From an uncultured virus (IMG/VR IMGVR_UViG_3300028593_000715) (lineage: Duplodnaviria > Heunggongvirae > Uroviricota > Caudoviricetes), in IMG/VR virus record IMGVR_UViG_3300028593_000715: a stretch of DNA of 64,000 bases; one strand, written 5' to 3'. The notes beneath the pieces were generated by a model. The model was not told where the DNA came from and did no database searches. It was given only the letters and a program-made list of their open reading frames with translations. The position numbers and the translations under genes are program-made. Of the stretch, positions 1 to 64,000 are shown one piece after another. Each line of letters begins with the position of its first letter. Positions within the stretch are counted from its first letter, which is position 1.

Positions 1-208
1 AGGCATAAGGCAAATTACGGGAAGCCCCTCTGAATATCTCCGAGGACTTCTTATCCTTTTTGATCTTGCCTGCCTTGATAAGCTCCTGTTTTTCGGCTTT
101 GATACGCTCTAACAGTACACTTGCAGGCTCGTCGCCCGGATCTTGCGGAACGAGCTTGCCCTGCACCGCCATCTGGAGTATTGAGTTTTTTAGCTGCTGT
201 GCTGTCAT
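1..208 (-). CDS. hsdS: Type I RM specificity subunit HsdS, 5' part (runs off window)
   Basis: Manual translation from ATG 208 gives MTAQQLKNSILQMAVQGKLVPQDPGDEPASVLLERIKAEK, a typical HsdS segment; overlaps hsdM stop (ATGA). Confidence 0.85.
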   Translation of the reverse strand, partial: MTAQQLKNSILQMAVQGKLVPQDPGDEPASVLLERIKAEKQELIKAGKIKKDKKSSEIFRGASRNLPYA

Positions 209-1119
209 GTCAAGTCCTCCATATCGCTGATACCGAGAATACCCGTGATCTGCTCCAAAATACGGTCAATATCCGCATTTAGGCTTGCACGCTTCTCCTG
301 ATACTGCTGAATCAGCTCCTTCGGAGGGAGTATTTCTTCTTCCTCATGGGGAAAACCGCAGAGGTCAATGTTATAATTTCTCTCAGCAAGCTCCTCAGCC
401 GTGTACTTTTTCGCCTTATCAAAGCCGTCAATGGTGATCTCCTGTCGGTCGCTCCACCACTCAACAGCAGGAGCAAAGTGTTCGAGCTTCATCGGCTTGG
501 TCTTGGAGAAGTTCTTGTACCCATCGGGCATATCCAGACGATAGAACCATGTTTCCTTAGTTGAGCCTGTTCTGTCAAAGAACAGGATATTGGTGGTGAT
601 AGAGGTGTACGGAGCAAAAACGCTGTGCGGCATACGAATGACCGTGTGCAGGTTGAACTCGCTCATTAGCTTCTTTTTGATAGCGACCTTTGCATTATCC
701 GTACCGAACAGGAAACCGTCAGGGAGAATGACCGCAGCTCTGCCGTTCTGCTTCAGGCGATACATAATGACCGACATGAACAGGTCAGCAGTCTCACTGC
801 TTGCGAGATCGGACGGAAAATGATTCTTGACTTCATTCTTCTCGCTGCCGCCGTATGGTGGATTCATCAGAACAACGTCAAACTGATCGTCCTCAGTATA
901 GTCGAGAACGTCTTTTAACAGCGAATTATCGTGATAGATACGAGGGGTATCAATATCGTGCAGGAGCAAATTCGTCACGCACAGCATATACGGGAACTGC
1001 TTTTTTTCGATACCGTAAACCGAGGTGTCAAACGCAGCTCTGTCCTCAACGGTCTTTTTCTGCGATTCAAGGGCTTTGAGCCAACTAATGATAAATCCGC
1101 CCGTACCGCAGGCAAAGTC
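205..1119 (-). pseudogene. hsdM: Type I RM methyltransferase HsdM, 3' fragment (interrupted by prophage)
   Basis: DFACGTGG motif I, NPPY motif IV and a typical HsdM C-terminus; the first about 30 aa of the called ORF are prophage-derived. Confidence 0.95.
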
Positions 1120-1144
1120 TATTGCCGTTGCTATTTTGATACAA
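1118..1144. other. Left attachment junction: TC core plus 25-bp phage arm
   Basis: Minus strand ttgtatcaaaatagcaacggcaata-GA-ctttgcc; the arm is an imperfect inverted repeat of 60595-60619. Confidence 0.9.
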
Positions 1145-1207
1145 TTTAACGCATACACGAAAAATGCACCCAACGGGTGCAAATGTAGCCGTTGGGTGCA
1201 TAAGGGC

Positions 1208-1248
1208 AAAAAAGAACGGCACTACGCCAGTTTTAGCGCAGTGCCGTT
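1208..1248 (-). terminator. Intrinsic terminator after left-end cargo operon
   Basis: AACGGCACT...AGTGCCGTT stem followed by a T-run on the minus strand. Confidence 0.65.
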
Positions 1249-1257
1249 ATATTTTTA

Positions 1258-1656
1258 TTATTCATCGGAATCATCATCTTCTTTTTGTTCCGGATGAACA
1301 TACGTCTCCCTAATCCATGTCTCTTGCAATTCTAATTCTCCATCGTCATTTTTCTTCCAACGGTGGCCAAGATATCCTCTGCGCGGACCGGGGCTTTTAG
1401 GCGTTCCACCAATGCCATCTGATATGTCAGAATTTTGTTCTTCCTCCATTATATCGTCAATGGCTTCATCAGAATCAGAAAGCGGATTGAATGGTGGCTT
1501 ATCATCGTCATTATCGAATCCGTGTCCGTTTGATTCAGAACCACTTTTTCTTATTTGTTCTTCTGCTGCAATTCCAATAAGAGTTAATAGCCCAATGCCG
1601 ATTTCTTTTCTGTACTTTATTGCACCTTTTCCTAATTTCTTAGCCCCTCTTCCCAT
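1258..1656 (-). CDS. Hypothetical acidic protein with one hydrophobic segment; probably the -1-frame continuation of 1662-2267
   Basis: Frame stays open upstream past an A6 run at 1699-1704. Confidence 0.55.
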   Translation of the reverse strand: MGRGAKKLGKGAIKYRKEIGIGLLTLIGIAAEEQIRKSGSESNGHGFDNDDDKPPFNPLSDSDEAIDDIMEEEQNSDISDGIGGTPKSPGPRRGYLGHRWKKNDDGELELQETWIRETYVHPEQKEDDDSDE

Positions 1657-1661
1657 AGCAC

Positions 1662-2267
1662 CTAATATGCTCTTAAATCGCTTAACAGCATTGGATTCTT
1701 TTTTGTGGCCTTTGTCCCGGTAGCAGCCGCTTCAGGTGGAGTTGCTTTTTTCGCTGTCGTTGATTGTTTTTGCGGCGAACTGTCAGACTTGGTCTTTTCA
1801 GTTTTTGGCTCTGGCGTTCTTTTCTCTTCCGCCGGCTTGTTCTGTGGCTCCTCCGAGGGAGATTCAATCGGTATTAGAGCTTCTTCGGGGTGAAAATTAA
1901 TGTAGTCATCGGGAGGGAATTTGCTATAATCATACACATCGAAATCATAAAATATCTTTGTGTCTGGATCATAATACCAGTTCGTTACAGTTTGCCAATT
2001 TCTTTTATGTGCTTCAAAATGTTCCTCTAGCGATAGGAGTTGAATATTATCTGCATCACCTTGATTATCAGGGAAACCGCTGACGCTTTTCATATGCTGA
2101 CCAATAAAGGCTTTTCCATCGGCATCATATACCTTGCCTTTAGTGATGAGCTGTTCTCGTTGCTCTGGTGTCCAATTTCGTGAGCCTTTTCCAGCAAGAA
2201 CAAGTTCCCGCTCGCGCGCCCATGCTTTTCTGATTGCTCTGTTACAAGCAGCATTATCTCTTGCCAT
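1662..2267 (-). CDS. Tox-GHH-like (HNH-fold) nuclease toxin domain protein
   Basis: KAWARERELV..GKGSRNWT..Q...L...GKV...F.GQHMKSV...P pattern; adjacent SMI1 immunity gene. Confidence 0.7.
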   Translation of the reverse strand: MARDNAACNRAIRKAWARERELVLAGKGSRNWTPEQREQLITKGKVYDADGKAFIGQHMKSVSGFPDNQGDADNIQLLSLEEHFEAHKRNWQTVTNWYYDPDTKIFYDFDVYDYSKFPPDDYINFHPEEALIPIESPSEEPQNKPAEEKRTPEPKTEKTKSDSSPQKQSTTAKKATPPEAAATGTKATKKNPMLLSDLRAY

Positions 2268-2271
2268 AGGA

Positions 2272-2721
2272 TCACTCTCCCATGCCGAGATAGTCATAGA
2301 GACCATTTAAGAATGCAAAGAAGTCATCGTATACTTCCTCTTCTTCAATTTTACCTTCCTCTTTATTATAAATTGAAATGGTTTCTGCATCCTTTTTTAT
2401 CAATACAGGATCACCATTCGGCGTTCCGCCAATCACAACGTAACTGTCATCAGGTCTGGTCTGATTGTTAACATCAATAAGGGGCTTATGTGCAACACCA
2501 TAAAACTGAACACTTGCGGGTAAAAAACATTCACCACCGTCAGAAAATAGCAACCACTCTCTGAATTTAGAAGGGAAAGAAAGATTGTTATTCTTTTCGA
2601 AGTCAGAGATTTGCTCTTCAGTAGCTGCCTCGAAAAAGTCCATTTCACTCTCAGTTTGCTGGCCTTGATTTTTGAGCGTTTCAATGATAGCTTTCAACTC
2701 TTCTGAAACCATACATATCAC
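2272..2721 (-). CDS. SMI1/KNR4 (SUKH) family immunity protein
   Basis: ATEEQISDFEK..NLSFPSKFREWLLFSDGG and C-terminal DDFFAFL pattern. Confidence 0.85.
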   Translation of the reverse strand: MICMVSEELKAIIETLKNQGQQTESEMDFFEAATEEQISDFEKNNNLSFPSKFREWLLFSDGGECFLPASVQFYGVAHKPLIDVNNQTRPDDSYVVIGGTPNGDPVLIKKDAETISIYNKEEGKIEEEEVYDDFFAFLNGLYDYLGMGE

Positions 2722-2746
2722 TCCTGTTCAAGTAGTAAACGACAAG

Positions 2747-4441
2747 TTAACCTAATAACGAACGAAGTTGCTCTGTTAGCAACTCTTTCCGTTTATCATA
2801 AAAAGAGCCGAAACTACCTATTTCCAAAGATACTCCATCTGGAATAAGAGCTTGTCTTAGAAATACTGCTTTTTGCTCGTCGTTCATGTCATTATAGTAT
2901 TCAATCAAAGGCATATCATTTTTACTGCCATTGCTCCTGCCTTCCAAAAGCTGTAAATTCGGCAGGCGGTTTCTATTCCCTCTCCAGATTTTCCAATCTT
3001 CCATAGTGACACCAGCAGGCTTACTCATATCAAAACGGTCACTTGGATGAAGATGATCCTGTTCATATTTAAAGTTTTTATTTACCCATTCAAGGCTGAG
3101 ATAATACAATGCTTCTCCTGCAACTCTGCTGCCCTTTTCAGAATTGATGATATCTTCTATTTTACCATCGGTTACACGCAAATCAGTAATCTGATCAAGC
3201 ATATCAATTGTAATCTCGTAGTCATAGCTGTTTATATAGCTCTTCATTTGCTGTAGCTTGCTCGTTGTTCCTGACTGGAAGTATGTAAATAATATCGCCC
3301 TCATCAAGTATGCGCGGATATCTTCACAGTTATTATTGTAATCTGGGTTGTAGTATATGAAATATAGAATAGGCAGCAATACATTCCAACTACCAGAAAA
3401 TCTGCTTACTTCGATTTTCATGCTCTTTAATACAGCTTCAAGAGCCTTCAATGCTTTTTCAAAGTCACTCCAATTGTTTTTTAGATCATTTGCTATTTGT
3501 TTGTTGATATTGGATTTTACAACATCACCATAGAGCATAAGAGCAGAACGAACAATGAAATCCGATCCAAAATCTTTATAAGAATCAACAAGAAGCTTTC
3601 CAAATTCAGATTTAGCACTCGGCCAGTATGCTTCAAGAATAGACATTGTAATCTCAGCCTTCTTCAGAGCCTTTCCGCCGCTGTTGAATCTTACAAACAT
3701 TTCAAGTGCATCGTCCTGCTTCATATCTTGAATTTCAGTAAATCTTATGAGCTTTTCAACACATATTTTTTCGTAGAGCTTCTTCAGGATATTTCTGGCA
3801 TACTCTTTACTATCAGATGGAACATTGGCAATAGCATCTTCAATAGCCTGCTCTCTTGTTTCATCAGATTGAAATCTGTCCTGAAGGATATTCCTAATTT
3901 CAAATTGGGTGGGACTGAGCCTTCCGACTTTTTCGCTGAATTTGATATCAAATTTCTTACTGTTATATTCTTCTTCGTCAACCGACAGTTTATGCTTATT
4001 AAGCTCTATAAGTAATTTTGTGAGAGTGCCGCCTTTGGTGTTTTTGCGAGCGTGTTTCTGCCGAATATACGCTGTGCCGAAAAGCGAGAGATAAAGCGAT
4101 GTCAGACGCTGCTGACCATCAAGGATGGCGGTATCAGTGATACTTGTGTTTATGCTTGAAAGCTCATAATTGGGACTATCAGACTGTTTGCGGCTGTCAA
4201 AAGTAACTTCGGAAAGAAAATCACAAAAGTAGGTATCCGAAGATACATTGTTTTCATCTACGTGCCAAAACAAAAATGTAGCTATAGGGTAGTCAAGAAG
4301 AATGGAATCCCATAGTTTTTCTATCTGTTCCATGCTCCAGACATACTGTCTCTGAAATGCAGGCATGACATATTTCCCGGCTTTAATGTTTTTCATAGCC
4401 TCGATTATTGTAATGCTGCTGTCATTAAGAACGCTCATCAA
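2747..4441 (-). CDS. DUF262/DUF1524 GmrSD-like modification-dependent restriction protein
   Basis: PAFQRQYVW and LDGQQRLTS motifs; C-terminal DHLHP...NLQLL...N.SKND HNH-like motif. Confidence 0.85.
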   Translation of the reverse strand: MMSVLNDSSITIIEAMKNIKAGKYVMPAFQRQYVWSMEQIEKLWDSILLDYPIATFLFWHVDENNVSSDTYFCDFLSEVTFDSRKQSDSPNYELSSINTSITDTAILDGQQRLTSLYLSLFGTAYIRQKHARKNTKGGTLTKLLIELNKHKLSVDEEEYNSKKFDIKFSEKVGRLSPTQFEIRNILQDRFQSDETREQAIEDAIANVPSDSKEYARNILKKLYEKICVEKLIRFTEIQDMKQDDALEMFVRFNSGGKALKKAEITMSILEAYWPSAKSEFGKLLVDSYKDFGSDFIVRSALMLYGDVVKSNINKQIANDLKNNWSDFEKALKALEAVLKSMKIEVSRFSGSWNVLLPILYFIYYNPDYNNNCEDIRAYLMRAILFTYFQSGTTSKLQQMKSYINSYDYEITIDMLDQITDLRVTDGKIEDIINSEKGSRVAGEALYYLSLEWVNKNFKYEQDHLHPSDRFDMSKPAGVTMEDWKIWRGNRNRLPNLQLLEGRSNGSKNDMPLIEYYNDMNDEQKAVFLRQALIPDGVSLEIGSFGSFYDKRKELLTEQLRSLLG

Positions 4442-4499
4442 TATCCCCCCATGTAAATAAAAAAGCTATAGAACGACATAGTGACATATACTTTCTTCT

Positions 4500-4528
4500 A
4501 TTATACATGATATGCTACCATTTTTCAA
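4500..4528 (-). promoter_or_regulatory. Sigma70 promoter for left cargo operon
   Basis: TTGAAA-17 bp-TATAAT on the minus strand. Confidence 0.7.
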
Positions 4529-4550
4529 GCCCTATTGCACAAAAAACGAC

Positions 4551-4582
4551 AAAAAGGCACTCCACATCGGCGGAGTGCCTTT
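4551..4582 (-). terminator. Terminator after recombinase genes
   Basis: AAAGGCACTCC...GGAGTGCCTTT stem with T-run. Confidence 0.75.
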
Positions 4583-4595
4583 CTGCTTCTATACC

Positions 4596-6161
4596 TCAAA
4601 TCGTTGTCCCGTCCCTGAACGTGACCGTTCTGCTGCCGTCCTCATAGACTGTGATGTAGTCTACCAATGCGCCCCAAAGCGCACCGTCAAACTCAGTGAT
4701 CGTGCCTTTCAGGGCTTCAAGTGTTTCCTGAAAATGCCGCAGGTTCTGCCCACGGATTTCTCGCTCGGTGATCTGCTCGGACAGCTCATTATACTTCTTC
4801 TTAGCTTCCTCAAAGCGGGTTGCCAGTTCATCGTTCCGCCGCCGATACTCGTTCTGGTCGAGGGCGACACGGGCGTTCTCCACCATTGCCGCCTGCACCA
4901 TATCGGCGACCAGAGTCATTTCATCAGCATACTTCGTGCGCTCCGTTTCCAGCTCAGATGTGTCGCTGACGACCTTGCAGATCAGCTTGACATTGGCGAT
5001 CAGTTCATCACGCCGTTTCAGAAGTCGGTTCACGGCATTCAGGAACAGCACCTTGATCTCATCCTCGGTGATATGCGGTGTGGTGCAGCGTTTCTTGCCG
5101 TACTTGTGATTGCAGCGGTAAATGACTTTCCGGTACTTATCCGTGGAATGCCATACCTTTGCGCCATACCAGCTTCCGCACTCAGCGCACTTCACCTTGC
5201 TGGAGAAGATGCTCACTCCGCTGTAACGGGAAGTGCCTGTGTTCCTGCGCTCCATTTCCTGCTGCACCAGATCGAAGACGGCAGGATCAATAATAGCCTC
5301 GTGGTCGTCCTCGATGTAGTATTGCGGGATTTCGCCGCAGTTCTTCTTTGTTTTCTTCGTCAGAAAATCGACCGTGAACTCCTTCTGCAACAGCGCATCA
5401 CCCTTGTACTTCTCGTTTGTCAGGATGCGCCGGACGGTAGTGGCGTTCCATTTATCCTTCCCGCTAGGTGTCTTGATGCACCTCTCCGTCAGGGTGAGCG
5501 CAATGGTATGCGGTGTCATGCCCTCAAGGAACAGCCCGTAGATGAGCCGCACAGTTTCCGCCTGTTCCGGATTGATGACCATTTTGCCGTCTGCTCCTTT
5601 GTCGTAACCGAGGAAGCGGCTGTACGCAAGGCTGACCTTGCCGTCAGCAAAGCGTTTCCGCTGCCCCCATGTGACGTTCTCCGAAATGGAGCGTGCTTCT
5701 TCCTGAGAAAGGCTCGACATTATGGTAAGCAGCAGTTCGCCCTTGCCGTCAAACGTCCAGATGTTTTCCTTCTCGAAATAGCACTCCACGTTGTGTTCTT
5801 TCAGGCTGCGGATGGTTGTCAGGCTGTCAACCGTGTTTCGGGCAAAGCGGCTGACGCTCTTTGTAATGATGAGGTCTATCTTTCCCGCCAGTGCATCGGC
5901 GACCATAGCCTGAAAGCCCTCTCTGCGCTTTGTCGAGCATCCGGAGATACCCTCATCCGTGTACACCTTGACGAACTCCCAGTCCTCACGACCGTTGATG
6001 TAGTCGGTATAATAGCTGATCTGTGCAGCGTAAGATGTGAGCTGTTCCTCGTTGTCAGTCGATACACGGGCGTATGCCGCAACCTTCCGCTTGACCGGAG
6101 CATCAATCGGTGCTGAGGTATAGCGGCTGATAGATGCGGGGATTTTAGTGATTCTTGGCAA
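4596..6161 (-). CDS. Large serine recombinase
   Basis: YARVST catalytic motif, KSVSRFARN, recombinase domain, zinc ribbon, coiled coil. Confidence 0.95.
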   Translation of the reverse strand: MPRITKIPASISRYTSAPIDAPVKRKVAAYARVSTDNEEQLTSYAAQISYYTDYINGREDWEFVKVYTDEGISGCSTKRREGFQAMVADALAGKIDLIITKSVSRFARNTVDSLTTIRSLKEHNVECYFEKENIWTFDGKGELLLTIMSSLSQEEARSISENVTWGQRKRFADGKVSLAYSRFLGYDKGADGKMVINPEQAETVRLIYGLFLEGMTPHTIALTLTERCIKTPSGKDKWNATTVRRILTNEKYKGDALLQKEFTVDFLTKKTKKNCGEIPQYYIEDDHEAIIDPAVFDLVQQEMERRNTGTSRYSGVSIFSSKVKCAECGSWYGAKVWHSTDKYRKVIYRCNHKYGKKRCTTPHITEDEIKVLFLNAVNRLLKRRDELIANVKLICKVVSDTSELETERTKYADEMTLVADMVQAAMVENARVALDQNEYRRRNDELATRFEEAKKKYNELSEQITEREIRGQNLRHFQETLEALKGTITEFDGALWGALVDYITVYEDGSRTVTFRDGTTI

Positions 6162-7896
6162 GTTTCTCCCTCCTTCGCATTTCCTTTGCACGGACGCTCA
6201 TATCCGCCCGTCGTTCTGGTGTCCAGCTTTCGCTGACCTTCTGCGCCATGACCTCACGTTGGTGCGCCGTCCATTTTCGCCCCGGTTTTGGTGGCGTTAC
6301 CCACTGCCGTTCCTCGGTGCGCCCATCGTAATAGACATACCGCAGCGTATCATCGGCATCGACTTCTATGCGGCTGATCTGTTCCAGAAAAACGTTATCG
6401 TCAAATGAAGGAAGTTCCAGCACCTCGGCGGTGACTGTTTTCAGAACATCCTCCCGCAGGCTCAGACATCCATTTGCGCCTGCACATCTCCAATGATGCA
6501 CATCTTTCCGTGTACCCCTGCGGTAATTCAGACCGCAGCGCAGGCATTTGATTTTCTTGGTAAAGCAAGTAGAATCTGGGCGATTCGGAGCTGCGCTGTC
6601 TCTGCGCCGTTTTGCTGTTTCCGCCCGCCTTTCCGGTGTCCAGCAGTCCTGATGCCCGGTGTTCCTGCACTCGACTGTGGTGACCGTACCGTCCGTGAGG
6701 TGGAATTCCAGCGTTTCCCGTGCGGGAACGAGTACGGTATCCACCCGTGCGAGGAAAGCATCATCATCAAACTCCGGTAGCCCCAGTACCTTTGCGCAGG
6801 TTTCCCGCAGGTGCTTATGATTGATGCTGCCGCCGACCGGACAGCGACCGCCCTTCTTTTTCATATTGCCGCATGACCAGAATTCCTGAAAGTTGCCACG
6901 GTCAGTGCGTGTGTTGTGCATATAGCTAAGACCGCAGAACGGGCATTTGATTTTTCCTGTAAAACAAGATGTGTTAAGCGACTTATTTGCCAAAGCCCCT
7001 AACTCCCGCCGCCGCTGCATTTCTGCCTGCACATAGCGGAAGGTCTCCATGTCGATGATTGCCTCATGTGTTTCTTCCACGAAGTACTGTGGCAGCTCAC
7101 CCTTGTTCTTCTTGCGCTTCTTGGTGATAGGATTGGAAATGTACTCCTTTTGCAGCAGAAGATTTCCCGTGTAGGTGATGTTGGTCAGAATGCATTTTAT
7201 ATTGGAATCCTGCCATTTGCATCCGTTCTTGGTCGTGATGCCCTCACCGTTCAGTTCACGTTCCGTTTCCAGCCGTGATTTCCCGTCAAGGAAATTCTGG
7301 AAGATGCGCCTTACAATAGCGGCTTCCTCTGGAACGATGATTAGCTGATCGCCAACCCACTCATATCCTAACACGGGATTTTTGCAGCACATTTCTCCGT
7401 TTTCAAACCGCTTACGGATGCCCCACTTCACATTATCAGAAATGCTGTAGCTTTCCTCTTGCGCAAAGCTGGCAAGAATGGTAAGCATCAGTTCACCGTC
7501 ACCGGAAAGGGAGTTGATGTTCTCTTTCTCGAAGCGCACCTCGATGCCGAGATCTTTCAGATGGCGTACAGTCTCCAACAGGTCAACCGTATTGCGGGCA
7601 AACCTTGATATGCTTTTGCAGAGGATAATGTCTATCGCTCCTGCATCGCAGTCTGCCAGCATCCGCTGGAACTCCTGCCGCTTGCCGGTTTCCGTGCCGG
7701 AAACGAAACTGTCAGCGTACACCCCAGCATATTCCCACTCAGGATTCTTCTGAATGAGGTCGCTGTAGTAGCTGATCTGCGCCGCAAGGGAATGTGCCAG
7801 ACGGTCAGATTCCATTGACACACGAGCGTAGGCAGCGACTCGTTTTCGCTTGGGCAATATGGGCTCTGTAGGCTCTATTTTCGTGATTCTACGCAT
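6145..7896 (-). CDS. Large serine recombinase (second copy, duplicated C-terminal zinc ribbon)
   Basis: YARVSM, KSISRFARN, two CFTxKIKC zinc-ribbon units. Confidence 0.95.
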   Translation of the reverse strand: MRRITKIEPTEPILPKRKRVAAYARVSMESDRLAHSLAAQISYYSDLIQKNPEWEYAGVYADSFVSGTETGKRQEFQRMLADCDAGAIDIILCKSISRFARNTVDLLETVRHLKDLGIEVRFEKENINSLSGDGELMLTILASFAQEESYSISDNVKWGIRKRFENGEMCCKNPVLGYEWVGDQLIIVPEEAAIVRRIFQNFLDGKSRLETERELNGEGITTKNGCKWQDSNIKCILTNITYTGNLLLQKEYISNPITKKRKKNKGELPQYFVEETHEAIIDMETFRYVQAEMQRRRELGALANKSLNTSCFTGKIKCPFCGLSYMHNTRTDRGNFQEFWSCGNMKKKGGRCPVGGSINHKHLRETCAKVLGLPEFDDDAFLARVDTVLVPARETLEFHLTDGTVTTVECRNTGHQDCWTPERRAETAKRRRDSAAPNRPDSTCFTKKIKCLRCGLNYRRGTRKDVHHWRCAGANGCLSLREDVLKTVTAEVLELPSFDDNVFLEQISRIEVDADDTLRYVYYDGRTEERQWVTPPKPGRKWTAHQREVMAQKVSESWTPERRADMSVRAKEMRRREKLAKNH

Positions 7897-7923
7897 AAAT
7901 AGCCCTCCTTTCAGTATCCCATA

Positions 7924-8097
7924 TTACCTCTGTTCCGGCTGTAAGTCAACGAATAATGTGCCGATTTTAGGTTGGTATTTCTCAATGAACATTGTATCAA
8001 TCTGACGATATTCATCCTCCGAAATCAGCCCGTCACGGAGCATCTTCCGTGCGATGCTCATGGTCGCCTGATACATCATTTCACTCTGAAAGTCCAT
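7924..8097 (-). CDS. Small SHOCT-like protein of the recombinase module
   Basis: MLRDGLISEDEY motif; position upstream of the recombinase pair. Confidence 0.7.
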   Translation of the reverse strand: MDFQSEMMYQATMSIARKMLRDGLISEDEYRQIDTMFIEKYQPKIGTLFVDLQPEQR

Positions 8098-8467
8098 GCC
8101 GTTCACCTCCGAATCGGGACTGCAAATAGCACTGACGGCTGCAATACTTCCTATGATCGTTGCCGTATGCCTGAAAAGGTTCTCCGCAACAGGCGCAGGT
8201 GAAATCATAAATAGCTCTGCGGTTCACATCATCCTTATGCGCATACCACCACTTCATCCTGCATTTGTCAGAGCAGAACTTCTTTTGCCGGGTGCGCGGC
8301 GGCTGTATAATAGGAGTGCCGCAGCAATAGCAAAGACGGCTATCCTTATTTCGGGTGCAGAATGATTTGACCGTGTTTACGGATAGTTCAAGCGCAGCGG
8401 CAATCTTACCAAATGACTGTCCCTCGGAGCGCAGACGGATAATATCTGCCTTTTGTACATCTGTCAT
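8081..8467 (-). CDS. HTH plus zinc-finger protein (candidate excision regulator)
   Basis: N-terminal HTH; KFCSDKCR and KYCSRQC motifs. Confidence 0.75.
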   Translation of the reverse strand: MTDVQKADIIRLRSEGQSFGKIAAALELSVNTVKSFCTRNKDSRLCYCCGTPIIQPPRTRQKKFCSDKCRMKWWYAHKDDVNRRAIYDFTCACCGEPFQAYGNDHRKYCSRQCYLQSRFGGERHGLSE

Positions 8468-8485
8468 ATCAACACCTCCTACTTC

Positions 8486-8517
8486 TCATTGGAAAGCAGG
8501 AGCGTGTTTTGACGAAG
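8486..8517 (-). promoter_or_regulatory. Putative phage-sigma promoter, copy 1
   Basis: CTTCGTCAAA-N12-TTTCCAATGA; same motif at 46222-46253 and 50419-50450. Confidence 0.6.
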
Positions 8518-8539
8518 ACAAGTGGGACAAAAATTTCCT

Positions 8540-8727
8540 TACGCGCGTATATGTGCGTATGCGCGCTCTATTATTATATAAATATTCCTTTTATTTGTAC
8601 TATATAGATATAGTTGTATAACTTGTCTTAGGGTGGTGTGATTCTTACGGTCTGGGCGGCATTTTTCACCGAGACAACTGGTATGAAACAACTGCATTGT
8701 TCCAATGTTTCAAAGACTTGTTTCAAC
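8540..8727. repeat. Origin-like AT-rich segment, paralog of 42589-42774
   Basis: Shared TACGCGCGTAT, TTATTTGTACTATAxAGATATAGTTGTATAA and GARACAA/TTGTYTC repeats. Confidence 0.7.
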
Positions 8728-8770
8728 AAAAAAAGGGCTGCCGGAGAAAAAATCCCCGACAGCCCATATC

Positions 8771-9955
8771 TCATGCCTTATTCAGTTTTCCGCTGTATTT
8801 CTTCCCGTCCACAGTGACCTCAACCGTGATGCCTTCATCGGCAGCAGGCGCAGGCGGATTCGGCAGGACTTCCTCCTTGCCGTAGCCGTTCAGCCCCTTC
8901 GCCCTGATGATCGTGGGAAAGTCCTTGTAGCCGATGTCCAGATCGACATTGCCGCTGATGCCTGCAACCTTGCCCTTCTCGGAATGCTGCCAGATGCCGT
9001 ATGCACCGCCGTAGTTGGTCTGGTCGCACCAGTGCGCCAGCCAGATTGTATACCACGATTTGATGTCATCAGCGGTGTGCGTCATGAGCGAGGATGCAGA
9101 ACCGTAGAGACCGACGAAGTATCCCGCTGCCTCCACTCTTTCAAGGAACGCCCGCATAATGGCAGACACCTTTTCCTTGCCGAGGTCAAACTGCTTTTTC
9201 TCCTCAAGGTCAAAATAGACCGGGAACTCAAACTGCTTTCCCTTGATGACGGACAGGAATACATCCGCCTCCTGCCTTGCCTCGTCCTCGTCCATAGCGT
9301 AGGAATACCAGTACGCACCGACCGGAATGCCAGCCGCCTTTGCGCCTGCGTAGTTGTCCTCGAAACGCTCGTCTTTCTGCTTTGCTAGCTTGCCGAAACC
9401 AGCACGGAGAATGGCAAAGCTGATGCCGTCAGCCCTGACCTTCTGCCAGTCAATTGCACCGTTGTGCGCACTCACGTCAATGCCCTTCATATCCTCGCCT
9501 CCGAAATATTCATAGAAATTATCGGTCACGCTGCTGTTGCCCTGCACCTCGTCGCCGTACCACTTTTTGCCGGAGCGCACGTCAACGTGTGTATAAATGT
9601 AGGCAGGCGTGATGTTGGCGATACCGCCGAAGCCGATGTCCTGTGCCTTGCAACAGACGGTCTTGCTGCTAATGGGCTGTCCGTCCTGCCCATAGCAGCA
9701 GATGTCCGCTGCCTTGCCGAGTGTATGCTGTCCCGTGCCGCTGCCCTTGACTGCCTTATCATGAGCAGCACAACGGAAACCGGATGTCACGATGATCTTG
9801 GAGCAATTGAGGGCTGCATAGAGCGTCTCCAGCTTGGTGATGAGATCATCGTCGATCTGAAAATCATGTTCCTTGCCACATTTGCAGCGGAACTCCTGCG
9901 CATTAAAGTGCGGAGAAAGCTGCGTGTTATCGGTATAGCCGTAGGTCTTAATCAT
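8771..9955 (-). CDS. Endolysin: peptidase M15 plus GH25 muramidase
   Basis: SGFRC..H....SGTGQH.LGKAADI..HVDVR (M15); GIDVSAHNG and YFDLEE (GH25). Confidence 0.9.
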   Translation of the reverse strand: MIKTYGYTDNTQLSPHFNAQEFRCKCGKEHDFQIDDDLITKLETLYAALNCSKIIVTSGFRCAAHDKAVKGSGTGQHTLGKAADICCYGQDGQPISSKTVCCKAQDIGFGGIANITPAYIYTHVDVRSGKKWYGDEVQGNSSVTDNFYEYFGGEDMKGIDVSAHNGAIDWQKVRADGISFAILRAGFGKLAKQKDERFEDNYAGAKAAGIPVGAYWYSYAMDEDEARQEADVFLSVIKGKQFEFPVYFDLEEKKQFDLGKEKVSAIMRAFLERVEAAGYFVGLYGSASSLMTHTADDIKSWYTIWLAHWCDQTNYGGAYGIWQHSEKGKVAGISGNVDLDIGYKDFPTIIRAKGLNGYGKEEVLPNPPAPAADEGITVEVTVDGKKYSGKLNKA

Positions 9956-10376
9956 CGTTATCATCCTTTCTCCCTGCCTGTTTTTGCAGGACTTCAATGG
10001 CATTTTTCAGTGCGGGCGGATACGGAATGCCCATGAGCGATGTGTTTTCCACGATGGAAAGCAGCTCGTTTACGCAGAATGCAATGCACACCGCATCACG
10101 CACATAATTCGTATTGAGCAGAATATCCAGACGCACCGCCACAATAATGAGCATGAGAATGCTGCCTTTCTTCGCAAGCCCGTACCAGCCCGCCTTGCTG
10201 TTGAGCTTGCCGGACTTGCTGTGCTTGGACTTGCCCATAGCTCCGGTAATCATTCCGGTTGCAAAGTCAATGCCCATGAAGATGATGAGCGTCACCAGCG
10301 CAGAATCCCAGCCCCCGAACAGGGCTGCAATTCCGCCGCCGATTGCGCCGATCACCGTACAAATGCTTCCTTTCAT
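9948..10376 (-). CDS. Phage holin
   Basis: FGGWD..L..LIIFMGIDFATG and NELLSIVEN; next to lysin. Confidence 0.9.
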   Translation of the reverse strand: MKGSICTVIGAIGGGIAALFGGWDSALVTLIIFMGIDFATGMITGAMGKSKHSKSGKLNSKAGWYGLAKKGSILMLIIVAVRLDILLNTNYVRDAVCIAFCVNELLSIVENTSLMGIPYPPALKNAIEVLQKQAGRKDDNDD

Positions 10377-11044
10377 GTCGTCACCTCCAGTACCTTAACA
10401 GCCCGAATCATCGGGTGTGTGTTGTCCGTCACCGCTTTCCAAGCGAGATAATAGTCGTCAGCAGATACACTGCCGCAGTCGTGCAGCACGGTGATGAAGT
10501 TGCCCACAGAGCCGAGCCAGCCGAACGGAATGGAAATTGCCTCGCCGCCGCTGAGCTTTTCGTGAATGTATCTTGCCGTTTCCGCTGGCGACATCTGCTG
10601 ACTGCTCTTGCGCACCAGCCACATTTCACCTGCATCGGTCGAGCCAGACTTGTAGGTAAGCAGAATCCTGCTTGCAGGTGTGATGCGTACCGGAGTGATA
10701 CACATCGTATAAATGACAGCACCCCAGTTAAAGTCCGGCTGATTGTAGTAAAGCGAGTAGTCATTCTCCGCACAGCAGAAATGTGGATACACATCCGCAA
10801 AGCCCGCAATGCTGCGGTAGCCGTCAATATAAAAAGTGTAGATGCTCTCACCATATGTAGTAAGAGCATCATTGCCGTTGCGGAACAGCGCCACCTCCGG
10901 TTTGCCGGACGGGATCTGCAGCACCTTTGGCACAAGGGTATTCAGCTTTTCGGACTCCGATGCCTGCACACCCATTGTTACAAGGTTCCGGGCAAGCTGA
11001 TCGCGCTGCGCATCCAGCGCCGTCAGATAATTTGCAATGCTCAT
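10373..11044 (-). CDS. Hypothetical tail-associated protein
   Basis: Coupled ORF between tail and lysis genes. Confidence 0.65.
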   Translation of the reverse strand: MSIANYLTALDAQRDQLARNLVTMGVQASESEKLNTLVPKVLQIPSGKPEVALFRNGNDALTTYGESIYTFYIDGYRSIAGFADVYPHFCCAENDYSLYYNQPDFNWGAVIYTMCITPVRITPASRILLTYKSGSTDAGEMWLVRKSSQQMSPAETARYIHEKLSGGEAISIPFGWLGSVGNFITVLHDCGSVSADDYYLAWKAVTDNTHPMIRAVKVLEVTT

Positions 11045-12249
11045 GTCGTCACCTCCACAATAGTCGCAAGTGCCGTCTCTACTCCGGACAGCTCAGTCTC
11101 CACGGCAGAAAGCCGGGGAAGAATATCCGAAATGGATGTGCGGCAGCCCTGCATATCATAGAGGATCTCCGTCTTGAAGCGCTCGAACACGCCCTCATTT
11201 ACACCGACACGCTCATTGAGGTTCATTGCTGCGGAGTATGCCTCTTCCCAGCGGGAAACGTGAGAATCCGTGATGCCGTTCAGAGTTGCGAGGTTGTGAT
11301 GTGAATGTGCCTGTCGCGCCACACTTTCGATACCGTCAAGCATTTCCTGCGTAATACTATCCAGAATGGATTTATTTGCATGAGAATGCGCCTGCGCAGA
11401 AACCTCACTCAGCCCTGTGGATAGGCTGTGCAGTGCGTTGCTGGTCGATGCGCGGAAAGCCGCTTCATCCTGCAAATACTGCTCGGTAATGGTGTCAAGA
11501 ACTTCCTTGTTGTTATGTGTATGCCGCTGCGCATTCAGTGTCAGAAGCTCCTCGTTGATGGTCTGAATCTCATACTGTGTCCTGTCCTCAAACTGCTGCA
11601 AGTCGGAAAGCTCCTGCATCAACTTCGGAGTCATGCGGTCGAGCGTTGCCTTGTTTGCATGAGAATGAAAATCTCCGGTCGCCGCCTCGATCTCGCGCTC
11701 GACAATGATTGTGACCTCTGAGGTTTTCGGGTATTCCGACATATCCGGTGTTTCACCCGGCTCTCCCTTGAGCGATGCCAGCCACTCGGTTTCCGTACCG
11801 ACATATCCATGCTCCACAGCAATTTCATAGGCAGACTTACCGTCAGCGCCGTGTCCCGCTTCCTCGATCTTCTTCAGAAGCTGCGCATACAGATCCGGCG
11901 TCGGCGGAATGGGCGGCTCGTCGTCGCCCACAAAGCCGGAAGGACGGATATTCAGCGTAACCGGCACAGTCGTTGCACGAACAGTCGTGTCGCTTTCGGT
12001 GTCGTAGCCGAACACCGACATTTTTGCAGCGCCGACATGAAGCTCCACAGGCAGATACAGCGATGTGCCATCAGTGCCGAGGACGATATTATAGGTCTCA
12101 TCGCACTGGCTGAACTGCACGACCTTATGAAAGCGCCGCCAGTCTCCGTCAAAGGTAAACTTGAACTGCACATACTGGATCTGATGATCCGCCAGCACCT
12201 CACGCTCCATGATCTCAATGCTCTGGTTCTTTACAAGGAATTTCCACAT
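11041..12249 (-). CDS. Tail fibre/baseplate protein with HxH repeats
   Basis: PPTPDLYAQLL and GKSAYEIAV..G..GTE.EWLASLKG motifs; four HxHxN...L..(I/M)T repeats. Confidence 0.7.
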   Translation of the reverse strand: MWKFLVKNQSIEIMEREVLADHQIQYVQFKFTFDGDWRRFHKVVQFSQCDETYNIVLGTDGTSLYLPVELHVGAAKMSVFGYDTESDTTVRATTVPVTLNIRPSGFVGDDEPPIPPTPDLYAQLLKKIEEAGHGADGKSAYEIAVEHGYVGTETEWLASLKGEPGETPDMSEYPKTSEVTIIVEREIEAATGDFHSHANKATLDRMTPKLMQELSDLQQFEDRTQYEIQTINEELLTLNAQRHTHNNKEVLDTITEQYLQDEAAFRASTSNALHSLSTGLSEVSAQAHSHANKSILDSITQEMLDGIESVARQAHSHHNLATLNGITDSHVSRWEEAYSAAMNLNERVGVNEGVFERFKTEILYDMQGCRTSISDILPRLSAVETELSGVETALATIVEVTT

Positions 12250-13601
12250 TAATCACGCACCTCCGTCCATACTCTGTTTTCACGGTCATATTCCATGTAT
12301 CCGTCAAGGCAAATTACCTTGTCAAGTCCGTGCGGATCGCCCTGACCGCTGTTGTTATCCCAATTACCGTCCTTCGTAACCGTAGCCCAATCCGCAAGGC
12401 TGCCCTCATAAACAAGCTCATGCAGAGGCGTGTAGTTTATCATGTGAGAGCCGATTTTCTTAACATTGTAGCTTAGTATAAGGTTCTGTAAAGGTGTCCC
12501 TACAAAGCAGAAACTGGGAATTTCCTCGCATTCCACACGAGCAGAAGTCAGTGTATGCGAATCCATGAACAGGTAATTTCCGAGCGTTGTCAGCGTTTCC
12601 GGGAGTGTCACAGATGTAAGTGCTTCGCAGGCAAATGCCTTTTCTCCGATGGTTGTAACGGTGGCGGGGAGGTTCAGCACAGTGAGACCACCCTGATCGT
12701 ACATGAAAAACGCACGCTCTCCGATCTCAGTAAGGCTGGTCGGGAAACTTGCCAATGCCATGCTCTTGCAGCGTTCAAACAAACTGTTTCCGATTTTTGT
12801 GATACCGTCAGAGACAACAAGACTTCTGATATTTTCATTCTCCCAGAAAGGCGAACGTCCGATCTCGTAATCATAGGTCTCCCCTGTTCCATGCAGCAGG
12901 AGCTTTCCGTTTTCATAGAGAACATAGTGGATATTCTCGCCACAGGTGCCGATCTCAACAATACCGCCGATGATATCATCGACTTCCGTCTGGAGAGTAT
13001 CGACCTTATTGGTCAGTTCCGCAATGGTCTCGTTGTTCTCCTGAACCTCTGCGACAAGCTGCGCCATCTGCGTCATCAGCTCCGTCACCTTGCACTTGCC
13101 GAGGATACACTGGCAGTAACCGCAGACGTTCTTATCCTCGCGGTAGTCGTACCAGTCTCGCTCAGTAAGCTCTGTTGCTCCCGGATTCAGGCGTACTGCA
13201 TACATAAGCAGACGAGTTTTATTTTCGTCACTTGGCAGCGACGGAAGCGAAGGATTCTCCGCAGGCGTTCCAGGCGTGATTTCGAGAGATACACTGCGGA
13301 CGGATTCTCCCACATCAAGGAGAATAGCAATCGCCACATAGCGAGGAAGCGATTCATCCTGATAGCTTGTCAGGTCGATGCTGTAGCGGGCATCGTTGAT
13401 GAAATAGTGTCCGTCAATCCATGCCTTGCCGGTACCGAGTGTGACTTTCAAACCGGAAGAAGCCGCAGTCAGCTTAAACATCTGACCGTAAGTATCGAGA
13501 ATACCATTACAGATAATAGACGAAAGATACGATGTGAAATCCTCCGCCGTATAGGTGCGGTCAAGCCCCTTTGAATTGAAAAATCCGCTGTAAAAAGCCA
13601 T
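12249..13601 (-). CDS. Tail protein with C-terminal BspA-like leucine-rich repeats
   Basis: SGFFNS..DRTY.AEDF N-terminus; repeats of P.SLT.IGE.AF. Confidence 0.8.
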   Translation of the reverse strand: MAFYSGFFNSKGLDRTYTAEDFTSYLSSIICNGILDTYGQMFKLTAASSGLKVTLGTGKAWIDGHYFINDARYSIDLTSYQDESLPRYVAIAILLDVGESVRSVSLEITPGTPAENPSLPSLPSDENKTRLLMYAVRLNPGATELTERDWYDYREDKNVCGYCQCILGKCKVTELMTQMAQLVAEVQENNETIAELTNKVDTLQTEVDDIIGGIVEIGTCGENIHYVLYENGKLLLHGTGETYDYEIGRSPFWENENIRSLVVSDGITKIGNSLFERCKSMALASFPTSLTEIGERAFFMYDQGGLTVLNLPATVTTIGEKAFACEALTSVTLPETLTTLGNYLFMDSHTLTSARVECEEIPSFCFVGTPLQNLILSYNVKKIGSHMINYTPLHELVYEGSLADWATVTKDGNWDNNSGQGDPHGLDKVICLDGYMEYDRENRVWTEVRD

Positions 13602-13604
13602 ATA

Positions 13605-14717
13605 TCACGCCTCCTTGAAAGTTGGTGTCAGGCTTCTGCCGTTTTGGTCGAAGCCCTCAATCATACCGACGAGCTGTATCTGCGGCTGCATCATACCGAA
13701 GCGCCGGTGCTGCACCGTCACATAGTCACCGACGAAATAATCGCGGTTGTATACATACTGTGTGTTGTGCGCTGCAATATCCGACTCCGATGCCGTTTTC
13801 GGCAGCACCAGCCGTTCCGAGCCTCTTGTTTTCAGCAGTTCGATATACTTCTCCTCCGGAATCGTGATCGTTTCTCCCTCGACCTGCTCTGTCTCGGAAA
13901 TATCGTCCGCATCCACATACACTTCATAGCGGTCAAGATAGGTCGGCTCATCGCCGTCACAATATGTGGTGCGCTTGCGTTCATCACCCTTGCCCTGACC
14001 GAAGATATATGCGAAATTCTTCTGGACGCTGCTGTCCTCCGCATAGCTGAACGAGAGCAGATTGCTGTATGCGTCGGAGAAGATAATATGCGGATTATCC
14101 TCCTGCATGATGCTGCGGTCAGCGCCTTCGGATAGGTCGAACACCATGCGGTACTGCTCCCCGGAGGATTTCACCAGCCGGATATTCGCCGTGCCGCCCA
14201 GCTTCTCGCAGATCGTATACACCCACTGCATCAGGTTTGTGTAAGATATTTGCAGCGTTGCGGTCTGCTCCCAGCAGGTGCCGGTGACCGTTCCGAGGAA
14301 AAGCCCCGGAATCCTGCGATTGTCCGTGAGCAGCGCATTCTGCGTCACGACCTCCCGGACGATTTCGCTGTATGCCTTTGCCGCTGTCACGTTGTAGGTC
14401 GGGTGAATGATGCGCCGTTCCAGCAGGCACATCAAAAAGCGACCACGCACTGTCAGGTAGTCGCCGTTTTCAATATCTGTATTGATCAGCACCGATTCAA
14501 TGATGCCAAAATGCAGGTTATCATCATCACGCCCGACGATTCTGCCGGTCTGGAAAATCTTAGTATTCTGCGGGTTTGCGGCGATATACACCTCAAAGCC
14601 GCCGCACTCGTAATATTCGATATCCCAGAGTAGTGAAGAAAAAGTGTCGCAGATTGCCTCAAGGGTGATCGTCAGCGCATCTTCCTCTGCTGTCATTCGG
14701 TAAACTTCAATCTGCAT
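13605..14717 (-). CDS. Siphovirus ReqiPepy6 Gp37-like minor tail protein
   Basis: SLLW..EYYECG.FE, DRYEVYVDA and YNRDYFVGDYVTV motifs; synteny. Confidence 0.8.
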   Translation of the reverse strand: MQIEVYRMTAEEDALTITLEAICDTFSSLLWDIEYYECGGFEVYIAANPQNTKIFQTGRIVGRDDDNLHFGIIESVLINTDIENGDYLTVRGRFLMCLLERRIIHPTYNVTAAKAYSEIVREVVTQNALLTDNRRIPGLFLGTVTGTCWEQTATLQISYTNLMQWVYTICEKLGGTANIRLVKSSGEQYRMVFDLSEGADRSIMQEDNPHIIFSDAYSNLLSFSYAEDSSVQKNFAYIFGQGKGDERKRTTYCDGDEPTYLDRYEVYVDADDISETEQVEGETITIPEEKYIELLKTRGSERLVLPKTASESDIAAHNTQYVYNRDYFVGDYVTVQHRRFGMMQPQIQLVGMIEGFDQNGRSLTPTFKEA

Positions 14718-14718
14718 A

Positions 14719-15585
14719 CTACACCCCCAGATACGCATTTGTGTGAACAATGGTGACTTTCAGGTTTTGCAGCCCGGTGCCGCGCAGGTAGAAACGGTTT
14801 CTGCCTTCACGCAGCGTCAGCCATGTCGAGCCGGAAACAAGCCGGTTGATGATGTTGGTCTTGACGCCGCCGCGATCAAGCGTGACGGTCTTGTTGCCAG
14901 TCTTGGTCGTCACCGTGATAATATCGCCTGCGAGGATGTCGCCGGTGATTTGCAGATACTCGTCCGTGTCCGCATTATACAGCGTGGGTGATCTGGCGTC
15001 CTCAAGGGCTTCTATCTGCAAGGTGAAGCCGATCTCGTCACCGTCATTTATGATCTCCATGATGTTCTGTGTGTTGAATTTGCCCAGTACAAACGGCTCT
15101 GGGTTGCTCTCTGTCGGGAACGGGAATGTGAATGCGCCTGTGATCTGACTGTAATATGCCATGACGGATTCTGTGGAATACCAGTAGATATCTGGACAGA
15201 GAATAGAAATTTGTCCGGTGACAAGCTGCTCGAAGTTGCTGACCTCACAGGTTTCAACATAGCCCTCAGTGAAAACGTCTATGCCTGCGGTCGCGTAGTA
15301 AATCTTGATGTAGCGGGAGGGTTTCACCACCTTATAAAGCTGATGTCTGCGGGCTTCCACCCCCACACCTCTCATCTCAAAGTGAATGACCACATTCCGC
15401 TTCTCAATGAAAGCGTTGTTGAGGTAGCTGCCATCCATGCCCGCATAGCTGGAGGTGCTGATTGTTCCTGCAGGTGGAGATAAGCCTTCGACTTTTGAAA
15501 TCATATATCTGTTTGCGGTTGTGGTCATGTCAATACGATCACCGCAAATATTTTCAATAAATAATGTGAAAAATATTTTGTACAC
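14719..15585 (-). CDS. Distal tail protein (Dit)
   Basis: Follows the tape measure gene; GYVE..E and ISILCPDIYW motifs. Confidence 0.8.
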   Translation of the reverse strand: MYKIFFTLFIENICGDRIDMTTTANRYMISKVEGLSPPAGTISTSSYAGMDGSYLNNAFIEKRNVVIHFEMRGVGVEARRHQLYKVVKPSRYIKIYYATAGIDVFTEGYVETCEVSNFEQLVTGQISILCPDIYWYSTESVMAYYSQITGAFTFPFPTESNPEPFVLGKFNTQNIMEIINDGDEIGFTLQIEALEDARSPTLYNADTDEYLQITGDILAGDIITVTTKTGNKTVTLDRGGVKTNIINRLVSGSTWLTLREGRNRFYLRGTGLQNLKVTIVHTNAYLGV

Positions 15586-15597
15586 CTCCTGTTATGG

Positions 15598-15626
15598 TTG
15601 ACAATGAATCTCACATGTGATATAAT
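15598..15626 (+). promoter_or_regulatory. Sigma70 promoter of HNH moron
   Basis: TTGACA-17 bp-TATAAT with TGn extension. Confidence 0.8.
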
Positions 15627-15661
15627 ATGTACATTACTCTCGCTACTAAAGGAGGATTAAA

Positions 15662-16740
15662 ATGCAATACAATCAAATTCTATCAGATCTTACGATTGGA
15701 CCGGGTCCGGATCCAATTGGACCTTCGCCTTTTCAAATTCGCAGTATTATAGAACAGGCACTTGTTTCAGATAATTATACTGTAAATTGGATTAACAGAA
15801 AACACCAACCGTATCAATTAACCGTAGACAATGGGACTGGCCAAATTGATTTATATATATACGCATGGAGAATTTCGAATGGAGGTCGTCCTAATCTTCT
15901 AGATGAAAAACGTATACAAATTCAGAAAGGTATTGATGCAACAGGATTTAAGAGACCAATCTCAAATACTGAAAAAACTCTTTTGTTAGGTATCTATGAA
16001 TCTCCTGTGGGACCAGTTTTTGCAGCTTGGGATGCAACATATAATAAAAATTGGGGCGCATCTCAAAAATCGTGCCAAGTTAAGGTTCAAGAATTACTAA
16101 ATGGAATCCGTAATGGCATCAACGAATGTAAAGATTCACACAATAATATAATATATACTTTCATACCATCATACTTGGGTGATTATATTGATTTATTGCA
16201 AAAAGGTAATAGGTTGCAAGCCACAGCAGTTGTTGGTGGCGCAAACGGAACGATCACTAGTGGTTCAATAAAAAAAGCAACTCTTCCTAACAGAAAAAAA
16301 GAGTATTGCGATCAACCAACTCGTTACTCTCTTCTGTTGCAAAAATAAGTACAACTGAAAAAGAGTCTATTATTAAGCAGCGAATTGGTCAAGGACTTTT
16401 TAAAGAACTTCTAAAAAACAAATATGGCTGTAAATGTGCACTTTGTCAGATCACGACAGAATCAATGCTGGTCGCAAGTCATATAAAAAAGTGGTCTGAT
16501 TGTGTTAGCGATTCTGAACGTTTAGACGTAAATAACGGTCTTTTGCTGTGCCCTCATCATGATGCTTTGTTTGATAAACACCTGATTACTTTTGATGAGG
16601 GCACAGGAACACTCATTGTGTCTACGACGTTATCTTCAAGCGAAAAGGCTGCACTTAGTATTGCGAATATACCAAATATTCAAATAACACCAGAAATGAA
16701 ACCATATTTGGCAGATCATCATGCAAAGCTGAAAAAATAG
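15662..16740 (+). CDS. Moron: putative restriction nuclease (N-terminal recognition domain plus C-terminal HNH), split into two frames at A7 16294-16300
   Basis: ORFs 15662-16348 and 16306-16740; RIGQGLFK..CALC..LVASHIKKW..NGLLLCPHHDALFD HNH motif; AT-rich, opposite strand. Confidence 0.8.
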
Positions 16741-16748
16741 TTAACAAG

Positions 16749-19700
16749 TTACGTTCTTATAGCGTTCTTGGTCATACGATAAATTTCCAGCCGCGACAGC
16801 GATTTCGGACTATTATTGGTCTGATTCACTGTCCGGCTGTTGTTATTGTAGTTGTTGACCACAGTCGTGCCGCCTGCGCCTGCCATTGCGCCGGTCACAC
16901 CGGACATATCTACGTTGAAGTCAGAATTCATCGCTATGGTCATAGCATCCGCAACACCGGAAATTGCCTTCTCGACGTACTTTTTGCTCTTGTTGATGCC
17001 CTGTGCCAGTCCTTTCATGAAGTCCGGCATCCAGCTTTCAAACTCCGTCAGAGGTCCCTTGTCAGGAACGGAGAAGTGCAGATAATCGCTGATTGCTCGT
17101 GCCACGTCAGCAACCGTATTGATGAGATTGCCGAGCATATAGTTCAGACCGTTGATAAGGTTCTGCATGAGGTCGCGTCCCCACGACCATGAGCTGTTGA
17201 CCTTTTCCATGACTGCATCATAGACAGCGCTCATTGCATTTCTGACTGCATCACGCACGCCGCCGAGCCTGTCGCCGATGCCGTTTTTGATGTTGTCCCA
17301 GATTGACAGCACAGCATCCTTCACCTGATTCATTGGATTTCTCACGATATCCGGCATTGCATTCCATACAGACTGCACCACGGTTCTGATTGCATTCAGC
17401 GCAGTATTCACAACATCCTTCGCAGCATTCCACGTTGTCGAGATCACATTTTTGATGTCAAGCTGTCCGGTATTGATGAGCGTTTTCATTGCTGTCCAGA
17501 CCGCAGTCACGATCTTTTTGATCCCGTTCAGTGCTGCCTCGATAACAGATGCAGCCGCTTTCCATGTTGTGGTGATGACCTTTTTGATGTTGTCAAGCGC
17601 ATTTTCAACCACAGAAACAATGGCCTTCCATCCGCCTGTGATGCCGTTTTTGATCTGCGACATCGTCGCATTGATCGCAGCATTGGCGTTTGTCCAGACC
17701 GTTTTGACAGTATCAAACACCTGCGTTATGAAGCCCTGCACCGATGCAACAACATTGGACAGAGCGCTCTGAATCACACTGCTGATTTTCTCAGCCAGAC
17801 CGCCTGCAAAGCTGTTGACCGCATCATTGACCACGCTGGTATTTGCGTTGATACCGTCGGCAAGTCCCTGCATGAAGTCCGGCATCCAGCTTTCAAAATC
17901 CGCAAGAGGTCCCTCATCAGGTACAGAGAAGTGCAGGAAGGACTTGATCTTGTTTGCCACGCCCTTGACTGCGTCCGCAACCTTGCCGATACAGTTCTTG
18001 ATGCCGTTGACAATACCGTCGATGATGTCAGCGCCCCACTGGAACGCCTGCGATGCAAGGTTCTTGATGAAGTTCACGGCAGCATTGAAGCCGTTGACGA
18101 TGGTGTCCTTGATTGCCGTGATCTTCTGCGTCACGGCATTTTTCACGCTGTCCCAGATATTCGAAACCGTTGTTTTAATGGTATTCAGGATATTTGTGAC
18201 AGTATTTTTGATACCGTTCCAGATAGAAGAAACGACGGAAGAAATGGTATTCAGCACACCGGAAATAAAACCGCTGATCGCATTCCACACAGCAGAAACA
18301 ACCGCATGAATTGCGTTCAGTGTATTTGTGATATGATCCTTGATGCTGTTCCAGATGCTTGAAATCACTGACCAGATCGCATTGACCACGCCGGAAATGA
18401 ACCCAGAGATCGCGTTCCAGACTGTAGAAATGACATTGCTGATCGCGTCCATCACCGTTGTGATCGCTGTATGAATAGCGTTCCATACAGTTTCAATGAC
18501 GCTCTTGATTGCCCCCAGAACGACCGTCACAACCGCCTTGATGGTTTCCCAGCGCTCCACGATCTTATCGTGAATCCAGTCCATCACGCGGCTGATAATT
18601 ACATGGATTGCCTCAAAAATCGTCTCAAACAGATACCTGAATGCCTCCAGCAGCGGAGAGATAAAGTCGTAAATGGTCTGCCATACAGTTGTGATAACAG
18701 ACCAGATTGCATTCAGAACAGTGGTGATTGCTGTATGAATCGCATTCCATACGACCGTGATAACAGTTTTGATGAGGTTGATTTTCTCTGCGACGCTGTT
18801 GTAAATCGCTGTCCAGATACCGACAAAAAAGTTCTTGATACCCGTCCAGATAGTTGTGAAAAAAATCTTGATCGCGTTGAGGACGGTGCTTACGAAGTTC
18901 TTTATACCGTTCCAGATGTTTACAAAGAAATTCTTGATGCTCGTCCAGACGCCTACCCAGAATTCCTTTACTTCACCAAGATCGGTGCCGAAAATACCGC
19001 AGATCATATTCAGCGCATTTTTCAGCGTATCTTTGATGAAATTCCATACAGCAGAAAAGATACCCTTGATGCCGTCCCACACTCGGCTCCAGTCACCAGT
19101 GAAGATGCCGACGAAAATATCCAGAACACTCAGGATGATGTCTGTCACGGCTTTGAAGATATTTGCAATCTGCTGGAACTGCCCCTCAAAGATCGGTTTC
19201 AGGAACTTGCAGAGTCCGTCCCATACAGCCTTGATGACCTCGGTGATATTTTTGAAGTCGAAGCCCAGCGCGTTGATGCGGTCAACAATGCCCTGACAGA
19301 AGCCTGAAAAGATACTCTTGATCTGCTCCCAGATCGCCGTGATCTTGTTTCGGAAGTCCTCATTCGTGCGCCAGAGATGCACAAAAGCCGCCACCAGTGC
19401 AGCAACAACTGCAATGACAGCGACCACGGGCGCACTGATACCGCCGATGGCAGCACCGAAGGAAGTGAACGCCGCCTTTGCGCTTGCAATGATCGTAGGC
19501 AGGTTTGCTACAAGCTGCATAAGCTTACCGACGCCGACCATGGTTTTGCCGACCACCACAAAGAGAGGTCCGAGTGCTGCCGCTACAAGTGCAACCTTGA
19601 CAATGGTTTCCTTTGTCGCAGGCGACAGCGCATTTAATTTATCAATAAGCCCCTGAATACGGGTAACAATAGACCTGATTGCAGGCATCAGGATTTCACC

Positions 19701-21077
19701 GAAGGAAATGGCAAGCTCCTGAAGCTGGGATTTCAAAATGGTGAGCTGACCGCCGAGGTTATCCTGCATGACGGCAGCCATCTTTGCGGTAACGCCGTTG
19801 TAGCCGTCGATTTCATCGGAACAAGTGCTGATCGAACCTTCCAGCTTCTGAATATCCGCAGGCGCAGCATTCATCAGTGCAAGGAAGCCGGACATGGCGT
19901 TCTTGCCGACCAGTGCCTGCGCCGCCGATGCCTGTTCCGATTCCGACATTTGTGCAAAAGCGACACGGCAGTCTGCAAGGATGTCGTTCAGCTCACGCAT
20001 CGAGCCGTCCTGATTGGTGGTGGCGATCTTCATTTCACCGAAGGCATCACCGCAGAACTTGACGTCACCTGCAAGGGCGGTCATGATTGAACGAAGTGCA
20101 GTACCGGACTGCGAACCCTTGATACCGCTGTTCGCCATCAGTCCGATTGCCTGTGCTGTATCCTCACAAGAGAATCCCAGTGAACCGGCAACAGGCGCAC
20201 AGTATTTGAAGGTTTCACCCATCATGCTGACGTTCGTGTTCGCATTGGACGATGCCGCCGCCAGTACATCAGCAAAATGACCGCTGTCGGCAGCAGATAA
20301 GCCGAAAGCGGTCAGAGCGTCAGTTACAATATCCGAAGTTGTCGCCAAGTCCTCACCGGAAGCTGCTGCGAGGTTCATGATGCCCTCGATGCCGTCCAGC
20401 ATATCGCCGGTCTTCCAGCCCGCCATCGCCATGTAGTTCATGGCATCGGCAGCCTCGGAAGCGGAGAACTTGGTCTTTGCGCCCATTTCACGGGCTTTGT
20501 CACGCAGTGCGTCCAGTTCATCACCAGTCGCACCGGATACAGCAGCGACCTTGCTCATGGCGGAGTCGAAGTCTGCTGCGGTCTTGACAGCGGCAGTTCC
20601 GGCAGCCATGACGGGAACTGTCACATGAGTGGTCAGTGTCGTTCCGACATCGGCGATCTTGTCACCGGCTTTTTCAAGCATTTCTCCCGCCTGACCGAGC
20701 TTGGCAAGCGCCGTACTGGAAGCCTCCGCCTCACGCTGGAGGTTCTGCAGTTCCTGTTCCGTTTCGATGATCTCACGCTGCAGGGCGTCATACTGCTCCT
20801 GCGAGATGTCGCCGTTGGCAAGTGCCTGATTCGCTTGCTCTGCCGCCGTTTTCAGGGTTTCCAGCTTTTCTTTGGTAGCCTTCACCGCATCGGCGAGGAG
20901 CTTGTGTTTCTGCGAGAGCAGTTCCGTATTGGTCGGATCGAGTTTCAGCAGCTTCTGTACATCCTTGAGCTGCGTCTGCGTGTTCTTGATGTTTTTGTTG
21001 ACACCCTCCAGAGCCTTCGACAGCTTGGTCGTATCGCCGCCGATCTCAACGGTGATGCCCTTGATTCTGTTTGCCAT
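16749..21077 (-). CDS. Tail tape measure protein
   Basis: 1442 aa; TP901-type core (TKFSASEAADAM); W/F-spaced repeats. Confidence 0.95.
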   Translation of the reverse strand: MANRIKGITVEIGGDTTKLSKALEGVNKNIKNTQTQLKDVQKLLKLDPTNTELLSQKHKLLADAVKATKEKLETLKTAAEQANQALANGDISQEQYDALQREIIETEQELQNLQREAEASSTALAKLGQAGEMLEKAGDKIADVGTTLTTHVTVPVMAAGTAAVKTAADFDSAMSKVAAVSGATGDELDALRDKAREMGAKTKFSASEAADAMNYMAMAGWKTGDMLDGIEGIMNLAAASGEDLATTSDIVTDALTAFGLSAADSGHFADVLAAASSNANTNVSMMGETFKYCAPVAGSLGFSCEDTAQAIGLMANSGIKGSQSGTALRSIMTALAGDVKFCGDAFGEMKIATTNQDGSMRELNDILADCRVAFAQMSESEQASAAQALVGKNAMSGFLALMNAAPADIQKLEGSISTCSDEIDGYNGVTAKMAAVMQDNLGGQLTILKSQLQELAISFGEILMPAIRSIVTRIQGLIDKLNALSPATKETIVKVALVAAALGPLFVVVGKTMVGVGKLMQLVANLPTIIASAKAAFTSFGAAIGGISAPVVAVIAVVAALVAAFVHLWRTNEDFRNKITAIWEQIKSIFSGFCQGIVDRINALGFDFKNITEVIKAVWDGLCKFLKPIFEGQFQQIANIFKAVTDIILSVLDIFVGIFTGDWSRVWDGIKGIFSAVWNFIKDTLKNALNMICGIFGTDLGEVKEFWVGVWTSIKNFFVNIWNGIKNFVSTVLNAIKIFFTTIWTGIKNFFVGIWTAIYNSVAEKINLIKTVITVVWNAIHTAITTVLNAIWSVITTVWQTIYDFISPLLEAFRYLFETIFEAIHVIISRVMDWIHDKIVERWETIKAVVTVVLGAIKSVIETVWNAIHTAITTVMDAISNVISTVWNAISGFISGVVNAIWSVISSIWNSIKDHITNTLNAIHAVVSAVWNAISGFISGVLNTISSVVSSIWNGIKNTVTNILNTIKTTVSNIWDSVKNAVTQKITAIKDTIVNGFNAAVNFIKNLASQAFQWGADIIDGIVNGIKNCIGKVADAVKGVANKIKSFLHFSVPDEGPLADFESWMPDFMQGLADGINANTSVVNDAVNSFAGGLAEKISSVIQSALSNVVASVQGFITQVFDTVKTVWTNANAAINATMSQIKNGITGGWKAIVSVVENALDNIKKVITTTWKAAASVIEAALNGIKKIVTAVWTAMKTLINTGQLDIKNVISTTWNAAKDVVNTALNAIRTVVQSVWNAMPDIVRNPMNQVKDAVLSIWDNIKNGIGDRLGGVRDAVRNAMSAVYDAVMEKVNSSWSWGRDLMQNLINGLNYMLGNLINTVADVARAISDYLHFSVPDKGPLTEFESWMPDFMKGLAQGINKSKKYVEKAISGVADAMTIAMNSDFNVDMSGVTGAMAGAGGTTVVNNYNNNSRTVNQTNNSPKSLSRLEIYRMTKNAIRT

Positions 21078-21133
21078 GCGGTTTCACCTCCTCCGTGAGG
21101 GCATGAAAAAAGCACCTGCCGTAGCAAGTGCTA
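21021..21133. repeat. Direct repeat B (terminator, RBS and tape measure 5' end); second copy 21815-21930
   Basis: Near-identical sequence visible at both loci. Confidence 0.9.
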
Positions 21134-21150
21134 AATTATTAAACTGTATG

Positions 21151-21723
21151 TTATACCGGTGATTTTAAATCCTTGTCTTGCCTTAGTGTTTTACTAAGAA
21201 CGCATCCGCTGTCTATCACTCCATTATCGGAATCACAATGTGTTATCATCTCATAATCATTACCCATTGTTTTTTGAGCAATCGCAGTTAAAAGAGCAAC
21301 CACATGAAATCCACGTTCTTCCAATGGAAGTTTGTATCCTAAAGAACTGAATGTCGAGGATCTGCCTAATGTGACTAAATCTCCGATATACATATTAGAC
21401 TGCGAACCACCATCGATTACTAATTGATCACGAATAGAATCATAGTTTATCCGATGAATATTTTGTCCGTTTCTTATTTTTTCTATTTCAGAGGTTAATA
21501 ATGAAGTGAGAGGAGAAGAACGGTATTTGGGAACCAGTGATTGAATTTTATCAAGCTGTTCCTGATGGAATCGTGCAACCTCTCTTTCAGCTTGGATTCG
21601 TTCTTGTTCCCACCTGCGTTCTCTATCTCTCTTGTTAGCATCTATCATTGCAGAATCAATTAACCCATATCCTATTATACACACTACGGGTATGCCAATA
21701 ATTACAAGAATAGCAATCCACAT
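21151..21723 (-). CDS. Moron: membrane-anchored hypothetical protein
   Basis: N-terminal TM helix; AT-rich; own TTGACT-17-TATAAT promoter and terminator. Confidence 0.75.
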   Translation of the reverse strand: MWIAILVIIGIPVVCIIGYGLIDSAMIDANKRDRERRWEQERIQAEREVARFHQEQLDKIQSLVPKYRSSPLTSLLTSEIEKIRNGQNIHRINYDSIRDQLVIDGGSQSNMYIGDLVTLGRSSTFSSLGYKLPLEERGFHVVALLTAIAQKTMGNDYEMITHCDSDNGVIDSGCVLSKTLRQDKDLKSPV

Positions 21724-21744
21724 AAAAATCACCCCTTTTGAAGT

Positions 21745-21810
21745 AATTATAGCACAGAAGGAAGAAAAAGTCAATCAGAACGCTTCAAAGTCCGCCTGTC
21801 CAGCGACCTC
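21745..21810. repeat. Direct repeat A (tail chaperone 3' end plus sigma70 promoter); second copy 22761-22826
   Basis: 66-bp near-identical copies. Confidence 0.9.
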
Positions 21811-21947
21811 CGATCAGCTTGATCGTATCGCCGCCGATCTCAACGGTAATACCCTTGATTCTGTTTGCCATGCGGTTTCACCTCCTCCGTGAGGGCATGA
21901 AAAAAGCACCTGCTTTTCAGCAAGTGCTTAATGAGTAATTTCAGACA

Positions 21948-22720
21948 TTACCATTCATTTAGTCCATCGTTTATATCTTTAGGTGCCGTATCTATTTTAT
22001 AAATAAAAGCACCAAATGAAGCATTGTTTATACGGAACAATTCCGTTGCTGTTAAATACCTGCTTCCTTGCTCTGCAATTGCAAGTGCTAATCCCAAGCA
22101 CTGATATTCTTCTGAAAGAGGCTTTAGCTTGTAATCAGAGAAATGGACTTTTACATTTATGCAACCATCGCCCTCATAAACTCCAATACCGGATCGACAT
22201 ACGCAATAATTTCCGATTTCAAAAGCTGCATACATATCTTTAACAAGGTTTGGATATAGAGATAAAACTTTTCTTTTAAAGTCATATATTTTTGCTTCAA
22301 CATCAGAAGGAATAGCTTGCTCAATAAATGCTCTACTTCTACCTAAAGAATTTAGAATATTCTGGCTATATGCCTCAGATACTTTTATTGTATATATTGT
22401 CTTATACCATTTACTGGCGGACATATATTCTTTGTGTGGTTCAATAGATTGCAATTCATCATTATCTAATACAGTGTTTTTGGCAAATGTCAAACCTTTT
22501 GGAAGCCTTTTAAGTGTTAATTCACATTCTTGCATCTGTTCTTTATCATAGTTTGAACAGGAAGCGGTCAATTCCCAACGATACTTAAAAAAGCTTTTTT
22601 TGATCTATATAATTCACGCCACCGAATAGTTTTATATTCCAATTCACAACTGCCGCCATTTGCATATAGGCATTTGTTTCGTATTTGATGAAGGATTCGA
22701 TTGACTTCATTTTTATCCAT
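21948..22720 (-). CDS. Moron: hypothetical protein with apparent frameshift at A7 near 22595-22601
   Basis: RBS and ATG at 22720; main ORF 21948-22571 is in the -1 frame. Confidence 0.6.
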
Positions 22721-22790
22721 AATTACCCCCTAAGCAGAGAAAACAGCTTTAATATAGGACAATTATAGCACAACAGGAAGAAAAAGTCAA

Positions 22791-22958
22791 TCAGAACGCA
22801 TCAAAGTCTGCCTGTCCAGCGACCTCATGCCAGCCGTCATATTCGTCATTTTCCTTTTCGGTGAACATATCATTCACGACTCCGATCGTGAGCAGATCAA
22901 GCTCCGAGAGGGACAGCCCGATCTGCACACATCGGAGAAGGAAGAGGGGCGTTGTCAT
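22791..22958 (-). CDS. Tail assembly chaperone, gpT-like -1 frame extension
   Basis: MTTPLFLLRCVQIGLSLSELDLLTIG...DFDAF; open in the -1 frame from slippery AAAAAAAAC at 22979-22987. Confidence 0.7.
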   Translation of the reverse strand: MTTPLFLLRCVQIGLSLSELDLLTIGVVNDMFTEKENDEYDGWHEVAGQADFDAF

Positions 22959-23335
22959 CGGGCGGTCAGTTTTTCGATGTTTTTTTTAGACTCCGCCTGC
23001 GTTTCCACGTTAAGTCCCCACAGTTCAATGAGCTGCGGCAGCACCTCGTAAATGGAGAATGTGTTGAACGCTTCGAGCCATTCGTCGGGGTTGTCCGGCA
23101 CACCCTCCGGATCTGCGTGCTTCGCCATGATGTAGGCGATGTTCTCGAACACCTCAAGGCTCTCGATGTCGAGAGTAGAGCCTTCCTCGTCGCCCTCCTG
23201 CACGGAAGTCTGAAGGGCGGCGAAGTCCTTGTAAATATCCCTGCGGAACTTGATACGGTACAGGCGAGGCACAGCGGCACTCGCCTTGAACGGAACCTCG
23301 ATACCGTCAACGGTGATCGTCTTTTTAATAGCCAT
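22955..23335 (-). CDS. Tail assembly chaperone (gpG-like)
   Basis: Between major tail and tape measure genes; ends SKKN at the slippery site. Confidence 0.8.
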   Translation of the reverse strand: MAIKKTITVDGIEVPFKASAAVPRLYRIKFRRDIYKDFAALQTSVQEGDEEGSTLDIESLEVFENIAYIMAKHADPEGVPDNPDEWLEAFNTFSIYEVLPQLIELWGLNVETQAESKKNIEKLTAR

Positions 23336-23346
23336 GCTATACCTCC

Positions 23347-23976
23347 TTACTCAGTCGCGCTGCCGGACTTGGTCGATGTGGAACGAGTGCCGGTGCTGTT
23401 GTTGGTTGCAGCAGTCGGCATATACACAGCGTTGTACCAGTTGTCGTAGGTGGTCTGGTCGGTGCTTTCGCAGGTCTTGGACTTCACCAGACCATTCGGC
23501 AGCGCCGATGCCTTGAGGGAGAGCTTTTCCGTCTTGACGCTCTTGCTTTCCTCGGTAGTCTCACCCTCAGTCGCAGGACGGGACGCAGAGCAGCAGTACA
23601 GCACATGACGGATGTGGTTCTTGTCGCCGTCAAACTCAAACATAAGAGCAAACTGCGATGTCTCTGCATCGTTGCGCTCCACCAGAACGCCCTTTGCATC
23701 AAGCTGTTCGCCGAGAATCGCCGTTGCAAAGTCGGTCGTGATGAGTGCGACCTCCAGATCGCCGTCATAGCCTGCGTTGTTGTTGATGACATAATAAACG
23801 CTGTTGTCAGCGTAGAAGTTCTCGTTTTCACCGTTCGCATCAATGCTCAGGGAAACTGCACCGGGCAGGCGTACAGGCGTTGCGAAGGTCGGAACACCAT
23901 CATCGCTCCATGCTGTGATCTTTGCCCAATGCACCTTGTTCAGACCGAATTTTACCTTATTCTTCTGCAGTGCCAT
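23347..23976 (-). CDS. Major tail protein (phi13 family)
   Basis: NKVKFGL..VH and FYADN motifs. Confidence 0.9.
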   Translation of the reverse strand: MALQKNKVKFGLNKVHWAKITAWSDDGVPTFATPVRLPGAVSLSIDANGENENFYADNSVYYVINNNAGYDGDLEVALITTDFATAILGEQLDAKGVLVERNDAETSQFALMFEFDGDKNHIRHVLYCCSASRPATEGETTEESKSVKTEKLSLKASALPNGLVKSKTCESTDQTTYDNWYNAVYMPTAATNNSTGTRSTSTKSGSATE

Positions 23977-23978
23977 TG

Positions 23979-24296
23979 TTATACCTCCATTTCGTAAAGC
24001 ACCTCGTAGAGCTTTTCGCTCTCGATCCAGCTTTCGGTTTTCGTGTAATAGATATTGTGCTGCGTCAGCACTTCCTCCACACGGCTTTCCGTATCAGGCG
24101 ACTTTTCATCCGTATACAGCTCCACATCAAGCTGTTTGAAGCTGTGATACATCAGGTTATCCGCGCCGAAGGTATCCTCGCCGGGTGAGAGAAAAATAAC
24201 AAAGGGCGGTTTCGGAGATTCGCCCTCGGCAAAATGATGATAGGCAAACGGCATCCCGATCTCCTGCATCATTTCATTGATTTCTTCATAGGTCAT
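23979..24296 (-). CDS. Tail completion protein
   Basis: PFAYHHF.EGESP.PPF and ELYTD.K motifs; synteny. Confidence 0.75.
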   Translation of the reverse strand: MTYEEINEMMQEIGMPFAYHHFAEGESPKPPFVIFLSPGEDTFGADNLMYHSFKQLDVELYTDEKSPDTESRVEEVLTQHNIYYTKTESWIESEKLYEVLYEMEV

Positions 24297-24363
24297 TTTT
24301 TTCCTTTCAGTGATTGATTTTTCTCCTTTAATCGTATATAATGAAAAAAAGGAGCTGATTATA

Positions 24364-24714
24364 ATGAGTGTTGGACATGGTGCATTTTGCAAAAAGCTAT
24401 CTGAGAATGATGAATGCGTAACATATGCCTATTCATCATTTAACTATAATAACAAAAAATATCTTAATGACGAGCGTATATGCGATGGAAAAATAATTAT
24501 CTCAAAGAAAGTTTTTTCTGATAGTTGGGGCGTTCCGAATGATTCTTTTGCCGAACTTTATGACAAGGGTGATATTGTCATAGAAAATTGTTCTAATACG
24601 TGGTTGAAGTGCTCAATTGGCTATGATGTTATGGCAGCCCACCTTTGGTGTAAACTTCTCAGACAAATTCAGAAATTACAATGCTTTCCTGATAAATGCA
24701 ATTATGAGGTATAA
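24364..24714 (+). CDS. Moron: hypothetical protein
   Basis: AT-rich, opposite strand; TTGATT-17-TATAAT at 24314-24342; GGAG RBS. Confidence 0.7.
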   Translation: MSVGHGAFCKKLSENDECVTYAYSSFNYNNKKYLNDERICDGKIIISKKVFSDSWGVPNDSFAELYDKGDIVIENCSNTWLKCSIGYDVMAAHLWCKLLRQIQKLQCFPDKCNYEV

Positions 24715-24721
24715 GCCATAA

Positions 24722-25099
24722 TCATGACAGCGCCTCCTCGATAAGCTGCGTGAGCATTTCCTCGCCGTGTGCTTCCGCAGGGGCGATATGCGGCTTGCCG
24801 GATACACGTCCGCCGTTTCGCTTTGCATGACCTTTTTCAAGCAGGTGCGCAAGCTGGTAGCGGTCTTTCGAGTGAACGGTCATTTCAAGTGTATGGCTGT
24901 TCTCCTTCGTTTTCTTTGTCGCCCAGCTCTTGCGGTACTTGCCTGTGTGCTTCGGGGCATTAGCGGAGATTTGCTTCTTGACCTCAGTCGCTGTCTTTTT
25001 CACAGCGGCTTTCATAGCAGTATCGGCAAGGTCTGCATATTCCGTCAGACCGCACATGATTTCCGCCGCCATATCGTCAATCGAAGTCATCCTGCTCAC
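24722..25099 (-). CDS. HK97 gp10-like neck protein
   Basis: AP..TGKYRKSW and LAHLLEKGHAKRNGGRV motifs. Confidence 0.85.
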   Translation of the reverse strand: MSRMTSIDDMAAEIMCGLTEYADLADTAMKAAVKKTATEVKKQISANAPKHTGKYRKSWATKKTKENSHTLEMTVHSKDRYQLAHLLEKGHAKRNGGRVSGKPHIAPAEAHGEEMLTQLIEEALS

Positions 25100-25430
25100 C
25101 AGCCTTTCGTGTACCTGCCGTGATCTTCATATAGTCGAGCGATTTATAATTCGGCAGCACACCGTTGATGTCATACACCAGACCACGGAAGCGCAGCTTG
25201 TGCGTGGTGGTATCGATGCGCTTGGTATCGGGTGTCTGCCGGACAGTGAATTCCAGCGATACAACTTCCTGCGTCACGCCCGCCTCGGTTGTTTCCGTTG
25301 ATGTCTTTACGGACACGGCAGCCCAGCAGGAGAAAACTTCCTCCCACCGGGCTTTGTGGTTGCCGATGCCGTCCACCTTCGTGCTGTGTTCGAGGAAGGC
25401 GATCCGTTGATTGAGCGTTCCGATCTCCAT
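25077..25430 (-). CDS. Head closure protein
   Basis: LNQRI.F motif; synteny. Confidence 0.8.
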   Translation of the reverse strand: MEIGTLNQRIAFLEHSTKVDGIGNHKARWEEVFSCWAAVSVKTSTETTEAGVTQEVVSLEFTVRQTPDTKRIDTTTHKLRFRGLVYDINGVLPNYKSLDYMKITAGTRKAGEQDDFD

Positions 25431-25702
25431 CAGATCACCCCTTCCCGCTGCGCAAACAACAGCGAACGGAGCGTGAGTGTCAGCTTGTGGTAGTCAGCAC
25501 CGTTGCGGTTCTCGTAGAGGTAAGAAACAGTATACAGCATAGCCTGCCGGGTGGTTTCCTCATTGACCGCAAGTGCCGCATCGTCCATTCTGCCGACGTC
25601 CTGCACGAGCCGTTTTGCCGTGTCGATCAGAGAGAGGATGAGCTTGTCATCCTCGCAGTGATCGACTCGAAGGTAGTTTTTGGTTTCGTGAAGCGTGATC
25701 AC
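25430..25702 (-). CDS. Head-tail connector (gp6-like)
   Basis: K.YLRVD..EDD.LI and YLYENR motifs. Confidence 0.85.
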   Translation of the reverse strand: MITLHETKNYLRVDHCEDDKLILSLIDTAKRLVQDVGRMDDAALAVNEETTRQAMLYTVSYLYENRNGADYHKLTLTLRSLLFAQREGVI

Positions 25703-26898
25703 GAGCCGGACTTGACCTTGAGCGTCTTGACTGCCTCCGGCAGGATGAGCTTGCCGTCGAGACGCTCCATTGCAAGGAAGCCGACCTGACCGGTCATGGC
25801 GAACAACTCGTTCAGACGCTTGAAGGTACGACCGGAACGATCGGCGATCCAGTAGTAGCTGAAATCACCGAATGCCATACACTTCGCACCCGCCTTGATC
25901 TCCGGCACATAGCTGGAGGTCTTGTACGGACGGTTAAGGATGGTGTCAGGCACACCAGCGGAAACGGACGGCTGCCAGATGTAGTTGCCGTTGCCGTCCT
26001 TCAGCTTGCGGAGTGCCTTGACCGTGCTATCGTTCAGCACCCAGACCGCCTTCTTGCGGTAGGGGCTGCGGAGCGAATAGAAAAGCTCCATCACATCATC
26101 GAAGGTGATGCTTGCGCCTGCTGTAGTCGCGCCGTCCTGTGCACCGCCGGTTGCATTGAAGATGCCGGTAGGCTTGCCGGTGCCGTTGCCGATGAAGAAG
26201 GCTTCCTCCTCCTTTGCGCCGATACGACGGGCAAACTCACGGGCGATATAGGACGGAAGGTCGAACACGCTGTCATTGAGAAGCTCCTCGGAGATCTTGA
26301 TCGCCGTGCCGAGCTTATATGCGGAGAGCGATGCCTGACCGAAGGTGTCATCGGAAAGCGTGTACTGCTCCTCCTCATCCATCCAGACCGCATCGCCCTT
26401 CGATGTAACAATAGGAATCTTGCGGTCGCCGGAACTGGTCTTGATCACAGTTGCCATCTGGCGGAAGATGTTCTCTTCCTCAAGCGCCTCGATGAGTTTT
26501 CTCTCGAACTCATCCGGTACAAGATAGCCGCCCTCGGTATCCGTGCCGACATGGAGGTCGTTGCGCACATCGATCCAGTTACGATTGCGGATGCTGTTCC
26601 AGAAGGCATCGCTGTATGCAGCAGATGCGGTTCCGGTCTTTTCCGGCTCAGTATTCTGCGCAGCGGGTGTGGTGAGAATCGGTGCAGATGTTGCTTTCGC
26701 CATGTCCGCCTCGATCTCTGCCTGACGCTCCATGCGCTGGATTTCCTTGCCGAGGTTCACGATGGTTGCTTCCATTGCGTCATAGGTCTTGCTGTCCTCT
26801 TCGGAAAGCGTACCGTCAGCCTGACGCTTGCTGTCGAGGAAGTCGCGGGCGGTATCCCACGCCTTCGCTCTCTTTTCACGAAGTTCCTGAATAGTCAT
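25699..26898 (-). CDS. Major capsid protein (HK97 fold)
   Basis: GGYLVPDEF, ISEELLNDS and FGDFSYY motifs. Confidence 0.95.
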   Translation of the reverse strand: MTIQELREKRAKAWDTARDFLDSKRQADGTLSEEDSKTYDAMEATIVNLGKEIQRMERQAEIEADMAKATSAPILTTPAAQNTEPEKTGTASAAYSDAFWNSIRNRNWIDVRNDLHVGTDTEGGYLVPDEFERKLIEALEEENIFRQMATVIKTSSGDRKIPIVTSKGDAVWMDEEEQYTLSDDTFGQASLSAYKLGTAIKISEELLNDSVFDLPSYIAREFARRIGAKEEEAFFIGNGTGKPTGIFNATGGAQDGATTAGASITFDDVMELFYSLRSPYRKKAVWVLNDSTVKALRKLKDGNGNYIWQPSVSAGVPDTILNRPYKTSSYVPEIKAGAKCMAFGDFSYYWIADRSGRTFKRLNELFAMTGQVGFLAMERLDGKLILPEAVKTLKVKSGS

Positions 26899-26913
26899 TA
26901 TACATACCTCCAA

Positions 26914-27666
26914 TCAGTATTTCAGAAGATTCAGCCGACTCATCAGCTGATCTACGGGTGTACCTTTGTGTTCCGCAGAGACCTTCTGCATCAGGCTCTG
27001 CATGGTTGCTGCACGGGAATAAGACATTGCCGTCAGGTTATCTTCCTTCGGCTCTTCCTCATCCGGTGTATCTTCATCGGGCTTTTCATCCTCATCCTGC
27101 CTCGGCTGCGGAGCGCTGCTTGCAAAGAGAATCCCGTCCACCAGTCCAAGGGACTGCGCCTTTTTCGCATTGAGCCACGTTTCCTCGTCCATCATGCGGG
27201 CGATCTTGCTGCGGCTCAGACCGGACTTTTCCTCGTAGGCATTGATGATGCTCTCCTTGACCTCGTCAAGCAGTTCGATTGCCTTCTGCATCGCTTCCTT
27301 ATTGCCGAAAGCGGTAGTTGCGGGATTATGGATCATCAGCATACCCGTCGGTGCGATGAGGGTTTCATCACCAGCCATTGCAACAACAGAAGCGGCACTT
27401 GCCGCAATTCCGTCGATCTTGACTGTGACCTTGCCCTTATGATTGCGGAGCATCGTATAGATCTGCGATGCCGCAAATACATCTCCGCCCGGAGAATTCA
27501 GCCAGACAGTGAGATCGCCGCTGACCTTTGAAAGCTCGTTACGGAACATGGCAGGCGTGATCTCATCACCGAACCATGTGTCTTCCGAAATCGGTCCGTT
27601 GAAGATCAGCTCGGATGCGCCGGTGTCTTCATTGCGTACCCAGTTCCAGAACTTATTCATCTGCAT
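26914..27666 (-). CDS. ClpP-like prohead protease
   Basis: LNSPGGDVF, GIAASAAS and MIHNP motifs. Confidence 0.93.
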   Translation of the reverse strand: MQMNKFWNWVRNEDTGASELIFNGPISEDTWFGDEITPAMFRNELSKVSGDLTVWLNSPGGDVFAASQIYTMLRNHKGKVTVKIDGIAASAASVVAMAGDETLIAPTGMLMIHNPATTAFGNKEAMQKAIELLDEVKESIINAYEEKSGLSRSKIARMMDEETWLNAKKAQSLGLVDGILFASSAPQPRQDEDEKPDEDTPDEEEPKEDNLTAMSYSRAATMQSLMQKVSAEHKGTPVDQLMSRLNLLKY

Positions 27667-27675
27667 TTTCTCCTT

Positions 27676-28332
27676 TCATGTTTGAAAATTCAGCCGTGCG
27701 TATTCCCCAAAATAGAATACAGCGGCTCTGTCATATGCGTGTGCGGCATCAACAGGATTCGAGAAATATCCGAGAAACTTAAAATGTCCATCCGGATGAA
27801 TATAAGCCATAAATCTGCCTTTATGCTTATCAAAACAAACGCCTTTGTATCCTGTGGTATTTGAAACGGGCATTGCTGAATTTTGTGTATTGCAGTGCTG
27901 TGATGTTATGCGGAGATTGCATCTGCGGTTATCATAGGGGTGACCATTGATATGATCGACAACACCGTCGGGAAAGCCCATCAGCAATCTGTGAAGTTTT
28001 ATTCTGCGCCCTTCTTTTGACTGTGCAGTCGCATATCCTTCTTTGGATACCGACCAGTAGTAGGCGGTAACAACAGCAAGGTCGGCCGTATCGAAAATGA
28101 ATGAACGACCGCTTTTCACTATGCATTTCATATGATCACCGACCGATTCATACCGGTCTGCGCAATGTCCGCAGGTTTTGGTATGCCCGCTTCGCAGGTA
28201 AGAACCTCTTATCTCTGCTGTATTGCCGCAATCGCATCTGCAATACCATACCGTATCGCGTCCTTTGTACATACCGCACGGGGAGATTACAGTAAGATGG
28301 TTGCATCTCGCGCCTGTCATATCAATTTTCAT
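27676..28332 (-). CDS. HNH-AP2 homing endonuclease
   Basis: WYCRCDCG, VDHINGHPYDNRRCNLR and AP2-like LGYF..P.DAAHAYDRAA. Confidence 0.85.
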   Translation of the reverse strand: MKIDMTGARCNHLTVISPCGMYKGRDTVWYCRCDCGNTAEIRGSYLRSGHTKTCGHCADRYESVGDHMKCIVKSGRSFIFDTADLAVVTAYYWSVSKEGYATAQSKEGRRIKLHRLLMGFPDGVVDHINGHPYDNRRCNLRITSQHCNTQNSAMPVSNTTGYKGVCFDKHKGRFMAYIHPDGHFKFLGYFSNPVDAAHAYDRAAVFYFGEYARLNFQT

Positions 28333-29587
28333 TGATGTTATCATCACCGCCTTTTTCATACGCAGCCCCTGCCATATTCAGCGGAGTCATGCTTCCGTTT
28401 ACCATGAAAGTATTGCCGCCTTCCTCGTCGGGGATAGAATTCATATCCTCCAGCGTCCTCACATCATTCGGGCACAGGAAGCCGTTCTGAATACCAATAC
28501 TATAGCCCTGCATTCTGCTTGCATAATCGCCGCGCAGCAGCCCTTCCACGTTGAATTTGATAAAGTAGCGTCCCTTTTCCGAATCCGAAAGCAGAGCCTT
28601 CTGCAATCCCTGTTCCCAGCGCACCAGCCACGGATCAAGGGTATACTTGACGAATTCCAGCGACAGATGCTCGATGTTGGAGAAGGTTGCATGGTCGAGG
28701 TCGCCGATCATGTGCAGCGGCACTCGGTAGAGCCTTGCAATCTCCTCAATCTGGAATTTGCGGGTTTCAAGGAACTGCGCCTCATTATTCGGAATGGAAA
28801 TCGGCGTGTACTTCATACCTTCTTCGAGGATTGCGGTCTTGTGGGCATTGCCGCTGCCGTATGCCCGCTGCCATGCCTCACGCACACGCTCCGGGTTTTT
28901 GATCACGCCCGGATGCTCCAGCACCGCCGAGGGCGATGCGCCGTTTGCAAAAAACGATGCACCGTATTCATCACAGGCGACCGCAAGCCCGATGGCGTTT
29001 TTCGCCATTGCAATGGGGCTGTATCCGACCAGACCGTCAAAGCCCAGTCCCGGAATATGCAGCACCTGTTCCATCGGCAGGATGATCTCACCCTGCTGCC
29101 TGAAATTCGGGTTGTGTTCGTCGTACCGGCTGTAGCGGTAAATGAGCCTGCCGCGATCGTCACGGTCAACACGCACCTTATCCGGCATCAGCGGATACAG
29201 CCCGATGACATCACCTCTGCCGTTTCGGATAATCTGCGCATAGGCGTTACCGTAGATCAGCAGGTGTGCCATCAGCGTTTCCCGGAAAACGAATGACGTC
29301 ATTTCCGGATTCGGCTGGTCGTGCAGCAAAAAATATAGCGGGTGCCTCGGCACTCGCTCTTTTCCGTTATCGGTGTACTGGTAGACGTGCAGCGGCAATT
29401 GTGCAATCGCCTCCGACAAAACTCTCACGCAGGCGTAAACCGCAATGATCTGCATTGCCGTGCGGTCGTTGACACGCTTACCTGCCTGTGTCCGTCCGAA
29501 GAAATAACTGTATGACGGGCTGTCGTAGCTGTCCTTCGGCTTGTCCCGTGACCGGAACAGTCCGCTGAAAATGCCCATGAGCATCAC
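28322..29587 (-). CDS. Portal protein (HK97 family)
   Basis: VYACVRVLSEAIAQLP, PNPEMT and QFLETRKF motifs. Confidence 0.95.
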   Translation of the reverse strand: MMLMGIFSGLFRSRDKPKDSYDSPSYSYFFGRTQAGKRVNDRTAMQIIAVYACVRVLSEAIAQLPLHVYQYTDNGKERVPRHPLYFLLHDQPNPEMTSFVFRETLMAHLLIYGNAYAQIIRNGRGDVIGLYPLMPDKVRVDRDDRGRLIYRYSRYDEHNPNFRQQGEIILPMEQVLHIPGLGFDGLVGYSPIAMAKNAIGLAVACDEYGASFFANGASPSAVLEHPGVIKNPERVREAWQRAYGSGNAHKTAILEEGMKYTPISIPNNEAQFLETRKFQIEEIARLYRVPLHMIGDLDHATFSNIEHLSLEFVKYTLDPWLVRWEQGLQKALLSDSEKGRYFIKFNVEGLLRGDYASRMQGYSIGIQNGFLCPNDVRTLEDMNSIPDEEGGNTFMVNGSMTPLNMAGAAYEKGGDDNINEN

Positions 29588-29595
29588 TCCTCTCG

Positions 29596-29624
29596 TTGAC
29601 TTTTTGTATGACTTGTGATATAAT
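29596..29624 (+). promoter_or_regulatory. Sigma70 promoter of GIY-YIG moron
   Basis: TTGACT-17-TATAAT with TGn. Confidence 0.75.
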
Positions 29625-29677
29625 AAAGGAAAACGGAGAATTCCGCTGTAAATCGGAATTTAAAGGAGAAGAATGTT

Positions 29678-30670
29678 ATGGATTACTTTATTGACAGTAC
29701 CCTGCTCAATTATCAATTGATTAGACTGAATAAGCTTGGGTTTCCGGAATTAGAAAAGAATACAAATATAAGAGTTGTTGTAAAGAGCGGTGACAACTTT
29801 TATTCGTTTGATGATTGCCATATTGATGACACGGATGATAGAAGATTGAGAACACCATTGCCAATTGTAATTTGGATAAAAGAGAATTTTCCTGTTTCAG
29901 TTGCATTTTTCGCTGCAAATGCCGATAAAAAAGCCCCCGGCGTTTGGAAGAAAGATGATATTGCAGCCTTCAAAAAAGCATTAAAATCTCCCGAACATAA
30001 AATGGATATACCTGCTGAAACTTTAAATATTACTTTAGAACAAGATGAAAACGGCGTGAATTATCTCCTTATCCAAGAAGGATTCAAGATCACTTGTGAA
30101 AATGCCGAACGTTATCTCTCGGCAAAAGCTCTTTGTTCTGTTTTGCCGTATATCATATCCGGCGTTCAGAATACGTCATTGAAAACAGACATTTCTAACG
30201 GTCGTAAGGCTTATATCATTGACCAGACAACAAAGTGGCTTTCTGTTTCAGAGTATACTGCAACCCCTTTTAATCATCCGGGAATCTATATTCTTAGAAG
30301 AAAATGTGATGATAGGCAGTATTCATATTACATTGGAAAAGCAACTGATATTAAAACGCGTGTGATGAGGAATGGAGGAAAGCTATCACATCCTGATGAA
30401 AAAGAATTGGATGATAAGCAGTACGATGACATTGCGTGCATTTCGATTCGATTTGACGATATTCTCAGGGTATATGATTGTTTGACAGAGAATAATGAAA
30501 CAAAGGAACAGAACCCTCCGGTAAGCAAGGGAAGTCAGGTTGATTACGCTTTATATTCTATTGAAGATATCGCGATTCATGTTGCTGCGATGATAATGTT
30601 AAGTGAAGGAAAAAGGCTTGACAACAAGCAATATAGAGAATATACAAGCGAACAAATTGCTAAATTCTGA
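29678..30670 (+). CDS. Moron: GIY-YIG-like nuclease domain protein
   Basis: GIYIL...YYIGKATDIKTR motif; AT-rich, opposite strand. Confidence 0.7.
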   Translation: MDYFIDSTLLNYQLIRLNKLGFPELEKNTNIRVVVKSGDNFYSFDDCHIDDTDDRRLRTPLPIVIWIKENFPVSVAFFAANADKKAPGVWKKDDIAAFKKALKSPEHKMDIPAETLNITLEQDENGVNYLLIQEGFKITCENAERYLSAKALCSVLPYIISGVQNTSLKTDISNGRKAYIIDQTTKWLSVSEYTATPFNHPGIYILRRKCDDRQYSYYIGKATDIKTRVMRNGGKLSHPDEKELDDKQYDDIACISIRFDDILRVYDCLTENNETKEQNPPVSKGSQVDYALYSIEDIAIHVAAMIMLSEGKRLDNKQYREYTSEQIAKF

Positions 30671-30679
30671 TTTGTAGCT

Positions 30680-32281
30680 CTACAAAACCAGCATCTCCCT
30701 GCTGTCATAAATGCTGTCGCCGGAGTCGTTCCCACAGCGGATTGCCCGGTCGAGAGCCATGATCGTGGCAACCGTTCCGTCGATCTTCTCTGTGGACTTT
30801 TCCTTGTCGGGCTTGATGTTGCCCGCCGGATCGCGCTTGATGAAAATGTTATCCATATTCCAGCGCAGCACCGGATGCCCGTTGTGGGCGATCTTCTGCT
30901 CCAGCGTCAGCTTCATCAGCTCTTTGGTCGGCGGAGACATATCACGGTAGCCCTGACCGAACTGCACCAGCGTGAAGCCCAGCCCTTCAAGGTTCTGCGA
31001 CATCTGCACCGCGCCCCAGCGGTCGAAGGCGATCTCCCGGATGTTGAACCGTGTCCCAAGTTCGTCGATGAAGTTTTCGATGAAGCCGTAATGCACGACG
31101 TTGCCCTCGGTCGTCAGAAGGTAGCCCTGCTTTTCCCAGAGGTCGTATGGAACGTGGTCACGGCGGACACGGAGGTCAAGCGTTTCCTCCGGCAGCCAGA
31201 AATACGGCAAGATATAGTAATGGGCGTCCTCTTCGGTCGGCGGAAACACCAGAACGAAAGCCGTGATGTCCGTGGTCGAGGACAAGTCCAGACCGCCGTA
31301 ACATACACGACCTTCGAGGAAGGATTCATCGAAATCGACCTTGCAGGCGTCCCATTTGTGCATCGGCATCCAGCGGACGGTCTGCTTCACCCATTGATTC
31401 AGACGAAGCTGTCGGAAGGCGTTTTCTTCGCCGGGATTCTGCTTGGCGGATTCGCAAGCGGCTTCCACCTTGTCCATGCCGATTGTTTCACCGAGGGACG
31501 GATTCGAGTTTTTCCAGACCTCCGGAGAAGTCCAGTCGGCATCATCGGGAGCGCCGTAGATGACTGGGTAGAAGGTCTTGTCAATTTTTCTTCCCTCAAG
31601 GATATCTTTTGCTTTCTGATGCTGCTCGTAGCAGATGCTGTTCGTGTCCGTGCCTGCCGTTGTGATAAGGAAATACAGCGGCTGCATTCGAGCATCGCCG
31701 GAGCCTTTCGTCATAACGTCAAACAGCTTTCGATTCGGCTGGGTATGAAGTTCATCGAACACGACTCCGTGGATGTTGAAGCCGTGTTTGCTGTACGCCT
31801 CGGCGGAAAGCACCTGATAGAAGGAGTTGGTCGGGACGTACACGATGCGCTTCTGCGAAGTCAGTATCTTCACTCGCTTATTCAGCGCAGGACACATTCG
31901 TACCATGTCAGCGGCGACATCGAACACAATCGCCGCCTGCTGCCGGTCGGCAGCGCAGCCGTACACCTCGGCACGTTCCTCGCCGTCCCCACAGGTAAGC
32001 AGCAGGGCGACCGCAGCGGCAAGCTCTGACTTTCCGTTCTTCTTCGGAATTTCGATGTATGCCGTGTTGAATTGGCGGTAGCCGTTGGGCTTCAGAACAC
32101 CAAACAGGTCACGGATGATGCGCTCCTGCCAGTCGATCAACTCGAAGGGCTTTCCCGCCCATGTGCCTTTCGTGTGGGCAAGGCACTCGATAAACCGGAC
32201 AGCGTAGTCAGCGGCGGCTTTATCGTAATGGGAATCCTCCGCCATGAACTGCGTCGGTGTATAATCTTTCAGCTTTCGCAA
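30680..32281 (-). CDS. terL: Terminase large subunit
   Basis: IPKKNGKSEL Walker A, VVFDELH Walker B, KIDG nuclease motif. Confidence 0.95.
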   Translation of the reverse strand: MRKLKDYTPTQFMAEDSHYDKAAADYAVRFIECLAHTKGTWAGKPFELIDWQERIIRDLFGVLKPNGYRQFNTAYIEIPKKNGKSELAAAVALLLTCGDGEERAEVYGCAADRQQAAIVFDVAADMVRMCPALNKRVKILTSQKRIVYVPTNSFYQVLSAEAYSKHGFNIHGVVFDELHTQPNRKLFDVMTKGSGDARMQPLYFLITTAGTDTNSICYEQHQKAKDILEGRKIDKTFYPVIYGAPDDADWTSPEVWKNSNPSLGETIGMDKVEAACESAKQNPGEENAFRQLRLNQWVKQTVRWMPMHKWDACKVDFDESFLEGRVCYGGLDLSSTTDITAFVLVFPPTEEDAHYYILPYFWLPEETLDLRVRRDHVPYDLWEKQGYLLTTEGNVVHYGFIENFIDELGTRFNIREIAFDRWGAVQMSQNLEGLGFTLVQFGQGYRDMSPPTKELMKLTLEQKIAHNGHPVLRWNMDNIFIKRDPAGNIKPDKEKSTEKIDGTVATIMALDRAIRCGNDSGDSIYDSREMLVL

Positions 32282-32335
32282 GTGCCTCACCTCCATGAGA
32301 AAGGCGGCTGCCCTCCGGTAGCCGCCTTCGTGTTT

Positions 32336-32575
32336 TTAGTTGTATTCGTGCATCAGGATCGCCAGCGCCATTTCCGCTGCCTCGTTCTGCGGCGGAACAT
32401 CCAGCCCCCGGTCGTAGTTGTAAACAACCTCGCCGCTGATCTTCAGCGTTGCCTTGCTGATCCTGCCTCCGTCGATCCCGTACTGGCTGCCTGCGTCGTA
32501 GGCTTTCACCCAGTAATGAACGACCGAGTACTTGCCGTCGCCCTTCGGAACTCCAATCGTACCTTCGTGCCACAT
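32336..32575 (-). CDS. Small conserved phage protein
   Basis: GGAGG RBS; S.YGIDGGRISK..YNYDRGLD. Confidence 0.75.
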   Translation of the reverse strand: MWHEGTIGVPKGDGKYSVVHYWVKAYDAGSQYGIDGGRISKATLKISGEVVYNYDRGLDVPPQNEAAEMALAILMHEYN

Positions 32576-32734
32576 ATTCGTTTCCTCCGTTTTTCGTAGT
32601 TTTCGGTGGGCTTTGCCCTTCCGTTGTGCCCATATTAACTCTAAACGGCGAATATAGCAAGCCGCTAAAACTACAGAAGATTCGGGGAAAATGTGCGGCG
32701 GGTGTTGTGTATAATACACCCGCCGCTGTGATCC

Positions 32735-33088
32735 TTATTCGCCGAGAGGAATCGGCATCAGGATGTTGCCAACCAGCACGAAATCGTATGCCTGCCGGAA
32801 GAACTCCGTGTACTTTTCGGTCAGCTCCTGCGGCAGGTCGGTGAAGTCATCCTCGCCCAAGCCGCAAAGGAAGAACGTCCCCTTGATGACGCCATAGCCT
32901 TTGATCGGGCGATTCCACTTCTGTTCCGGATGGTAGAGTGCTTCCTCCTCGCATACCAAAGCGACCGGATCATCAAAGGGGTAAATCGCCTGAATGTATC
33001 CGCCGACCGTCTGCTGCAGGCTTTCAAGCTCTCCGCTGATCTCCTTTGCATCTGGGCGCTTGCCCGGTTCAACAACTAAAATGTTCAT
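32735..33088 (-). CDS. DUF3846-like protein
   Basis: LVVEPG..P and LESLQQTVGGYI motifs. Confidence 0.75.
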   Translation of the reverse strand: MNILVVEPGKRPDAKEISGELESLQQTVGGYIQAIYPFDDPVALVCEEEALYHPEQKWNRPIKGYGVIKGTFFLCGLGEDDFTDLPQELTEKYTEFFRQAYDFVLVGNILMPIPLGE

Positions 33089-33331
33089 GTGAATTCTCCT
33101 TTGTGTTTATTCCGCTTCTCTTGCGGTAGTGACATATTAACTCTGAACCGAGGATATATCAAGCATTATCGGCAAAATAAATGTGACAAACATTGCCTGC
33201 ATTTCAGCGCTGAATTGTACATTGCAAGAGAGCCGCACACGTGCGCTGTGTGGGGCGGGTTACCGAAAGGGATACCGTTTCAAGGATACCCGTCCCGCGC
33301 CACACGTTGCAACGTGGCGGCTCTGTGCGCC

Positions 33332-33535
33332 TTATTCTTCGCCTTCGTACTTCTCGTGGATGATGCCGAGAATCTTGTCCTGTTCCTCGCGTCCGACGCC
33401 GATGCTTTCAAGCGCCTCACGCGTTCCGCAGTCGGGGCAGATCGGGCTGTTATCCACGCGGGAAAGTGCTGGTCGGGCGGTGTACGTCTGCCCGCATTTC
33501 GGGCAGATGTGCGGCTCTTTGTTGCGGTCTTTCAT
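33332..33535 (-). CDS. Small zinc-finger protein
   Basis: CPKCG...PALSRVDN..ICPDCG. Confidence 0.75.
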   Translation of the reverse strand: MKDRNKEPHICPKCGQTYTARPALSRVDNSPICPDCGTREALESIGVGREEQDKILGIIHEKYEGEE

Positions 33536-33993
33536 CGCTGTACCTCCTTTGCGCTGATCTCGTAGGCGGCATCAAGGAACTTGGTGTCGAAGCCGAAGTT
33601 CCGGTAGCCTTCCTCGCAGGTGCGGATGTATGTCAGCGAAGGAATCCCGTGCCTGCGCTCCTCGTGCATGATGTAGATGAAGGCGTCCACCTTCTTGGTC
33701 TTACCGTTTCTCAGTTTCACCGGCAGCCGCAGCTCCTTCTTGTAGTAGAAGGTCGGGCAGCCCTCGTAGGCGTCCAGCCGCTTCTCGTCCGCTTCCGTGA
33801 CCTCCCAGACCGCAATCGGTACCAGTCCGTCCTTCTTCGGTTCGATGGTGAGGTAGGCTCCCGTGCCGCTGCCCTTGTAGAGCAGCTCATAGTCGGGAAT
33901 CGCCGTGATGCCGATGGGCTTGGCTGACGGGCAGCGGTACCGCATCTGGCGGATGTTCAGGTTTGAACCGTATGCGAGGTAGTATCTTTTCAT
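33532..33993 (-). CDS. Gamma-glutamylcyclotransferase (AIG2/GGCT-like)
   Basis: YLAYGSNL and LDAYEG motifs. Confidence 0.9.
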   Translation of the reverse strand: MKRYYLAYGSNLNIRQMRYRCPSAKPIGITAIPDYELLYKGSGTGAYLTIEPKKDGLVPIAVWEVTEADEKRLDAYEGCPTFYYKKELRLPVKLRNGKTKKVDAFIYIMHEERRHGIPSLTYIRTCEEGYRNFGFDTKFLDAAYEISAKEVQR

Positions 33994-34266
33994 TGCTTTT
34001 CTCCTTTTGTCTTGGATTCCGTTTTCGTTCCGGTACACACATATTAACTCTTTTCCGGCTCTATATCAAGCCGGTAAAACTACAAAAGATATGTGGATTT
34101 CCGGGCTTGCGGTTGTGTAGAATATGCCTTGCCGCTGTTTGCGCCGTGTGCGCCCCGTACAGGGCTTTTTACCGAAAGGGGCAGTTACTCGGAGGATACC
34201 ACTCCCGCCCCACACGGGGCGCTGTGGGCGGCTGTTTCGCCGCCCTTGCCCGTGGCGGCAGACCGG

Positions 34267-35211
34267 TTAAGGTCTGCCGAAGCGGAAGGCGTTGTCGCCG
34301 GAAAGGTTCTGCGTCAGGGTTTCTCTTGCGGTGGCGAACTCGTCGCCAATGAAGCCCATTCTCATCAGCCAAGTCCGCATCGCGAACTTTTTGTTTTCCT
34401 TCTGCTGTTCCTTCGGGCTTGCGCTGCGCAGGTCTTTTGCCATCTGGCTCATCGCAAGGCAAAGCTGAATGTAGCTCTTGAGCTTGCCTGCGTGAAGCCC
34501 GTTCTGCTTGCCGCCTGCGGGCTTGTCGAACTGGAAAAGGCGGAATTCAATCGTGCCTTTTGTGAAGGTGGCGTGGAGGTTCAACATATGGTAGCGGCTG
34601 TCGTTGTAGTGGTGGGTTCTGCCGTAGTCGCATCCCTGTGCGCCGTACCAGATGTCTGCAAGCTGCGCCATCGTGGTGGGCTTCTTCTTGTTGAGCTGCT
34701 GCAGGAAATTCGGGTTTACCGTTCTGCAGTAGCGGTTCATGCGGCTGCTGTCAACCTTGATTGCTTCGGCGATCAGCGTTTCGTGGCTTGCCATCAGGTT
34801 TGCGAGGTTTCTTAGGCTCTGCGGTGTGTGTCCCGCTGCGCCGATGTGAATGTGAACTCCGCAGCCTCTGGTGTAGTCGCTCTTTGCGCCCGCCTTGCGG
34901 AGGCGGCGGATCAGCTCCTGCAGGGTTTCGATGTCCTCGTAGTGCAGGATCGGTGTAACCAGTTCGCACTTTTCGCTGTCCGGTCCGCTGATGCTGCAGT
35001 CGCGCTGGAATTTCCACTCGCGTCCCTGTGCGTCCCAAGCGCTGTAGGTTTCGTAGCCGTTGCGGTGGGCGGTGTACTCGCTGCGGTTTGTGCCGAAGAA
35101 CTCGGCGGCGAGCTTTGCGGCAGCCTTGCGGGTGATGTTGTTCATCTCAACCTCAACCCCGATCGACTGCTCCTTCATTCTGTTGATCTGTGCCTGTGTC
35201 TTTGCGTTCAT
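34267..35211 (-). CDS. Putative amidoligase (COOH-NH2 ligase type 2)
   Basis: IGVEVEM, D.SI, ELVTPIL, CGVHIHI, RY..LNL and TIEFRLF motifs. Confidence 0.9.
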   Translation of the reverse strand: MNAKTQAQINRMKEQSIGVEVEMNNITRKAAAKLAAEFFGTNRSEYTAHRNGYETYSAWDAQGREWKFQRDCSISGPDSEKCELVTPILHYEDIETLQELIRRLRKAGAKSDYTRGCGVHIHIGAAGHTPQSLRNLANLMASHETLIAEAIKVDSSRMNRYCRTVNPNFLQQLNKKKPTTMAQLADIWYGAQGCDYGRTHHYNDSRYHMLNLHATFTKGTIEFRLFQFDKPAGGKQNGLHAGKLKSYIQLCLAMSQMAKDLRSASPKEQQKENKKFAMRTWLMRMGFIGDEFATARETLTQNLSGDNAFRFGRP

Positions 35212-35435
35212 GGTGGTATCCTCCTGTTTGGTTTTTGGTGTGTTTTCCCTTTCGGTAGTCACATATTAACTCTAAACCGAGGATATATCAAGCCGCTAAA
35301 ACCACAGAATATTGAGGAAAATACAGCCTTGATGATTGTGTAGTATACACCCTTGACTTACTTGCAATTGTGTGGTAATATGGGGTACGATGGAATAGGT
35401 CGTCACATTTCCGGCAGCCCCCGGAGGCTGTAAAA

Positions 35436-35666
35436 TCAGCCGCCGGAGATGACCTCGAACTCATCTGCGCCTTCAATCAGCGCAAGGCTTCTGCCGTTGT
35501 CCCACTTCATGTGGATATTGCCCGCGTCGTCGATGATCGCAACCGAGCCGGTCGTACCGGGCGGCACTGGCGCGATGTCATCCGCCATGCGAATCAGGCG
35601 GATGCGGGTGCCTGCGGGATAACGCTCCCGCAGGGCTTTCAGTTCAGCGTCATTCGGAAACCGCAT
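35436..35666 (-). CDS. DUF4314-like protein
   Basis: YPAGTRIRL..M.D and G.IHMKWDNGRSL motifs. Confidence 0.8.
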   Translation of the reverse strand: MRFPNDAELKALRERYPAGTRIRLIRMADDIAPVPPGTTGSVAIIDDAGNIHMKWDNGRSLALIEGADEFEVISGG

Positions 35667-36300
35667 CGTCGGCGCCTCCTTCGGGCTTGCCGTGGCGGAA
35701 GGCGGAGCTTCCGATCAGGCGGCGGAGCAGAACCTTGCGCACCGGCTTGTACTCTTCGCCGATCATGCCGAGGCGCAGGAGGAAGCAGCGGAATGCGTAC
35801 TTCTCATTGTCGCTGGTATCCGGCTTGTTGACCACGCGCTTGAGGTTCTTTGTGAACTCGCAGAGGGCGGTAATGAAGCGGGCATAGGCATCGCCATCGC
35901 CGTCCTTCTCGACCGTGAACCACGGGAACTCGACCGTTTCCTCACACTCGTTGACCGCAAGGCTCTCCGTATTCAGTGCGTGCTTCAGGAGCGTTTCCTT
36001 GTTGGCGATGAGCTGGAGCAGATTGTTCATCGACTGCTCCGTGAAGAAATCCCTCGGCATCGAAATCGTCATGGCTTCCGGCTCGTCCTCTGCGGTGTAG
36101 CCTGCCTTCTGCAATTCACTCCGGATGTCGTCCGGAAGCTCATCGCCGTGCAGCACCGCTTCCTTGTCGAGGGTGTATGCTCCGATCTGGTATCCGCAGC
36201 TCGGAACGCCGAGGTACTTCACCTCGCTGCCGGTCAGCTCACCGATCTTCTGTGCCAGTGCCTTGCGCTGGCTCTTTTCAATATTGAATCTGATATTCAT
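35650..36300 (-). CDS. Conserved phage protein (often labelled virulence-related)
   Basis: YLGVPS..Y and NEKYAFRCFLLRLG motifs; C-terminus resembles that of the amidoligase. Confidence 0.75.
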   Translation of the reverse strand: MNIRFNIEKSQRKALAQKIGELTGSEVKYLGVPSCGYQIGAYTLDKEAVLHGDELPDDIRSELQKAGYTAEDEPEAMTISMPRDFFTEQSMNNLLQLIANKETLLKHALNTESLAVNECEETVEFPWFTVEKDGDGDAYARFITALCEFTKNLKRVVNKPDTSDNEKYAFRCFLLRLGMIGEEYKPVRKVLLRRLIGSSAFRHGKPEGGADDAVSE

Positions 36301-36469
36301 GATGTGACCTCCTGTTTTTCACCGCTTGCTGCGGTTTTGAGTGTAGTAAACAGTCCAGTGGACTGTTTAGATATTAACTCTGAATCGCACAGATAGCAAG
36401 ACTGTAAAACGGAGAATATGTGCAGGACGGTTTTTCCGATTTTTGTGCATATTACAGTGCCTCCAGATA

Positions 36470-36498
36470 TTGACATATTGGCGGATGCACTGTATAAT
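36470..36498 (+). promoter_or_regulatory. Consensus sigma70 promoter of GNAT moron
   Basis: TTGACA-17-TATAAT. Confidence 0.85.
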
Positions 36499-36531
36499 CA
36501 TAGTAATAGAAATCGGAATTTGGAGTGTTAT

Positions 36532-36969
36532 ATGTTAATTCAATTAAAAGAACTTGATAATGACAATTGGCTTGAAACGTCAAATCTATCTGTTTCAGAA
36601 AAACAAAAAGAATTCTTCCCCATATCAAATATTTATTGGATAGGAATAAGCAGATATGAAGAACACACTGATCTCTATGCTATAATGCTTGATGAAACAA
36701 TTATCGGGTTAATTGGTCTTGGCTATGATGAGGACGGTGTATCGGGGTTTATCAATCCGTTAATGATTGATATAAATTATCAAGGTAATCATTATGCTGA
36801 AAAAGCAATGGCTATTGCAATTGATATTTTGCAGAAAAACTATAATGTTACAAAAATCAATCTCGGACATCGAAAATCAAATACCGCAGCGGCAAGACTA
36901 TACGAAAAGCTCGGTTTTGAAATTATTGGTGAAGATGAACAGGATTATTTCCGCACAAAAGTCTTATAA
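36532..36969 (+). CDS. Moron: GNAT acetyltransferase
   Basis: LMID..YQGNHYA and N.AAARLYEKLGF motifs. Confidence 0.85.
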   Translation: MLIQLKELDNDNWLETSNLSVSEKQKEFFPISNIYWIGISRYEEHTDLYAIMLDETIIGLIGLGYDEDGVSGFINPLMIDINYQGNHYAEKAMAIAIDILQKNYNVTKINLGHRKSNTAAARLYEKLGFEIIGEDEQDYFRTKVL

Positions 36970-36996
36970 ATTCTGATTTACGCGAATAATACACCA

Positions 36997-38256
36997 TCAG
37001 CCTTCCTTCGTCTCGACCTCTTTGACCAGATCGGAATAAGGAATCTGCTGTCCGTTACGAATCACATACACGCCTTCGGCATTCCCGGTGTCTTCAACAT
37101 AGCGGCGGAGAATGACGGAGGCGTATTTTTCATCAAGCTCCATCATGCAGCAGATGCGGTTCATCTGCTCACACGCCATGAGCGTCGAGCCGCTGCCGCC
37201 GAAGGTGTCGATGACCACGCCGTTCTCCTGCGTGGAGTTGCCGATTGGATAACCGAGCAGGTCGAGGGGCTTGGAGGTCGGATGGTTGGCGTTCCGCTTC
37301 GGCTTATCGAAATTCCAGATGGTCGTCTGCTTGCGGTCGGAATACCACTTGTGCTTGCCGTTCTGCATGAAGCCATACAGCACCGGCTCGTGCTGCCACT
37401 GATAGTCTGAGCGTCCCAGCACCAGACTGTCCTTCACCCAGATGCAGCAGCCTGCAAGGTGGAAACCCGCATCGATGAACGCACGGCGGAAGTTCAGACC
37501 TTCGGTATCTGCGTGGAACACATAAGCCGCACCGCCCTTTTCGAGGTGGTCTGCCATACACTTGAAAGCGGAGAGCAGGAAGTTGTAGAACTCCTCGTTC
37601 TTCATGCTGTCGTTCTGGATGGTCAGACCGCTGGCGCTCTTGAAAGACACACCGTAGGGCGGATCGGTCAGGATCAGATTTGCCTTGACATCGCCCATGA
37701 GTGTATTTACATCTTCTGGGCTGGTCGCATCACCGCACATGAGGCGATGCCTGCCGACCGTCCACACATCACCACGCTCCACGAAGGAAGCCTTCTCAAG
37801 CGCCGCCGTCAGGTCGAAATCATCGTCCTTCGCATCGGAGTCCGTGCCGTCGGAGAACAGGTCAGCCAGCTCCTTTTCGTCGAAGCCGGTCATGGAGAGG
37901 TCGTAGCCGAGGTCTTGCAGCTCCTGCATCTCCACGGCGAGCAGTTCCTCGTCCCAGCCTGCGTCCATTGCCATGCGGTTATCGGCAAGGATGTAGGCTT
38001 TCTTCTGTGCCTCGGTCAGGTGATCAACATAGACACACGGCACTTCCGTGATGCCTTCCTCCTTCGCCGCCATCAGGCGACCGTGACCTGCGATGACATT
38101 GTACTCCCGGTCGATGATGACCGGATTGACGAAGCCGAACTCACGCAGCGAGGAACGGAGCTTCTTGATCTGCTCCGGCGAATGGGTGCGGGCGTTATTC
38201 ACATAGGGGATGAGCTTGTCGGTGGCGACAAGCTGAAAATCTGTTGTTGTTTTCAT
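36997..38256 (-). CDS. ParB-domain DNA adenine/N4-cytosine methyltransferase
   Basis: ParB-like N-terminus (IAGHGRL); TDPPY, HPTSKP and DTFGGSGST motifs. Confidence 0.92.
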   Translation of the reverse strand: MKTTTDFQLVATDKLIPYVNNARTHSPEQIKKLRSSLREFGFVNPVIIDREYNVIAGHGRLMAAKEEGITEVPCVYVDHLTEAQKKAYILADNRMAMDAGWDEELLAVEMQELQDLGYDLSMTGFDEKELADLFSDGTDSDAKDDDFDLTAALEKASFVERGDVWTVGRHRLMCGDATSPEDVNTLMGDVKANLILTDPPYGVSFKSASGLTIQNDSMKNEEFYNFLLSAFKCMADHLEKGGAAYVFHADTEGLNFRRAFIDAGFHLAGCCIWVKDSLVLGRSDYQWQHEPVLYGFMQNGKHKWYSDRKQTTIWNFDKPKRNANHPTSKPLDLLGYPIGNSTQENGVVIDTFGGSGSTLMACEQMNRICCMMELDEKYASVILRRYVEDTGNAEGVYVIRNGQQIPYSDLVKEVETKEG

Positions 38257-38417
38257 CGGGTGTTCCTCCTCATCAGAACCTTCTGGAGTCCCTTGCGGGC
38301 ATCATTGACCTGCCCCTTGACCGCCTGTCCCTTGATGGTGCGGTACTGCTGCTTCGTCATATACGGGCGGCTTGCTTTCAGGTCAAGCCAGAAGATTGCA
38401 TCTGCATTTGCTTTCAT
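38253..38417 (-). CDS. Small basic hypothetical protein
   Basis: Manual 54-aa ORF (TKQQYRTIKGQ) with RBS; coupled to the MTase start. Confidence 0.6.
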   Translation of the reverse strand: MKANADAIFWLDLKASRPYMTKQQYRTIKGQAVKGQVNDARKGLQKVLMRRNTR

Positions 38418-38424
38418 ACCTTCC

Positions 38425-38985
38425 TCACTTTCTGCTGCGGAGAAGCTGCTCCATCAGGTCGTCCTGCGGAGAGCCGTCGAACTTGGTCGTGCAGTTCTGC
38501 TTCACGATGTCGAAAATCTCATACCAGAGGACGTTCGCCTGTTTCTGGTAGGACTGACTGAGGGATGCGAACGGCGATGCCACCACGCCTCCGGTCGTCG
38601 GGTGCTTACCGAGCAGACCATAGGTCGAGAGGGCTTCCTCACACTGGATAAAACGAGCGAACGCCAGCGAGTAGCTTTCGAGCAGACGCTTGTTCACCAG
38701 CTTTTCGCAGCCGCGATTCTTCAGCCATATCCATGTTTCCTTATAAATTTCATCAGCGCCGAGGGGCTTACCGTCCTTCTGCCGTGCCGAGAGGTATTCA
38801 CTCGGCGAGGGCATATCCTCACCGACAAGGTCTGCGGCATCATCAAGGTCAGCACCTTCCAGCGCGGTCGGGGTGAATTCGATGATGTCGGCATCCTCTC
38901 CTGCGGCAATTTTCTCGGCGAGGGGCTTCGGCTTGTCGCCTGCGCGGACTCTGCGTCCGCCACGGTTTGTACCGTCCTTTGCCAT
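38425..38985 (-). CDS. terS: Terminase small subunit (P27 family)
   Basis: RGGRR.RAG.KPKP N-terminus; follows HNH. Confidence 0.85.
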   Translation of the reverse strand: MAKDGTNRGGRRVRAGDKPKPLAEKIAAGEDADIIEFTPTALEGADLDDAADLVGEDMPSPSEYLSARQKDGKPLGADEIYKETWIWLKNRGCEKLVNKRLLESYSLAFARFIQCEEALSTYGLLGKHPTTGGVVASPFASLSQSYQKQANVLWYEIFDIVKQNCTTKFDGSPQDDLMEQLLRSRK

Positions 38986-39039
38986 ATCATCACCTGCCTA
39001 TAAAAAATGCCGGAATCACGCGGATTTCGGCTTGTAAAA

Positions 39040-39170
39040 TATTCGAGGGGTTAATAGGTCGTTTGAACCGGACTTTTTGCGCGTGAGAGGGGGCGCCGGT
39101 CTTTCTGTGACTTCACCGTAGAGAAGTGACTACCCCCACCGGGCAGCCCCCAGCCCTCCCCATTCTCCTA
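39040..39170. other. Probable cos/packaging region
   Basis: GC-rich intergenic stretch between the terminase-associated HNH and terS; positional inference only. Confidence 0.4.
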
Positions 39171-39201
39171 AAAAGCATATCATTTTAGGAGAAACTTGAA
39201 A

Positions 39202-39552
39202 TTAGTAGGAGTATTCTGGTCTACTGTCCTCGGTTCCGGTCTTCTTATCGTGACAGGGCTTGCATAACGCCTGCCAGTTCGTGTCGCTCCACATCAGGTA
39301 GTGATCGCTACGATGTGGTACAATATGATCCACTACGGTTGCTGTCACAAACTTACCCTGCGCCAGACACTTCACGCACAGCGGATGCTTCCGCAGGTAC
39401 GCTTTGCTGACACGCTGCCACTTGCTGCCGTAGCCACGCTTGGCGGCTGACGGTCGGTCAGGGTGCAGGGGCTTGTGTTCGTCGCAGTACGCACCCTCGG
39501 TCAGTCTCGGACAGCCGGGGTGCTTACACGGTTTCAGTGCCTTCCTCGGCAT
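39202..39552 (-). CDS. Terminase-associated HNH endonuclease (HK97 gp74-like)
   Basis: HPLCVKC, VDHIVPH and NWQALCKPCH motifs. Confidence 0.9.
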   Translation of the reverse strand: MPRKALKPCKHPGCPRLTEGAYCDEHKPLHPDRPSAAKRGYGSKWQRVSKAYLRKHPLCVKCLAQGKFVTATVVDHIVPHRSDHYLMWSDTNWQALCKPCHDKKTGTEDSRPEYSY

Positions 39553-39671
39553 CGCCGACACCTCCTTCGGGCATAAGAAAAGCCGCTGCGGATACCCACA
39601 ACGGCTCTTTGCATTCTTTTACTCTTCTATTATAACACATATTGGGTGGCTCTGCAAGTATTCAAAGGGGG

Positions 39672-40103
39672 TCATTGCGGCTCATCATGAAGCATTTTTT
39701 CAAGTTCGAGTAGTGCGTCTGCCTTTCTGCGCTTAACGGTCGCAGTACTCAAAAGCATTTGCTTTGCCGTTTCCTGTGTGGTAAGGCCATGTAGAAAAAT
39801 CAATTCCAGCACTTGACGTTCCTGCGGATCGGGCAGTGACATCAGCGTATGAGTAATCTCCAACTCGAGTGCCATGTGTTTTTCCCACTTCTGCTCCAAC
39901 TCAGTCTTCATTTCCTCAATTTCATCGAGGTACTTCACAAAACGTGCCTCAGTTTGACGATTGGGACTGTTATGTTCTTCAAAGCTGCAGCCGGATATGC
40001 GCATCGCCATATCATGCAACTCGTCTATCTTACGCCGACAGTATTCCACTTCCTGCCGTGCTGTTTTAATCTGTTCCAGATATTCTGTTACCGTCATGGT
40101 CAT
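39672..40103 (-). CDS. Late transcription activator (RinA/ArpU-like, sigma region 4 HTH)
   Basis: Coiled coil plus C-terminal HTH; position before HNH/terS. Confidence 0.7.
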   Translation of the reverse strand: MTMTVTEYLEQIKTARQEVEYCRRKIDELHDMAMRISGCSFEEHNSPNRQTEARFVKYLDEIEEMKTELEQKWEKHMALELEITHTLMSLPDPQERQVLELIFLHGLTTQETAKQMLLSTATVKRRKADALLELEKMLHDEPQ

Positions 40104-40725
40104 TGCCCTCCTTGTTACGCTTTCTTCTTCTCAATACGGCATTTATTGCCGACAATAAACGAGTCACATTTGTATTGATATTCTCTGTATCAATACGTAT
40201 CAACTCCCATTCCTCACCGAACTTCTCGCAAATAAGTTCATCGCGAATTGTCTCGTATTGTTTTTTCTCTTTTCCATGATATAATTTTCCATCAATTTCA
40301 AGTATCACTTTCATTTCGGGAAGAACAAAATCCACGACATAGTTATACACCTTGACCTGATGATGCGCTTTGACCTTTCTCCTGATAAGTTCCAAAGTTA
40401 CCATTACCTCTTCTGTACTTTGAAACCAACCGCTTTTTCCGATATTGTCCTGAACCCACTGAATTCCGTGTCTATATTTTGAGATATCTGTAATTTTCGA
40501 TATTCTTTTAATCGCACGATTCAAACAGTCCTGCTGTTTGTTGGATGTCTGATTATGACTATCAATAAGCATTTCTCGACACGCTGTGCAAGTATATTGA
40601 AGCCCAGATACATAATTCCAGCTTTCTACGGAAGCTCCACATATGTGACACGGCGGGTAGTAAATCGAGAAGCCATTTTTCTTGCTTATCCGGATATTAT
40701 CAGCAAGTGCCTCATAATAACTCAT
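40066..40725 (-). CDS. DUF559/Vsr-like endonuclease with zinc finger
   Basis: YVVDF...VILEIDGKLYH motif; lower GC. Confidence 0.75.
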   Translation of the reverse strand: MSYYEALADNIRISKKNGFSIYYPPCHICGASVESWNYVSGLQYTCTACREMLIDSHNQTSNKQQDCLNRAIKRISKITDISKYRHGIQWVQDNIGKSGWFQSTEEVMVTLELIRRKVKAHHQVKVYNYVVDFVLPEMKVILEIDGKLYHGKEKKQYETIRDELICEKFGEEWELIRIDTENINTNVTRLLSAINAVLRRRKRNKEGNDHDGNRISGTD

Positions 40726-40913
40726 GCAAATGCCTCCTTCATTGTTGTGATCAGCGTTTCGCCGTTCAGGTCATTAGCTAATAATTCAAACCACTGCGAC
40801 CGCAGAAAACGCTCTGCTTCATTGATGCCGTCTCTGTTTTTCGTCATGAGGCCGGCTTTGTAATCCTGCAGGGCTTTTTCTATTACAGCAGCGGCAAGCA
40901 GCTCATATCCCAT
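40722..40913 (-). CDS. Small conserved phage protein
   Basis: LAAAVI.KA.QDY and ERFLRSQWF motifs. Confidence 0.7.
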   Translation of the reverse strand: MGYELLAAAVIEKALQDYKAGLMTKNRDGINEAERFLRSQWFELLANDLNGETLITTMKEAFA

Positions 40914-42271
40914 AGCATCCCTCCAGTTCCGCTTTGACGGCATCCATCAGGGCGGTCTGTGTTTTGTCCTTATCCTGCAACGCTCGCAGGATGCGTTCAT
41001 CAACAGTGCCTTTCGTGATAATATGCTGTATCACCACGGTTGACGATTGCTGTCCCTGCCTCCACAGTCGGGCGTTTGTCTGCTGGTACAGTTCCAGACT
41101 CCACGTCAGCCCGAACCACACAAGAGTGCTGCCGCCGCTTTGCAGATTCAGCCCATGTCCGGCGGAGGCAGGATGTATCAGGGCGACGGACAGCTCACCA
41201 TTATTCCAGCGGCGGATGCTGTCGGGCTTATCCAGAGTGCTGAACGGGATATGCAACTGATGCAGCCGTTCCTTGATGCGGTCGAGGTCATGCCGGAACC
41301 AGTATGCGATCAGCAGCGGTCTGCCGTTCATGCTTTCGATAATATCTTCAAGGGTATCCAGCTTCCGATTGTGTATCGGAATAACCTCGGCGGAGTCATT
41401 GTAGATTGCGCCGTTCGCCATCTGCGACAGCTTGTTACTGAGGCTTGCGGCGTTCGCGGCAGTGACCTCACCATTCGGCAATGACAATACCAGTTCTTCC
41501 CGCAGGTCGTCATATTTCTCACGCTCCGCATCGGACAGCTTCACTGTGTATTCGCTCATAACCAGTTTCGGCATTTTCAGGTGATCGGTCGCTCTCATGG
41601 AAACGGTAATGTCGGATATCTTTTCATAGATTGCATCCTCTGCACCGGGAAGCGGCTTATAGCTGTACACGATCATGCCGTTCCGCTTATCGGGCTTGAA
41701 GTAGGTGTTGCGGTACTGCCCGATAAAACGTCCAAGGCGGTGTCCCATATCCAGCAGACGGAACTCCGCATACAGATCCATGAGTCCGTTTCCGGTCGGC
41801 GTTCCCGTCAGTCCCACGATACGCTTTGCCTTCAATCTGACCTTCATGAGAGCCTTGAAGCGCTTTGTCTGGTGATTCTTGAAAGAACTCAGCTCGTCAA
41901 TGACAATCATATCATAATCAAACGGCATCTCATCTATCAGCCAGCCGACATTCTCGCGGTTGATGATATAGACATCAGCCTTCCGCGAGAGTGCCATTCT
42001 GCGCTCTTCCGCTGTGCCGACTGCGATGCTGTATGTCAGTCCCTGCAGATGCTCCCACTTCTCGATCTCTGCCGCCCATGTATCACGGGCTACCCGCAAA
42101 GGTGCGATGATCAGAACCTTGTGTATCTCAAAGCTGTCGAACAGCAGGTCGTTTATCGCCGTAAGCGTTGTGACGGTCTTGTCAACCCAAGCCCATATCA
42201 AGCAGGAGTGCTGCAATCGGGTGTTCCTTGATAAAATCAACTGCGTATTCCTGATAATCATGAAGCTTCAT
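40903..42271 (-). CDS. SNF2-family helicase with extra TGAC (42181-42184) in Walker A; disrupted or recoded
   Basis: Frame 0 reads ...LDMGLG-stop; the +1 frame continues KTVTT; DELS, LTGTP, GHGLNLQ and RLWRQGQ motifs intact. Confidence 0.85.
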
Positions 42272-42560
42272 TCGGCATCACCTCCTCGATAATTCTTTGT
42301 ATGCCCGCCATACTGTCAAGTACATACACCTTGAAGCCTAACTGCCGCAGAAGTCTGTGCCGGGAAAGCTGCAAGGCTCTGGGCTTTTCACCGGGGGCTT
42401 TCACTTCAACAAATGCCATCCTGCCATGCGGCATCAGAACCAGTCGGTCAGGTACTCCGCTGAATCCCGGCGATACGAATTTCAATGCGATGCCGCCGGA
42501 GTCCCTGACTGCCTTTCGGAATGCCTGCTCGATATACTTCTCATCCATTTTTCTCTCCAT
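42258..42560 (-). CDS. VRR-NUC domain nuclease
   Basis: GVPDRLV..FVEVKAPG motif. Confidence 0.9.
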   Translation of the reverse strand: MERKMDEKYIEQAFRKAVRDSGGIALKFVSPGFSGVPDRLVLMPHGRMAFVEVKAPGEKPRALQLSRHRLLRQLGFKVYVLDSMAGIQRIIEEVMPNEAS

Positions 42561-42588
42561 TCTGAAACAGCGGTACAGAAAATCCCTA

Positions 42589-42774
42589 TACGCGCGTATT
42601 ACGTGCGCTTTCGTGCGCGGTTTCTTACTATATATTCTTTTATTTGTACTATAAAGATATAGTTGTATAAGTTGTTTCCATAAGGATTGTTTTTCCTTGT
42701 ATCACGGGAATTTTGAATGAAACAAGTGGAGTGAGACAAGCCCGACTGCCACTTGTTTCATACGGTTGTCTCAG
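42589..42774. other. Putative replication origin
   Basis: AT-rich tract with inverted GARACAA repeats directly downstream of the VapE gene. Confidence 0.5.
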
Positions 42775-45104
42775 CCCTTACGGGTATAGATGCGCTGCAG
42801 TCCGTAAATGGGAAGCCTTTTCTTCGTACCGTCCTTTTCCCATCCGCTGATGCGTGTCATGATAGCGGTGATCGCATAGCTGTCCGCAGGCTTGATGTCC
42901 TCCTTCAGCTTGCCGAAGCACTCACACCAGATCTCAATATTCGATACTGTCTCGCGGCGCACTGAGCCTATCGGCTGTGTCGGTTCATCGGGGTTCTGCA
43001 GGAAACTGCGGCGTTTGTAGATATCCATCGTATCCCAGTCGGTCGGCAGCAGTGTATCCAGATATCGGATGACAAGTCCTTCACGGTCATCCTGCTCCAT
43101 TGCCGCAGACTGCTCCGTCCTCGCATAGCTTTCAAGTTCCGCAGGCAGGAACAGCGGTTCACCCTCTTTCACATACACCAATGCCTCCGCCCACATCATG
43201 TCAATATCGAATTCTGTCAGATCCCACGGCTTGTACTGATCGCCGCCGGGAACTCTGACCGTCCAGAAGCGGCGGTTTCCGGTCACATCACGCAGAAAGC
43301 CGTTCTCGGAATTGGTCGTGCCAAAGAACACGCACTGTCTCGGATGCGGCGTGACACGTCTGCCGAAGGAAGCACGGTACTTATCGTCCTGACGGGAAAT
43401 GAACGCCTTGACCTTGTCGATATCCGCCTTCTTCATTCCGGCAAGTTCACCGATCTCCAGAATCCAGTATCCCTGCAGCTTTTCCGCAGCAGTCTTGTCG
43501 TTCATGTCGGAAAGGTTCAGGCTGTCGGAATACCATTCGCCGCCGAGTTTCCCGATAAAGGTCGATTTGCCGATGCCCTGCGGTCCATTCAGCACAAGGA
43601 TATGGTCGAACTTGATGCCGGGGTGATATACGCGCTGCACAGCGGCACACATGATCTTGCGGGATACCGCCCGGATATATGCATTGTCATCAGCACCGAG
43701 ATAGTCGATCAGCATAGTGTCGATACGCTCGATCCCGTCCCACTCCGGCAGACGGGAGAAATACTCCCTGATTGGATGATAGGAACGATCGTCAGCAGCC
43801 TTCTGGACGGCGATATCATAATTACGAGCCGAAAACGTACCGTAGCTGGCATCGACATAGCAGATAAGCTGTGCGTCATCGGCATCACGCCAGAAACGGG
43901 CAGGATGCTTCCACGGCACTTCGCCGCTGATCTCCATGCCATCCGCCAACTGATTGAACACGATGCTCCGCAGATATTGGTCATTTTCCATGATCAGGCG
44001 GATGTTGTGAAGGCAGTTCTCCAGAACGCCGTCCTTATTGCGGCGCAGGCGTTTCTTCCAGTCATCATCGACAGGGACTGAGAAGTCGCTTGCCGCTTCA
44101 GACAGTCTTTCTTCTGCTGCAAGCAGCTTCACAGCATCAAGACTCATGGCAAACTTGCACATCTCACGGTAGGATGCCTTATCGTCCAGACCGCCGAATT
44201 TGTGTATGCGCACGATATCAAAAGCGTTGCAGAGTTTCAGGTATGCCGGGTCTTTCGCATGGTGCGAATACACGAACATATCCTCCTTGATCTCGACACC
44301 CGCCATACTGTGCGCAGTGATCAAATGCCAGCGGTTATCATTATCGGTCGGCTCATATACATCGGACAGGAACTCCGACAGGGCTTTGCTGATTGGGAAA
44401 AAAGCTCTGTTGAACAGACCAACAGCGCCTTCCTTTTCCAGAGGGTTCTGCACCTTCTGCTGCGTGACCTGATTCGCCTTGCTCTCACGGGAAGAGGTCG
44501 GAAGCTGTGTCGGATCAGTCCATTCCGGGTGCGCCGACAGAATATCATCGGGATCAAGCCACTCCTTGTCCACTTCCTTGAACTCAAAAGCCCCGTTCTG
44601 CGGACAGGATGGCCAGTACATGAGCTGATTCGGCTGATAGGAACACTCGTCAAAATAGTCGATGCCAAGCATCTCAGCGACATATCGGGCGACCGCCACG
44701 AACTCCTCAGGTGTCACATCCCGTGTCATCGGAACAACGATACGGGCTCTTGGGTTCTCCGACGTACTGGAGTGCGTGGTGTAAAGGCAGGAGGTATACG
44801 GCATCGTTGTCTCAAAGCTGTCTATGTATTCCCGTGTCAGGCGGTCGCCGTCAAAGGAAAGGATAGAACGCTTTTCGACCGTATCGATCTTGCGTCTGCC
44901 GCCCTTCAGCACACCGCCGACAAAGCCGCCGTGATCTTTTGCTGCATCTCGCTGTGTCTTTGACATCTTCGCATATTCCTCGGCGGTCTCCGTGGTTCTC
45001 TGCGGAACGCGCAGGCGTTCCTTGAGTTCATCATAGCTAATGGCCTTGTTCACCCATGTTTTTGCCTGACGGCTGTTGCCGTAGGCGATAGCAAGTGGTC
45101 TCAT
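42771..45104 (-). CDS. Primase-like plus VapE (virulence-associated E) helicase
   Basis: GPQGIGKST, ILEIGEL and DVTGNRRFW motifs. Confidence 0.9.
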   Translation of the reverse strand: MRPLAIAYGNSRQAKTWVNKAISYDELKERLRVPQRTTETAEEYAKMSKTQRDAAKDHGGFVGGVLKGGRRKIDTVEKRSILSFDGDRLTREYIDSFETTMPYTSCLYTTHSSTSENPRARIVVPMTRDVTPEEFVAVARYVAEMLGIDYFDECSYQPNQLMYWPSCPQNGAFEFKEVDKEWLDPDDILSAHPEWTDPTQLPTSSRESKANQVTQQKVQNPLEKEGAVGLFNRAFFPISKALSEFLSDVYEPTDNDNRWHLITAHSMAGVEIKEDMFVYSHHAKDPAYLKLCNAFDIVRIHKFGGLDDKASYREMCKFAMSLDAVKLLAAEERLSEAASDFSVPVDDDWKKRLRRNKDGVLENCLHNIRLIMENDQYLRSIVFNQLADGMEISGEVPWKHPARFWRDADDAQLICYVDASYGTFSARNYDIAVQKAADDRSYHPIREYFSRLPEWDGIERIDTMLIDYLGADDNAYIRAVSRKIMCAAVQRVYHPGIKFDHILVLNGPQGIGKSTFIGKLGGEWYSDSLNLSDMNDKTAAEKLQGYWILEIGELAGMKKADIDKVKAFISRQDDKYRASFGRRVTPHPRQCVFFGTTNSENGFLRDVTGNRRFWTVRVPGGDQYKPWDLTEFDIDMMWAEALVYVKEGEPLFLPAELESYARTEQSAAMEQDDREGLVIRYLDTLLPTDWDTMDIYKRRSFLQNPDEPTQPIGSVRRETVSNIEIWCECFGKLKEDIKPADSYAITAIMTRISGWEKDGTKKRLPIYGLQRIYTRKG

Positions 45105-45529
45105 GTGCATTCCTCCAAATCAGTTGTAAAGTAGCGTATCGGGATATGCTTCCGCTTTGCACGGTCGATCTCCGCCTTCATGCCGGGACTGATATAACTG
45201 CCGAAAACCCACAGCTCCGCACATTTACACAGCAGTATGATATTCATGAATAGGGCGATATCCCGTTCTTCCGGTATATCATCATTCATGAACTGCGTGA
45301 AATATATGTGCGGTGTTATGGGCAGGCAGTGATTATCTACAGCAAAACGGCTGTATTTTCGTGCGTTCTCAGTGTTTTTCTCCGTATCTCCGGCATAGGG
45401 AGAGCAGATGTAGACGATAGGTCGGAAGGCGGCAGCTTTCGCCGCAGCCTTCTCTTCCTTCTCGATACGGTTAAACGCTTCATATTCTGTAGGACTGGGG
45501 TAGCCTTCGCCGTTATATTTGTCTGCCAT
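45101..45529 (-). CDS. DUF4406-like protein
   Basis: VYICSPYAGD and LWVFG..IS.GM.AEI motifs. Confidence 0.75.
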   Translation of the reverse strand: MADKYNGEGYPSPTEYEAFNRIEKEEKAAAKAAAFRPIVYICSPYAGDTEKNTENARKYSRFAVDNHCLPITPHIYFTQFMNDDIPEERDIALFMNIILLCKCAELWVFGSYISPGMKAEIDRAKRKHIPIRYFTTDLEECT

Positions 45530-46177
45530 TCAGCCCTCCTTGATCTTTGCAGCGTACCACTCAAGGTAACGCTTTCTCTCGTGGAAGTCCGGCACAGACA
45601 CCAACAGACCAATATCGACCTTCTGCAGCGTTTCGAGCAGGTCGATCTGCTCCTGCGTCAGATACGGACGGATGCTGGTCTTCTTCTCGATGCCGTGCAG
45701 CACCCTGAACTGCTTTGCGGTCATGCCGAGGACAATACGGTTGAGCATATCGCACTCATTGCTGAAATGATACGGCTTCGGATCATCCTTGAGCAGACGG
45801 ATGTTTTCGGTCAGCAGCGGAAACTCCTGTCTCGCCGACACCAGTGTTCTGATGAATGCCTCCATATCATTGAAGCGGCGGATATACAGTTCCTTGAACT
45901 GCGCAGCCTTCTTGCCGCGATAGCCCATAGCCAGAAAGACGAAGCCGTCACGAGTCATCACATAGCACGGCTGCTTGTGTCCCTGTTCGTTGATGTATGT
46001 CGACGGCTCAAAGTTGAGCAGTCGGAAATTCTCCGAACAATCGAGTTCTCTGATGTCGCGGATCACATTTTTATGTTCCTTTTCAAAGAACTGTGCCACG
46101 AAACGGCTGTCGACTCTGACGGTGTCCTGCTTGTCAACAAACACGCCAAAGTCATCCATAGGAATCAAAGTCTGCAT
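45530..46177 (-). CDS. Rha family regulatory protein
   Basis: DSRFVA..FEKEHKNVIRDI and MTRDGF..LAMG motifs. Confidence 0.9.
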   Translation of the reverse strand: MQTLIPMDDFGVFVDKQDTVRVDSRFVAQFFEKEHKNVIRDIRELDCSENFRLLNFEPSTYINEQGHKQPCYVMTRDGFVFLAMGYRGKKAAQFKELYIRRFNDMEAFIRTLVSARQEFPLLTENIRLLKDDPKPYHFSNECDMLNRIVLGMTAKQFRVLHGIEKKTSIRPYLTQEQIDLLETLQKVDIGLLVSVPDFHERKRYLEWYAAKIKEG

Positions 46178-46221
46178 AATGCATTCTCCCTTCATATTGT
46201 TTTGAGGTATCCCTCTAATTT

Positions 46222-46253
46222 TCATTGGAAACCAGACAGCCGTTTTGACGAAG
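46222..46253 (-). promoter_or_regulatory. Putative phage-sigma promoter, copy 2
   Basis: CTTCGTCAAA-N12-TTTCCAATGA. Confidence 0.6.
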
Positions 46254-46258
46254 GTTCT

Positions 46259-48235
46259 TTAATTTTTCTGGTAGAAATCGCAGTCATATCCATCGGCACG
46301 AAGAATAAGCCCCTTTGCCCACGGCGGCGTTCTGCCCATCTGCTCACATACAGCGTCCACGGACATACGCTTATCTGCCTCGATGATGATCTCGTCATGC
46401 ACCGTTGCTACCATAAAGCAGTGTGACAGCGTCTGCATACTGTAAAAGAGCAGGTCACGGGCGATCGCCTGAGTTACATTCTCTGCGATCTTGCCGGAGA
46501 AGGTTTCGAGCCTGTCCCATTTCTTTGCGGTATTCAGCCCCATGTATGTGATGCACTTGCCGCCGAACTTACTGCACCCGATCTTGGGTTGAGCATAGGC
46601 AAGCCGCCTGCCGGAAGGCAGCGTGATAAAAAGCATTCCGCCGGTATATGAAAACAACAGGCCGTGCGTTTCCTGTACCGTTCCCTGAGACAAAGCGGTG
46701 ATCGCTGCTTTCTCCAGATCACGCCAGAGCCGGACGATATTCGGGTTTGCTGCCCTCCACGCATCCACCAGAGGTTTCAGCTCATCTTCTTTCATGCCGG
46801 ACTCCAATGCGCCCATGCTGATCAGCGCTCCGACACCGCCGCCGTAGCCGCAGGACAGCGTTGCCTGTTTGCCTTTCTGCCGCAGTTCCGAATTTTCGCC
46901 GTGCTTCTCGACCTTGCAGTGAAACATACGGCTTGCGGTAGCGCAATATATGTCGCCATTGTTTGCAAAGGTGTCCAGTACCCATTGCTCCCCGGCAAGC
47001 CATGCCAGAACCCGGCATTCAATTGCTGAAAAATCGGCCACAACAAACTTGAATCCCGGTCGCGGCACGAAGGCCGTGCGGATAAGCTGTGAGAGCAGGT
47101 CAGGTACATTGCCATACAGCATCTCAGCATCCTCATAACTGCCGTATTTGACTGTATCCCGTGCGACCGCTAAGTCCGGGATATGGTTCTGCGGCAGGTT
47201 CTGGAGCTGCACGATCTTGGAGGACTGCCGCCCTGTGCGTGATGCACCATAAAAGCTGAACATACCGCGCACTCTGCCATCGGAGCAGACTGCCGCTTTC
47301 ATTGCCGTGTATTTCTTGACAGATGACTTGGATAACTGCTGCCGCAGTTCCAGCACCGTCCTCACAGGCTCTTTGACTGTTTTGATGAGGGCGGCGACCT
47401 CTTTTTTGCCGAGGGAGTCCGAAGGATATCCCTGCTGTTCGAGCCAGTTCAGAAGTTGATATACCGAATTTGGATTCTCTACTCCGGTCAGGCGGCTCAT
47501 TTCTGCTGACAGCGTAGCCTTTGCCTGCGCATCAATACGGAGCGCAGCATCGGCAAGGGCTGTATCCACAGCAATGCCGCGATCATTTATCTCCTGATCC
47601 AGATAGAATTCCTCCCATACAGCATCGGGAACGGGATAGCGTGAGAGCCGTTCATCTATGGCAAGTTCCGCAACAACATCCTGCCGGTTGTATGTCTTGA
47701 ATATTTCCCACTTATCCGGCGCATCGGAGGGAGCATGGAACTGCGGAACGCCGTCTTCTTCGGCATAGGGAATGCAGAAGTATTTGATAAGGGCTTTTCC
47801 TTCTGGCATCTTCTGCTGTTCCAGTTTCAGTGCAGCACCCGCATCCGCCAATGTGGACGGCAGCGCAAGTGTCCGGCAGTGGATCATGGTGCAGTGCCAG
47901 CCACGGCGGGACAGGTAGTCTCCGACTGTATCTTCGGGGATACTGTAGCTGCGGAAAATATGCGGGTAGTATTCGCGGAGATACCGTGATAGGCAGATGC
48001 GTTCAAAGTTCACATTATGGGCGCGTTTGATGACACTTTCATCGACAAGCGCACGAAGGATATCTTCGGGAACGGTCTCTCCGGCAGTGAAGTCAAACTG
48101 CTGTACCTCTCCGCCGTCAACGGAAATGCTCATAAGCGTTATTGCAAAGTACGGAGAGTCGGCATAGGCATACACACCGCACTTGGTAATATCCCGGTCG
48201 CTGCGAGTCTCAAGGTCAATTTCTATACAATTCAT
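46259..48235 (-). CDS. Phage DNA polymerase, family A
   Basis: DLET exonuclease motif; ADFSAIE, RQKGK and VHDE motifs. Confidence 0.93.
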   Translation of the reverse strand: MNCIEIDLETRSDRDITKCGVYAYADSPYFAITLMSISVDGGEVQQFDFTAGETVPEDILRALVDESVIKRAHNVNFERICLSRYLREYYPHIFRSYSIPEDTVGDYLSRRGWHCTMIHCRTLALPSTLADAGAALKLEQQKMPEGKALIKYFCIPYAEEDGVPQFHAPSDAPDKWEIFKTYNRQDVVAELAIDERLSRYPVPDAVWEEFYLDQEINDRGIAVDTALADAALRIDAQAKATLSAEMSRLTGVENPNSVYQLLNWLEQQGYPSDSLGKKEVAALIKTVKEPVRTVLELRQQLSKSSVKKYTAMKAAVCSDGRVRGMFSFYGASRTGRQSSKIVQLQNLPQNHIPDLAVARDTVKYGSYEDAEMLYGNVPDLLSQLIRTAFVPRPGFKFVVADFSAIECRVLAWLAGEQWVLDTFANNGDIYCATASRMFHCKVEKHGENSELRQKGKQATLSCGYGGGVGALISMGALESGMKEDELKPLVDAWRAANPNIVRLWRDLEKAAITALSQGTVQETHGLLFSYTGGMLFITLPSGRRLAYAQPKIGCSKFGGKCITYMGLNTAKKWDRLETFSGKIAENVTQAIARDLLFYSMQTLSHCFMVATVHDEIIIEADKRMSVDAVCEQMGRTPPWAKGLILRADGYDCDFYQKN

Positions 48236-48298
48236 ATCGTCACATCCTTATAGCAACAGAGCCCAGCCGCATGGTATTGGGCTGGACTCCGGAGTCAA

Positions 48299-48859
48299 TT
48301 AGCTGAGAAAATCGTCATCGATGTCTGCGAAGTCATCCTCTGCACGGCTGTGTCCGCCGAGAGGCTCTCCGTCTTTCGTTTTCATCAGATTATTCAAACC
48401 ACAAGCAATTCCTTTCGCCGTCTTTGTGCAATATGCATAGAAGTTGATGCTTGCACGACCGTAAACACCGCTGTACACCTCGGAGGTGTCGATGATTGGC
48501 TGACGGTCTGCATCGACCACGCCGGGAGCAGTGATGGAATTGGCATTCACGAAGTAGCTGTTCGCATACGCCGGATCGTCAGGGCGCTCGGTATCTCCGT
48601 CCCTGAGCGGCGTTTTCAAAGTGCTGAGAGGCGGAACGCTCTTGCTGGTGCCCTTGAGTTTAGCAGCGCCTTCGGTGTATGCTGCTTCGATAGCCGCCCT
48701 GATCTTTTCGATGGTGGCAGTGTCGCTCTTCGGAATGATCAAGCTGATCGAGTATTTCGGCTTTGCGCCTTCTTCGATAGCCTTCGGCTGCCACACATTT
48801 GCGTAGCTCCAGCGGCACACGCCGGTGATCACCTTTGTCGGAATAATCTTCTTTTCCAT
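48299..48859 (-). CDS. DUF2815 ssDNA-binding protein
   Basis: PLRDGD, VYSGVY and GIACGLNN motifs; acidic tail. Confidence 0.9.
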   Translation of the reverse strand: MEKKIIPTKVITGVCRWSYANVWQPKAIEEGAKPKYSISLIIPKSDTATIEKIRAAIEAAYTEGAAKLKGTSKSVPPLSTLKTPLRDGDTERPDDPAYANSYFVNANSITAPGVVDADRQPIIDTSEVYSGVYGRASINFYAYCTKTAKGIACGLNNLMKTKDGEPLGGHSRAEDDFADIDDDFLS

Positions 48860-48863
48860 AGTA

Positions 48864-49973
48864 TCAGTCCTCCATAAAATCATTTTTGGCTGTATTCCAC
48901 TCCGCCCTGCGGTCGGAGATTGGAACGAGTGTCGGTTTGCCGGGTGGCTTGTGGATCAGGCCACCGAGCAGTTCTTCAAATTTACGCTTACCGAGCAGCT
49001 TGGTCATCGCAGTCAGCCCCAGAACCTTATGTTCATAAGGATCAAAGCCTGCAGCGGTGACGGCATCTGCAACGGCAGACTCATTGGTGTATTTGCGGAC
49101 GGAGCGTCCCTCGACCAGTTTCCACTGGGACCAGTGCTTACCGGAAAGGGCCTGCTGCATCGCATAGTCCTTTATGTCGGATATCCACGATGTAAGGTCA
49201 TCTGCCTTTGCAAGGATAGCCTCGATCTCATCATCAGTCAGTTCCGGCGGCATTGCGAAATCATATCTCGCAAGCGCAAGGTTGTATTCAGCCCGTTTGC
49301 GGCAGGTCTGCTTGACCTTGCAGAAACGGCAGTGTTCACCGGCGCAGAATTCACCTTCACCTGCGAGGGCGAGTGCAGCGGCAGGTTTCAAAACGGTATC
49401 ACCCCACTGGAGCAGCTCTTCCACTGTCTTTGTACAGGTGTCGCAGTGGTTCAGGCGCGGCTGAAAAATTGTCATCTTCACCTCAGTAAATTCATACAGC
49501 GAAGAAAACGCTTCTATCGCTCCGAGGCTATAGCACATTAGCTGCGTATTGTCCTGCGCACTGACTTCGAGTTGACCGTATTTCAGATCGCATATATGCA
49601 ACGTCTGGTCGGAGATCAGCAGGAAGTCGGCAGTACCGAAGCATCCTGCCGCCCAGCGTTCACAGGATACACGCTGTTCTACGAGGACGGTAGGATCACG
49701 GCACGATGCACGGGCGGCTTCGATCTGTTCCATCACGAAGTCACGATACAAGTCGGTCGCCTCATCCATTTCAGCATCGGCGCATTCCGGTATAGTGACA
49801 TCCTCGCCAAGAGCCTGCCTGATCTTTGCCTCACCGATGGAATGCGCGAGGGTACCGGCAAGTGCATAACTGCTGCCCGTATCCGGTGCTTTCGCATTCA
49901 GCATAGCTGCGGGAGGACACGAAATCCACATTTTACTTGCCGAAGGCGGCAGGTTGGAATGTACGTCAGGCAT
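48864..49973 (-). CDS. DUF2800 Cas4-like PD-(D/E)XK nuclease
   Basis: GTLAH, FGTADF, DLKYG and HCRFC motifs. Confidence 0.88.
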   Translation of the reverse strand: MPDVHSNLPPSASKMWISCPPAAMLNAKAPDTGSSYALAGTLAHSIGEAKIRQALGEDVTIPECADAEMDEATDLYRDFVMEQIEAARASCRDPTVLVEQRVSCERWAAGCFGTADFLLISDQTLHICDLKYGQLEVSAQDNTQLMCYSLGAIEAFSSLYEFTEVKMTIFQPRLNHCDTCTKTVEELLQWGDTVLKPAAALALAGEGEFCAGEHCRFCKVKQTCRKRAEYNLALARYDFAMPPELTDDEIEAILAKADDLTSWISDIKDYAMQQALSGKHWSQWKLVEGRSVRKYTNESAVADAVTAAGFDPYEHKVLGLTAMTKLLGKRKFEELLGGLIHKPPGKPTLVPISDRRAEWNTAKNDFMED

Positions 49974-50298
49974 TCAACTCACCAACTTCCTGCAGCAGCG
50001 CTGGATACTCGGTAGGATCAACAGCACTGAGCTTATCGCCGCCGTGTTTCTTCAGCAACTCCTTGACCTGCGCTGTCTTACCCGCACGGGACAGTTCCGA
50101 AAGAACAGCACGAACCTGCTCAATGGTTACAGTCGGCTGAGATGCAGTCTGCGGTTCAGCCTCCGGAGTATCGTCCGCTTCGGAAGTGGGCAATTCCTCA
50201 AAGGTATTGAGGTAGTTCTCAGTGGTCTGCTGCGTGAACTTCTGCAGCACGGCAGTGAGCGCATTCAGCGCATTTACCAGTTCCATCATCGGATCCAT
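49966..50298 (-). CDS. Conserved phage replication-module protein
   Basis: TIEQVRAVL...VKELLKKHG..KLS motif. Confidence 0.75.
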   Translation of the reverse strand: MDPMMELVNALNALTAVLQKFTQQTTENYLNTFEELPTSEADDTPEAEPQTASQPTVTIEQVRAVLSELSRAGKTAQVKELLKKHGGDKLSAVDPTEYPALLQEVGELNA

Positions 50299-50395
50299 GT
50301 TTAAGGGCCTCCTTTGTCAAATTTTTTGCCAGTCTTTTCGATACGATGCTAATTGCAAGCAGGGTATCCACAAGTTCCTGAGTCTTTGCATTCAC
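50219..50395 (-). CDS. Small hypothetical protein
   Basis: GGAGGTGA RBS and GTG start; LLAISIVSKRLA. Confidence 0.5.
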   Translation of the reverse strand: MNAKTQELVDTLLAISIVSKRLAKNLTKEALKHGSDDGTGKCAECAHCRAAEVHAADH

Positions 50396-50418
50396 GGTTC
50401 ATCACCTCCCTCTACTTT

Positions 50419-50450
50419 CCAATGGAAAGCTGATGGTCGATTTGACGAAG
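50419..50450 (-). promoter_or_regulatory. Putative phage-sigma promoter, copy 3
   Basis: CTTCGTCAAA-N12-TTTCCATTGG. Confidence 0.6.
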
Positions 50451-50455
50451 GATTT

Positions 50456-50935
50456 TCAAAAAAATTCTTCAGTCAGGATCGTGGTGACTTTCTTCATACG
50501 GGAGAGAAGCGTGGTACGGGGAATATCCAGTTCCTGCGCGATCTCTGTATCGGACAGACCATTCTGACGCAGCTCAAAGGCACGGAAGATACCCGGCACA
50601 AGCTCGTCCATTCTTTTAATAAGTGCTTCGAGCAGAAGCTGGTCGGCTGCGATCTCCGCTGTATCCGATGCCTCATCGACAATCTTGTCGAGCATGGTCT
50701 CCTCATCACCCTCGTCATTTGTGGTCGGGCAGTCGAGGGAAAGCGTGTCTCCGGCACGGCGGTACTTGCAGGTGCAGCAGTCCATATCGCAATAGCGGTA
50801 GTTTGCCTTCGGGCAGGCACAGCGGCCATGATTCTGCTGTTTGCGACGATATGCGTTGATATCGCGGTAATAATCATCGTGGACTTCCTTTGACACCTCA
50901 ATCGTTTTGTTCATTTGTCTCAGATAGATTTGCAT
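50456..50935 (-). CDS. Sigma70 region 4-like phage sigma factor/regulator
   Basis: Cys cluster, SLD motif, C-terminal HTH (LSDTEIAQELDIPRTT). Confidence 0.8.
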   Translation of the reverse strand: MQIYLRQMNKTIEVSKEVHDDYYRDINAYRRKQQNHGRCACPKANYRYCDMDCCTCKYRRAGDTLSLDCPTTNDEGDEETMLDKIVDEASDTAEIAADQLLLEALIKRMDELVPGIFRAFELRQNGLSDTEIAQELDIPRTTLLSRMKKVTTILTEEFF

Positions 50936-51190
50936 AAAAACCTCCGTTCGATTAGGAACGGAGGCATAAACCGGCTGCAAAATGGGCGCAAAAACCCAGA
51001 CCGCATTCGGGAAGGAATTACTCCGTTCCTGATTGCGGCCGCCAGCGCAAAAGGCAGCCTTTCATATTTAATTCAGACTGAGATTACCCATTGCGCCACC
51101 GCTGATCAGACAGTGCAGATAATCTCGGTAAGCAGTTTTTTGTCATGCTTGGGACAATGCTATTGACTTTTCCTTGCCTATGGTGTAAAA

Positions 51191-51541
51191 TCAAGGTAGG
51201 TATATTGGTGGAAGCACTGGCAAGCCGTTATAACGGCAACAGAGATTATATCCTGCAAGCAAGGCTTGACCTACTGCATAGCCGAGAACTGTCTCGAAAC
51301 CGCCATGCATACCTAAACCACCTTGATTACGCGGGATGCCTATGTTCGACATCAGGGCTACATCATAAGCGGCTCCATGAAGTTGATTCATGGGCAAACC
51401 CGTGGAAGCGTATGGATTTTCATAGCCAGCTTGAATTTGAAACCATTTCTGTTGAATTGCAGCGTTTACGCATGAGGCGAATTCTGCTGGAGTGGCTGGC
51501 AGTGACTGCCTACCTAATGGAAACGAAATATTGTACATCAT
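51191..51541 (-). CDS. Hypothetical protein
   Basis: AAGGAGGT RBS upstream of ATG. Confidence 0.55.
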   Translation of the reverse strand: MMYNISFPLGRQSLPATPAEFASCVNAAIQQKWFQIQAGYENPYASTGLPMNQLHGAAYDVALMSNIGIPRNQGGLGMHGGFETVLGYAVGQALLAGYNLCCRYNGLPVLPPIYLP

Positions 51542-51697
51542 TCCGAAGTACCTCCTTATATTTTAGTGGTATTGTGACCACCTGCTAACATTATTGCATA
51601 TTTTTGATTTCCTTGCAGGATCGCATCGGAACTTTTCGGAACATTTCGGAATTACCACGAATTCTTCATACGGACACAAACGAAAGGCCGTGAGTAT

Positions 51698-52591
51698 ATG
51701 AATCTTATAGAACTGATAGAAATAATGAGAAGATACTATTCTGGTATAGAAAAGAAATCAAAATACAACTTTTTTATGCTATTGGTTGACAATGCTATAA
51801 CTGACGATGTTTCAAATCCATTCGATGGTCTCCAACCCGAAACAATACAACGCCAAGTCAATGGGAGTATTAGGTTTAAAAAGGCTAGGCTGGAAGGAGT
51901 TTTAGCATCAAAAGATTCTAAAAGACTTAGATTATTTATCAAGGAGCATTATCCAGAAGAACAGCAGTGTGATATGGAAAAAGAGATTCAAGACCAGCTT
52001 CCTGATTTCAATTGTGAAGAGCATGATTTTGTGTATTCGTGTTCCGAATTATTTTATAGCTTAGTTCGCCAATATATTGATAATAAATCAAATATACCAT
52101 CCAAGTCTCGTAAAAAGGTCCAATCATCTACTCCTGATGGCATAATAGATGCTTTTGAGAAGACATATAAAAAGGAAATATCGCTCCCAAATGTTCTTTC
52201 AGGAATCAGATCAGAAATATGGAAGGAAATAGATGCAATCATTAATACTTGCAAATCTTTCAAGCGGAAAACCGAGGAGTTAAATCGCGCCATTACCATC
52301 TTGAATAATGCAAGAGTTGAAAATGATCAAGCAAAGTTCGATTCGAATTATCCTACATACGACAAGCTGCGTGATGAGAACGAGTCTCTATTTAACGAGA
52401 TTTTCCGAAAGTGGGGGCATCTTTACAAAACATATGCTAATATCATAGAAATTCGAGAGATTACTCGTATTGACTTTGCACACTCAGTCTTAACACCGCC
52501 AGAAAACAAACTGATTCATATAGCTGGTGATAATACGGATAATTTTATAGAGAAACTTAGGCAACTCTCTGAGGACTACCTATTTACTTAA
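51698..52591 (+). CDS. Hypothetical protein (possible regulator or defence protein)
   Basis: 297-aa AT-rich ORF divergent from the early operon. Confidence 0.7.
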   Translation: MNLIELIEIMRRYYSGIEKKSKYNFFMLLVDNAITDDVSNPFDGLQPETIQRQVNGSIRFKKARLEGVLASKDSKRLRLFIKEHYPEEQQCDMEKEIQDQLPDFNCEEHDFVYSCSELFYSLVRQYIDNKSNIPSKSRKKVQSSTPDGIIDAFEKTYKKEISLPNVLSGIRSEIWKEIDAIINTCKSFKRKTEELNRAITILNNARVENDQAKFDSNYPTYDKLRDENESLFNEIFRKWGHLYKTYANIIEIREITRIDFAHSVLTPPENKLIHIAGDNTDNFIEKLRQLSEDYLFT

Positions 52592-52825
52592 CCTATGCCA
52601 TCTGCTCCCAGTATACTGCAAGGCATAAAAAATAACCATCAAGTAACACTTGATGGTCGAAAATGGCGCAAAAAGGGGCTATTCCACTTATTCCAATCAA
52701 AGGAATCAGCGGAATAGCCCCTAAATATGTTATAGAGCATCAAGTGGCACTTGATGCTGAAAAGCACATAATCATCACTTTCTGCGTTTTGCACAAATCT
52801 GCTTAGCAGTAGCTGTACATTATTA

Positions 52826-54742
52826 CTACGAATCCAATTCGCATAGAGTTACCTTTAGTTTTGCCTGATTAAGGTACATTTGCCAGCGTTCTATAGTCTC
52901 ATCCGTATGCTCGTCTACGAGCCATCTGAAGAACCTGCCTTCCATTGTATTTGGAAAATCCATACCGATTTTCTTCATCAAGTCATAGCAATATTCTTTG
53001 TTAAGATTCAGGCCAATAAACAGTTTTAGCAAGGTGTGGAAAGAGACAGTCTTGTCCGTCTTATTGCGCAGTTCGCTAATTGTCTGCGTACTGAGGTTTG
53101 AACGTTCACTCAGCATCTCCGCAGTAAGTCCTTTGCGGGTAATATGGTAGTCGACAGTTTTATGGAATGAACCGGGCAGTTCATCGAAATCGCTTTCAAA
53201 CTGTTGCGACAGCTTAACAATTTCTGCAATGGCAGCAGCCTCTTCCTCGGTCAATTGGTTCTTGGCGAGTTCGGCATCATACTCCGCTTCGAGCAAGGAG
53301 TCAGCTGTGACCTCACGGCACAAAAAGCAGGCACGATAAAACGAGTCATCATAATCAAACTTGATGCGCTTTTTACAGGTGAATAGGAAACAACATTCAT
53401 CGACATGATCCAGTGCATACTGCGTCATTTCTGGATGCTCTTCATCATTGAACTGAATATACTTTGGTGAATTTATACAGAGCATATTGTTTACGAAAAC
53501 AATCCTGCTCTCTTTATAGAGGGCATCCAGAGCCGGGTGCGTTATAATCATGCGTAGTGCACTGATAGAATCTACTACGAAACTGCCGTTTTTGCCAATG
53601 ATCTTAGAACCAAAGGAGAAGTGGGGGATGGACTTTCCTTCTATGTATACATATGTACCATGTGCTTGTTCAAAGCCCAACTCAATAGCGCGGAGTTTGG
53701 CTGCAAGTCGGGAAACCTGAAAGAAATCAGCGGTATCCTGAATTGCCTGAGCCATTACTTCCGCATCTCTGGTGCTTGCTGGCATACACTGACGCAAATC
53801 ATGAAGTCGATCTTGAATGAACTTTTTAGTAGTAGATGCGGGCATCAGGATTTTCGGAGCAAGGGTGTTTGCCTGCCACTCGATCCACTCCAGTGGGGTC
53901 GATTTTGCTTTATCTTTTCCATACGCTTCAACAATCTCGCAAGATACAAAACGGTATTCTTGCCTCAGTAAGCGCATCAGTTCAAAAAACATTTTGTGTC
54001 GCTTCCAATGTACACACTCATGAATAATCGTATTATTCATCGTTCCGATATTGTACATAAAAAACACATCTGGATTCACCAGCATAGTTCCCGGCGGCAC
54101 TGTAATTTCCTCAGTTTTCGGATATTTGTTGCCTTTATATACCGTGACCGTGGAAGTCACAAAATATGTTTTACCGAAAATGTTATCATCCAGCGGCGCA
54201 AGATACAACTTCATTCCCAGATCACTGACAATTTCCTGTATAGGCAGCGGCATGGCTGTATCCAATGCCTTTGCACAATGGTCGCGCAGGAAATCTTCCG
54301 CTACTTTATCAGCATCTTCGCTGTAGAGATAAGGGACAAGGTAATGATCGAGAGCGGTTTCTTTATCAAACTTCTCTTTACTGTACTCTTCCACATGAAC
54401 AATCCTAACGCCATGCAGTCCATCCTTCAATATGCCCTCAAAATATACGGACATCCAAACTGACTTTGAATCTGATTCATAATCATAACGAGATTTGCCA
54501 GATACAATGACATCGGCATTAATGCTTAAACGGAAATGCAGAGCATCACCTCCGGGCGTCTTAAAAGTCGCTCCCATAACATGATAGTCGTCCAATTCAA
54601 ATTTGCATACATCCGGAATAAGATTTGTTGACAGAAACGAAGATCCTTTTTTCTGAAATAAGAAACTGTTGATCTTTTTATATATTGCATCATAGTAATT
54701 ATCGTACATATACTCTTCAAAAGTATGGTAAGTCTTCATCAT
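52826..54742 (-). CDS. ImmA/IrrE-like metallopeptidase with C-terminal XRE HTH
   Basis: IIHECVH and EWQAN..A..ILMP motifs; C-terminal HTH. Confidence 0.85.
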   Translation of the reverse strand: MMKTYHTFEEYMYDNYYDAIYKKINSFLFQKKGSSFLSTNLIPDVCKFELDDYHVMGATFKTPGGDALHFRLSINADVIVSGKSRYDYESDSKSVWMSVYFEGILKDGLHGVRIVHVEEYSKEKFDKETALDHYLVPYLYSEDADKVAEDFLRDHCAKALDTAMPLPIQEIVSDLGMKLYLAPLDDNIFGKTYFVTSTVTVYKGNKYPKTEEITVPPGTMLVNPDVFFMYNIGTMNNTIIHECVHWKRHKMFFELMRLLRQEYRFVSCEIVEAYGKDKAKSTPLEWIEWQANTLAPKILMPASTTKKFIQDRLHDLRQCMPASTRDAEVMAQAIQDTADFFQVSRLAAKLRAIELGFEQAHGTYVYIEGKSIPHFSFGSKIIGKNGSFVVDSISALRMIITHPALDALYKESRIVFVNNMLCINSPKYIQFNDEEHPEMTQYALDHVDECCFLFTCKKRIKFDYDDSFYRACFLCREVTADSLLEAEYDAELAKNQLTEEEAAAIAEIVKLSQQFESDFDELPGSFHKTVDYHITRKGLTAEMLSERSNLSTQTISELRNKTDKTVSFHTLLKLFIGLNLNKEYCYDLMKKIGMDFPNTMEGRFFRWLVDEHTDETIERWQMYLNQAKLKVTLCELDS

Positions 54743-54899
54743 AGTGACTCCTTTCGAGAGAGGTGTTGCTTGTATATGTACTATTATAGCATATTTCTAC
54801 GATATTTACAAGGTAATCAATGGGCTGCTCAAAATAGCCAATATTAACAGACTATTTATATAAAAAGCATCGAATGTACGAGTGTCGCAATAAAAAGCT

Positions 54900-54948
54900 C
54901 GAAAAGTCATAGTATACTATTGACTTTTCGTCTGCTTTGATATATAAT
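54900..54948 (+). promoter_or_regulatory. RM operon promoter with palindromic operator
   Basis: TTGACT-17-TATAAT; CGAAAAGTCA...TGACTTTTCG inverted repeat covers the -35. Confidence 0.75.
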
Positions 54949-54993
54949 GGAAAGAGTGCTAAACACCCTAAAGATGCTAGAGAGGAGTATATA

Positions 54994-55194
54994 ATGGGAA
55001 TCAACTACAAAAAGTTGTGGAAACTACTAATAGATAAAGATATGACCAAAACTGATTTGCGTATGCAAACGGACATAGCATCAAGTACTTTATCTAAGAT
55101 GAGCAGAAATGAATATGTATCTTTAGATGTTCTCGTAAGAATTTGTTGTGTTCTTGATTGTGAACTAAGCGACATTACAGAAATTGAAAAATGA
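54994..55194 (+). CDS. Small XRE/Cro HTH regulator (likely RM controller)
   Basis: YKKLWKLLIDKDM.KTDL motif. Confidence 0.9.
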   Translation: MGINYKKLWKLLIDKDMTKTDLRMQTDIASSTLSKMSRNEYVSLDVLVRICCVLDCELSDITEIEK

Positions 55195-55212
55195 AATCGA
55201 GGTTTTATATTA

Positions 55213-56283
55213 ATGGCAAAGAGTAAAAAGCTGCCTATTGGGGCTGTTAGTTTGTTTTCTGGTGCAGGTGGTCTTGATGTTGCAAGTTTCCTTGCTGGTG
55301 TTCCTGTTTTATCAAGCACAGATTTTGATGATGACTGTATTGAGACACTCAAACTGAACGACTTGTACGGAGATACAGAAATAATAAAAGGTGATCTTCA
55401 TGAAATTTCTAGTGATGTTTTCAAGTCGATAGTTCAGAAAAGAAATCCGGAAAAGTTCATCGTTATTGGTGGTGCACCGTGTCAGCCATTTTCTAAAGCC
55501 GGATACTGGGTTGGCAATAGTACCCGTAAAGGAATAAACGATCCAAGAGCAACTTTAGTAGACGAATATTTACGTGTTGTAACAGATTTACATCCGGCAG
55601 GATTTGTTTTTGAGAATGTTGAAAGTTTACTTCATCCTACAAACAAAGTTATTGTTGACAAATTTATCGAGATCATTCAACAACAAGGTTACAAGTACAA
55701 GATTGTTCGTGCTAATGCTCTTGATTATGGAGTATCACAAAAAAGAAAAAGGTTATTCATTATTGGAACGACTGGTGAATTCAAATCTGAAGCACCTCGA
55801 AAAACAAACTGTCCGCCAGAGGAATGTGAAGCAACAGGTCTTAAGCCTTATGTTAATGTCGGTGAAGTGATTAGTGGCTTTGACGGTCCAGAATTCTTTG
55901 AGCCGGAAGAAGTCACCAAAGGCGGCACATATCATTCTGATCTGTGCGAGGTTCCTCCAGGAATGAATTATAAAGCACTGACCGCATGGTATGGCTATGA
56001 AAATCCTAAATTTGTTGCCGACAAAAGATTTTGGAGTTTCCTGCTGAAGTTGTCACCTGATATGCCTTCGTGGACAATTACAGCGCAACCGGGTCCTTGG
56101 GTTGGACCTTTCCATTGGGATAACAGACGTTTAAGAGTGCCAGAGATTGCAGCTATTCAAACTTTCCCAAAAGGATATAAGTTTTATGGTAGCAGAAGAT
56201 CTATCCAGAAACAAATCGGCAATGCTGTGCCATCGTTAATGGGTAAGGCAATGATAGAATTTCTGAAGGAGAGTTTGGAATAA
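55213..56283 (+). CDS. C5 cytosine DNA methyltransferase 1
   Basis: FSGAGG, PCQPFS, ENV and QIGNAV motifs. Confidence 0.95.
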   Translation: MAKSKKLPIGAVSLFSGAGGLDVASFLAGVPVLSSTDFDDDCIETLKLNDLYGDTEIIKGDLHEISSDVFKSIVQKRNPEKFIVIGGAPCQPFSKAGYWVGNSTRKGINDPRATLVDEYLRVVTDLHPAGFVFENVESLLHPTNKVIVDKFIEIIQQQGYKYKIVRANALDYGVSQKRKRLFIIGTTGEFKSEAPRKTNCPPEECEATGLKPYVNVGEVISGFDGPEFFEPEEVTKGGTYHSDLCEVPPGMNYKALTAWYGYENPKFVADKRFWSFLLKLSPDMPSWTITAQPGPWVGPFHWDNRRLRVPEIAAIQTFPKGYKFYGSRRSIQKQIGNAVPSLMGKAMIEFLKESLE

Positions 56284-57344
56284 TGGCGATAAATGTACTA
56301 AGTATATTTTCCGGCGGTGGTGGTATAGACTGTGGCTTCCGTAAAGCAGGATTTGAAATTGCTTTTTCTACTGATTTCTGGGAGCCCGCATGTCAGACAC
56401 TTGAAAAAAACCATAGTAGTAAGCTGGTTAAGTGCTGCGATATACGAAAAGTAAATTATGAACAAGAATTAGCTTCAATTGGGATGAAGCTTTCTGATAT
56501 TGATGTATTAGCAGGAGGCCCGCCGTGTCCTGCTTACTCAAAATCTAGATTTTACAGAACAGATAAGAAACGAGCATTGGAAGATGAGAACTCATTTACT
56601 CTTTACGAGTACTTCCGTGCACTCGAAGAAATACGTCCGAGAGTTTTCTTTTTCGAGAATGTCTTTGGCTTTGTTTATAAGCCACACAAAGCAGCATTCG
56701 ATTTGCTGAAAGAGCGAGCAGATACACTCGGCTATGACATTAGTTTCAAAGTGATAAACACTGCAAACTATGGTGTTCCACAGATTCGAGAACGTTTCAT
56801 TTGTGTAGGAATAAAGCGAGGCTTCGGTTCTCCTTTCGTTTTTCCTGACGAAACACATTATAATCCTGAAAAAGGAACTCCACTTGACAGCAATATGCGT
56901 CCGTGGGTAACTTGTGGAGAAGCTATAGGTGATTTAGATTATGATCTTCCCGAGGACGTGAATATGCAAGCAGGCTCAAAGCATAAAGACCTTCTGAAAC
57001 TTGTGCCTCCGGGAGACAACTATCTTTACTTCACTGCGGAAAGAGGCTATCCGAATCCGATTTTTAAGTGGCGTTCGCGTTATTGGTCGTTTTTACTTAA
57101 ATTGTCTCCGGAAAAGCCATCATGGACGATACAGGCAAGTTTTTCAAATAATATGGGACCGTTCCACTGGAAGAATAGATTCCTCAGAATTAATGAAATT
57201 AAACGTATACAAACTTTCCCTGATGACTATGAATTCTGCGGAGATTTCAGAGATCAGTGGCGTCAAATCGGAAATGCAGTTCCGCCTCATCTTGTTGAAC
57301 AGATTGCATCTGAAATTGAAAAACAATACTTTACTGAAAAATAG
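56283..57344 (+). CDS. C5 cytosine DNA methyltransferase 2
   Basis: FSGGGG, PPCPAYS, ENV and QIGNAV motifs. Confidence 0.95.
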   Translation: MAINVLSIFSGGGGIDCGFRKAGFEIAFSTDFWEPACQTLEKNHSSKLVKCCDIRKVNYEQELASIGMKLSDIDVLAGGPPCPAYSKSRFYRTDKKRALEDENSFTLYEYFRALEEIRPRVFFFENVFGFVYKPHKAAFDLLKERADTLGYDISFKVINTANYGVPQIRERFICVGIKRGFGSPFVFPDETHYNPEKGTPLDSNMRPWVTCGEAIGDLDYDLPEDVNMQAGSKHKDLLKLVPPGDNYLYFTAERGYPNPIFKWRSRYWSFLLKLSPEKPSWTIQASFSNNMGPFHWKNRFLRINEIKRIQTFPDDYEFCGDFRDQWRQIGNAVPPHLVEQIASEIEKQYFTEK

Positions 57345-57355
57345 GGAGGTAAAAA

Positions 57356-58897
57356 ATGGCTGAATACTTATGGGCAAAAGCTGATGGCCAGATAATAGGA
57401 GCAGAATATAATCCCAGTACAGACACATTAAAAAACGACCAAGTACAGAATATTCTGCAAAATGCATTCACTCAATTTGGTCATACTGCGACATGTAAGC
57501 CAGTGAGCAGCGATTTTGGCGAAGTTTATGAGATAATCTTAGACGGAGATACCGCAAAGCCAATTTATGTCTGTGCAAAAGGAACAACTCCCGGAGGTAG
57601 AGATAATTTAAAAGACGAGCAGCGCATTCAACAGAAAAAAGAACAGATTAATAAGGCATTTGATCTTTCTCAAAAAGGGTATCGTACTATACACCTTGGA
57701 GTCTATAGAAGAGAAAGTCAAATAATCTTTTGCGCATGGCTTTTGAAACACTCAGATGCAGCTCCGAATTCACCTGTATCGAAACAGATTAAAATCAAGA
57801 CAATTGCAGATGCCATGAAGAAAGGTTTTGTAACACAAGAGAAGAAAGACAAAGCTGGGATGGAACTGGCATGTGCTTTTAGAAAAGAGTTCCTGTTCTT
57901 CTATCTTGAAAATTTCCGGTGGTTTCATAAGAAACCTATAACCACATTGACATCTCATACCACACCCTTACCGGATAAAACATTTACTGGATTAAGGAAG
58001 GGGGAAAACATTTTATTATATGGTGTCCCCGGGTGCGGAAAAAGTCATACGATAAAGACGGAATTCTGTGATGATGAGAAATATATGGAAAGAGTCGTAT
58101 TCCATCCAGACTATACTTCTTCAGATTTTATTGGCCAGATAATGCCAACAAATATTGATGGCCACATAAGCTATCCTTTTGTCCCGGGACCATTCACTCG
58201 TATTCTAAAAAAAGCCATCGCTGATAGCCAGCACGAGTATTTCCTTATTATCGAAGAAATAAACCGCGGTAATGCGCCGGCAATTTTCGGAGAAGTATTT
58301 CAGCTTTTGGACCGTAATGAAGGTGTCAGTGAATACGGAATATCTAATGCAGAAATTGCAAAAGAAGTGTATGGCGATGCAACCAAAATGGTAAAAATAC
58401 CTTCAAACCTATTCGTTCTTGCAACAATGAATACCGCCGACCAGAACGTATTCACACTCGATACAGCATTCAAGCGTCGTTGGTCAATGCGCAGCATAAA
58501 GAACGATATCGCAAACTGCGAGTATGCAGATAAAACTATATGCGGAACAACAGTTACATGGCGTTTCTTTGCTGAAACTATTAATGAACTTATCATCAGA
58601 CTTGGACAGAATAGTTTAAGCAGTGAGGATAAAAGGCTGGGTGCATATTTTGCCCGAGAAACCGAATTGAATAACACTTCCGCATTTGCTGAAAAAGTTC
58701 TTATGTATTTGTGGAATGATGCCTTTAAATATGACCACTCTGCCGTTTTTAAACCAGAATACACTACATTAGAGCAATTAATTGCGGGGTTCAAATCACT
58801 TCATTTCGGAGTTTTTCTTGATTCAATTGGGTTTGGTAATCCTGATTCGGAAACCGCATCAAACACTGACGAGCAGCAAGATCAAGGTGAAACCTGA
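57356..58897 (+). CDS. McrB-like AAA+ GTPase (LlaJI R1-like)
   Basis: GVPGCGKS, IIEEINRGN, MNTADQN and DTAFKRRW motifs. Confidence 0.9.
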   Translation: MAEYLWAKADGQIIGAEYNPSTDTLKNDQVQNILQNAFTQFGHTATCKPVSSDFGEVYEIILDGDTAKPIYVCAKGTTPGGRDNLKDEQRIQQKKEQINKAFDLSQKGYRTIHLGVYRRESQIIFCAWLLKHSDAAPNSPVSKQIKIKTIADAMKKGFVTQEKKDKAGMELACAFRKEFLFFYLENFRWFHKKPITTLTSHTTPLPDKTFTGLRKGENILLYGVPGCGKSHTIKTEFCDDEKYMERVVFHPDYTSSDFIGQIMPTNIDGHISYPFVPGPFTRILKKAIADSQHEYFLIIEEINRGNAPAIFGEVFQLLDRNEGVSEYGISNAEIAKEVYGDATKMVKIPSNLFVLATMNTADQNVFTLDTAFKRRWSMRSIKNDIANCEYADKTICGTTVTWRFFAETINELIIRLGQNSLSSEDKRLGAYFARETELNNTSAFAEKVLMYLWNDAFKYDHSAVFKPEYTTLEQLIAGFKSLHFGVFLDSIGFGNPDSETASNTDEQQDQGET

Positions 58898-60135
58898 TGT
58901 TAAGAGAAATATGTAAACTTGTGTCGTATGATGATGATTTTGTTGGACTCCATTTTATTGATAATAAGCCAGAAGTAGTGTTTCCACGTGGTTATTCAAT
59001 ATCAATAGATGATGATGATGTCCGGCGAGATATTCTTAGCCTGTTATCTGCAATTCAAAAGTATAGCGGTCAATGTAAAGGCAACAAGAATACAATGGAA
59101 AATGGAGATAATACTCTTGACTTTCCTATTTTATCATACCAATACATTATTCTTGATTTTCTTCAGAACGGCTACTATACTGAAAAAGAGGTGCGTTATG
59201 TTGAAGCACCTAAAGGCAAAATCAACTGGAAAAGAACTATTCAAATGGAGAAGCCACATTTAGATGGTGACAACATTGTTTATTTGAAATTTATTGTTAA
59301 GACGAATCAAATAAAACATGATCATTTGCTTACCCTTATTCATGAGTACTGCGTTTATGAAAGCTTTCGAAGATTGGGCTGGCTTTATGTTACTAGCAGC
59401 GTTCTTCCTCAAAAGCCACGTTTACCTCTAAATAAGACTCTTTTCTTGTCGGTGTTAAACTCTGAGATAAGTCAGACCTTCAACGATAACAAGAAACGTC
59501 TTTTAAAAAGCATGATTAATATTATTACTGAAGCTTCTGAAAGTAGTGATGATAAAACTAAGGCAGCATTTGGTGTACAGCGATTTGAATATGTCTGGGA
59601 AGCAATGGTCGATTATGTTTTCGGTGAAGACAATCGGGAACAGTATTATCCCAAAGCGCACTGGTATATTGTAACTCCAAACGGCTTTAAGGTCGAAAGT
59701 AGCGAACTGCGCCCAGATACTATTATGAAGCACAATGGAAAAATCTACATTTTAGATGCAAAGTACTATAAGTATGGCGTAACAAGAATTCCTGCTCATT
59801 TACCAACTACTGATTCAATTCAAAAACAAATAACATACGGTGATTATATTGCTCAAAAAGGATTTGCCCCAAAAGAAAAAATCTTTAACGCCTTCATAAT
59901 GCCGTATTCCGGTTTAGGTAAAGATGCAATTCCATATAGTTTCGCAAGTGTAGGACTTGCCGATTGGCGTTCGTATGAAGCAAACCCGAACAACTATGAA
60001 TTTGTACTCGGCATACTTATGGATACTAAGCATCTCATCACTTCATATGTTAAACATAATATTGAGGAAATTGAACGACTCAGCTTATTTATCGAAGGCG
60101 CTCTCGATCAATACAAGCTGTCCCAAAGGAGTTAG
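58897..60135 (+). CDS. LlaJI-family (McrC-like) restriction endonuclease
   Basis: FVGL, FPRGY, GKINWKRTI, LRPDTI..LDAKYY and KQITY motifs. Confidence 0.88.
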   Translation: MLREICKLVSYDDDFVGLHFIDNKPEVVFPRGYSISIDDDDVRRDILSLLSAIQKYSGQCKGNKNTMENGDNTLDFPILSYQYIILDFLQNGYYTEKEVRYVEAPKGKINWKRTIQMEKPHLDGDNIVYLKFIVKTNQIKHDHLLTLIHEYCVYESFRRLGWLYVTSSVLPQKPRLPLNKTLFLSVLNSEISQTFNDNKKRLLKSMINIITEASESSDDKTKAAFGVQRFEYVWEAMVDYVFGEDNREQYYPKAHWYIVTPNGFKVESSELRPDTIMKHNGKIYILDAKYYKYGVTRIPAHLPTTDSIQKQITYGDYIAQKGFAPKEKIFNAFIMPYSGLGKDAIPYSFASVGLADWRSYEANPNNYEFVLGILMDTKHLITSYVKHNIEEIERLSLFIEGALDQYKLSQRS

Positions 60136-60138
60136 AAT

Positions 60139-60396
60139 ATGGATACACTTCCGTCAAAAAGTGAGTTAGCGGTTGTGGTTCTGGAGGTTCTTCAGGAACA
60201 AAGTCCTATGAAAACGGCTGAAATTAATGAAGCTGTTATCAAGAAAATGCAAATACCAGAACACCTACTTGAAATTGAAGATGCTAATTGCACCGGTTCT
60301 GAATTCAGCTATAGAATCAGATGGGCTCGCACACAGTTAAAACAAGAAGGCAAAATCAGTAATCCCGAACGCGGAGTATGGAAAATAAAAGAATGA
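60139..60396 (+). CDS. Stand-alone Mrr N-terminal-like winged-helix protein
   Basis: YRIRWARTQLK..G.I..PERGVW motif. Confidence 0.8.
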   Translation: MDTLPSKSELAVVVLEVLQEQSPMKTAEINEAVIKKMQIPEHLLEIEDANCTGSEFSYRIRWARTQLKQEGKISNPERGVWKIKE

Positions 60397-60400
60397 TGTG

Positions 60401-60435
60401 ATCGCCAAGTGGCTTATAACCACTTGGCGATTTTT
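60401..60435 (+). terminator. Terminator of RM operon
   Basis: ATCGCCAAGTGG...CCACTTGGCGAT plus T-run. Confidence 0.8.
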
Positions 60436-60549
60436 ACATTTTAACGAACACACTATAATTCAACGAACAGTCCCAGTTCGTTGAATTATGCACCCAGCCG
60501 CATTCAGCGTACAGGCGGCAGGACAAAAAAATAAGACCTTATCGGTCTG

Positions 60550-61194
60550 TCATTCGCAAAAAAGCCCAGAAATAGCGCCTATTTGCGGTATTCTTTGTAT
60601 CAATCTCGGAACTGCTTTATCCGCCATTTTCTCACCGATCACAGGGCGTATCATCTGAGCCATGAAATCGGTCACAGCACGGGGCGTGTAAAACTCACCA
60701 GCCGAGCCTGCACTCTGCAATTCTTTCAAGATAGACTCATAAATATCACCAAATGCGTGGCTTTCCTCATAATTGGTAAGGTCAAGCTCATCAATGACAT
60801 TGACTACCTGTCGGAGCAGAACACCGTCCTTCATGTAGTTGTTGGTGTCCTCAAATGTTGTCTTGACGATAGCCTTATTGATAGGCGTAGTCTTGGAAAC
60901 TTGTATGCCTTTCAGTGTAGGAAACAGCGTATTATTGACGAAATCAAGCAGATCATCGCCTGTTAGTGCTGTACCCTTGCCGTCATCTACTGCCCAATTA
61001 CGCCAGCGGCATTCTTCGGGAATGATAGACTCATAGGCATCATCATCAAATTCCCAATCTTCTTCCTTTGTGTCGTAAACCTTGAGAAACAGCAGCCAAG
61101 CGATCTGCTCGATACGCTGTGCATCACCGTTGATACCTGCATCGTTTCTCATAATATCCCGTAATCTCTTTACGAAATTACCTAAACTGCTCAT
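60550..61194 (-). pseudogene. hsdM: HsdM 5' fragment (192 host codons plus 22 prophage-derived codons)
   Basis: MRNDAG..GDAQRIEQ and AGEFYTPRAV motifs; HsdM-like sequence ends at EKMAD. Confidence 0.95.
60595..60621. other. Right attachment junction: 25-bp phage arm plus TC core
   Basis: ttgtatcaatctcggaactgcttta-TC-cgccat; mirrors the left arm. Confidence 0.9.
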
Positions 61195-61817
61195 TATTCA
61201 TCCTCCTCAACAATAAACGGAAGCTTTATATCTGTTCCATATGCTTCGTTTATACGTTTTGTTTGCTCCAACATTAACTTTCCAATCATAGCTCTTGTAG
61301 GATAAATCCTTTGTGGTTCATTCATATCTTCACTATATACAGATGCAACTACCGGAGGCATATGTAACACACCATAAGCAAATGGATCATTTTCATCAAG
61401 GATACCGCTTTCATTTGAAAATGAGTGATTCTTCAATGTATGATCTTCAACAGTTATCAGGGCAATTCCATGAGCTTTTGCGTACTGAATTGCACCACTT
61501 TGAAAATCACTTGTAGCAAGTAGTATTCCTTTATGAGCACCGATACTCTCAATTTTATCATGTAAAACAGCAACTTTTTCTCTGCTTACAGATGAAGTAT
61601 ATTGTTTACACTCACATAAAACCTTAAATTTTGAATTAAGTGCAGTAAATTCAGCATATACATCGATTTGATAAGTTCCGTCATATGTTTCAATTATTAC
61701 ATTGTGTGTAATTGTGAAGTCTTTAAGACCTTCTTTCTCAGCATATCCTTCTAAAATAGAATAACAATGCTTTTCAAAATCTGTAGGTGAGAGACCTAAA
61801 ACATAGTCATTACTCAT
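61194..61817 (-). CDS. Mrr_cat-like restriction endonuclease
   Basis: P.DFE, QIDV..ECKQY and TSDFQSGA..YA motifs; AT-rich. Confidence 0.85.
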   Translation of the reverse strand: MSNDYVLGLSPTDFEKHCYSILEGYAEKEGLKDFTITHNVIIETYDGTYQIDVYAEFTALNSKFKVLCECKQYTSSVSREKVAVLHDKIESIGAHKGILLATSDFQSGAIQYAKAHGIALITVEDHTLKNHSFSNESGILDENDPFAYGVLHMPPVVASVYSEDMNEPQRIYPTRAMIGKLMLEQTKRINEAYGTDIKLPFIVEEDE

Positions 61818-64000
61818 TTAGGAGATCTCCTTGTAAATTTCTTGTTCCAGTTCGCGGACAGCCTGAATATAGCCGTCTTTTCCACCGAACAGCTTTACGA
61901 TTGCGGCAGGCTTGCCCATTCTGATAAACGGATCGAGCTTCAACACCTGCGTATCCTCTATCTGATAGATGCCCTCGTTGGAGTACATTTCAAGCAGAGC
62001 TTCAATGACCTCTCTTGCCATTCCGCTGTACTTGCTGATAAAGTCACGCTTCTTCACATCATTCGCACGCTCTCTGCGTGTCAGCGGTTTCTTGTCGAAC
62101 GCAACATGAATGATGAAATCAAAATCGTCAATATCGCCCATACCCTGTGATTCTTTCAGGGCTTGCAGGTCAATTCCGTGTTCCTTGAAAAGCTCGGATA
62201 TGGTCTTTTTCTTTTCCTCACCGTTCCAACTTCTGATAAAATGCTCTAAGTCGGCGTATTCTCCGAGGATATTTGTTCTTGTATAGTCTATGATATTCTC
62301 ATGTCGGAGGAGCTTGCCGTCGGCATCATAGACCGATACCACCTTGTTGATGATCCGGACAGTACAGCCGTTCACATCGACATAGGGCTTCTCCTGCGGC
62401 TCAGGAGGAGGGAGAGGCGGATCGACAATAATATCCGGTCCCTCTTTCGGTTTCGGAGGGTGATAGTTAGGATCAATTTCAACCGGACCGTCCCACTTTT
62501 CATCGTAGAACAGCCTTGTCACACCTCTGAAATCCATAACAACGAAGTGTGTTTTGCCTTCTTTTTCACGCAGTCTGGTTCCTCTACCAATGATCTGCTT
62601 GAACTCGGTCATAGAGCCGATATTCTCATCAAGCACGATCAGCTTTGTCATTTTGCAGTCAGCACCCGTAGACAGGAGCTTAGAAGTCGTAGCGATAACA
62701 GGATAAGGAGAGCCGACAGAGATGAAGTAATCGAGCTTGCTCTTGCCGTACTCGTCCGAGCCTGTGATACGCACCACATAATCAGGATTCTGAGCAACCA
62801 TATCCGCATTGAAGTTGACAAGAGCCACCCTCATACGCTCCGCAGCATCCTCAGTCGCGCAGAATACGATCGTTTTCTGCATACGGTCTGTGCTGATAAG
62901 GTAGTTCGTAATTTCAAGGGCAACCTGGTTGATTCTGTCTTGAATAATGATATTGTAGTCATAGTCGGTATTGTTGTATATCCTGTCCTCAATCTCGTTG
63001 CCGTAATAGTCACGCTGTCCTTTCAGCGGTCTCCAGCCGTCACTAATGTCTGTTGTGATGCTGATGACCTTAAACGGGGCGAGAAATCCGTCCTCAATGC
63101 CGTTTTTGAGGGAGTATGTGTAGATCGGTTCGCCAAAATACGAAATGTTAGAAGTATATGTTGTCTCCTTCGGAGTAGCGGTCATACCGATCTGTGTAGC
63201 CGAGGAGAAGTATTCCAGTATCCTGCGCCACTTACTGTCCTCTTTTGCACTACCTCTGTGGCACTCGTCTACGATGATAAGGTCAAAGAAATCCTTGTCG
63301 AAAAGCTCAGAGAAATGCTCCTTATCATCATCACCGATCAACTGCTGATATAGCGAGAAATAGACCTGATGTGAGGTGATAGTGGTTTTGTTATCCTTAG
63401 CAACATTGATCTTGTGGATAACCTTTTCAAGCGGAGAGAAATCCTGCTGAATGGACTGATCCACAAGGATATTCCTGTCGGCAAGATACAGTATCTTACG
63501 CTTCATACCGCTTTTCAGCAAACGGTACACGATCTGGAACGCAGTATAGGTCTTGCCCGTGCCTGTTGCCATGACGAGCAGGAGTCTCATTACACCACGA
63601 GCAATAGCATCAACAGTACGGTTTACTGCTACACGCTGATAATATCTCGGCTCGTAGGTGTTCTGGCTTGAATAGTAAGGCTGGCTGATAACTGCAAGCT
63701 CATTTGCAGACAGACCTTGCCCGCCGTTCGCATTTGCCTTGTATCGTTCCATAAGCTCATCAGGTGTAGGGAAATCATCAAGTGCGATCTCACGCTCCAT
63801 ACCTGTCAGCATATCGTGTTCATAGAAAGCATCACCATTGGAGCTGTAAACGAAAGGTACATCCATCATTTGAGCATAAGCGATAGCCTGCTGTAAGCCG
63901 AATGATACGCTATGGTTGTTGTCCTTAGCTTCAACGATCGCTATGGGGAAACTGCTGCTCCAATACAGGACATAATCGGCAAACTTGGCACTTTTCTTAT
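61818..64000 (-). CDS. hsdR: Type I RM restriction subunit HsdR (5' end outside window)
   Basis: MATGTGKT, DECHRG, MTATP and QIIGRGTR motifs. Confidence 0.95.
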   Translation of the reverse strand, partial: KKSAKFADYVLYWSSSFPIAIVEAKDNNHSVSFGLQQAIAYAQMMDVPFVYSSNGDAFYEHDMLTGMEREIALDDFPTPDELMERYKANANGGQGLSANELAVISQPYYSSQNTYEPRYYQRVAVNRTVDAIARGVMRLLLVMATGTGKTYTAFQIVYRLLKSGMKRKILYLADRNILVDQSIQQDFSPLEKVIHKINVAKDNKTTITSHQVYFSLYQQLIGDDDKEHFSELFDKDFFDLIIVDECHRGSAKEDSKWRRILEYFSSATQIGMTATPKETTYTSNISYFGEPIYTYSLKNGIEDGFLAPFKVISITTDISDGWRPLKGQRDYYGNEIEDRIYNNTDYDYNIIIQDRINQVALEITNYLISTDRMQKTIVFCATEDAAERMRVALVNFNADMVAQNPDYVVRITGSDEYGKSKLDYFISVGSPYPVIATTSKLLSTGADCKMTKLIVLDENIGSMTEFKQIIGRGTRLREKEGKTHFVVMDFRGVTRLFYDEKWDGPVEIDPNYHPPKPKEGPDIIVDPPLPPPEPQEKPYVDVNGCTVRIINKVVSVYDADGKLLRHENIIDYTRTNILGEYADLEHFIRSWNGEEKKKTISELFKEHGIDLQALKESQGMGDIDDFDFIIHVAFDKKPLTRRERANDVKKRDFISKYSGMAREVIEALLEMYSNEGIYQIEDTQVLKLDPFIRMGKPAAIVKLFGGKDGYIQAVRELEQEIYKEIS

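Follow-up and report, generated by a model that had tools for sequence, protein, structure and literature searches.

The stretch of DNA analysed here (64,000 nucleotides; hereafter, the window) most probably contains a 59.5-kb temperate siphovirus (positions 1120-60619) that was inserted by a large serine recombinase (LSR) at a 2-bp GA core within a Ruminococcus-type hsdM gene, and whose excision would restore that gene; the attB site is the very DNA that codes for a protein motif of the methylase. We assign to this reading a probability of about 0.85. The coordinates of the features on which it is based are given in Table 1.

The joint falls in the codon of D192: the GA core supplies the first two bases of this codon, and D192, together with the FACGTGG that follows it, forms the SAM-binding motif I of HsdM. 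On the minus strand, the 5′ part of the gene reads ...GAG AAA ATG GCG GA|TAAAGCAG (core at 60620-60621), while the 3′ part reads ...GGCAATA|GA C TTT GCC TGC (core at 1118-1119). As it stands, the truncated 5′ ORF runs through 22 phage codons past the joint and ends at a stop at 60550. When the parts are joined at the core, the frame adds up to 573 nt + GA + 910 nt, that is, 1485 nt or 495 codons. The two pieces are also complementary at the protein level, as HsdM_N and positions 3-55 of the N6_Mtase profile are found in the 5′ piece and positions 50-299 of the same profile in the 3′ piece (Pfam). Of the 120 best listed homologues of the 3′ piece, 117 have a length of 479-499 aa, with identities of up to 99%, and in our alignment (A1) they are matched by the 5′ piece up to D192 and by the 3′ piece from D192-FACGTGG onwards, with zero gaps or extra residues. 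An earlier sequence-only reading of this DNA had proposed that excision would give an uninterrupted 495-aa HsdM, and had pointed to gaps or additional residues at the junction as the sign of an error; the frame at the DNA level and the 495-aa homologues at 99% identity bear the proposal out, and neither irregularity is present.

The attachment sites have the organisation known for serine integrases, namely an attP of approximately 50 bp made of imperfect repeats and a dissimilar attB. The crossover core is limited to the GA dinucleotide, without any longer direct repeat common to the four att forms. The 25-nt arms of attP agree as an inverted repeat at 18 of 25 positions and have perfect 9-nt ends (both TTGTATCAA), whereas the arms of attB are less symmetric and agree at only 7/25. 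Thus, the 2-bp core with symmetric arms that had been taken as the mark of LSR activity is found here as described. Additionally, in a sibling phage (L011) the attP arm encodes exactly the N-terminus of a truncated HsdM (P0044).

Each of the four att forms occurs in natural sequence data. Besides attL and attR, which lie inside the window, attB is represented by a sheep-gut metagenome contig (X13) that follows window positions 1-1119 with 1 difference and continues as positions 60622-60651, and the same DNA is found in a related genome with an intact locus (L102). For attP, a metagenome contig (X3) ends with positions 60592-60619 placed directly before position 1118, with the same dinucleotide. 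Both joints had been predicted beforehand, and both occur in public contigs exactly as predicted. In the case of attP, this very phage is represented by one short contig end from one run, for which a tandem double lysogen or replicating concatemers are another possible source. In the same run, a separate contig spans attR, and contig depth, a weak measure, is higher on the phage side (15.3) than on the host side (9.4). Among species-representative genomes (401 genomes), no split hsdM was observed: intact frames are present in 13 of 14 orthologues, and the remaining one has a frame of 286 aa with a match that starts at query residue 46. Consequently, the lysogenic state is a strain-level minority.

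Table 1. Features of the window, in order of position, with strand and basis of assignment
Feature	Position	Strand	Basis
hsdS 5′ end, 69 codons, continues beyond window	2..208	-	ATG overlaps hsdM stop codon
hsdM 3′ part, from D192 (FACGTGG) to C-terminus, 303 aa	208..1119	-	Pfam N6_Mtase; 99% identity to 495-aa HsdM proteins
GA crossover dinucleotide, attR	1118..1119	-	Sole bases common to attL, attR, attB and attP at joint
attR phage arm, 25 nt, outer end TTGTATCAA	1120..1144	-	Arm + core also in 18 public contigs
Two terminator-like hairpins at phage end (1248->1215, 1181->1165)	1165..1248	-	Pattern match only
Cargo between recombinases and attR: 132-aa ORF, Tox-GHH nuclease-like ORF, SUKH immunity-like ORF, GmrSD_N / HEC-05 protein (2747-4441)	1258..4441	-	Pfam + PADLOC
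LSR_B, large serine recombinase, 531 aa	4596..6191	-	Pfam Resolvase + Recombinase + Zn_ribbon_recom
LSR_A, large serine recombinase, 583 aa	6145..7896	-	Same three Pfam domains as LSR_B; AYARVS motif
SHOCT_2-domain protein, upstream of recombinase pair	7924..8208	-	Pfam
Lysis and virion genes: endolysin, holin, tail (Sipho_Gp37, Dit, 1442-aa tape measure), head-tail connectors, major capsid, ClpP-like protease, portal, large terminase	8771..32296	-	Pfam
MTaX1 and HNH ORFs within virion region	15662-16740	+	Pfam
Accessory, replication and regulation: amidoligase, ParB-methylase, small terminase-like, HNH, sigma-like, SNF2 helicase, VRR-NUC, VapE primase-like, Rha, family A DNA polymerase, ssDNA-binding protein, DUF2800 nuclease, 638-aa HTH protein	32336..54742	-	Pfam + PADLOC
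LlaJI-like RM cargo: two C5 methylases, MTaX1-AAA_5 protein, LlaJI endonuclease, then small Mrr_N protein	55213..60396	+	Pfam; PADLOC MTase_II + REase_II
Terminator-like hairpin inside phage, downstream of truncated hsdM 5′ ORF	60534..60548	-	Pattern match only
attL phage arm, 25 nt, outer end TTGTATCAA on + strand	60595..60619	-	att-arm comparison
GA crossover dinucleotide, attL	60620..60621	-	Junction sequence
hsdM 5′ part, M1 to D192	60620..61194	-	Pfam + homologue alignment
Mrr_cat restriction-endonuclease-like gene, between hsdR and hsdM	61194..61817	-	Pfam
hsdR, continues beyond window	61818..63998	-	Pfam ResIII, EcoEI_R_C, HSDR_N

By Pfam, the insert carries a complete siphovirus gene set. 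The cargo next to attR has a GC content of 0.36-0.43. Both LSR_A and LSR_B have the three domains and the catalytic serine motif expected of serine integrases, and the YARVSTD motif is invariant across 13 LSR_B orthologues. When IMG/VR was searched with a degenerate attP motif, 14 loci were recovered; an LSR_B-like gene lies beside the motif in all 14, and an LSR_A-like gene in 13, the exception (L006) being only 803 nt long. Relatives of LSR_B occur in at least 608 genome stretches, and 65 of the 80 that were kept have a separate LSR_A. A homologue of the SHOCT protein accompanies them in 42 of these 80 genome loci and in 8 of the 14 viral ones. As judged from these comparisons, the predicted integration module is a conserved SHOCT - LSR_A - LSR_B - attP cassette whose attP has inverted-repeat ends. 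Integration and excision would be carried out by both recombinases, or by LSR_B alone, with the help of a directionality factor; that the conserved SHOCT protein is this factor is only a guess.

The same phage arm is not confined to the hsdM of this host. In 17 of 18 public contigs with the exact 27-nt arm plus core, the sequence runs on into a gene for an N6-adenine methylase, at the Asp codon of motif I (D-P/F-x-C-G). The host sides of these contigs comprise 12 distinct DNA sequences and 8 protein contexts; the methylases joined to the arm are 19-28% identical to the HsdM of the window, and the match to the N6_Mtase profile begins at position 52 in 9 of the 9 tested. Since one phage arm adjoins the Asp codon of motif I in many divergent methylases, we conclude that attB is the motif-coding DNA GA-ycc-N4-TG-y-GG. 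The phage sides are, in turn, nearly the same: over the terminal 2 kb, identity to the phage of the window is 99.8% in L124/L131 and L129 and 100% in L128, so that phage ends at least 99.8% identical lie in three different methylase contexts. The finding of a near-identical phage in several unrelated methylase genes indicates, therefore, that the target is the motif and not one locus. A search with the right arm and core retrieved 0 IMG/VR contigs, so that for the other attB sites no left half was observed.

More distant cassettes follow a similar pattern. In L023, L027, L032 and L057, N6_Mtase is likewise broken at profile position 51/52, and further arm types are found at DNA methylase motifs, for instance just before DPPY in a type III Mod gene (L044) and in cases recognised by eye (L033, L045, L018). 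Other relatives of the cassette occupy different conserved coding motifs, in genes for Mg-chelatase/ComM (L039, L050, L052), other LSRs (L058, L078, L080), Amidase_3 (L063) and a DUF3427 helicase (L061). It might be proposed that this phage lineage has evolved an attB consisting of the DNA for SAM-binding motif I, which is universal in N6-adenine DNA methylases, so that in any host the phage would land in the methylase gene of a Type I or related RM system and switch it off, swap in its own RM and Type IV cargo, and be able to return the gene intact on excision, with sister cassettes doing the same at other methylase motifs (before DPPY, in type III Mod). We put this general model forward tentatively, at less than even odds.

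In the host, the interrupted operon has the order hsdR-mrr-hsdM-hsdS and is of Type I, as hsdR, an hsdM with HsdM_N and N6_Mtase, and hsdS are adjacent. The hsdS fragment was identified through L102, where its translation is nearly identical to the start of a 499-aa ORF that follows the intact hsdM; the Mrr_cat gene is missing from that locus. A lysogen without HsdM would have neither Type I modification nor Type I restriction. HsdR is active only in complex with M2S, and we infer the absence of restriction for this reason. The loss of both activities is predicted from the window, and a second copy of hsdM may exist elsewhere in the host genome. The terminator that had been suspected at the phage end, before hsdS, is present as a pattern (a stem of 15 pairs with a T run behind it, at 1248->1215 on the minus strand) and is accompanied by another one, so hsdS transcription is probably also absent in the lysogen. 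The LlaJI-like RM and GmrSD-type cargo of the phage would then replace the host defence.

Several explanations may account for the choice of hsdM. We give slightly less than an even chance to the view that motif I DNA is a neutral landing pad, used only for its conservation among hosts and its location in genes that they can spare, the loss of RM being a tolerated by-product without benefit to the phage. The cassette relatives in other conserved motifs favour it, as does a large LSR survey that, in its available text, reports Mg-chelatase and competence genes as enriched among targets and finds no such excess within or close to genes for anti-phage defence (PMC10083194). By contrast, it is harder to reconcile with the several separate arm types that all strike DNA methylase motifs and with the replacement defence genes carried at both phage ends. 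Integration might instead have been selected because it disables methylase-dependent restriction of Type I/IIG and substitutes the RM and Type IV systems of the phage, an idea that we regard as possible but tentative. Near-identical phage copies in at least three different N6_Mtase genes and a cargo with LlaJI-like RM and HEC-05/GmrSD argue for such selection, although incoming DNA is already past restriction when it integrates, and the progeny of an r-m- lysogen would lack modification and face the same RM in siblings that do not carry the prophage. Anti-defence targeting, already suggested in the sequence-only reading, is therefore strengthened by the several unrelated methylase targets, which fit a conserved and dispensable landing pad equally well. 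More generally, the prophage, the LSRs, the GA core, the rebuilding of the gene and the att joints of that reading stand, while its interpretation is only partly supported. It had also raised a reversible RM switch, an addiction mechanism and an epigenetic role, none of which the present data support.

A regulated and reversible RM switch, in which a host cue would induce non-lytic excision, restore RM and be followed by re-integration, seems unlikely to us. It would agree with a scarless excision that precisely restores the interrupted host gene (at the DNA level only) and with the precedents of comK, sigK and spsM, as far as the available text of the reports goes (PMC4701971, PMC5499854, PMC5025042). 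Nevertheless, neither a cue, nor a host-controlled directionality factor, nor any sign of non-lytic excision was found, the element is by gene content a full lytic-competent phage, and the depths of the X3 contigs, for what so weak a measure is worth, fit phage replication better. Addiction, whereby curing would restore restriction on an unmethylated chromosome and kill the cured cells, is less probable still: the logic of the arrangement is all that speaks for it, and the presence in another sample of an intact hsdM, different at 1 of 1119 bases, indicates that the attB state is viable. Additionally, a chromosome that lacks the modification can generally acquire a Type I system, by means of restriction alleviation. 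Least credible of all would be an immobile, cryptic remnant or an assembly artefact with chimeric junctions. Nothing was found in its favour, and against it at least 95% of the junction words are present in five runs, attR is bridged by independent contigs, the identical junction is found in L121 and L128, the attP joint exists, and the reading frames of both LSR genes and of all virion modules are uninterrupted.

The disruption of hsdM by integrative and conjugative elements (ICEs) with serine-integrase triplets is already known. According to the available accounts of the Streptococcus Tn1806 family, these ICEs insert site-specifically and disrupt hsdM with a repeat of 2-8 bp; as in the phage of the window, multiple LSRs lie adjacent and equally oriented at one end of the element, and cargo may sit between the integrases and the target (PMC4701971, PMC3055811). 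The likeness is one of description, and those elements are conjugative, with three integrases and, in Tn1806, a GGG repeat, whereas the phage of the window is a siphovirus that has two integrases and recombines at GA. Among solved structures, both LSRs match best to 3g13, a "putative conjugative transposon recombinase" (E 9e-44 and 2e-45). In SCCmec, as portrayed in the available part of PMC6222049, CcrA and CcrB also form an adjacent LSR pair that moves an element into a methyltransferase gene (rlmH); the similarity is in the arrangement; SCC is not a phage and inserts at the 3′ end of rlmH, which stays functional. Among GenBank records, prophages with tandem LSRs are found in Streptococcus and gut Clostridia; they have the same gene order (lysis genes - recombinase - integrase - element end), and identities to LSR_B are 52-62%. 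Their attachment sites carry no annotation in the records examined, and our literature search found no publication describing these prophages.

SPbeta in spsM, skin in sigK and A118-type phages in comK resemble the phage of the window in that an LSR inserts the element within a frame that is exactly rebuilt. They differ in having one integrase and one locus, instead of two integrases and many genes with one protein motif, and in that, in the available text, their excision is described as part of a developmental or intracellular programme (PMC5499854, PMC5025042, PMC4701971). The structure of the SPbeta integrase SprA matches the two LSRs weakly (E 3.6e-12 and 2.9e-6). The use of several targets recalls, instead, the multi-targeting LSRs that Durrant et al. 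(2022) define, in the part available, as clusters of at least 90% identity found in >3 target gene clusters (50% identity) (PMC10083194); the likeness is at the level of the arm, with 27 nt in 8 contexts, as the LSR genes lie outside the compared 2-kb flanks. The multi-targeting clade is typified there by DUF4368 and by relaxed, often AT-rich sites (PMC10083194). Pfam gave zero matches to DUF4368 in LSR_A or LSR_B, and, in contrast to the relaxed sites reported for that clade, those of the phage described here correspond to a single, specific coding motif within one family of enzymes.

The Type I operon in the flanks of the phage (hsdR, an Mrr_cat gene, hsdM and hsdS) is interrupted within hsdM. 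On translation, the 5′ piece of this gene encodes the HsdM N-terminus through ...GEKMAD, after which the frame reads on through 22 phage-derived codons before a stop, while the 3′ piece encodes D-FACGTGGF... through the C-terminus. The dinucleotide GA is common to both junctions (60620-60621 and 1118-1119) and is the sole identity around them, as expected from the 2-bp core proposed in the sequence-only reading. Joining the pieces at this core gives 573 nt + GA + 910 nt, exactly 495 codons, in agreement with the uninterrupted protein that had been predicted. According to Pfam, the 5′ piece contains HsdM_N and positions 3-55 of N6_Mtase, and the 3′ piece positions 50-299 of the latter. When the 3′ piece was used as the query of a homologue search, 7997 proteins were scored; among the best 120 of these, which were listed, 117 are 479-499 aa long, identity reaches 99%, and the names of several mark them as Ruminococcus methyltransferases. 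Alignment of both pieces with five of these proteins shows the 5′ piece to fit up to D192, the Asp codon of SAM-binding motif I, and the 3′ piece to fit from D192 on, with neither gaps nor added residues at the joint. A further protein of 410 aa (P0073) carries a DUF4145-like N-terminus fused to HsdM from G196 (GTGGF), four residues off the phage site, and may have arisen by rearrangement or be chimeric.

The products of recombination at this core are also found in natural data. Contigs from four public metagenome runs were mapped onto window 1-4000. In a sheep gut run (X13), a 3453-nt contig matches window 1-1119 with one difference and then runs into 30 letters of window 60622-60651, which corresponds to the predicted attB and an uninterrupted hsdM. 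In a second run (X3), one contig spans attR (window 1-1147), and at the end of another, 28 letters of window 60592-60619 abut position 1118, giving the predicted attP with the same dinucleotide. This attP joint rests on one short contig end from a single run and could derive from excised circles, replicating concatemers or a tandem lysogen, each of which requires recombination at the GA core. Additionally, at least 95% of the sampled junction words are present in five runs, the hsdM-phage junction occurs in two independent contigs (L121 and L128), and the attB DNA is identical in the intact hsdM locus of a related genome (L102). Both joints predicted for excision exist, and with all four att sites occurring in natural data, the uncharacterised two-integrase cassette now has a complete set. 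At the DNA level there is good support for insertion by this serine-integrase cassette that is site-specific, scarless and directed to a 2-bp core.

The target is not restricted to this hsdM. The exact 27-nt arm plus core was scanned in public collections, and 12 metagenome and 6 IMG/VR loci were obtained (L124 and L131 are one record). In 17 of the 18, the arm directly abuts an ORF beginning D-P/F-x-C-G-S/T, and the host DNA falls into 12 distinct sequences with 8 protein contexts; the remaining locus (L132) is attP-like, with another right arm that was found in its own contig only. The right arm plus core gave no match in IMG/VR, so the left halves of the other attB sites did not come to light. 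In all nine host ORFs tested, the ORF starts at position 52 of the N6_Mtase profile, and the host half-site consensus is GA-ycc-N4-TG-y-GG. On the phage side, L128 matches the window over 3144 nt with 100% identity, and L124/L131 and L129 match it over ~2 kb with 99.8% identity; these loci occupy three different methylase genes. Hand translation of loose contig ends from X3 and a further run, X10, also places the same arm next to additional motif I-like sequences. Judged from these junctions, attB is best described as motif-coding DNA and not as a single locus, which explains how one phage lands at sites across many hosts. An integrase site can be set by a protein motif common to paralogues, the host ORFs at the arm being 19-28% identical to the window HsdM, and such a short attB may also be attractive as a programmable or portable landing site.

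In cassettes that are more distant and have other arms, the break in N6_Mtase lies at profile position 51/52 (four genomes: L023, L027, L032 and L057), and in L044 a type III Mod gene is broken. When 25 host-side ORFs were run through Pfam (6 of them without a match), further targets included Mg-chelatase/ComM genes, other LSR genes, an amidase, a helicase and more genes. One arm type (L033, L044 and L045) abuts ...K(C/M)IYI-D, just ahead of DPPY, and an identical arm is borne by the free attP of L004. Cassette relatives with AA at the core position lie inside Mg-chelatase (ComM-type) genes in L039, L050 and L052, a target class reported as the commonest for LSRs; others lie within LSR genes at a DDG(Y/F)xGTNF motif (L058, L078 and L080), forming nested elements, and that of L040 sits inside an LRR_5 gene.

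The cassette itself is conserved. A degenerate attP motif, defined by TTGTATCAA ends, the GA core and their spacing, was found in IMG/VR at 14 loci, all with an adjoining LSR_B homologue and 13 with an LSR_A homologue (the one without is 803 nt long). The arm of one locus, L011, encodes CIKLDTAT-D, the exact foreign N-terminus of a truncated HsdM (P0044, 335 aa) that departs from the full-length protein at D192, as does a second truncated form (P0012, 353 aa); sibling phages thus occur in the free state as well as inserted at this codon. In species-representative genomes scanned with the LSR_B alignment, relatives are encoded in at least 608 stretches, and among 80 of these a separate upstream LSR_A is present in 65 and a SHOCT homologue in 42, so that the two-integrase cassette is found widely among Firmicutes of gut and rumen. 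The nearest virus record, a 9.6-kb fragment (G001), has no LSR match. Both LSRs carry Resolvase, Recombinase and zinc-ribbon domains and keep the catalytic-serine motif, and the closest solved structure for both is 3g13, the N-terminal domain of a “putative conjugative transposon recombinase”. Pairwise identities are flat across all target classes for LSR_B (53-65%) and span 43-63% for LSR_A, too weak a signal to assign target specificity to either. LSR_B is the better conserved of the pair, and in L042 and L078 it occurs without an LSR_A homologue, although upstream sequence is present, at a junction that bears the TTGTATCAA arm end; this weakly hints that LSR_B may recognise the conserved outer arm. 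A 534-aa ORF antisense to LSR_B (4512-6116, plus strand), with no Pfam family, was taken as spurious.

By its Pfam matches, the 59.5-kb insert encodes a full siphovirus, whose features are collected in the table. In the cargo next to attR, the Tox-GHH nuclease-like and SUKH immunity-like ORFs overlap, with GmrSD_N/HEC-05 beside them; four relatives (L116, L126, L130 and L133) are without this cargo and have LSR_B ~0.8 kb from the arm. The ORF between the portal and protease genes resembles a homing-endonuclease insertion, and the LRR_5 protein is possibly a receptor-binding protein. The Mrr_cat gene is missing from L102, which is otherwise collinear.

Features of the phage and of the flanking Type I operon (window coordinates)
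Feature	Coordinates	Strand	Remarks
hsdS 5′ end, 69 codons	2..208		Comparison with L102
hsdM 3′ piece	from 1119	-	Translation
Terminator-like hairpins, attR end	1248->1215 and 1181->1165		Outward-facing; pattern match only
GmrSD_N/HEC-05, SUKH immunity-like, Tox-GHH-like, one ORF of no assigned family	1258..4441 (first three at 1662-4441)	-	Low-GC cargo, hsdM 3′ side, between integrases and attR
LSR_B (531 aa)	4596..6191	-	hsdM 3′ side
LSR_A (583 aa)	6145..7896	-	hsdM 3′ side
SHOCT_2 protein		-	hsdM 3′ side
BspA-type LRR_5 protein	12249-13601		Tail-tip region
MTaX1 and HNH_2 ORFs	15662-16740	opposite	Low-GC island between Dit and tape-measure genes
ORF between portal and protease genes	27676-28359		Weak HNH_3 and AP2 matches
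Amidoligase_2 protein adjoining GGACT/AIG2-like protein	33532-35262		
Large terminase, portal, ClpP-like protease, HK97-type capsid, connectors			Virion/lysis genes; Pfam
1442-aa tape measure, Dit, Sipho_Gp37, holin, endolysin			Tail/lysis genes; Pfam
Family A polymerase, VapE-type primase, SNF2 helicase, ssDNA-binding protein, DUF2800 nuclease			Replication block; Pfam
Complete LlaJI-like RM: two C5 methylases, MTaX1-AAA_5 protein, LlaJI endonuclease; small Mrr_N protein	55213-60396		Low-GC cargo, attL end
Terminator-like hairpin	60548->60534		Just inside attL end; pattern match only
hsdM 5′ piece	61194..60620	-	Translation
Mrr_cat endonuclease-like gene	61194-61817		Between hsdR and hsdM; Pfam
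hsdR	61818 to 63998	-	Continues off window; Pfam

In the integrated state, no HsdM would be made, and both Type I modification and restriction would be lost. HsdR works only together with M2S, so a lysogen lacking HsdM would not restrict. The hsdS ORF and the beginning of a 499-aa ORF behind the intact hsdM of L102 are nearly identical, and the ATG of hsdS overlaps the hsdM stop codon; being translationally coupled in this way, hsdS is probably not expressed behind the terminators of the phage end. The sequence-only reading had placed a terminator at 1208-1248 that would cut off hsdS: a hairpin pattern is present there, while the cut-off itself stays a probable consequence. The defence of the lysogen would then be exchanged for the LlaJI-like RM system and the GmrSD-type gene of the phage. 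Lysogeny would thereby be tied directly to the loss of host RM, and in rumen and gut communities gene flow as well as methylomes would change as a result.

Why this site is used may be explained in several ways. A conserved motif in a dispensable gene may simply be a good portable landing site; sister cassettes use other conserved genes likewise and, in a large survey, LSR targets are not enriched in defence genes (PMC10083194), to which this phage is an exception. Selection of the site for disabling host RM also fits the data, as methylase motifs are the common target of several arm types and replacement defence genes are aboard the phage. For a regulated RM switch or an addiction mechanism, both unlikely, nothing beyond the scarless joint speaks. 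An intact hsdM allele exists elsewhere with 1 difference in 1119 bases, and no split at D192 was found among orthologues in the genus sample (2 in 42 genomes) or the family sample (14 in 401 genomes, 13 of them with an intact frame).

Among the freely accessible main texts found, neither a prophage in hsdM nor an integrase site set by motif I of methylases is described, and in two of them (PMC11318856 and PMC8637289) hsdM or methylases figure only as cargo or unrelated sites. No literature was found on the PV0364xx phage records. GenBank prophages of Streptococcus and gut Clostridia have a like order, from lysis genes through recombinase and integrase to the element end, and SprA of SPbeta is a distant structural match to both LSRs. 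Tn1806 lies in hsdM at a GGG repeat and has three recombinases (PMC3055811). In another report, streptococcal ICEs with serine-integrase triplets insert in and disrupt hsdM, and its authors speculated that such elements might excise once the gene is needed (PMC4701971). Disruption of hsdM by serine integrases was already known in streptococcal ICEs.

Follow-up and report, generated by a model that had tools for sequence, protein, structure and literature searches.

The pdif sites of Acinetobacter plasmids are about 28 bp long. They are described as dif-like, consisting of an XerC-binding half, an XerD-binding half, and a spacer (PMC13141974), and the dif modules lying between inversely oriented pdif sites are reported to be moved by the host XerC/XerD (PMC13141974; PMC6449649). 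As described there, a single dif module cannot be excised (PMC13141974; PMC6449649), and modules between inverted sites can relocate by forming a cointegrate that is then resolved at a different pair of sites (PMC13141974). Integrons and CALINs hold promoterless, mostly single-ORF cassettes after a resident promoter, bordered by attC sites in direct orientation (i.e., imperfect palindromes of 57-141 bp with RYYYAAC/GTTRRRY cores). Integrons are reportedly absent from Firmicutes. The PeSLs of T4-type phages are directly oriented, and mini-circles arise when they recombine with each other. These short conserved intergenic elements are described as flanking non-essential genes in hyperplastic regions, where they are points of modular shuffling (PMC2839356; PMC4122927).

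Here we compare these systems with two slots of a gut-bacterium prophage window (i.e., the whole 64-kb stretch of DNA analysed), one between the portal and terminase large subunit (terL) genes and one beside a DNA methyltransferase (MTase) gene (Table 1). A sequence-only reading had proposed that the two genes in these slots share identical 12-bp border motifs. This is what we found: the site, here called S (AAAYYRGRATTT), occurs four times in the whole window against 0.19 expected, a count of 4 was reached in 0/100 shuffles, and all four copies are cassette borders. With up to one mismatch allowed, there are six matches to AAATCGGAATTT (0.62 expected) and five to AAATTCTGATTT (0.71 expected), and either count was reached in 0/100 shuffles. 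The left (L) and right (R) motifs are inverted relative to each other, as claimed, with the GAATTT end facing the ORF in 4/4 copies, and the proposed overlap of the right motif with the stop codon was also confirmed, the TGA of cargo 1 lying within R and the TAA of cargo 2 sharing its last two bases with R. Both promoters, the two best sigma-70-like sites in the range scanned (29400-37200), lie before the left sites and outside the bounded units, and direct reading of the junction sequence agreed with the reported absence of a target duplication at the window cassettes. The terL stop codon is 6 nt beyond R of cassette 1.

Table 1. Features of the two slots, with positions counted from the first nucleotide of the window.
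Feature	Position	Strand	Evidence
Portal gene, left neighbour of slot 1	28322..29587	-	Pfam Phage_portal, E 6.6e-125
Resident promoter of slot 1, TTGACT-17 nt-TATAAT + TG extension, external to cassette	29596..29624	+	Score 11/12
Short inverted repeat AATTCCG/CGGAATT, 7 pairs, 8-nt loop, overlapping left site	29639..29660		Sequence
L of cassette 1, AAATCGGAATTT	29650..29661	+	Motif search
Cargo 1, 330-aa protein, RBS AGGAG at 29664-29668	29678..30670	+	B3-like N-domain and GIY-YIG-like C-domain in model
R of cassette 1, AAATCAGAATTT on - strand (AAATTCTGATTT on + strand), encloses stop TGA 30668-30670	30662..30673	-	Motif search
Terminase large subunit, right neighbour of slot 1	30680..32296	-	Pfam TerL_nuclease and TerL_ATPase
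216-aa amidoligase-like gene, left neighbour of slot 2	35650..36300	-	PHROG 2443 amidoligase, E 1.7e-56
Resident promoter of slot 2, TTGACA-17 nt-TATAAT, external to cassette	36470..36498	+	Score 12/12
L of cassette 2, AAATCGGAATTT	36510..36521	+	Motif search
Cargo 2, GNAT acetyltransferase, 145 aa, RBS GGAG at 36522-36525	36532..36969	+	Pfam Acetyltransf_1, E 4.9e-13
R of cassette 2, AAATTCTGATTT on + strand, overlapping stop TAA 36967-36969	36968..36979	-	Motif search
ParB-N / N6_N4 DNA methyltransferase, right neighbour of slot 2	36997..38256	-	Pfam

Classical morons and hotspots have, to our knowledge, no conserved border site, and the presence of S sets the two cassettes apart from them. 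They are otherwise alike, being AT-rich extra genes of deviant base composition, with their own promoter and placed at fixed hypervariable positions between conserved phage genes; the phage hotspot system used for this comparison was that of the P2/P4 hotspots of defence genes (PMC9122126). The moron trait of an own terminator was not seen: there is no terminator-like site on the + strand between the end of either window cassette and the convergent gene, and a terminator is present in sister units of other slots.

The GNAT label of cargo 2 held up, with 49.8 bits against a Pfam cut-off of 20.7 and an acetyltransferase match in PHROG as well. Cargo 1 may tentatively be regarded as GIY-YIG nuclease-like, given a Pfam match below threshold (E 0.09, 13.5 bits vs a cut-off of 22.6, residues 201-229) and fold matches. 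Its AlphaFold model (mean pLDDT 75.8) matched GIY-YIG nucleases (UvrC N-domain, I-TevI, T4 EndoII, and Eco29kI) only at Z 3.4-4.9, the matches together spanning residues 183-322, and the N-terminal residues 1-140 matched B3-type DNA-binding domains (Z 5.2-7.0). A Foldseek search gave zero matches at E <= 0.001. The cargo of the cassettes includes acetyltransferases, putative nucleases, transporters, and an ABC-F type gene.

The left site has the general form (AC)AAATCGGRATTT, immediately 5' of the cassette's own RBS, and the right site the form AAATTCYRRTTT(GT), at or across the stop codon. The conserved length of S is 12-14 bp, often extended to AC/GT, and its flanks differ between contexts. 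Both AAATCAGAATTT and AAATTGGAATTT occur at L positions in the chromosomal array L305, and the sequences at L and R positions overlap, so that L and R are not clearly two distinct site types. A literature search found no description of S.

Different cargo with the same ends, which the sequence-only reading had suggested looking for, was found in four intergenic slots of sister phages. The terL-portal slot (68 loci) is empty (5-26 bp) in 20 cases, holds 73-76 bp in two and 376-3093 bp of varied cargo in 46, and the gap in the MTase slot (52 loci) is 121-2730 bp. An exact L and an R-type site enclose four different cargos in the former slot and seven different cargos or arrays in the latter. A third slot, between the tape measure and tail genes, is occupied in three proviruses by a gene for a transporter-like multi-pass membrane protein within S borders, and a fourth, between tape measure and Dit, holds a further S-bounded cassette. 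The slot 2 promoter is kept in sister phages whether their cargo is site-bounded or not, and the slot 1 promoter type is kept in sisters with other cargo. In the closest sister with other terL-portal cargo (L006), homology to the window stops at 29661 and restarts at 30662, the cassette being exchanged as a unit. In the MTase slot, homology stops at 36521-36531 and restarts at 36959-36968 in 6/17 sisters compared; in a seventh (L105) it stops at 36521 and restarts only at 36983, and a contig of run X9 departs from the window directly after 36521. Cargo exchange at points unrelated to the motif (promoter, neighbour gene's end, etc.) was found as well, in 10/17 sisters for the MTase slot and in the majority of those for the terL slot; the slots therefore recombine without S as well, and the observation that the sequence-only reading had named as refuting it was made in part. 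In an unbiased scan of homology ends, only 1/623 segments had both ends at S, because phage backbones are mosaic.

These exchanges away from S favour the main rival explanation, short-homology recombination at a conserved untranslated-region element. S would be a cis-acting mRNA element (5' leader before the RBS, 3' trailer at the stop), and swaps would be a by-product of ordinary or short-homology recombination (e.g., through phage annealing proteins) where otherwise unrelated morons have their only sequences in common. This follows the logic shown for the PeSL elements of T4-type phages, for which recombination and mini-circles are on record (PMC2839356). S is short, and the distance of L is fixed to the RBS and start rather than to the promoter, with 19/37 exact L sites in five genomes lying 8-23 nt 5' of an RBS-led start and the TATAAT distance varying over ~5-35 nt. 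R is likewise close to the stop codon: among 66 clusters, its AA is common with a TAA stop in 16 and TGA lies within R in three. Against an expression element, however, an Rfam search gave zero family matches, and the L:R pairing is without compensatory changes, the commonest R having a fixed C-A mismatch and flank complementarity being not beyond chance (99/2000 shuffles). A hairpin 5' of L is not general (mean z -0.43 vs -0.46 in controls; present in some platforms only), and an expression element leaves unexplained that the 3' element is an inverted copy of the 5' element. The likeness to PeSLs, i.e., short conserved intergenic elements around non-essential phage genes that act as shuffling points, also has its bounds: a PeSL is a promoter and terminator unit, whereas here the promoters differ between slots, no terminator follows the window cassettes, and the conserved part is a 12-mer in inverted pairs. 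Overall, we consider the expression-element explanation a serious but rather unlikely one.

One cassette was found in two unrelated contexts, in the MTase slot of L098 and, in another phage (L224), in the tape measure-Dit slot. The common stretch is 809 bp long at 99.4% identity; it starts with the first base of L and ends 1 nt beyond R, with no similarity outside it. Such a clean pair was seen in only 1/66 cassette clusters; the flanks of a second candidate pair (L185/L209) are related, and no cargo common to the terL and MTase slots was found among the inserts of 160 sister loci compared. One identical unit in two places would also be produced by non-autonomous, MITE-like transposons with cargo, for which a transposase from another locus would cut the terminal inverted repeats of 12-14 bp. 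The inward-facing repeats are of typical length and often AC/GT-extended, and L233 holds an element devoid of cargo (L-9 nt-R). None of the junctions read has a target-site duplication, however, and in them the units lie directly after a promoter or another cassette, not in random places or at many unrelated sites. An empty platform with a single site was met at none of the 68 terL-slot and 52 MTase-slot loci measured, and no transposase is linked to the cassettes, the IS3-type elements in L010 and L224 being separate insertions. Transposition in this form is therefore improbable.

A promoterless ORF between inverted sites, with the promoter external, is also the layout of an invertible on/off switch, in which an invertase turns the ORF around while the promoter stays in place, and the window does encode two serine recombinases (4596-6191 and 6145-7896). 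These are, however, of the large type and located at the prophage end, as integrases are. In the 160 sister loci, promoter plus L was seen in 12 distinct contexts and promoter plus inverted R in 0, and both orientations of one cassette were found in none of the contigs examined. Moreover, inversion does not account for different cargo between the same sites, and we regard a switch as very improbable. In line with the sequence-only reading, no tyrosine recombinase was found in the window, with no Phage_integrase match among the 69 ORFs scanned.

The cassettes also form tandem arrays and have a wide but sporadic distribution. In sister phage L100, four cassettes follow one promoter, their joints consisting of R, a 13-23 nt linker, and L. 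Of 80 genome loci fetched by the R-linker-L pattern, 23 have an ORF that ends at R and, after L, an RBS with a start codon, 22 of them in named Clostridia or Erysipelotrichia. The order between genes is stop, R, linker, L, RBS, start, often within GNAT-rich arrays, and the two arrays mapped are runs of small co-directional genes, about 20 in one and about 10 in the other, with many GNATs and methyltransferases. In viral contigs with L after a TATAAT box, an R-type site lies within 3.4 kb downstream in 30/80 vs upstream in 7/80. L followed by GGAG was found in 5/60 evenly drawn genomes of one order, with 1-2 sites each and 0 in the reversed control. This patchy occurrence is as expected for mobile DNA and argues against a general host expression signal. 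The strict composite junction was found in 0/299 further genomes of one order, which counts against the cassette proposal made below. Both window cassettes are AT-rich and reside in one phage, which could suggest that the shared 12-mers have no role of their own, being a chance match or what remains of a duplicated moron. The shuffled counts, the unlike surroundings of the sites in the two slots, and the recurrence of S in other phage families, one conjugative-element locus, and chromosomal arrays of gut Clostridia speak against this, and it is refuted by the R sites downstream of L in viral contigs, the 809-bp cassette in two contexts, and the genome junctions; its probability is negligible.

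The arrays resemble integrons and CALINs in their promoterless, mostly single-ORF, co-directional tandem cassettes after a resident promoter and in a cargo with many GNATs, methyltransferases, and small unknown proteins. They differ in that no IntI-type tyrosine recombinase was found in the window, and no recombinase adjoins the chromosomal arrays L305, L354, L336, and L361; the Tn916-type integrase in L337 belongs to an ICE. The co-occurring recombinase anticipated by the sequence-only reading was therefore not found. Direct reading revealed no attC-like palindromes or cores, the borders are inverted instead of direct, no empty single-site platform was seen, and the cassette DNA common to two contexts (L098/L224) ends at both sites and excludes the linker. 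Promoterless RBS and ORF units exchanged behind resident promoters, as that reading had inferred, are thus supported by L006, the 6/17 sisters, and the 809-bp cassette, but its integron-like route is not. Excision and insertion of circles find no support, given the inverted sites, the absence of empty platforms and inverted cassettes in the loci and contigs covered, and the lack of a recombinase beside the arrays. Since the sites are inverted, a site-specific enzyme would give inversion, not excision.

Dif modules are similar in that their cargo is likewise flanked by a single kind of site in inverted orientation, a given module can be met in different contexts and next to other modules, and the recombinase gene is neither inside nor beside the module. 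Here, however, S is 12-14 bp without dif-like arms, and cassettes are joined by R-linker-L or a single 12-mer, whereas adjacent dif modules share one site and alternate in type. Each unit is a single promoterless ORF cut back to its RBS and stop and set behind a promoter, and the units are carried by phages of Firmicutes, a conjugative element, and chromosomes rather than by plasmids. At 12-14 bp, S is shorter than the core sites of any tyrosine or serine recombinase known to us.

We propose, with about even confidence, that the two morons are members of a single family of promoterless one-ORF cassettes that are replaced whole by crossovers in L and R. Each cassette consists of its own RBS and ORF between two inward-facing copies of S, and the phage would provide fixed expression platforms in intergenic slots, with a strong sigma-70 promoter 5' and a convergent gene end or terminator 3'. 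Replacement would take one recombination event inside L and another inside R, and the two DNA molecules involved, each carrying the sites, could be co-resident phages, ICEs, or chromosomal arrays. The process would be neither insertion nor excision, by a route like the one suggested for individual dif modules on Acinetobacter plasmids, and S may be retained as the recombination site of a putative sequence-specific enzyme acting in trans. More tentatively, and at somewhat less than even confidence, gut Firmicutes, their phages, and ICEs may share an undescribed cassette exchange system with a dedicated putative trans-acting enzyme, in the role of an integron. If so, an integron-like role would be filled in a phylum said to be without integrons, with single ORFs swapped between expression platforms.

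The two cassettes of the window, one carrying a 330-aa ORF in the slot between terL and portal (cargo 1) and one carrying a GNAT in the methyltransferase (MTase) slot (cargo 2), are bordered by the same 12-mer, S (AAAYYRGRATTT), present as a left copy before the RBS (L) and as an inverted right copy at the stop (R). S fits all four copies when they are read on the gene-pointing strand, and a motif search of the window recovered the four 12-mers at the positions assigned to them by the sequence-only reading. Exactly 4 copies occur in the 64 kb, against 0.19 expected, and 4 copies were reached in 0 of 100 shuffles of the window. When up to one mismatch is allowed, the window holds 6 matches to the left motif (0.62 expected) and 5 to the right motif (0.71 expected), neither count being attained in any of 100 shuffles. 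Two one-mismatch relatives are probably due to chance; AAATTCAGATTT falls within the GmrSD gene, and AAATCGGAAATT within an AT-rich ORF of the minus strand.

The arrangement described from the sequence alone was also confirmed: the two top-scoring sigma-70-like promoters of 29400-37200 directly precede the two L sites, placing L between promoter and RBS in both cassettes, and the right motif overlaps the stop codon in both. Target duplications, reported as absent, were likewise not seen at the junctions read (both window cassettes and a unit shared by loci L098 and L224 of two phages). No plus-strand terminator was found from either cassette end to its convergent gene. Both cassettes are AT-rich (0.34-0.37 GC in bins centred on them, vs 0.5-0.6 GC for the prophage), and the prophage genes around both lie on the opposite strand to the cassette ORFs.

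Positions of cassette features, homology limits and neighbouring elements in the window
Feature	Position	Detail
L of cassette 1	29650-29661	2 nt 5' of RBS AGGAG, 29664-29668
Cargo 1 ORF	29678-30670 (+)	
R of cassette 1	30662-30673	includes stop TGA, 30668-30670
L of cassette 2	36510-36521	0 nt 5' of RBS GGAG, 36522-36525
Cargo 2 ORF	36532-36969 (+)	
R of cassette 2	36968-36979	overlaps stop TAA, 36967-36969
L006, nearest sister with other cargo (terL slot)	29661 / 30662	window homology stops / restarts
6 MTase-slot sisters	36521-36531 / 36959-36968	window homology stops / restarts
L105 (MTase slot)	36521 / 36983	window homology stops / restarts
10 other MTase-slot sisters	36421-36516 / 36965-37016	window homology stops / restarts
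One-mismatch relative AAATTCAGATTT	3602-3613	
One-mismatch relative AAATCGGAAATT	22208-22219	
Left defence island	205-4441	
Large serine recombinases	4596-6191 and 6145-7896 (-)	
Third moron	15596-16740 (+)	MTaX1 15662-16348, HNH_2 16306-16740
ORF between protease and portal	27676-28359 (-)	
Cyclotransferase and amidoligase genes	33532-36300 (-)	
Right defence island	52826-63869	

The cassettes reside in a siphovirus-type prophage that spans ~4.5 to 51.5 kb of the window and comprises lysis, tail and head genes, portal and terL, an amidoligase cluster, a ParB-methyltransferase and a replication module, its closest named phages being Acutalibacteraceae and Ruminococcus phages at 76-77% identity. 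A GGACT/AIG2-like cyclotransferase, Amidoligase_2 and a second amidoligase-like gene lie within the phage, adjoining the slot of cargo 2. At the left prophage end there are two large serine recombinases, tandem and overlapping, presumably an integration and excision pair. Host restriction/defence islands flank the prophage on both sides, the left one with an N6 methylase, a Tox-GHH toxin with its SUKH immunity gene and GmrSD, and the right one with two C5 methylases, MTaX1-AAA_5, an LlaJI-type endonuclease, Mrr_N, an HsdM fragment, Mrr_cat and a type I R subunit. A third AT-rich moron, between Dit and tape measure, has a consensus promoter and no S sites; its overlapping MTaX1 and HNH_2 ORFs are possibly a single gene split by a frameshift. 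The ORF between the ClpP-type protease and portal has weak HNH_3 and AP2 matches and looks like a free-standing homing endonuclease.

Relatives of the cargo 2 GNAT at 77-81% amino-acid identity are located in S-type arrays. The family of cargo 1 is rare (19 clusters) and carries no annotation. In its model, one domain resembles B3 DNA-binding domains (Z 5.2-7.0) and another resembles GIY-YIG domains (Z 3.4-4.9), both scores being middling, and Foldseek gave no match in the PDB at E <= 0.001. Such a layout is familiar from restriction and homing nucleases. No true homolog of cargo 1 was found in 301 genomes of one order, which returned weak motif-region matches only. On viral contigs, relatives of the cargo are identical copies of the same phage only, and both window cassettes, as well as the 809-bp cassette shared by L098 and L224, had no match in named phages.

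In sister phages the same slots hold different genes. Both terL and portal were present in 68 of 80 terL relatives, where the slot between them was empty in 20 (5-26 bp, also without the promoter), held 73-76 bp in 2 and held 376-3093 bp of varied cargo in 46. Within the subgroup of 86-100% terL, several different inserts follow the order of a common promoter, a hairpin in some, (C)AAATCGGAATTT, RBS and ORF, and end in AAATTCCAATTT, AAATTCCAGTTT or AAATTCTGATTT, with the terL stop 8-19 nt further on; further inserts of this subgroup retain the promoter without any S. The gap at the MTase slot ranges from 121 to 2730 bp (52 measurable loci), and 7 different cargos or arrays in it are bounded by AAATCGGAATTT (AAATCGGTATTT in L100) and AAATTCTGATTT (AAATTCTGGTTT in L160). 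No cargo common to the terL and MTase slots was detected by blastn or tblastx. A third slot, from tape measure to tail genes, is occupied in three proviruses by a 968-bp unit in which a promoter and hairpin precede AAATCGGGATTT and a bona fide terminator follows AAATTCTGATTT; the gene enclosed by these two motifs has the look of a multi-pass membrane transporter. Tape measure and Dit enclose a fourth slot.

Two loci differ in their layout. The terL-portal slot of L010 (IMGVR_UViG_3300010351_000456) has a 3093-bp insert in which the resident promoter is followed by an IS3-type insertion sequence; downstream of this element follow a hairpin with AAATCGAAATTT, a short leader ORF, a 486-aa protein that, with two ABC domains, reads like an ABC-F ATPase, and AAATTCCAATTT at the unit end. 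In L233 (IMGVR_UViG_2799112465_000005), promoter and L are followed by a long GC-rich hairpin and, further along, by a cargo-less element (AAATCATAATTT, 9 nt, AAATTATGATTT) that may be an empty unit.

The sequence-only reading made its cassette system depend on cargo being exchanged at the motif, and this holds for part of the sisters: L006 and 6 MTase-slot sisters break at S, while in most remaining terL-slot sisters the breaks fall at the promoter and the terL stop. Since many sisters break elsewhere, S is not the sole exchange point, though a frequent one. Among sequencing runs, a contig of X9, ~94% identical, tracks the window up to 36521 and diverges beyond, and a joint of 29578 to 30780 in X4 and X7, with only 24 nt on one side, probably comes from a relative. 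An unbiased scan of homology ends (1/623 segments bounded by S on both sides) was uninformative because phage backbones are mosaic.

One cassette was found in two contexts. It occupies the MTase slot in L098 and, in L224, the tape measure-Dit slot of another siphophage; the 809 bp that these loci have in common, at 99.4%, run from the first base of L to 1 nt past R, with no similarity outside. This is the only clean cross-context pair among 66 cassette clusters; L185/L209 was rejected as a second one, as its homology extends 43 nt upstream of L and its flanks are related.

Cassettes of this type are also joined into arrays and occur outside this phage family. In L100, four cassettes share one promoter, with R, a linker of 13-23 nt and L at each joint, a composite that was found among viral contigs only here, apart from one chance match within a gene of an unrelated phage. 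Scanning viral contigs for TATAAT, 8-38 nt and L gave at least 117 stretches; several unrelated platforms, from phages with 0.43-0.56 GC, are among the 80 examined, and an R-type site lies within 3.4 kb downstream of L in 30 of the 80 and upstream in 7. A scan of species genomes for R-linker-L gave at least 121 stretches, of which 80 were examined. In 23 of these an ORF ends at R and an RBS and start follow L, all but one of these junctions (22) belonging to Clostridia or Erysipelotrichia; 12 stretches are perfect palindromes, and most other non-junction stretches look like chance.

The array of Butyrivibrio sp. X503 (L354) consists of ~20 small co-directional genes, including 7 GNATs, methyltransferases, DUF1349, a HAD-family gene, a flavin reductase, an S51 peptidase and AbiEii, and that of Holdemanella biformis DSM 3989 (L305) of ~10 (GNATs, a GyrI-like gene, a hydrolase and a methyltransferase among them). 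Both have R at stops and junctions of either R-linker-L or a single 12-mer, and both sit among ordinary chromosomal genes, with no recombinase nearby. Cassettes on one Faecalibacterium contig adjoin conjugative-element genes, and a few linker types recur with differing neighbour genes across families. A Lachnospiraceae MAG (L337/L338) has a 1228-bp tandem duplication between identical R-linker-L junctions, adjoining a Tn916-type integrase. Five genomes picked for carrying a junction have 3-13 exact sites each, vs 0-3 for the reversed control, and 19 of their 37 exact L sites lie 8-23 nt 5' of an RBS-led start. Because even samples of one order gave the strict junction in 0 of 299 further genomes and L followed by GGAG in 5 of 60 (control 0), we conclude that the S-element is sporadic like mobile DNA and not a clade-wide signal.

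Three features agree in pointing to cassette replacement by two crossovers: the sites are inverted, empty platforms are absent, and the shared DNA comprises both sides' sites but neither linker. Each crossover would pair like sites on two molecules, L with L for one and R with R for the other. The same route is proposed for single dif modules, which lie between inverted pdif sites in Acinetobacter plasmids (PMC13141974). Of the integron-like delivery by a recombinase acting in trans that was originally proposed, the S-bounded cassettes stand, having been recovered in relatives and in Clostridia, whereas the inverted sites, the lack of empty platforms and the failure to find a recombinase beside the arrays speak against the delivery itself. 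Integrons are not known from Firmicutes.

The two crossovers could be made by a sequence-specific enzyme, as suggested by the identity of S across unrelated contexts, its confinement to mobile cassettes and its use as an inverted pair; however, S is short, no such enzyme was found, and the slots recombine at other points too. Alternatively, they could arise where short-homology recombination acts on a conserved untranslated-region element, as in the PeSL promoter-plus-terminator cassettes of T4-type phages (PMC2839356). An inversion switch was rejected, no inverted cassettes having been found. A hairpin before L was rejected as a general feature (mean z -0.43 for 29 platforms vs -0.46 for 96 other L matches), flank complementarity past the 12-mers, as in a panhandle or an insertion into a palindrome, was not significant, and the presence of both forms at L positions in L305 weakens the view that L and R are heterospecific sites of two types. 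No relevant Rfam match was obtained for the window region or for three arrays.

We found no description of S in the literature on integron-like Firmicutes/Lachnospiraceae cassettes, morons, prophage cassettes, inverted repeats and hotspots, and the motif string retrieved primers only. S provides a simple sequence signature to find such cassettes in metagenomes. If the S copies are true recombination sites, temperate phages, conjugative elements and the chromosomes of abundant gut Clostridia trade single ready-to-express genes, including candidate drug-modifying and defence genes, and would do so without an integron or a nearby recombinase. If S is an expression element instead, it would act as a natural insulator, allowing cassettes to be moved from one promoter to another, which would also be useful.
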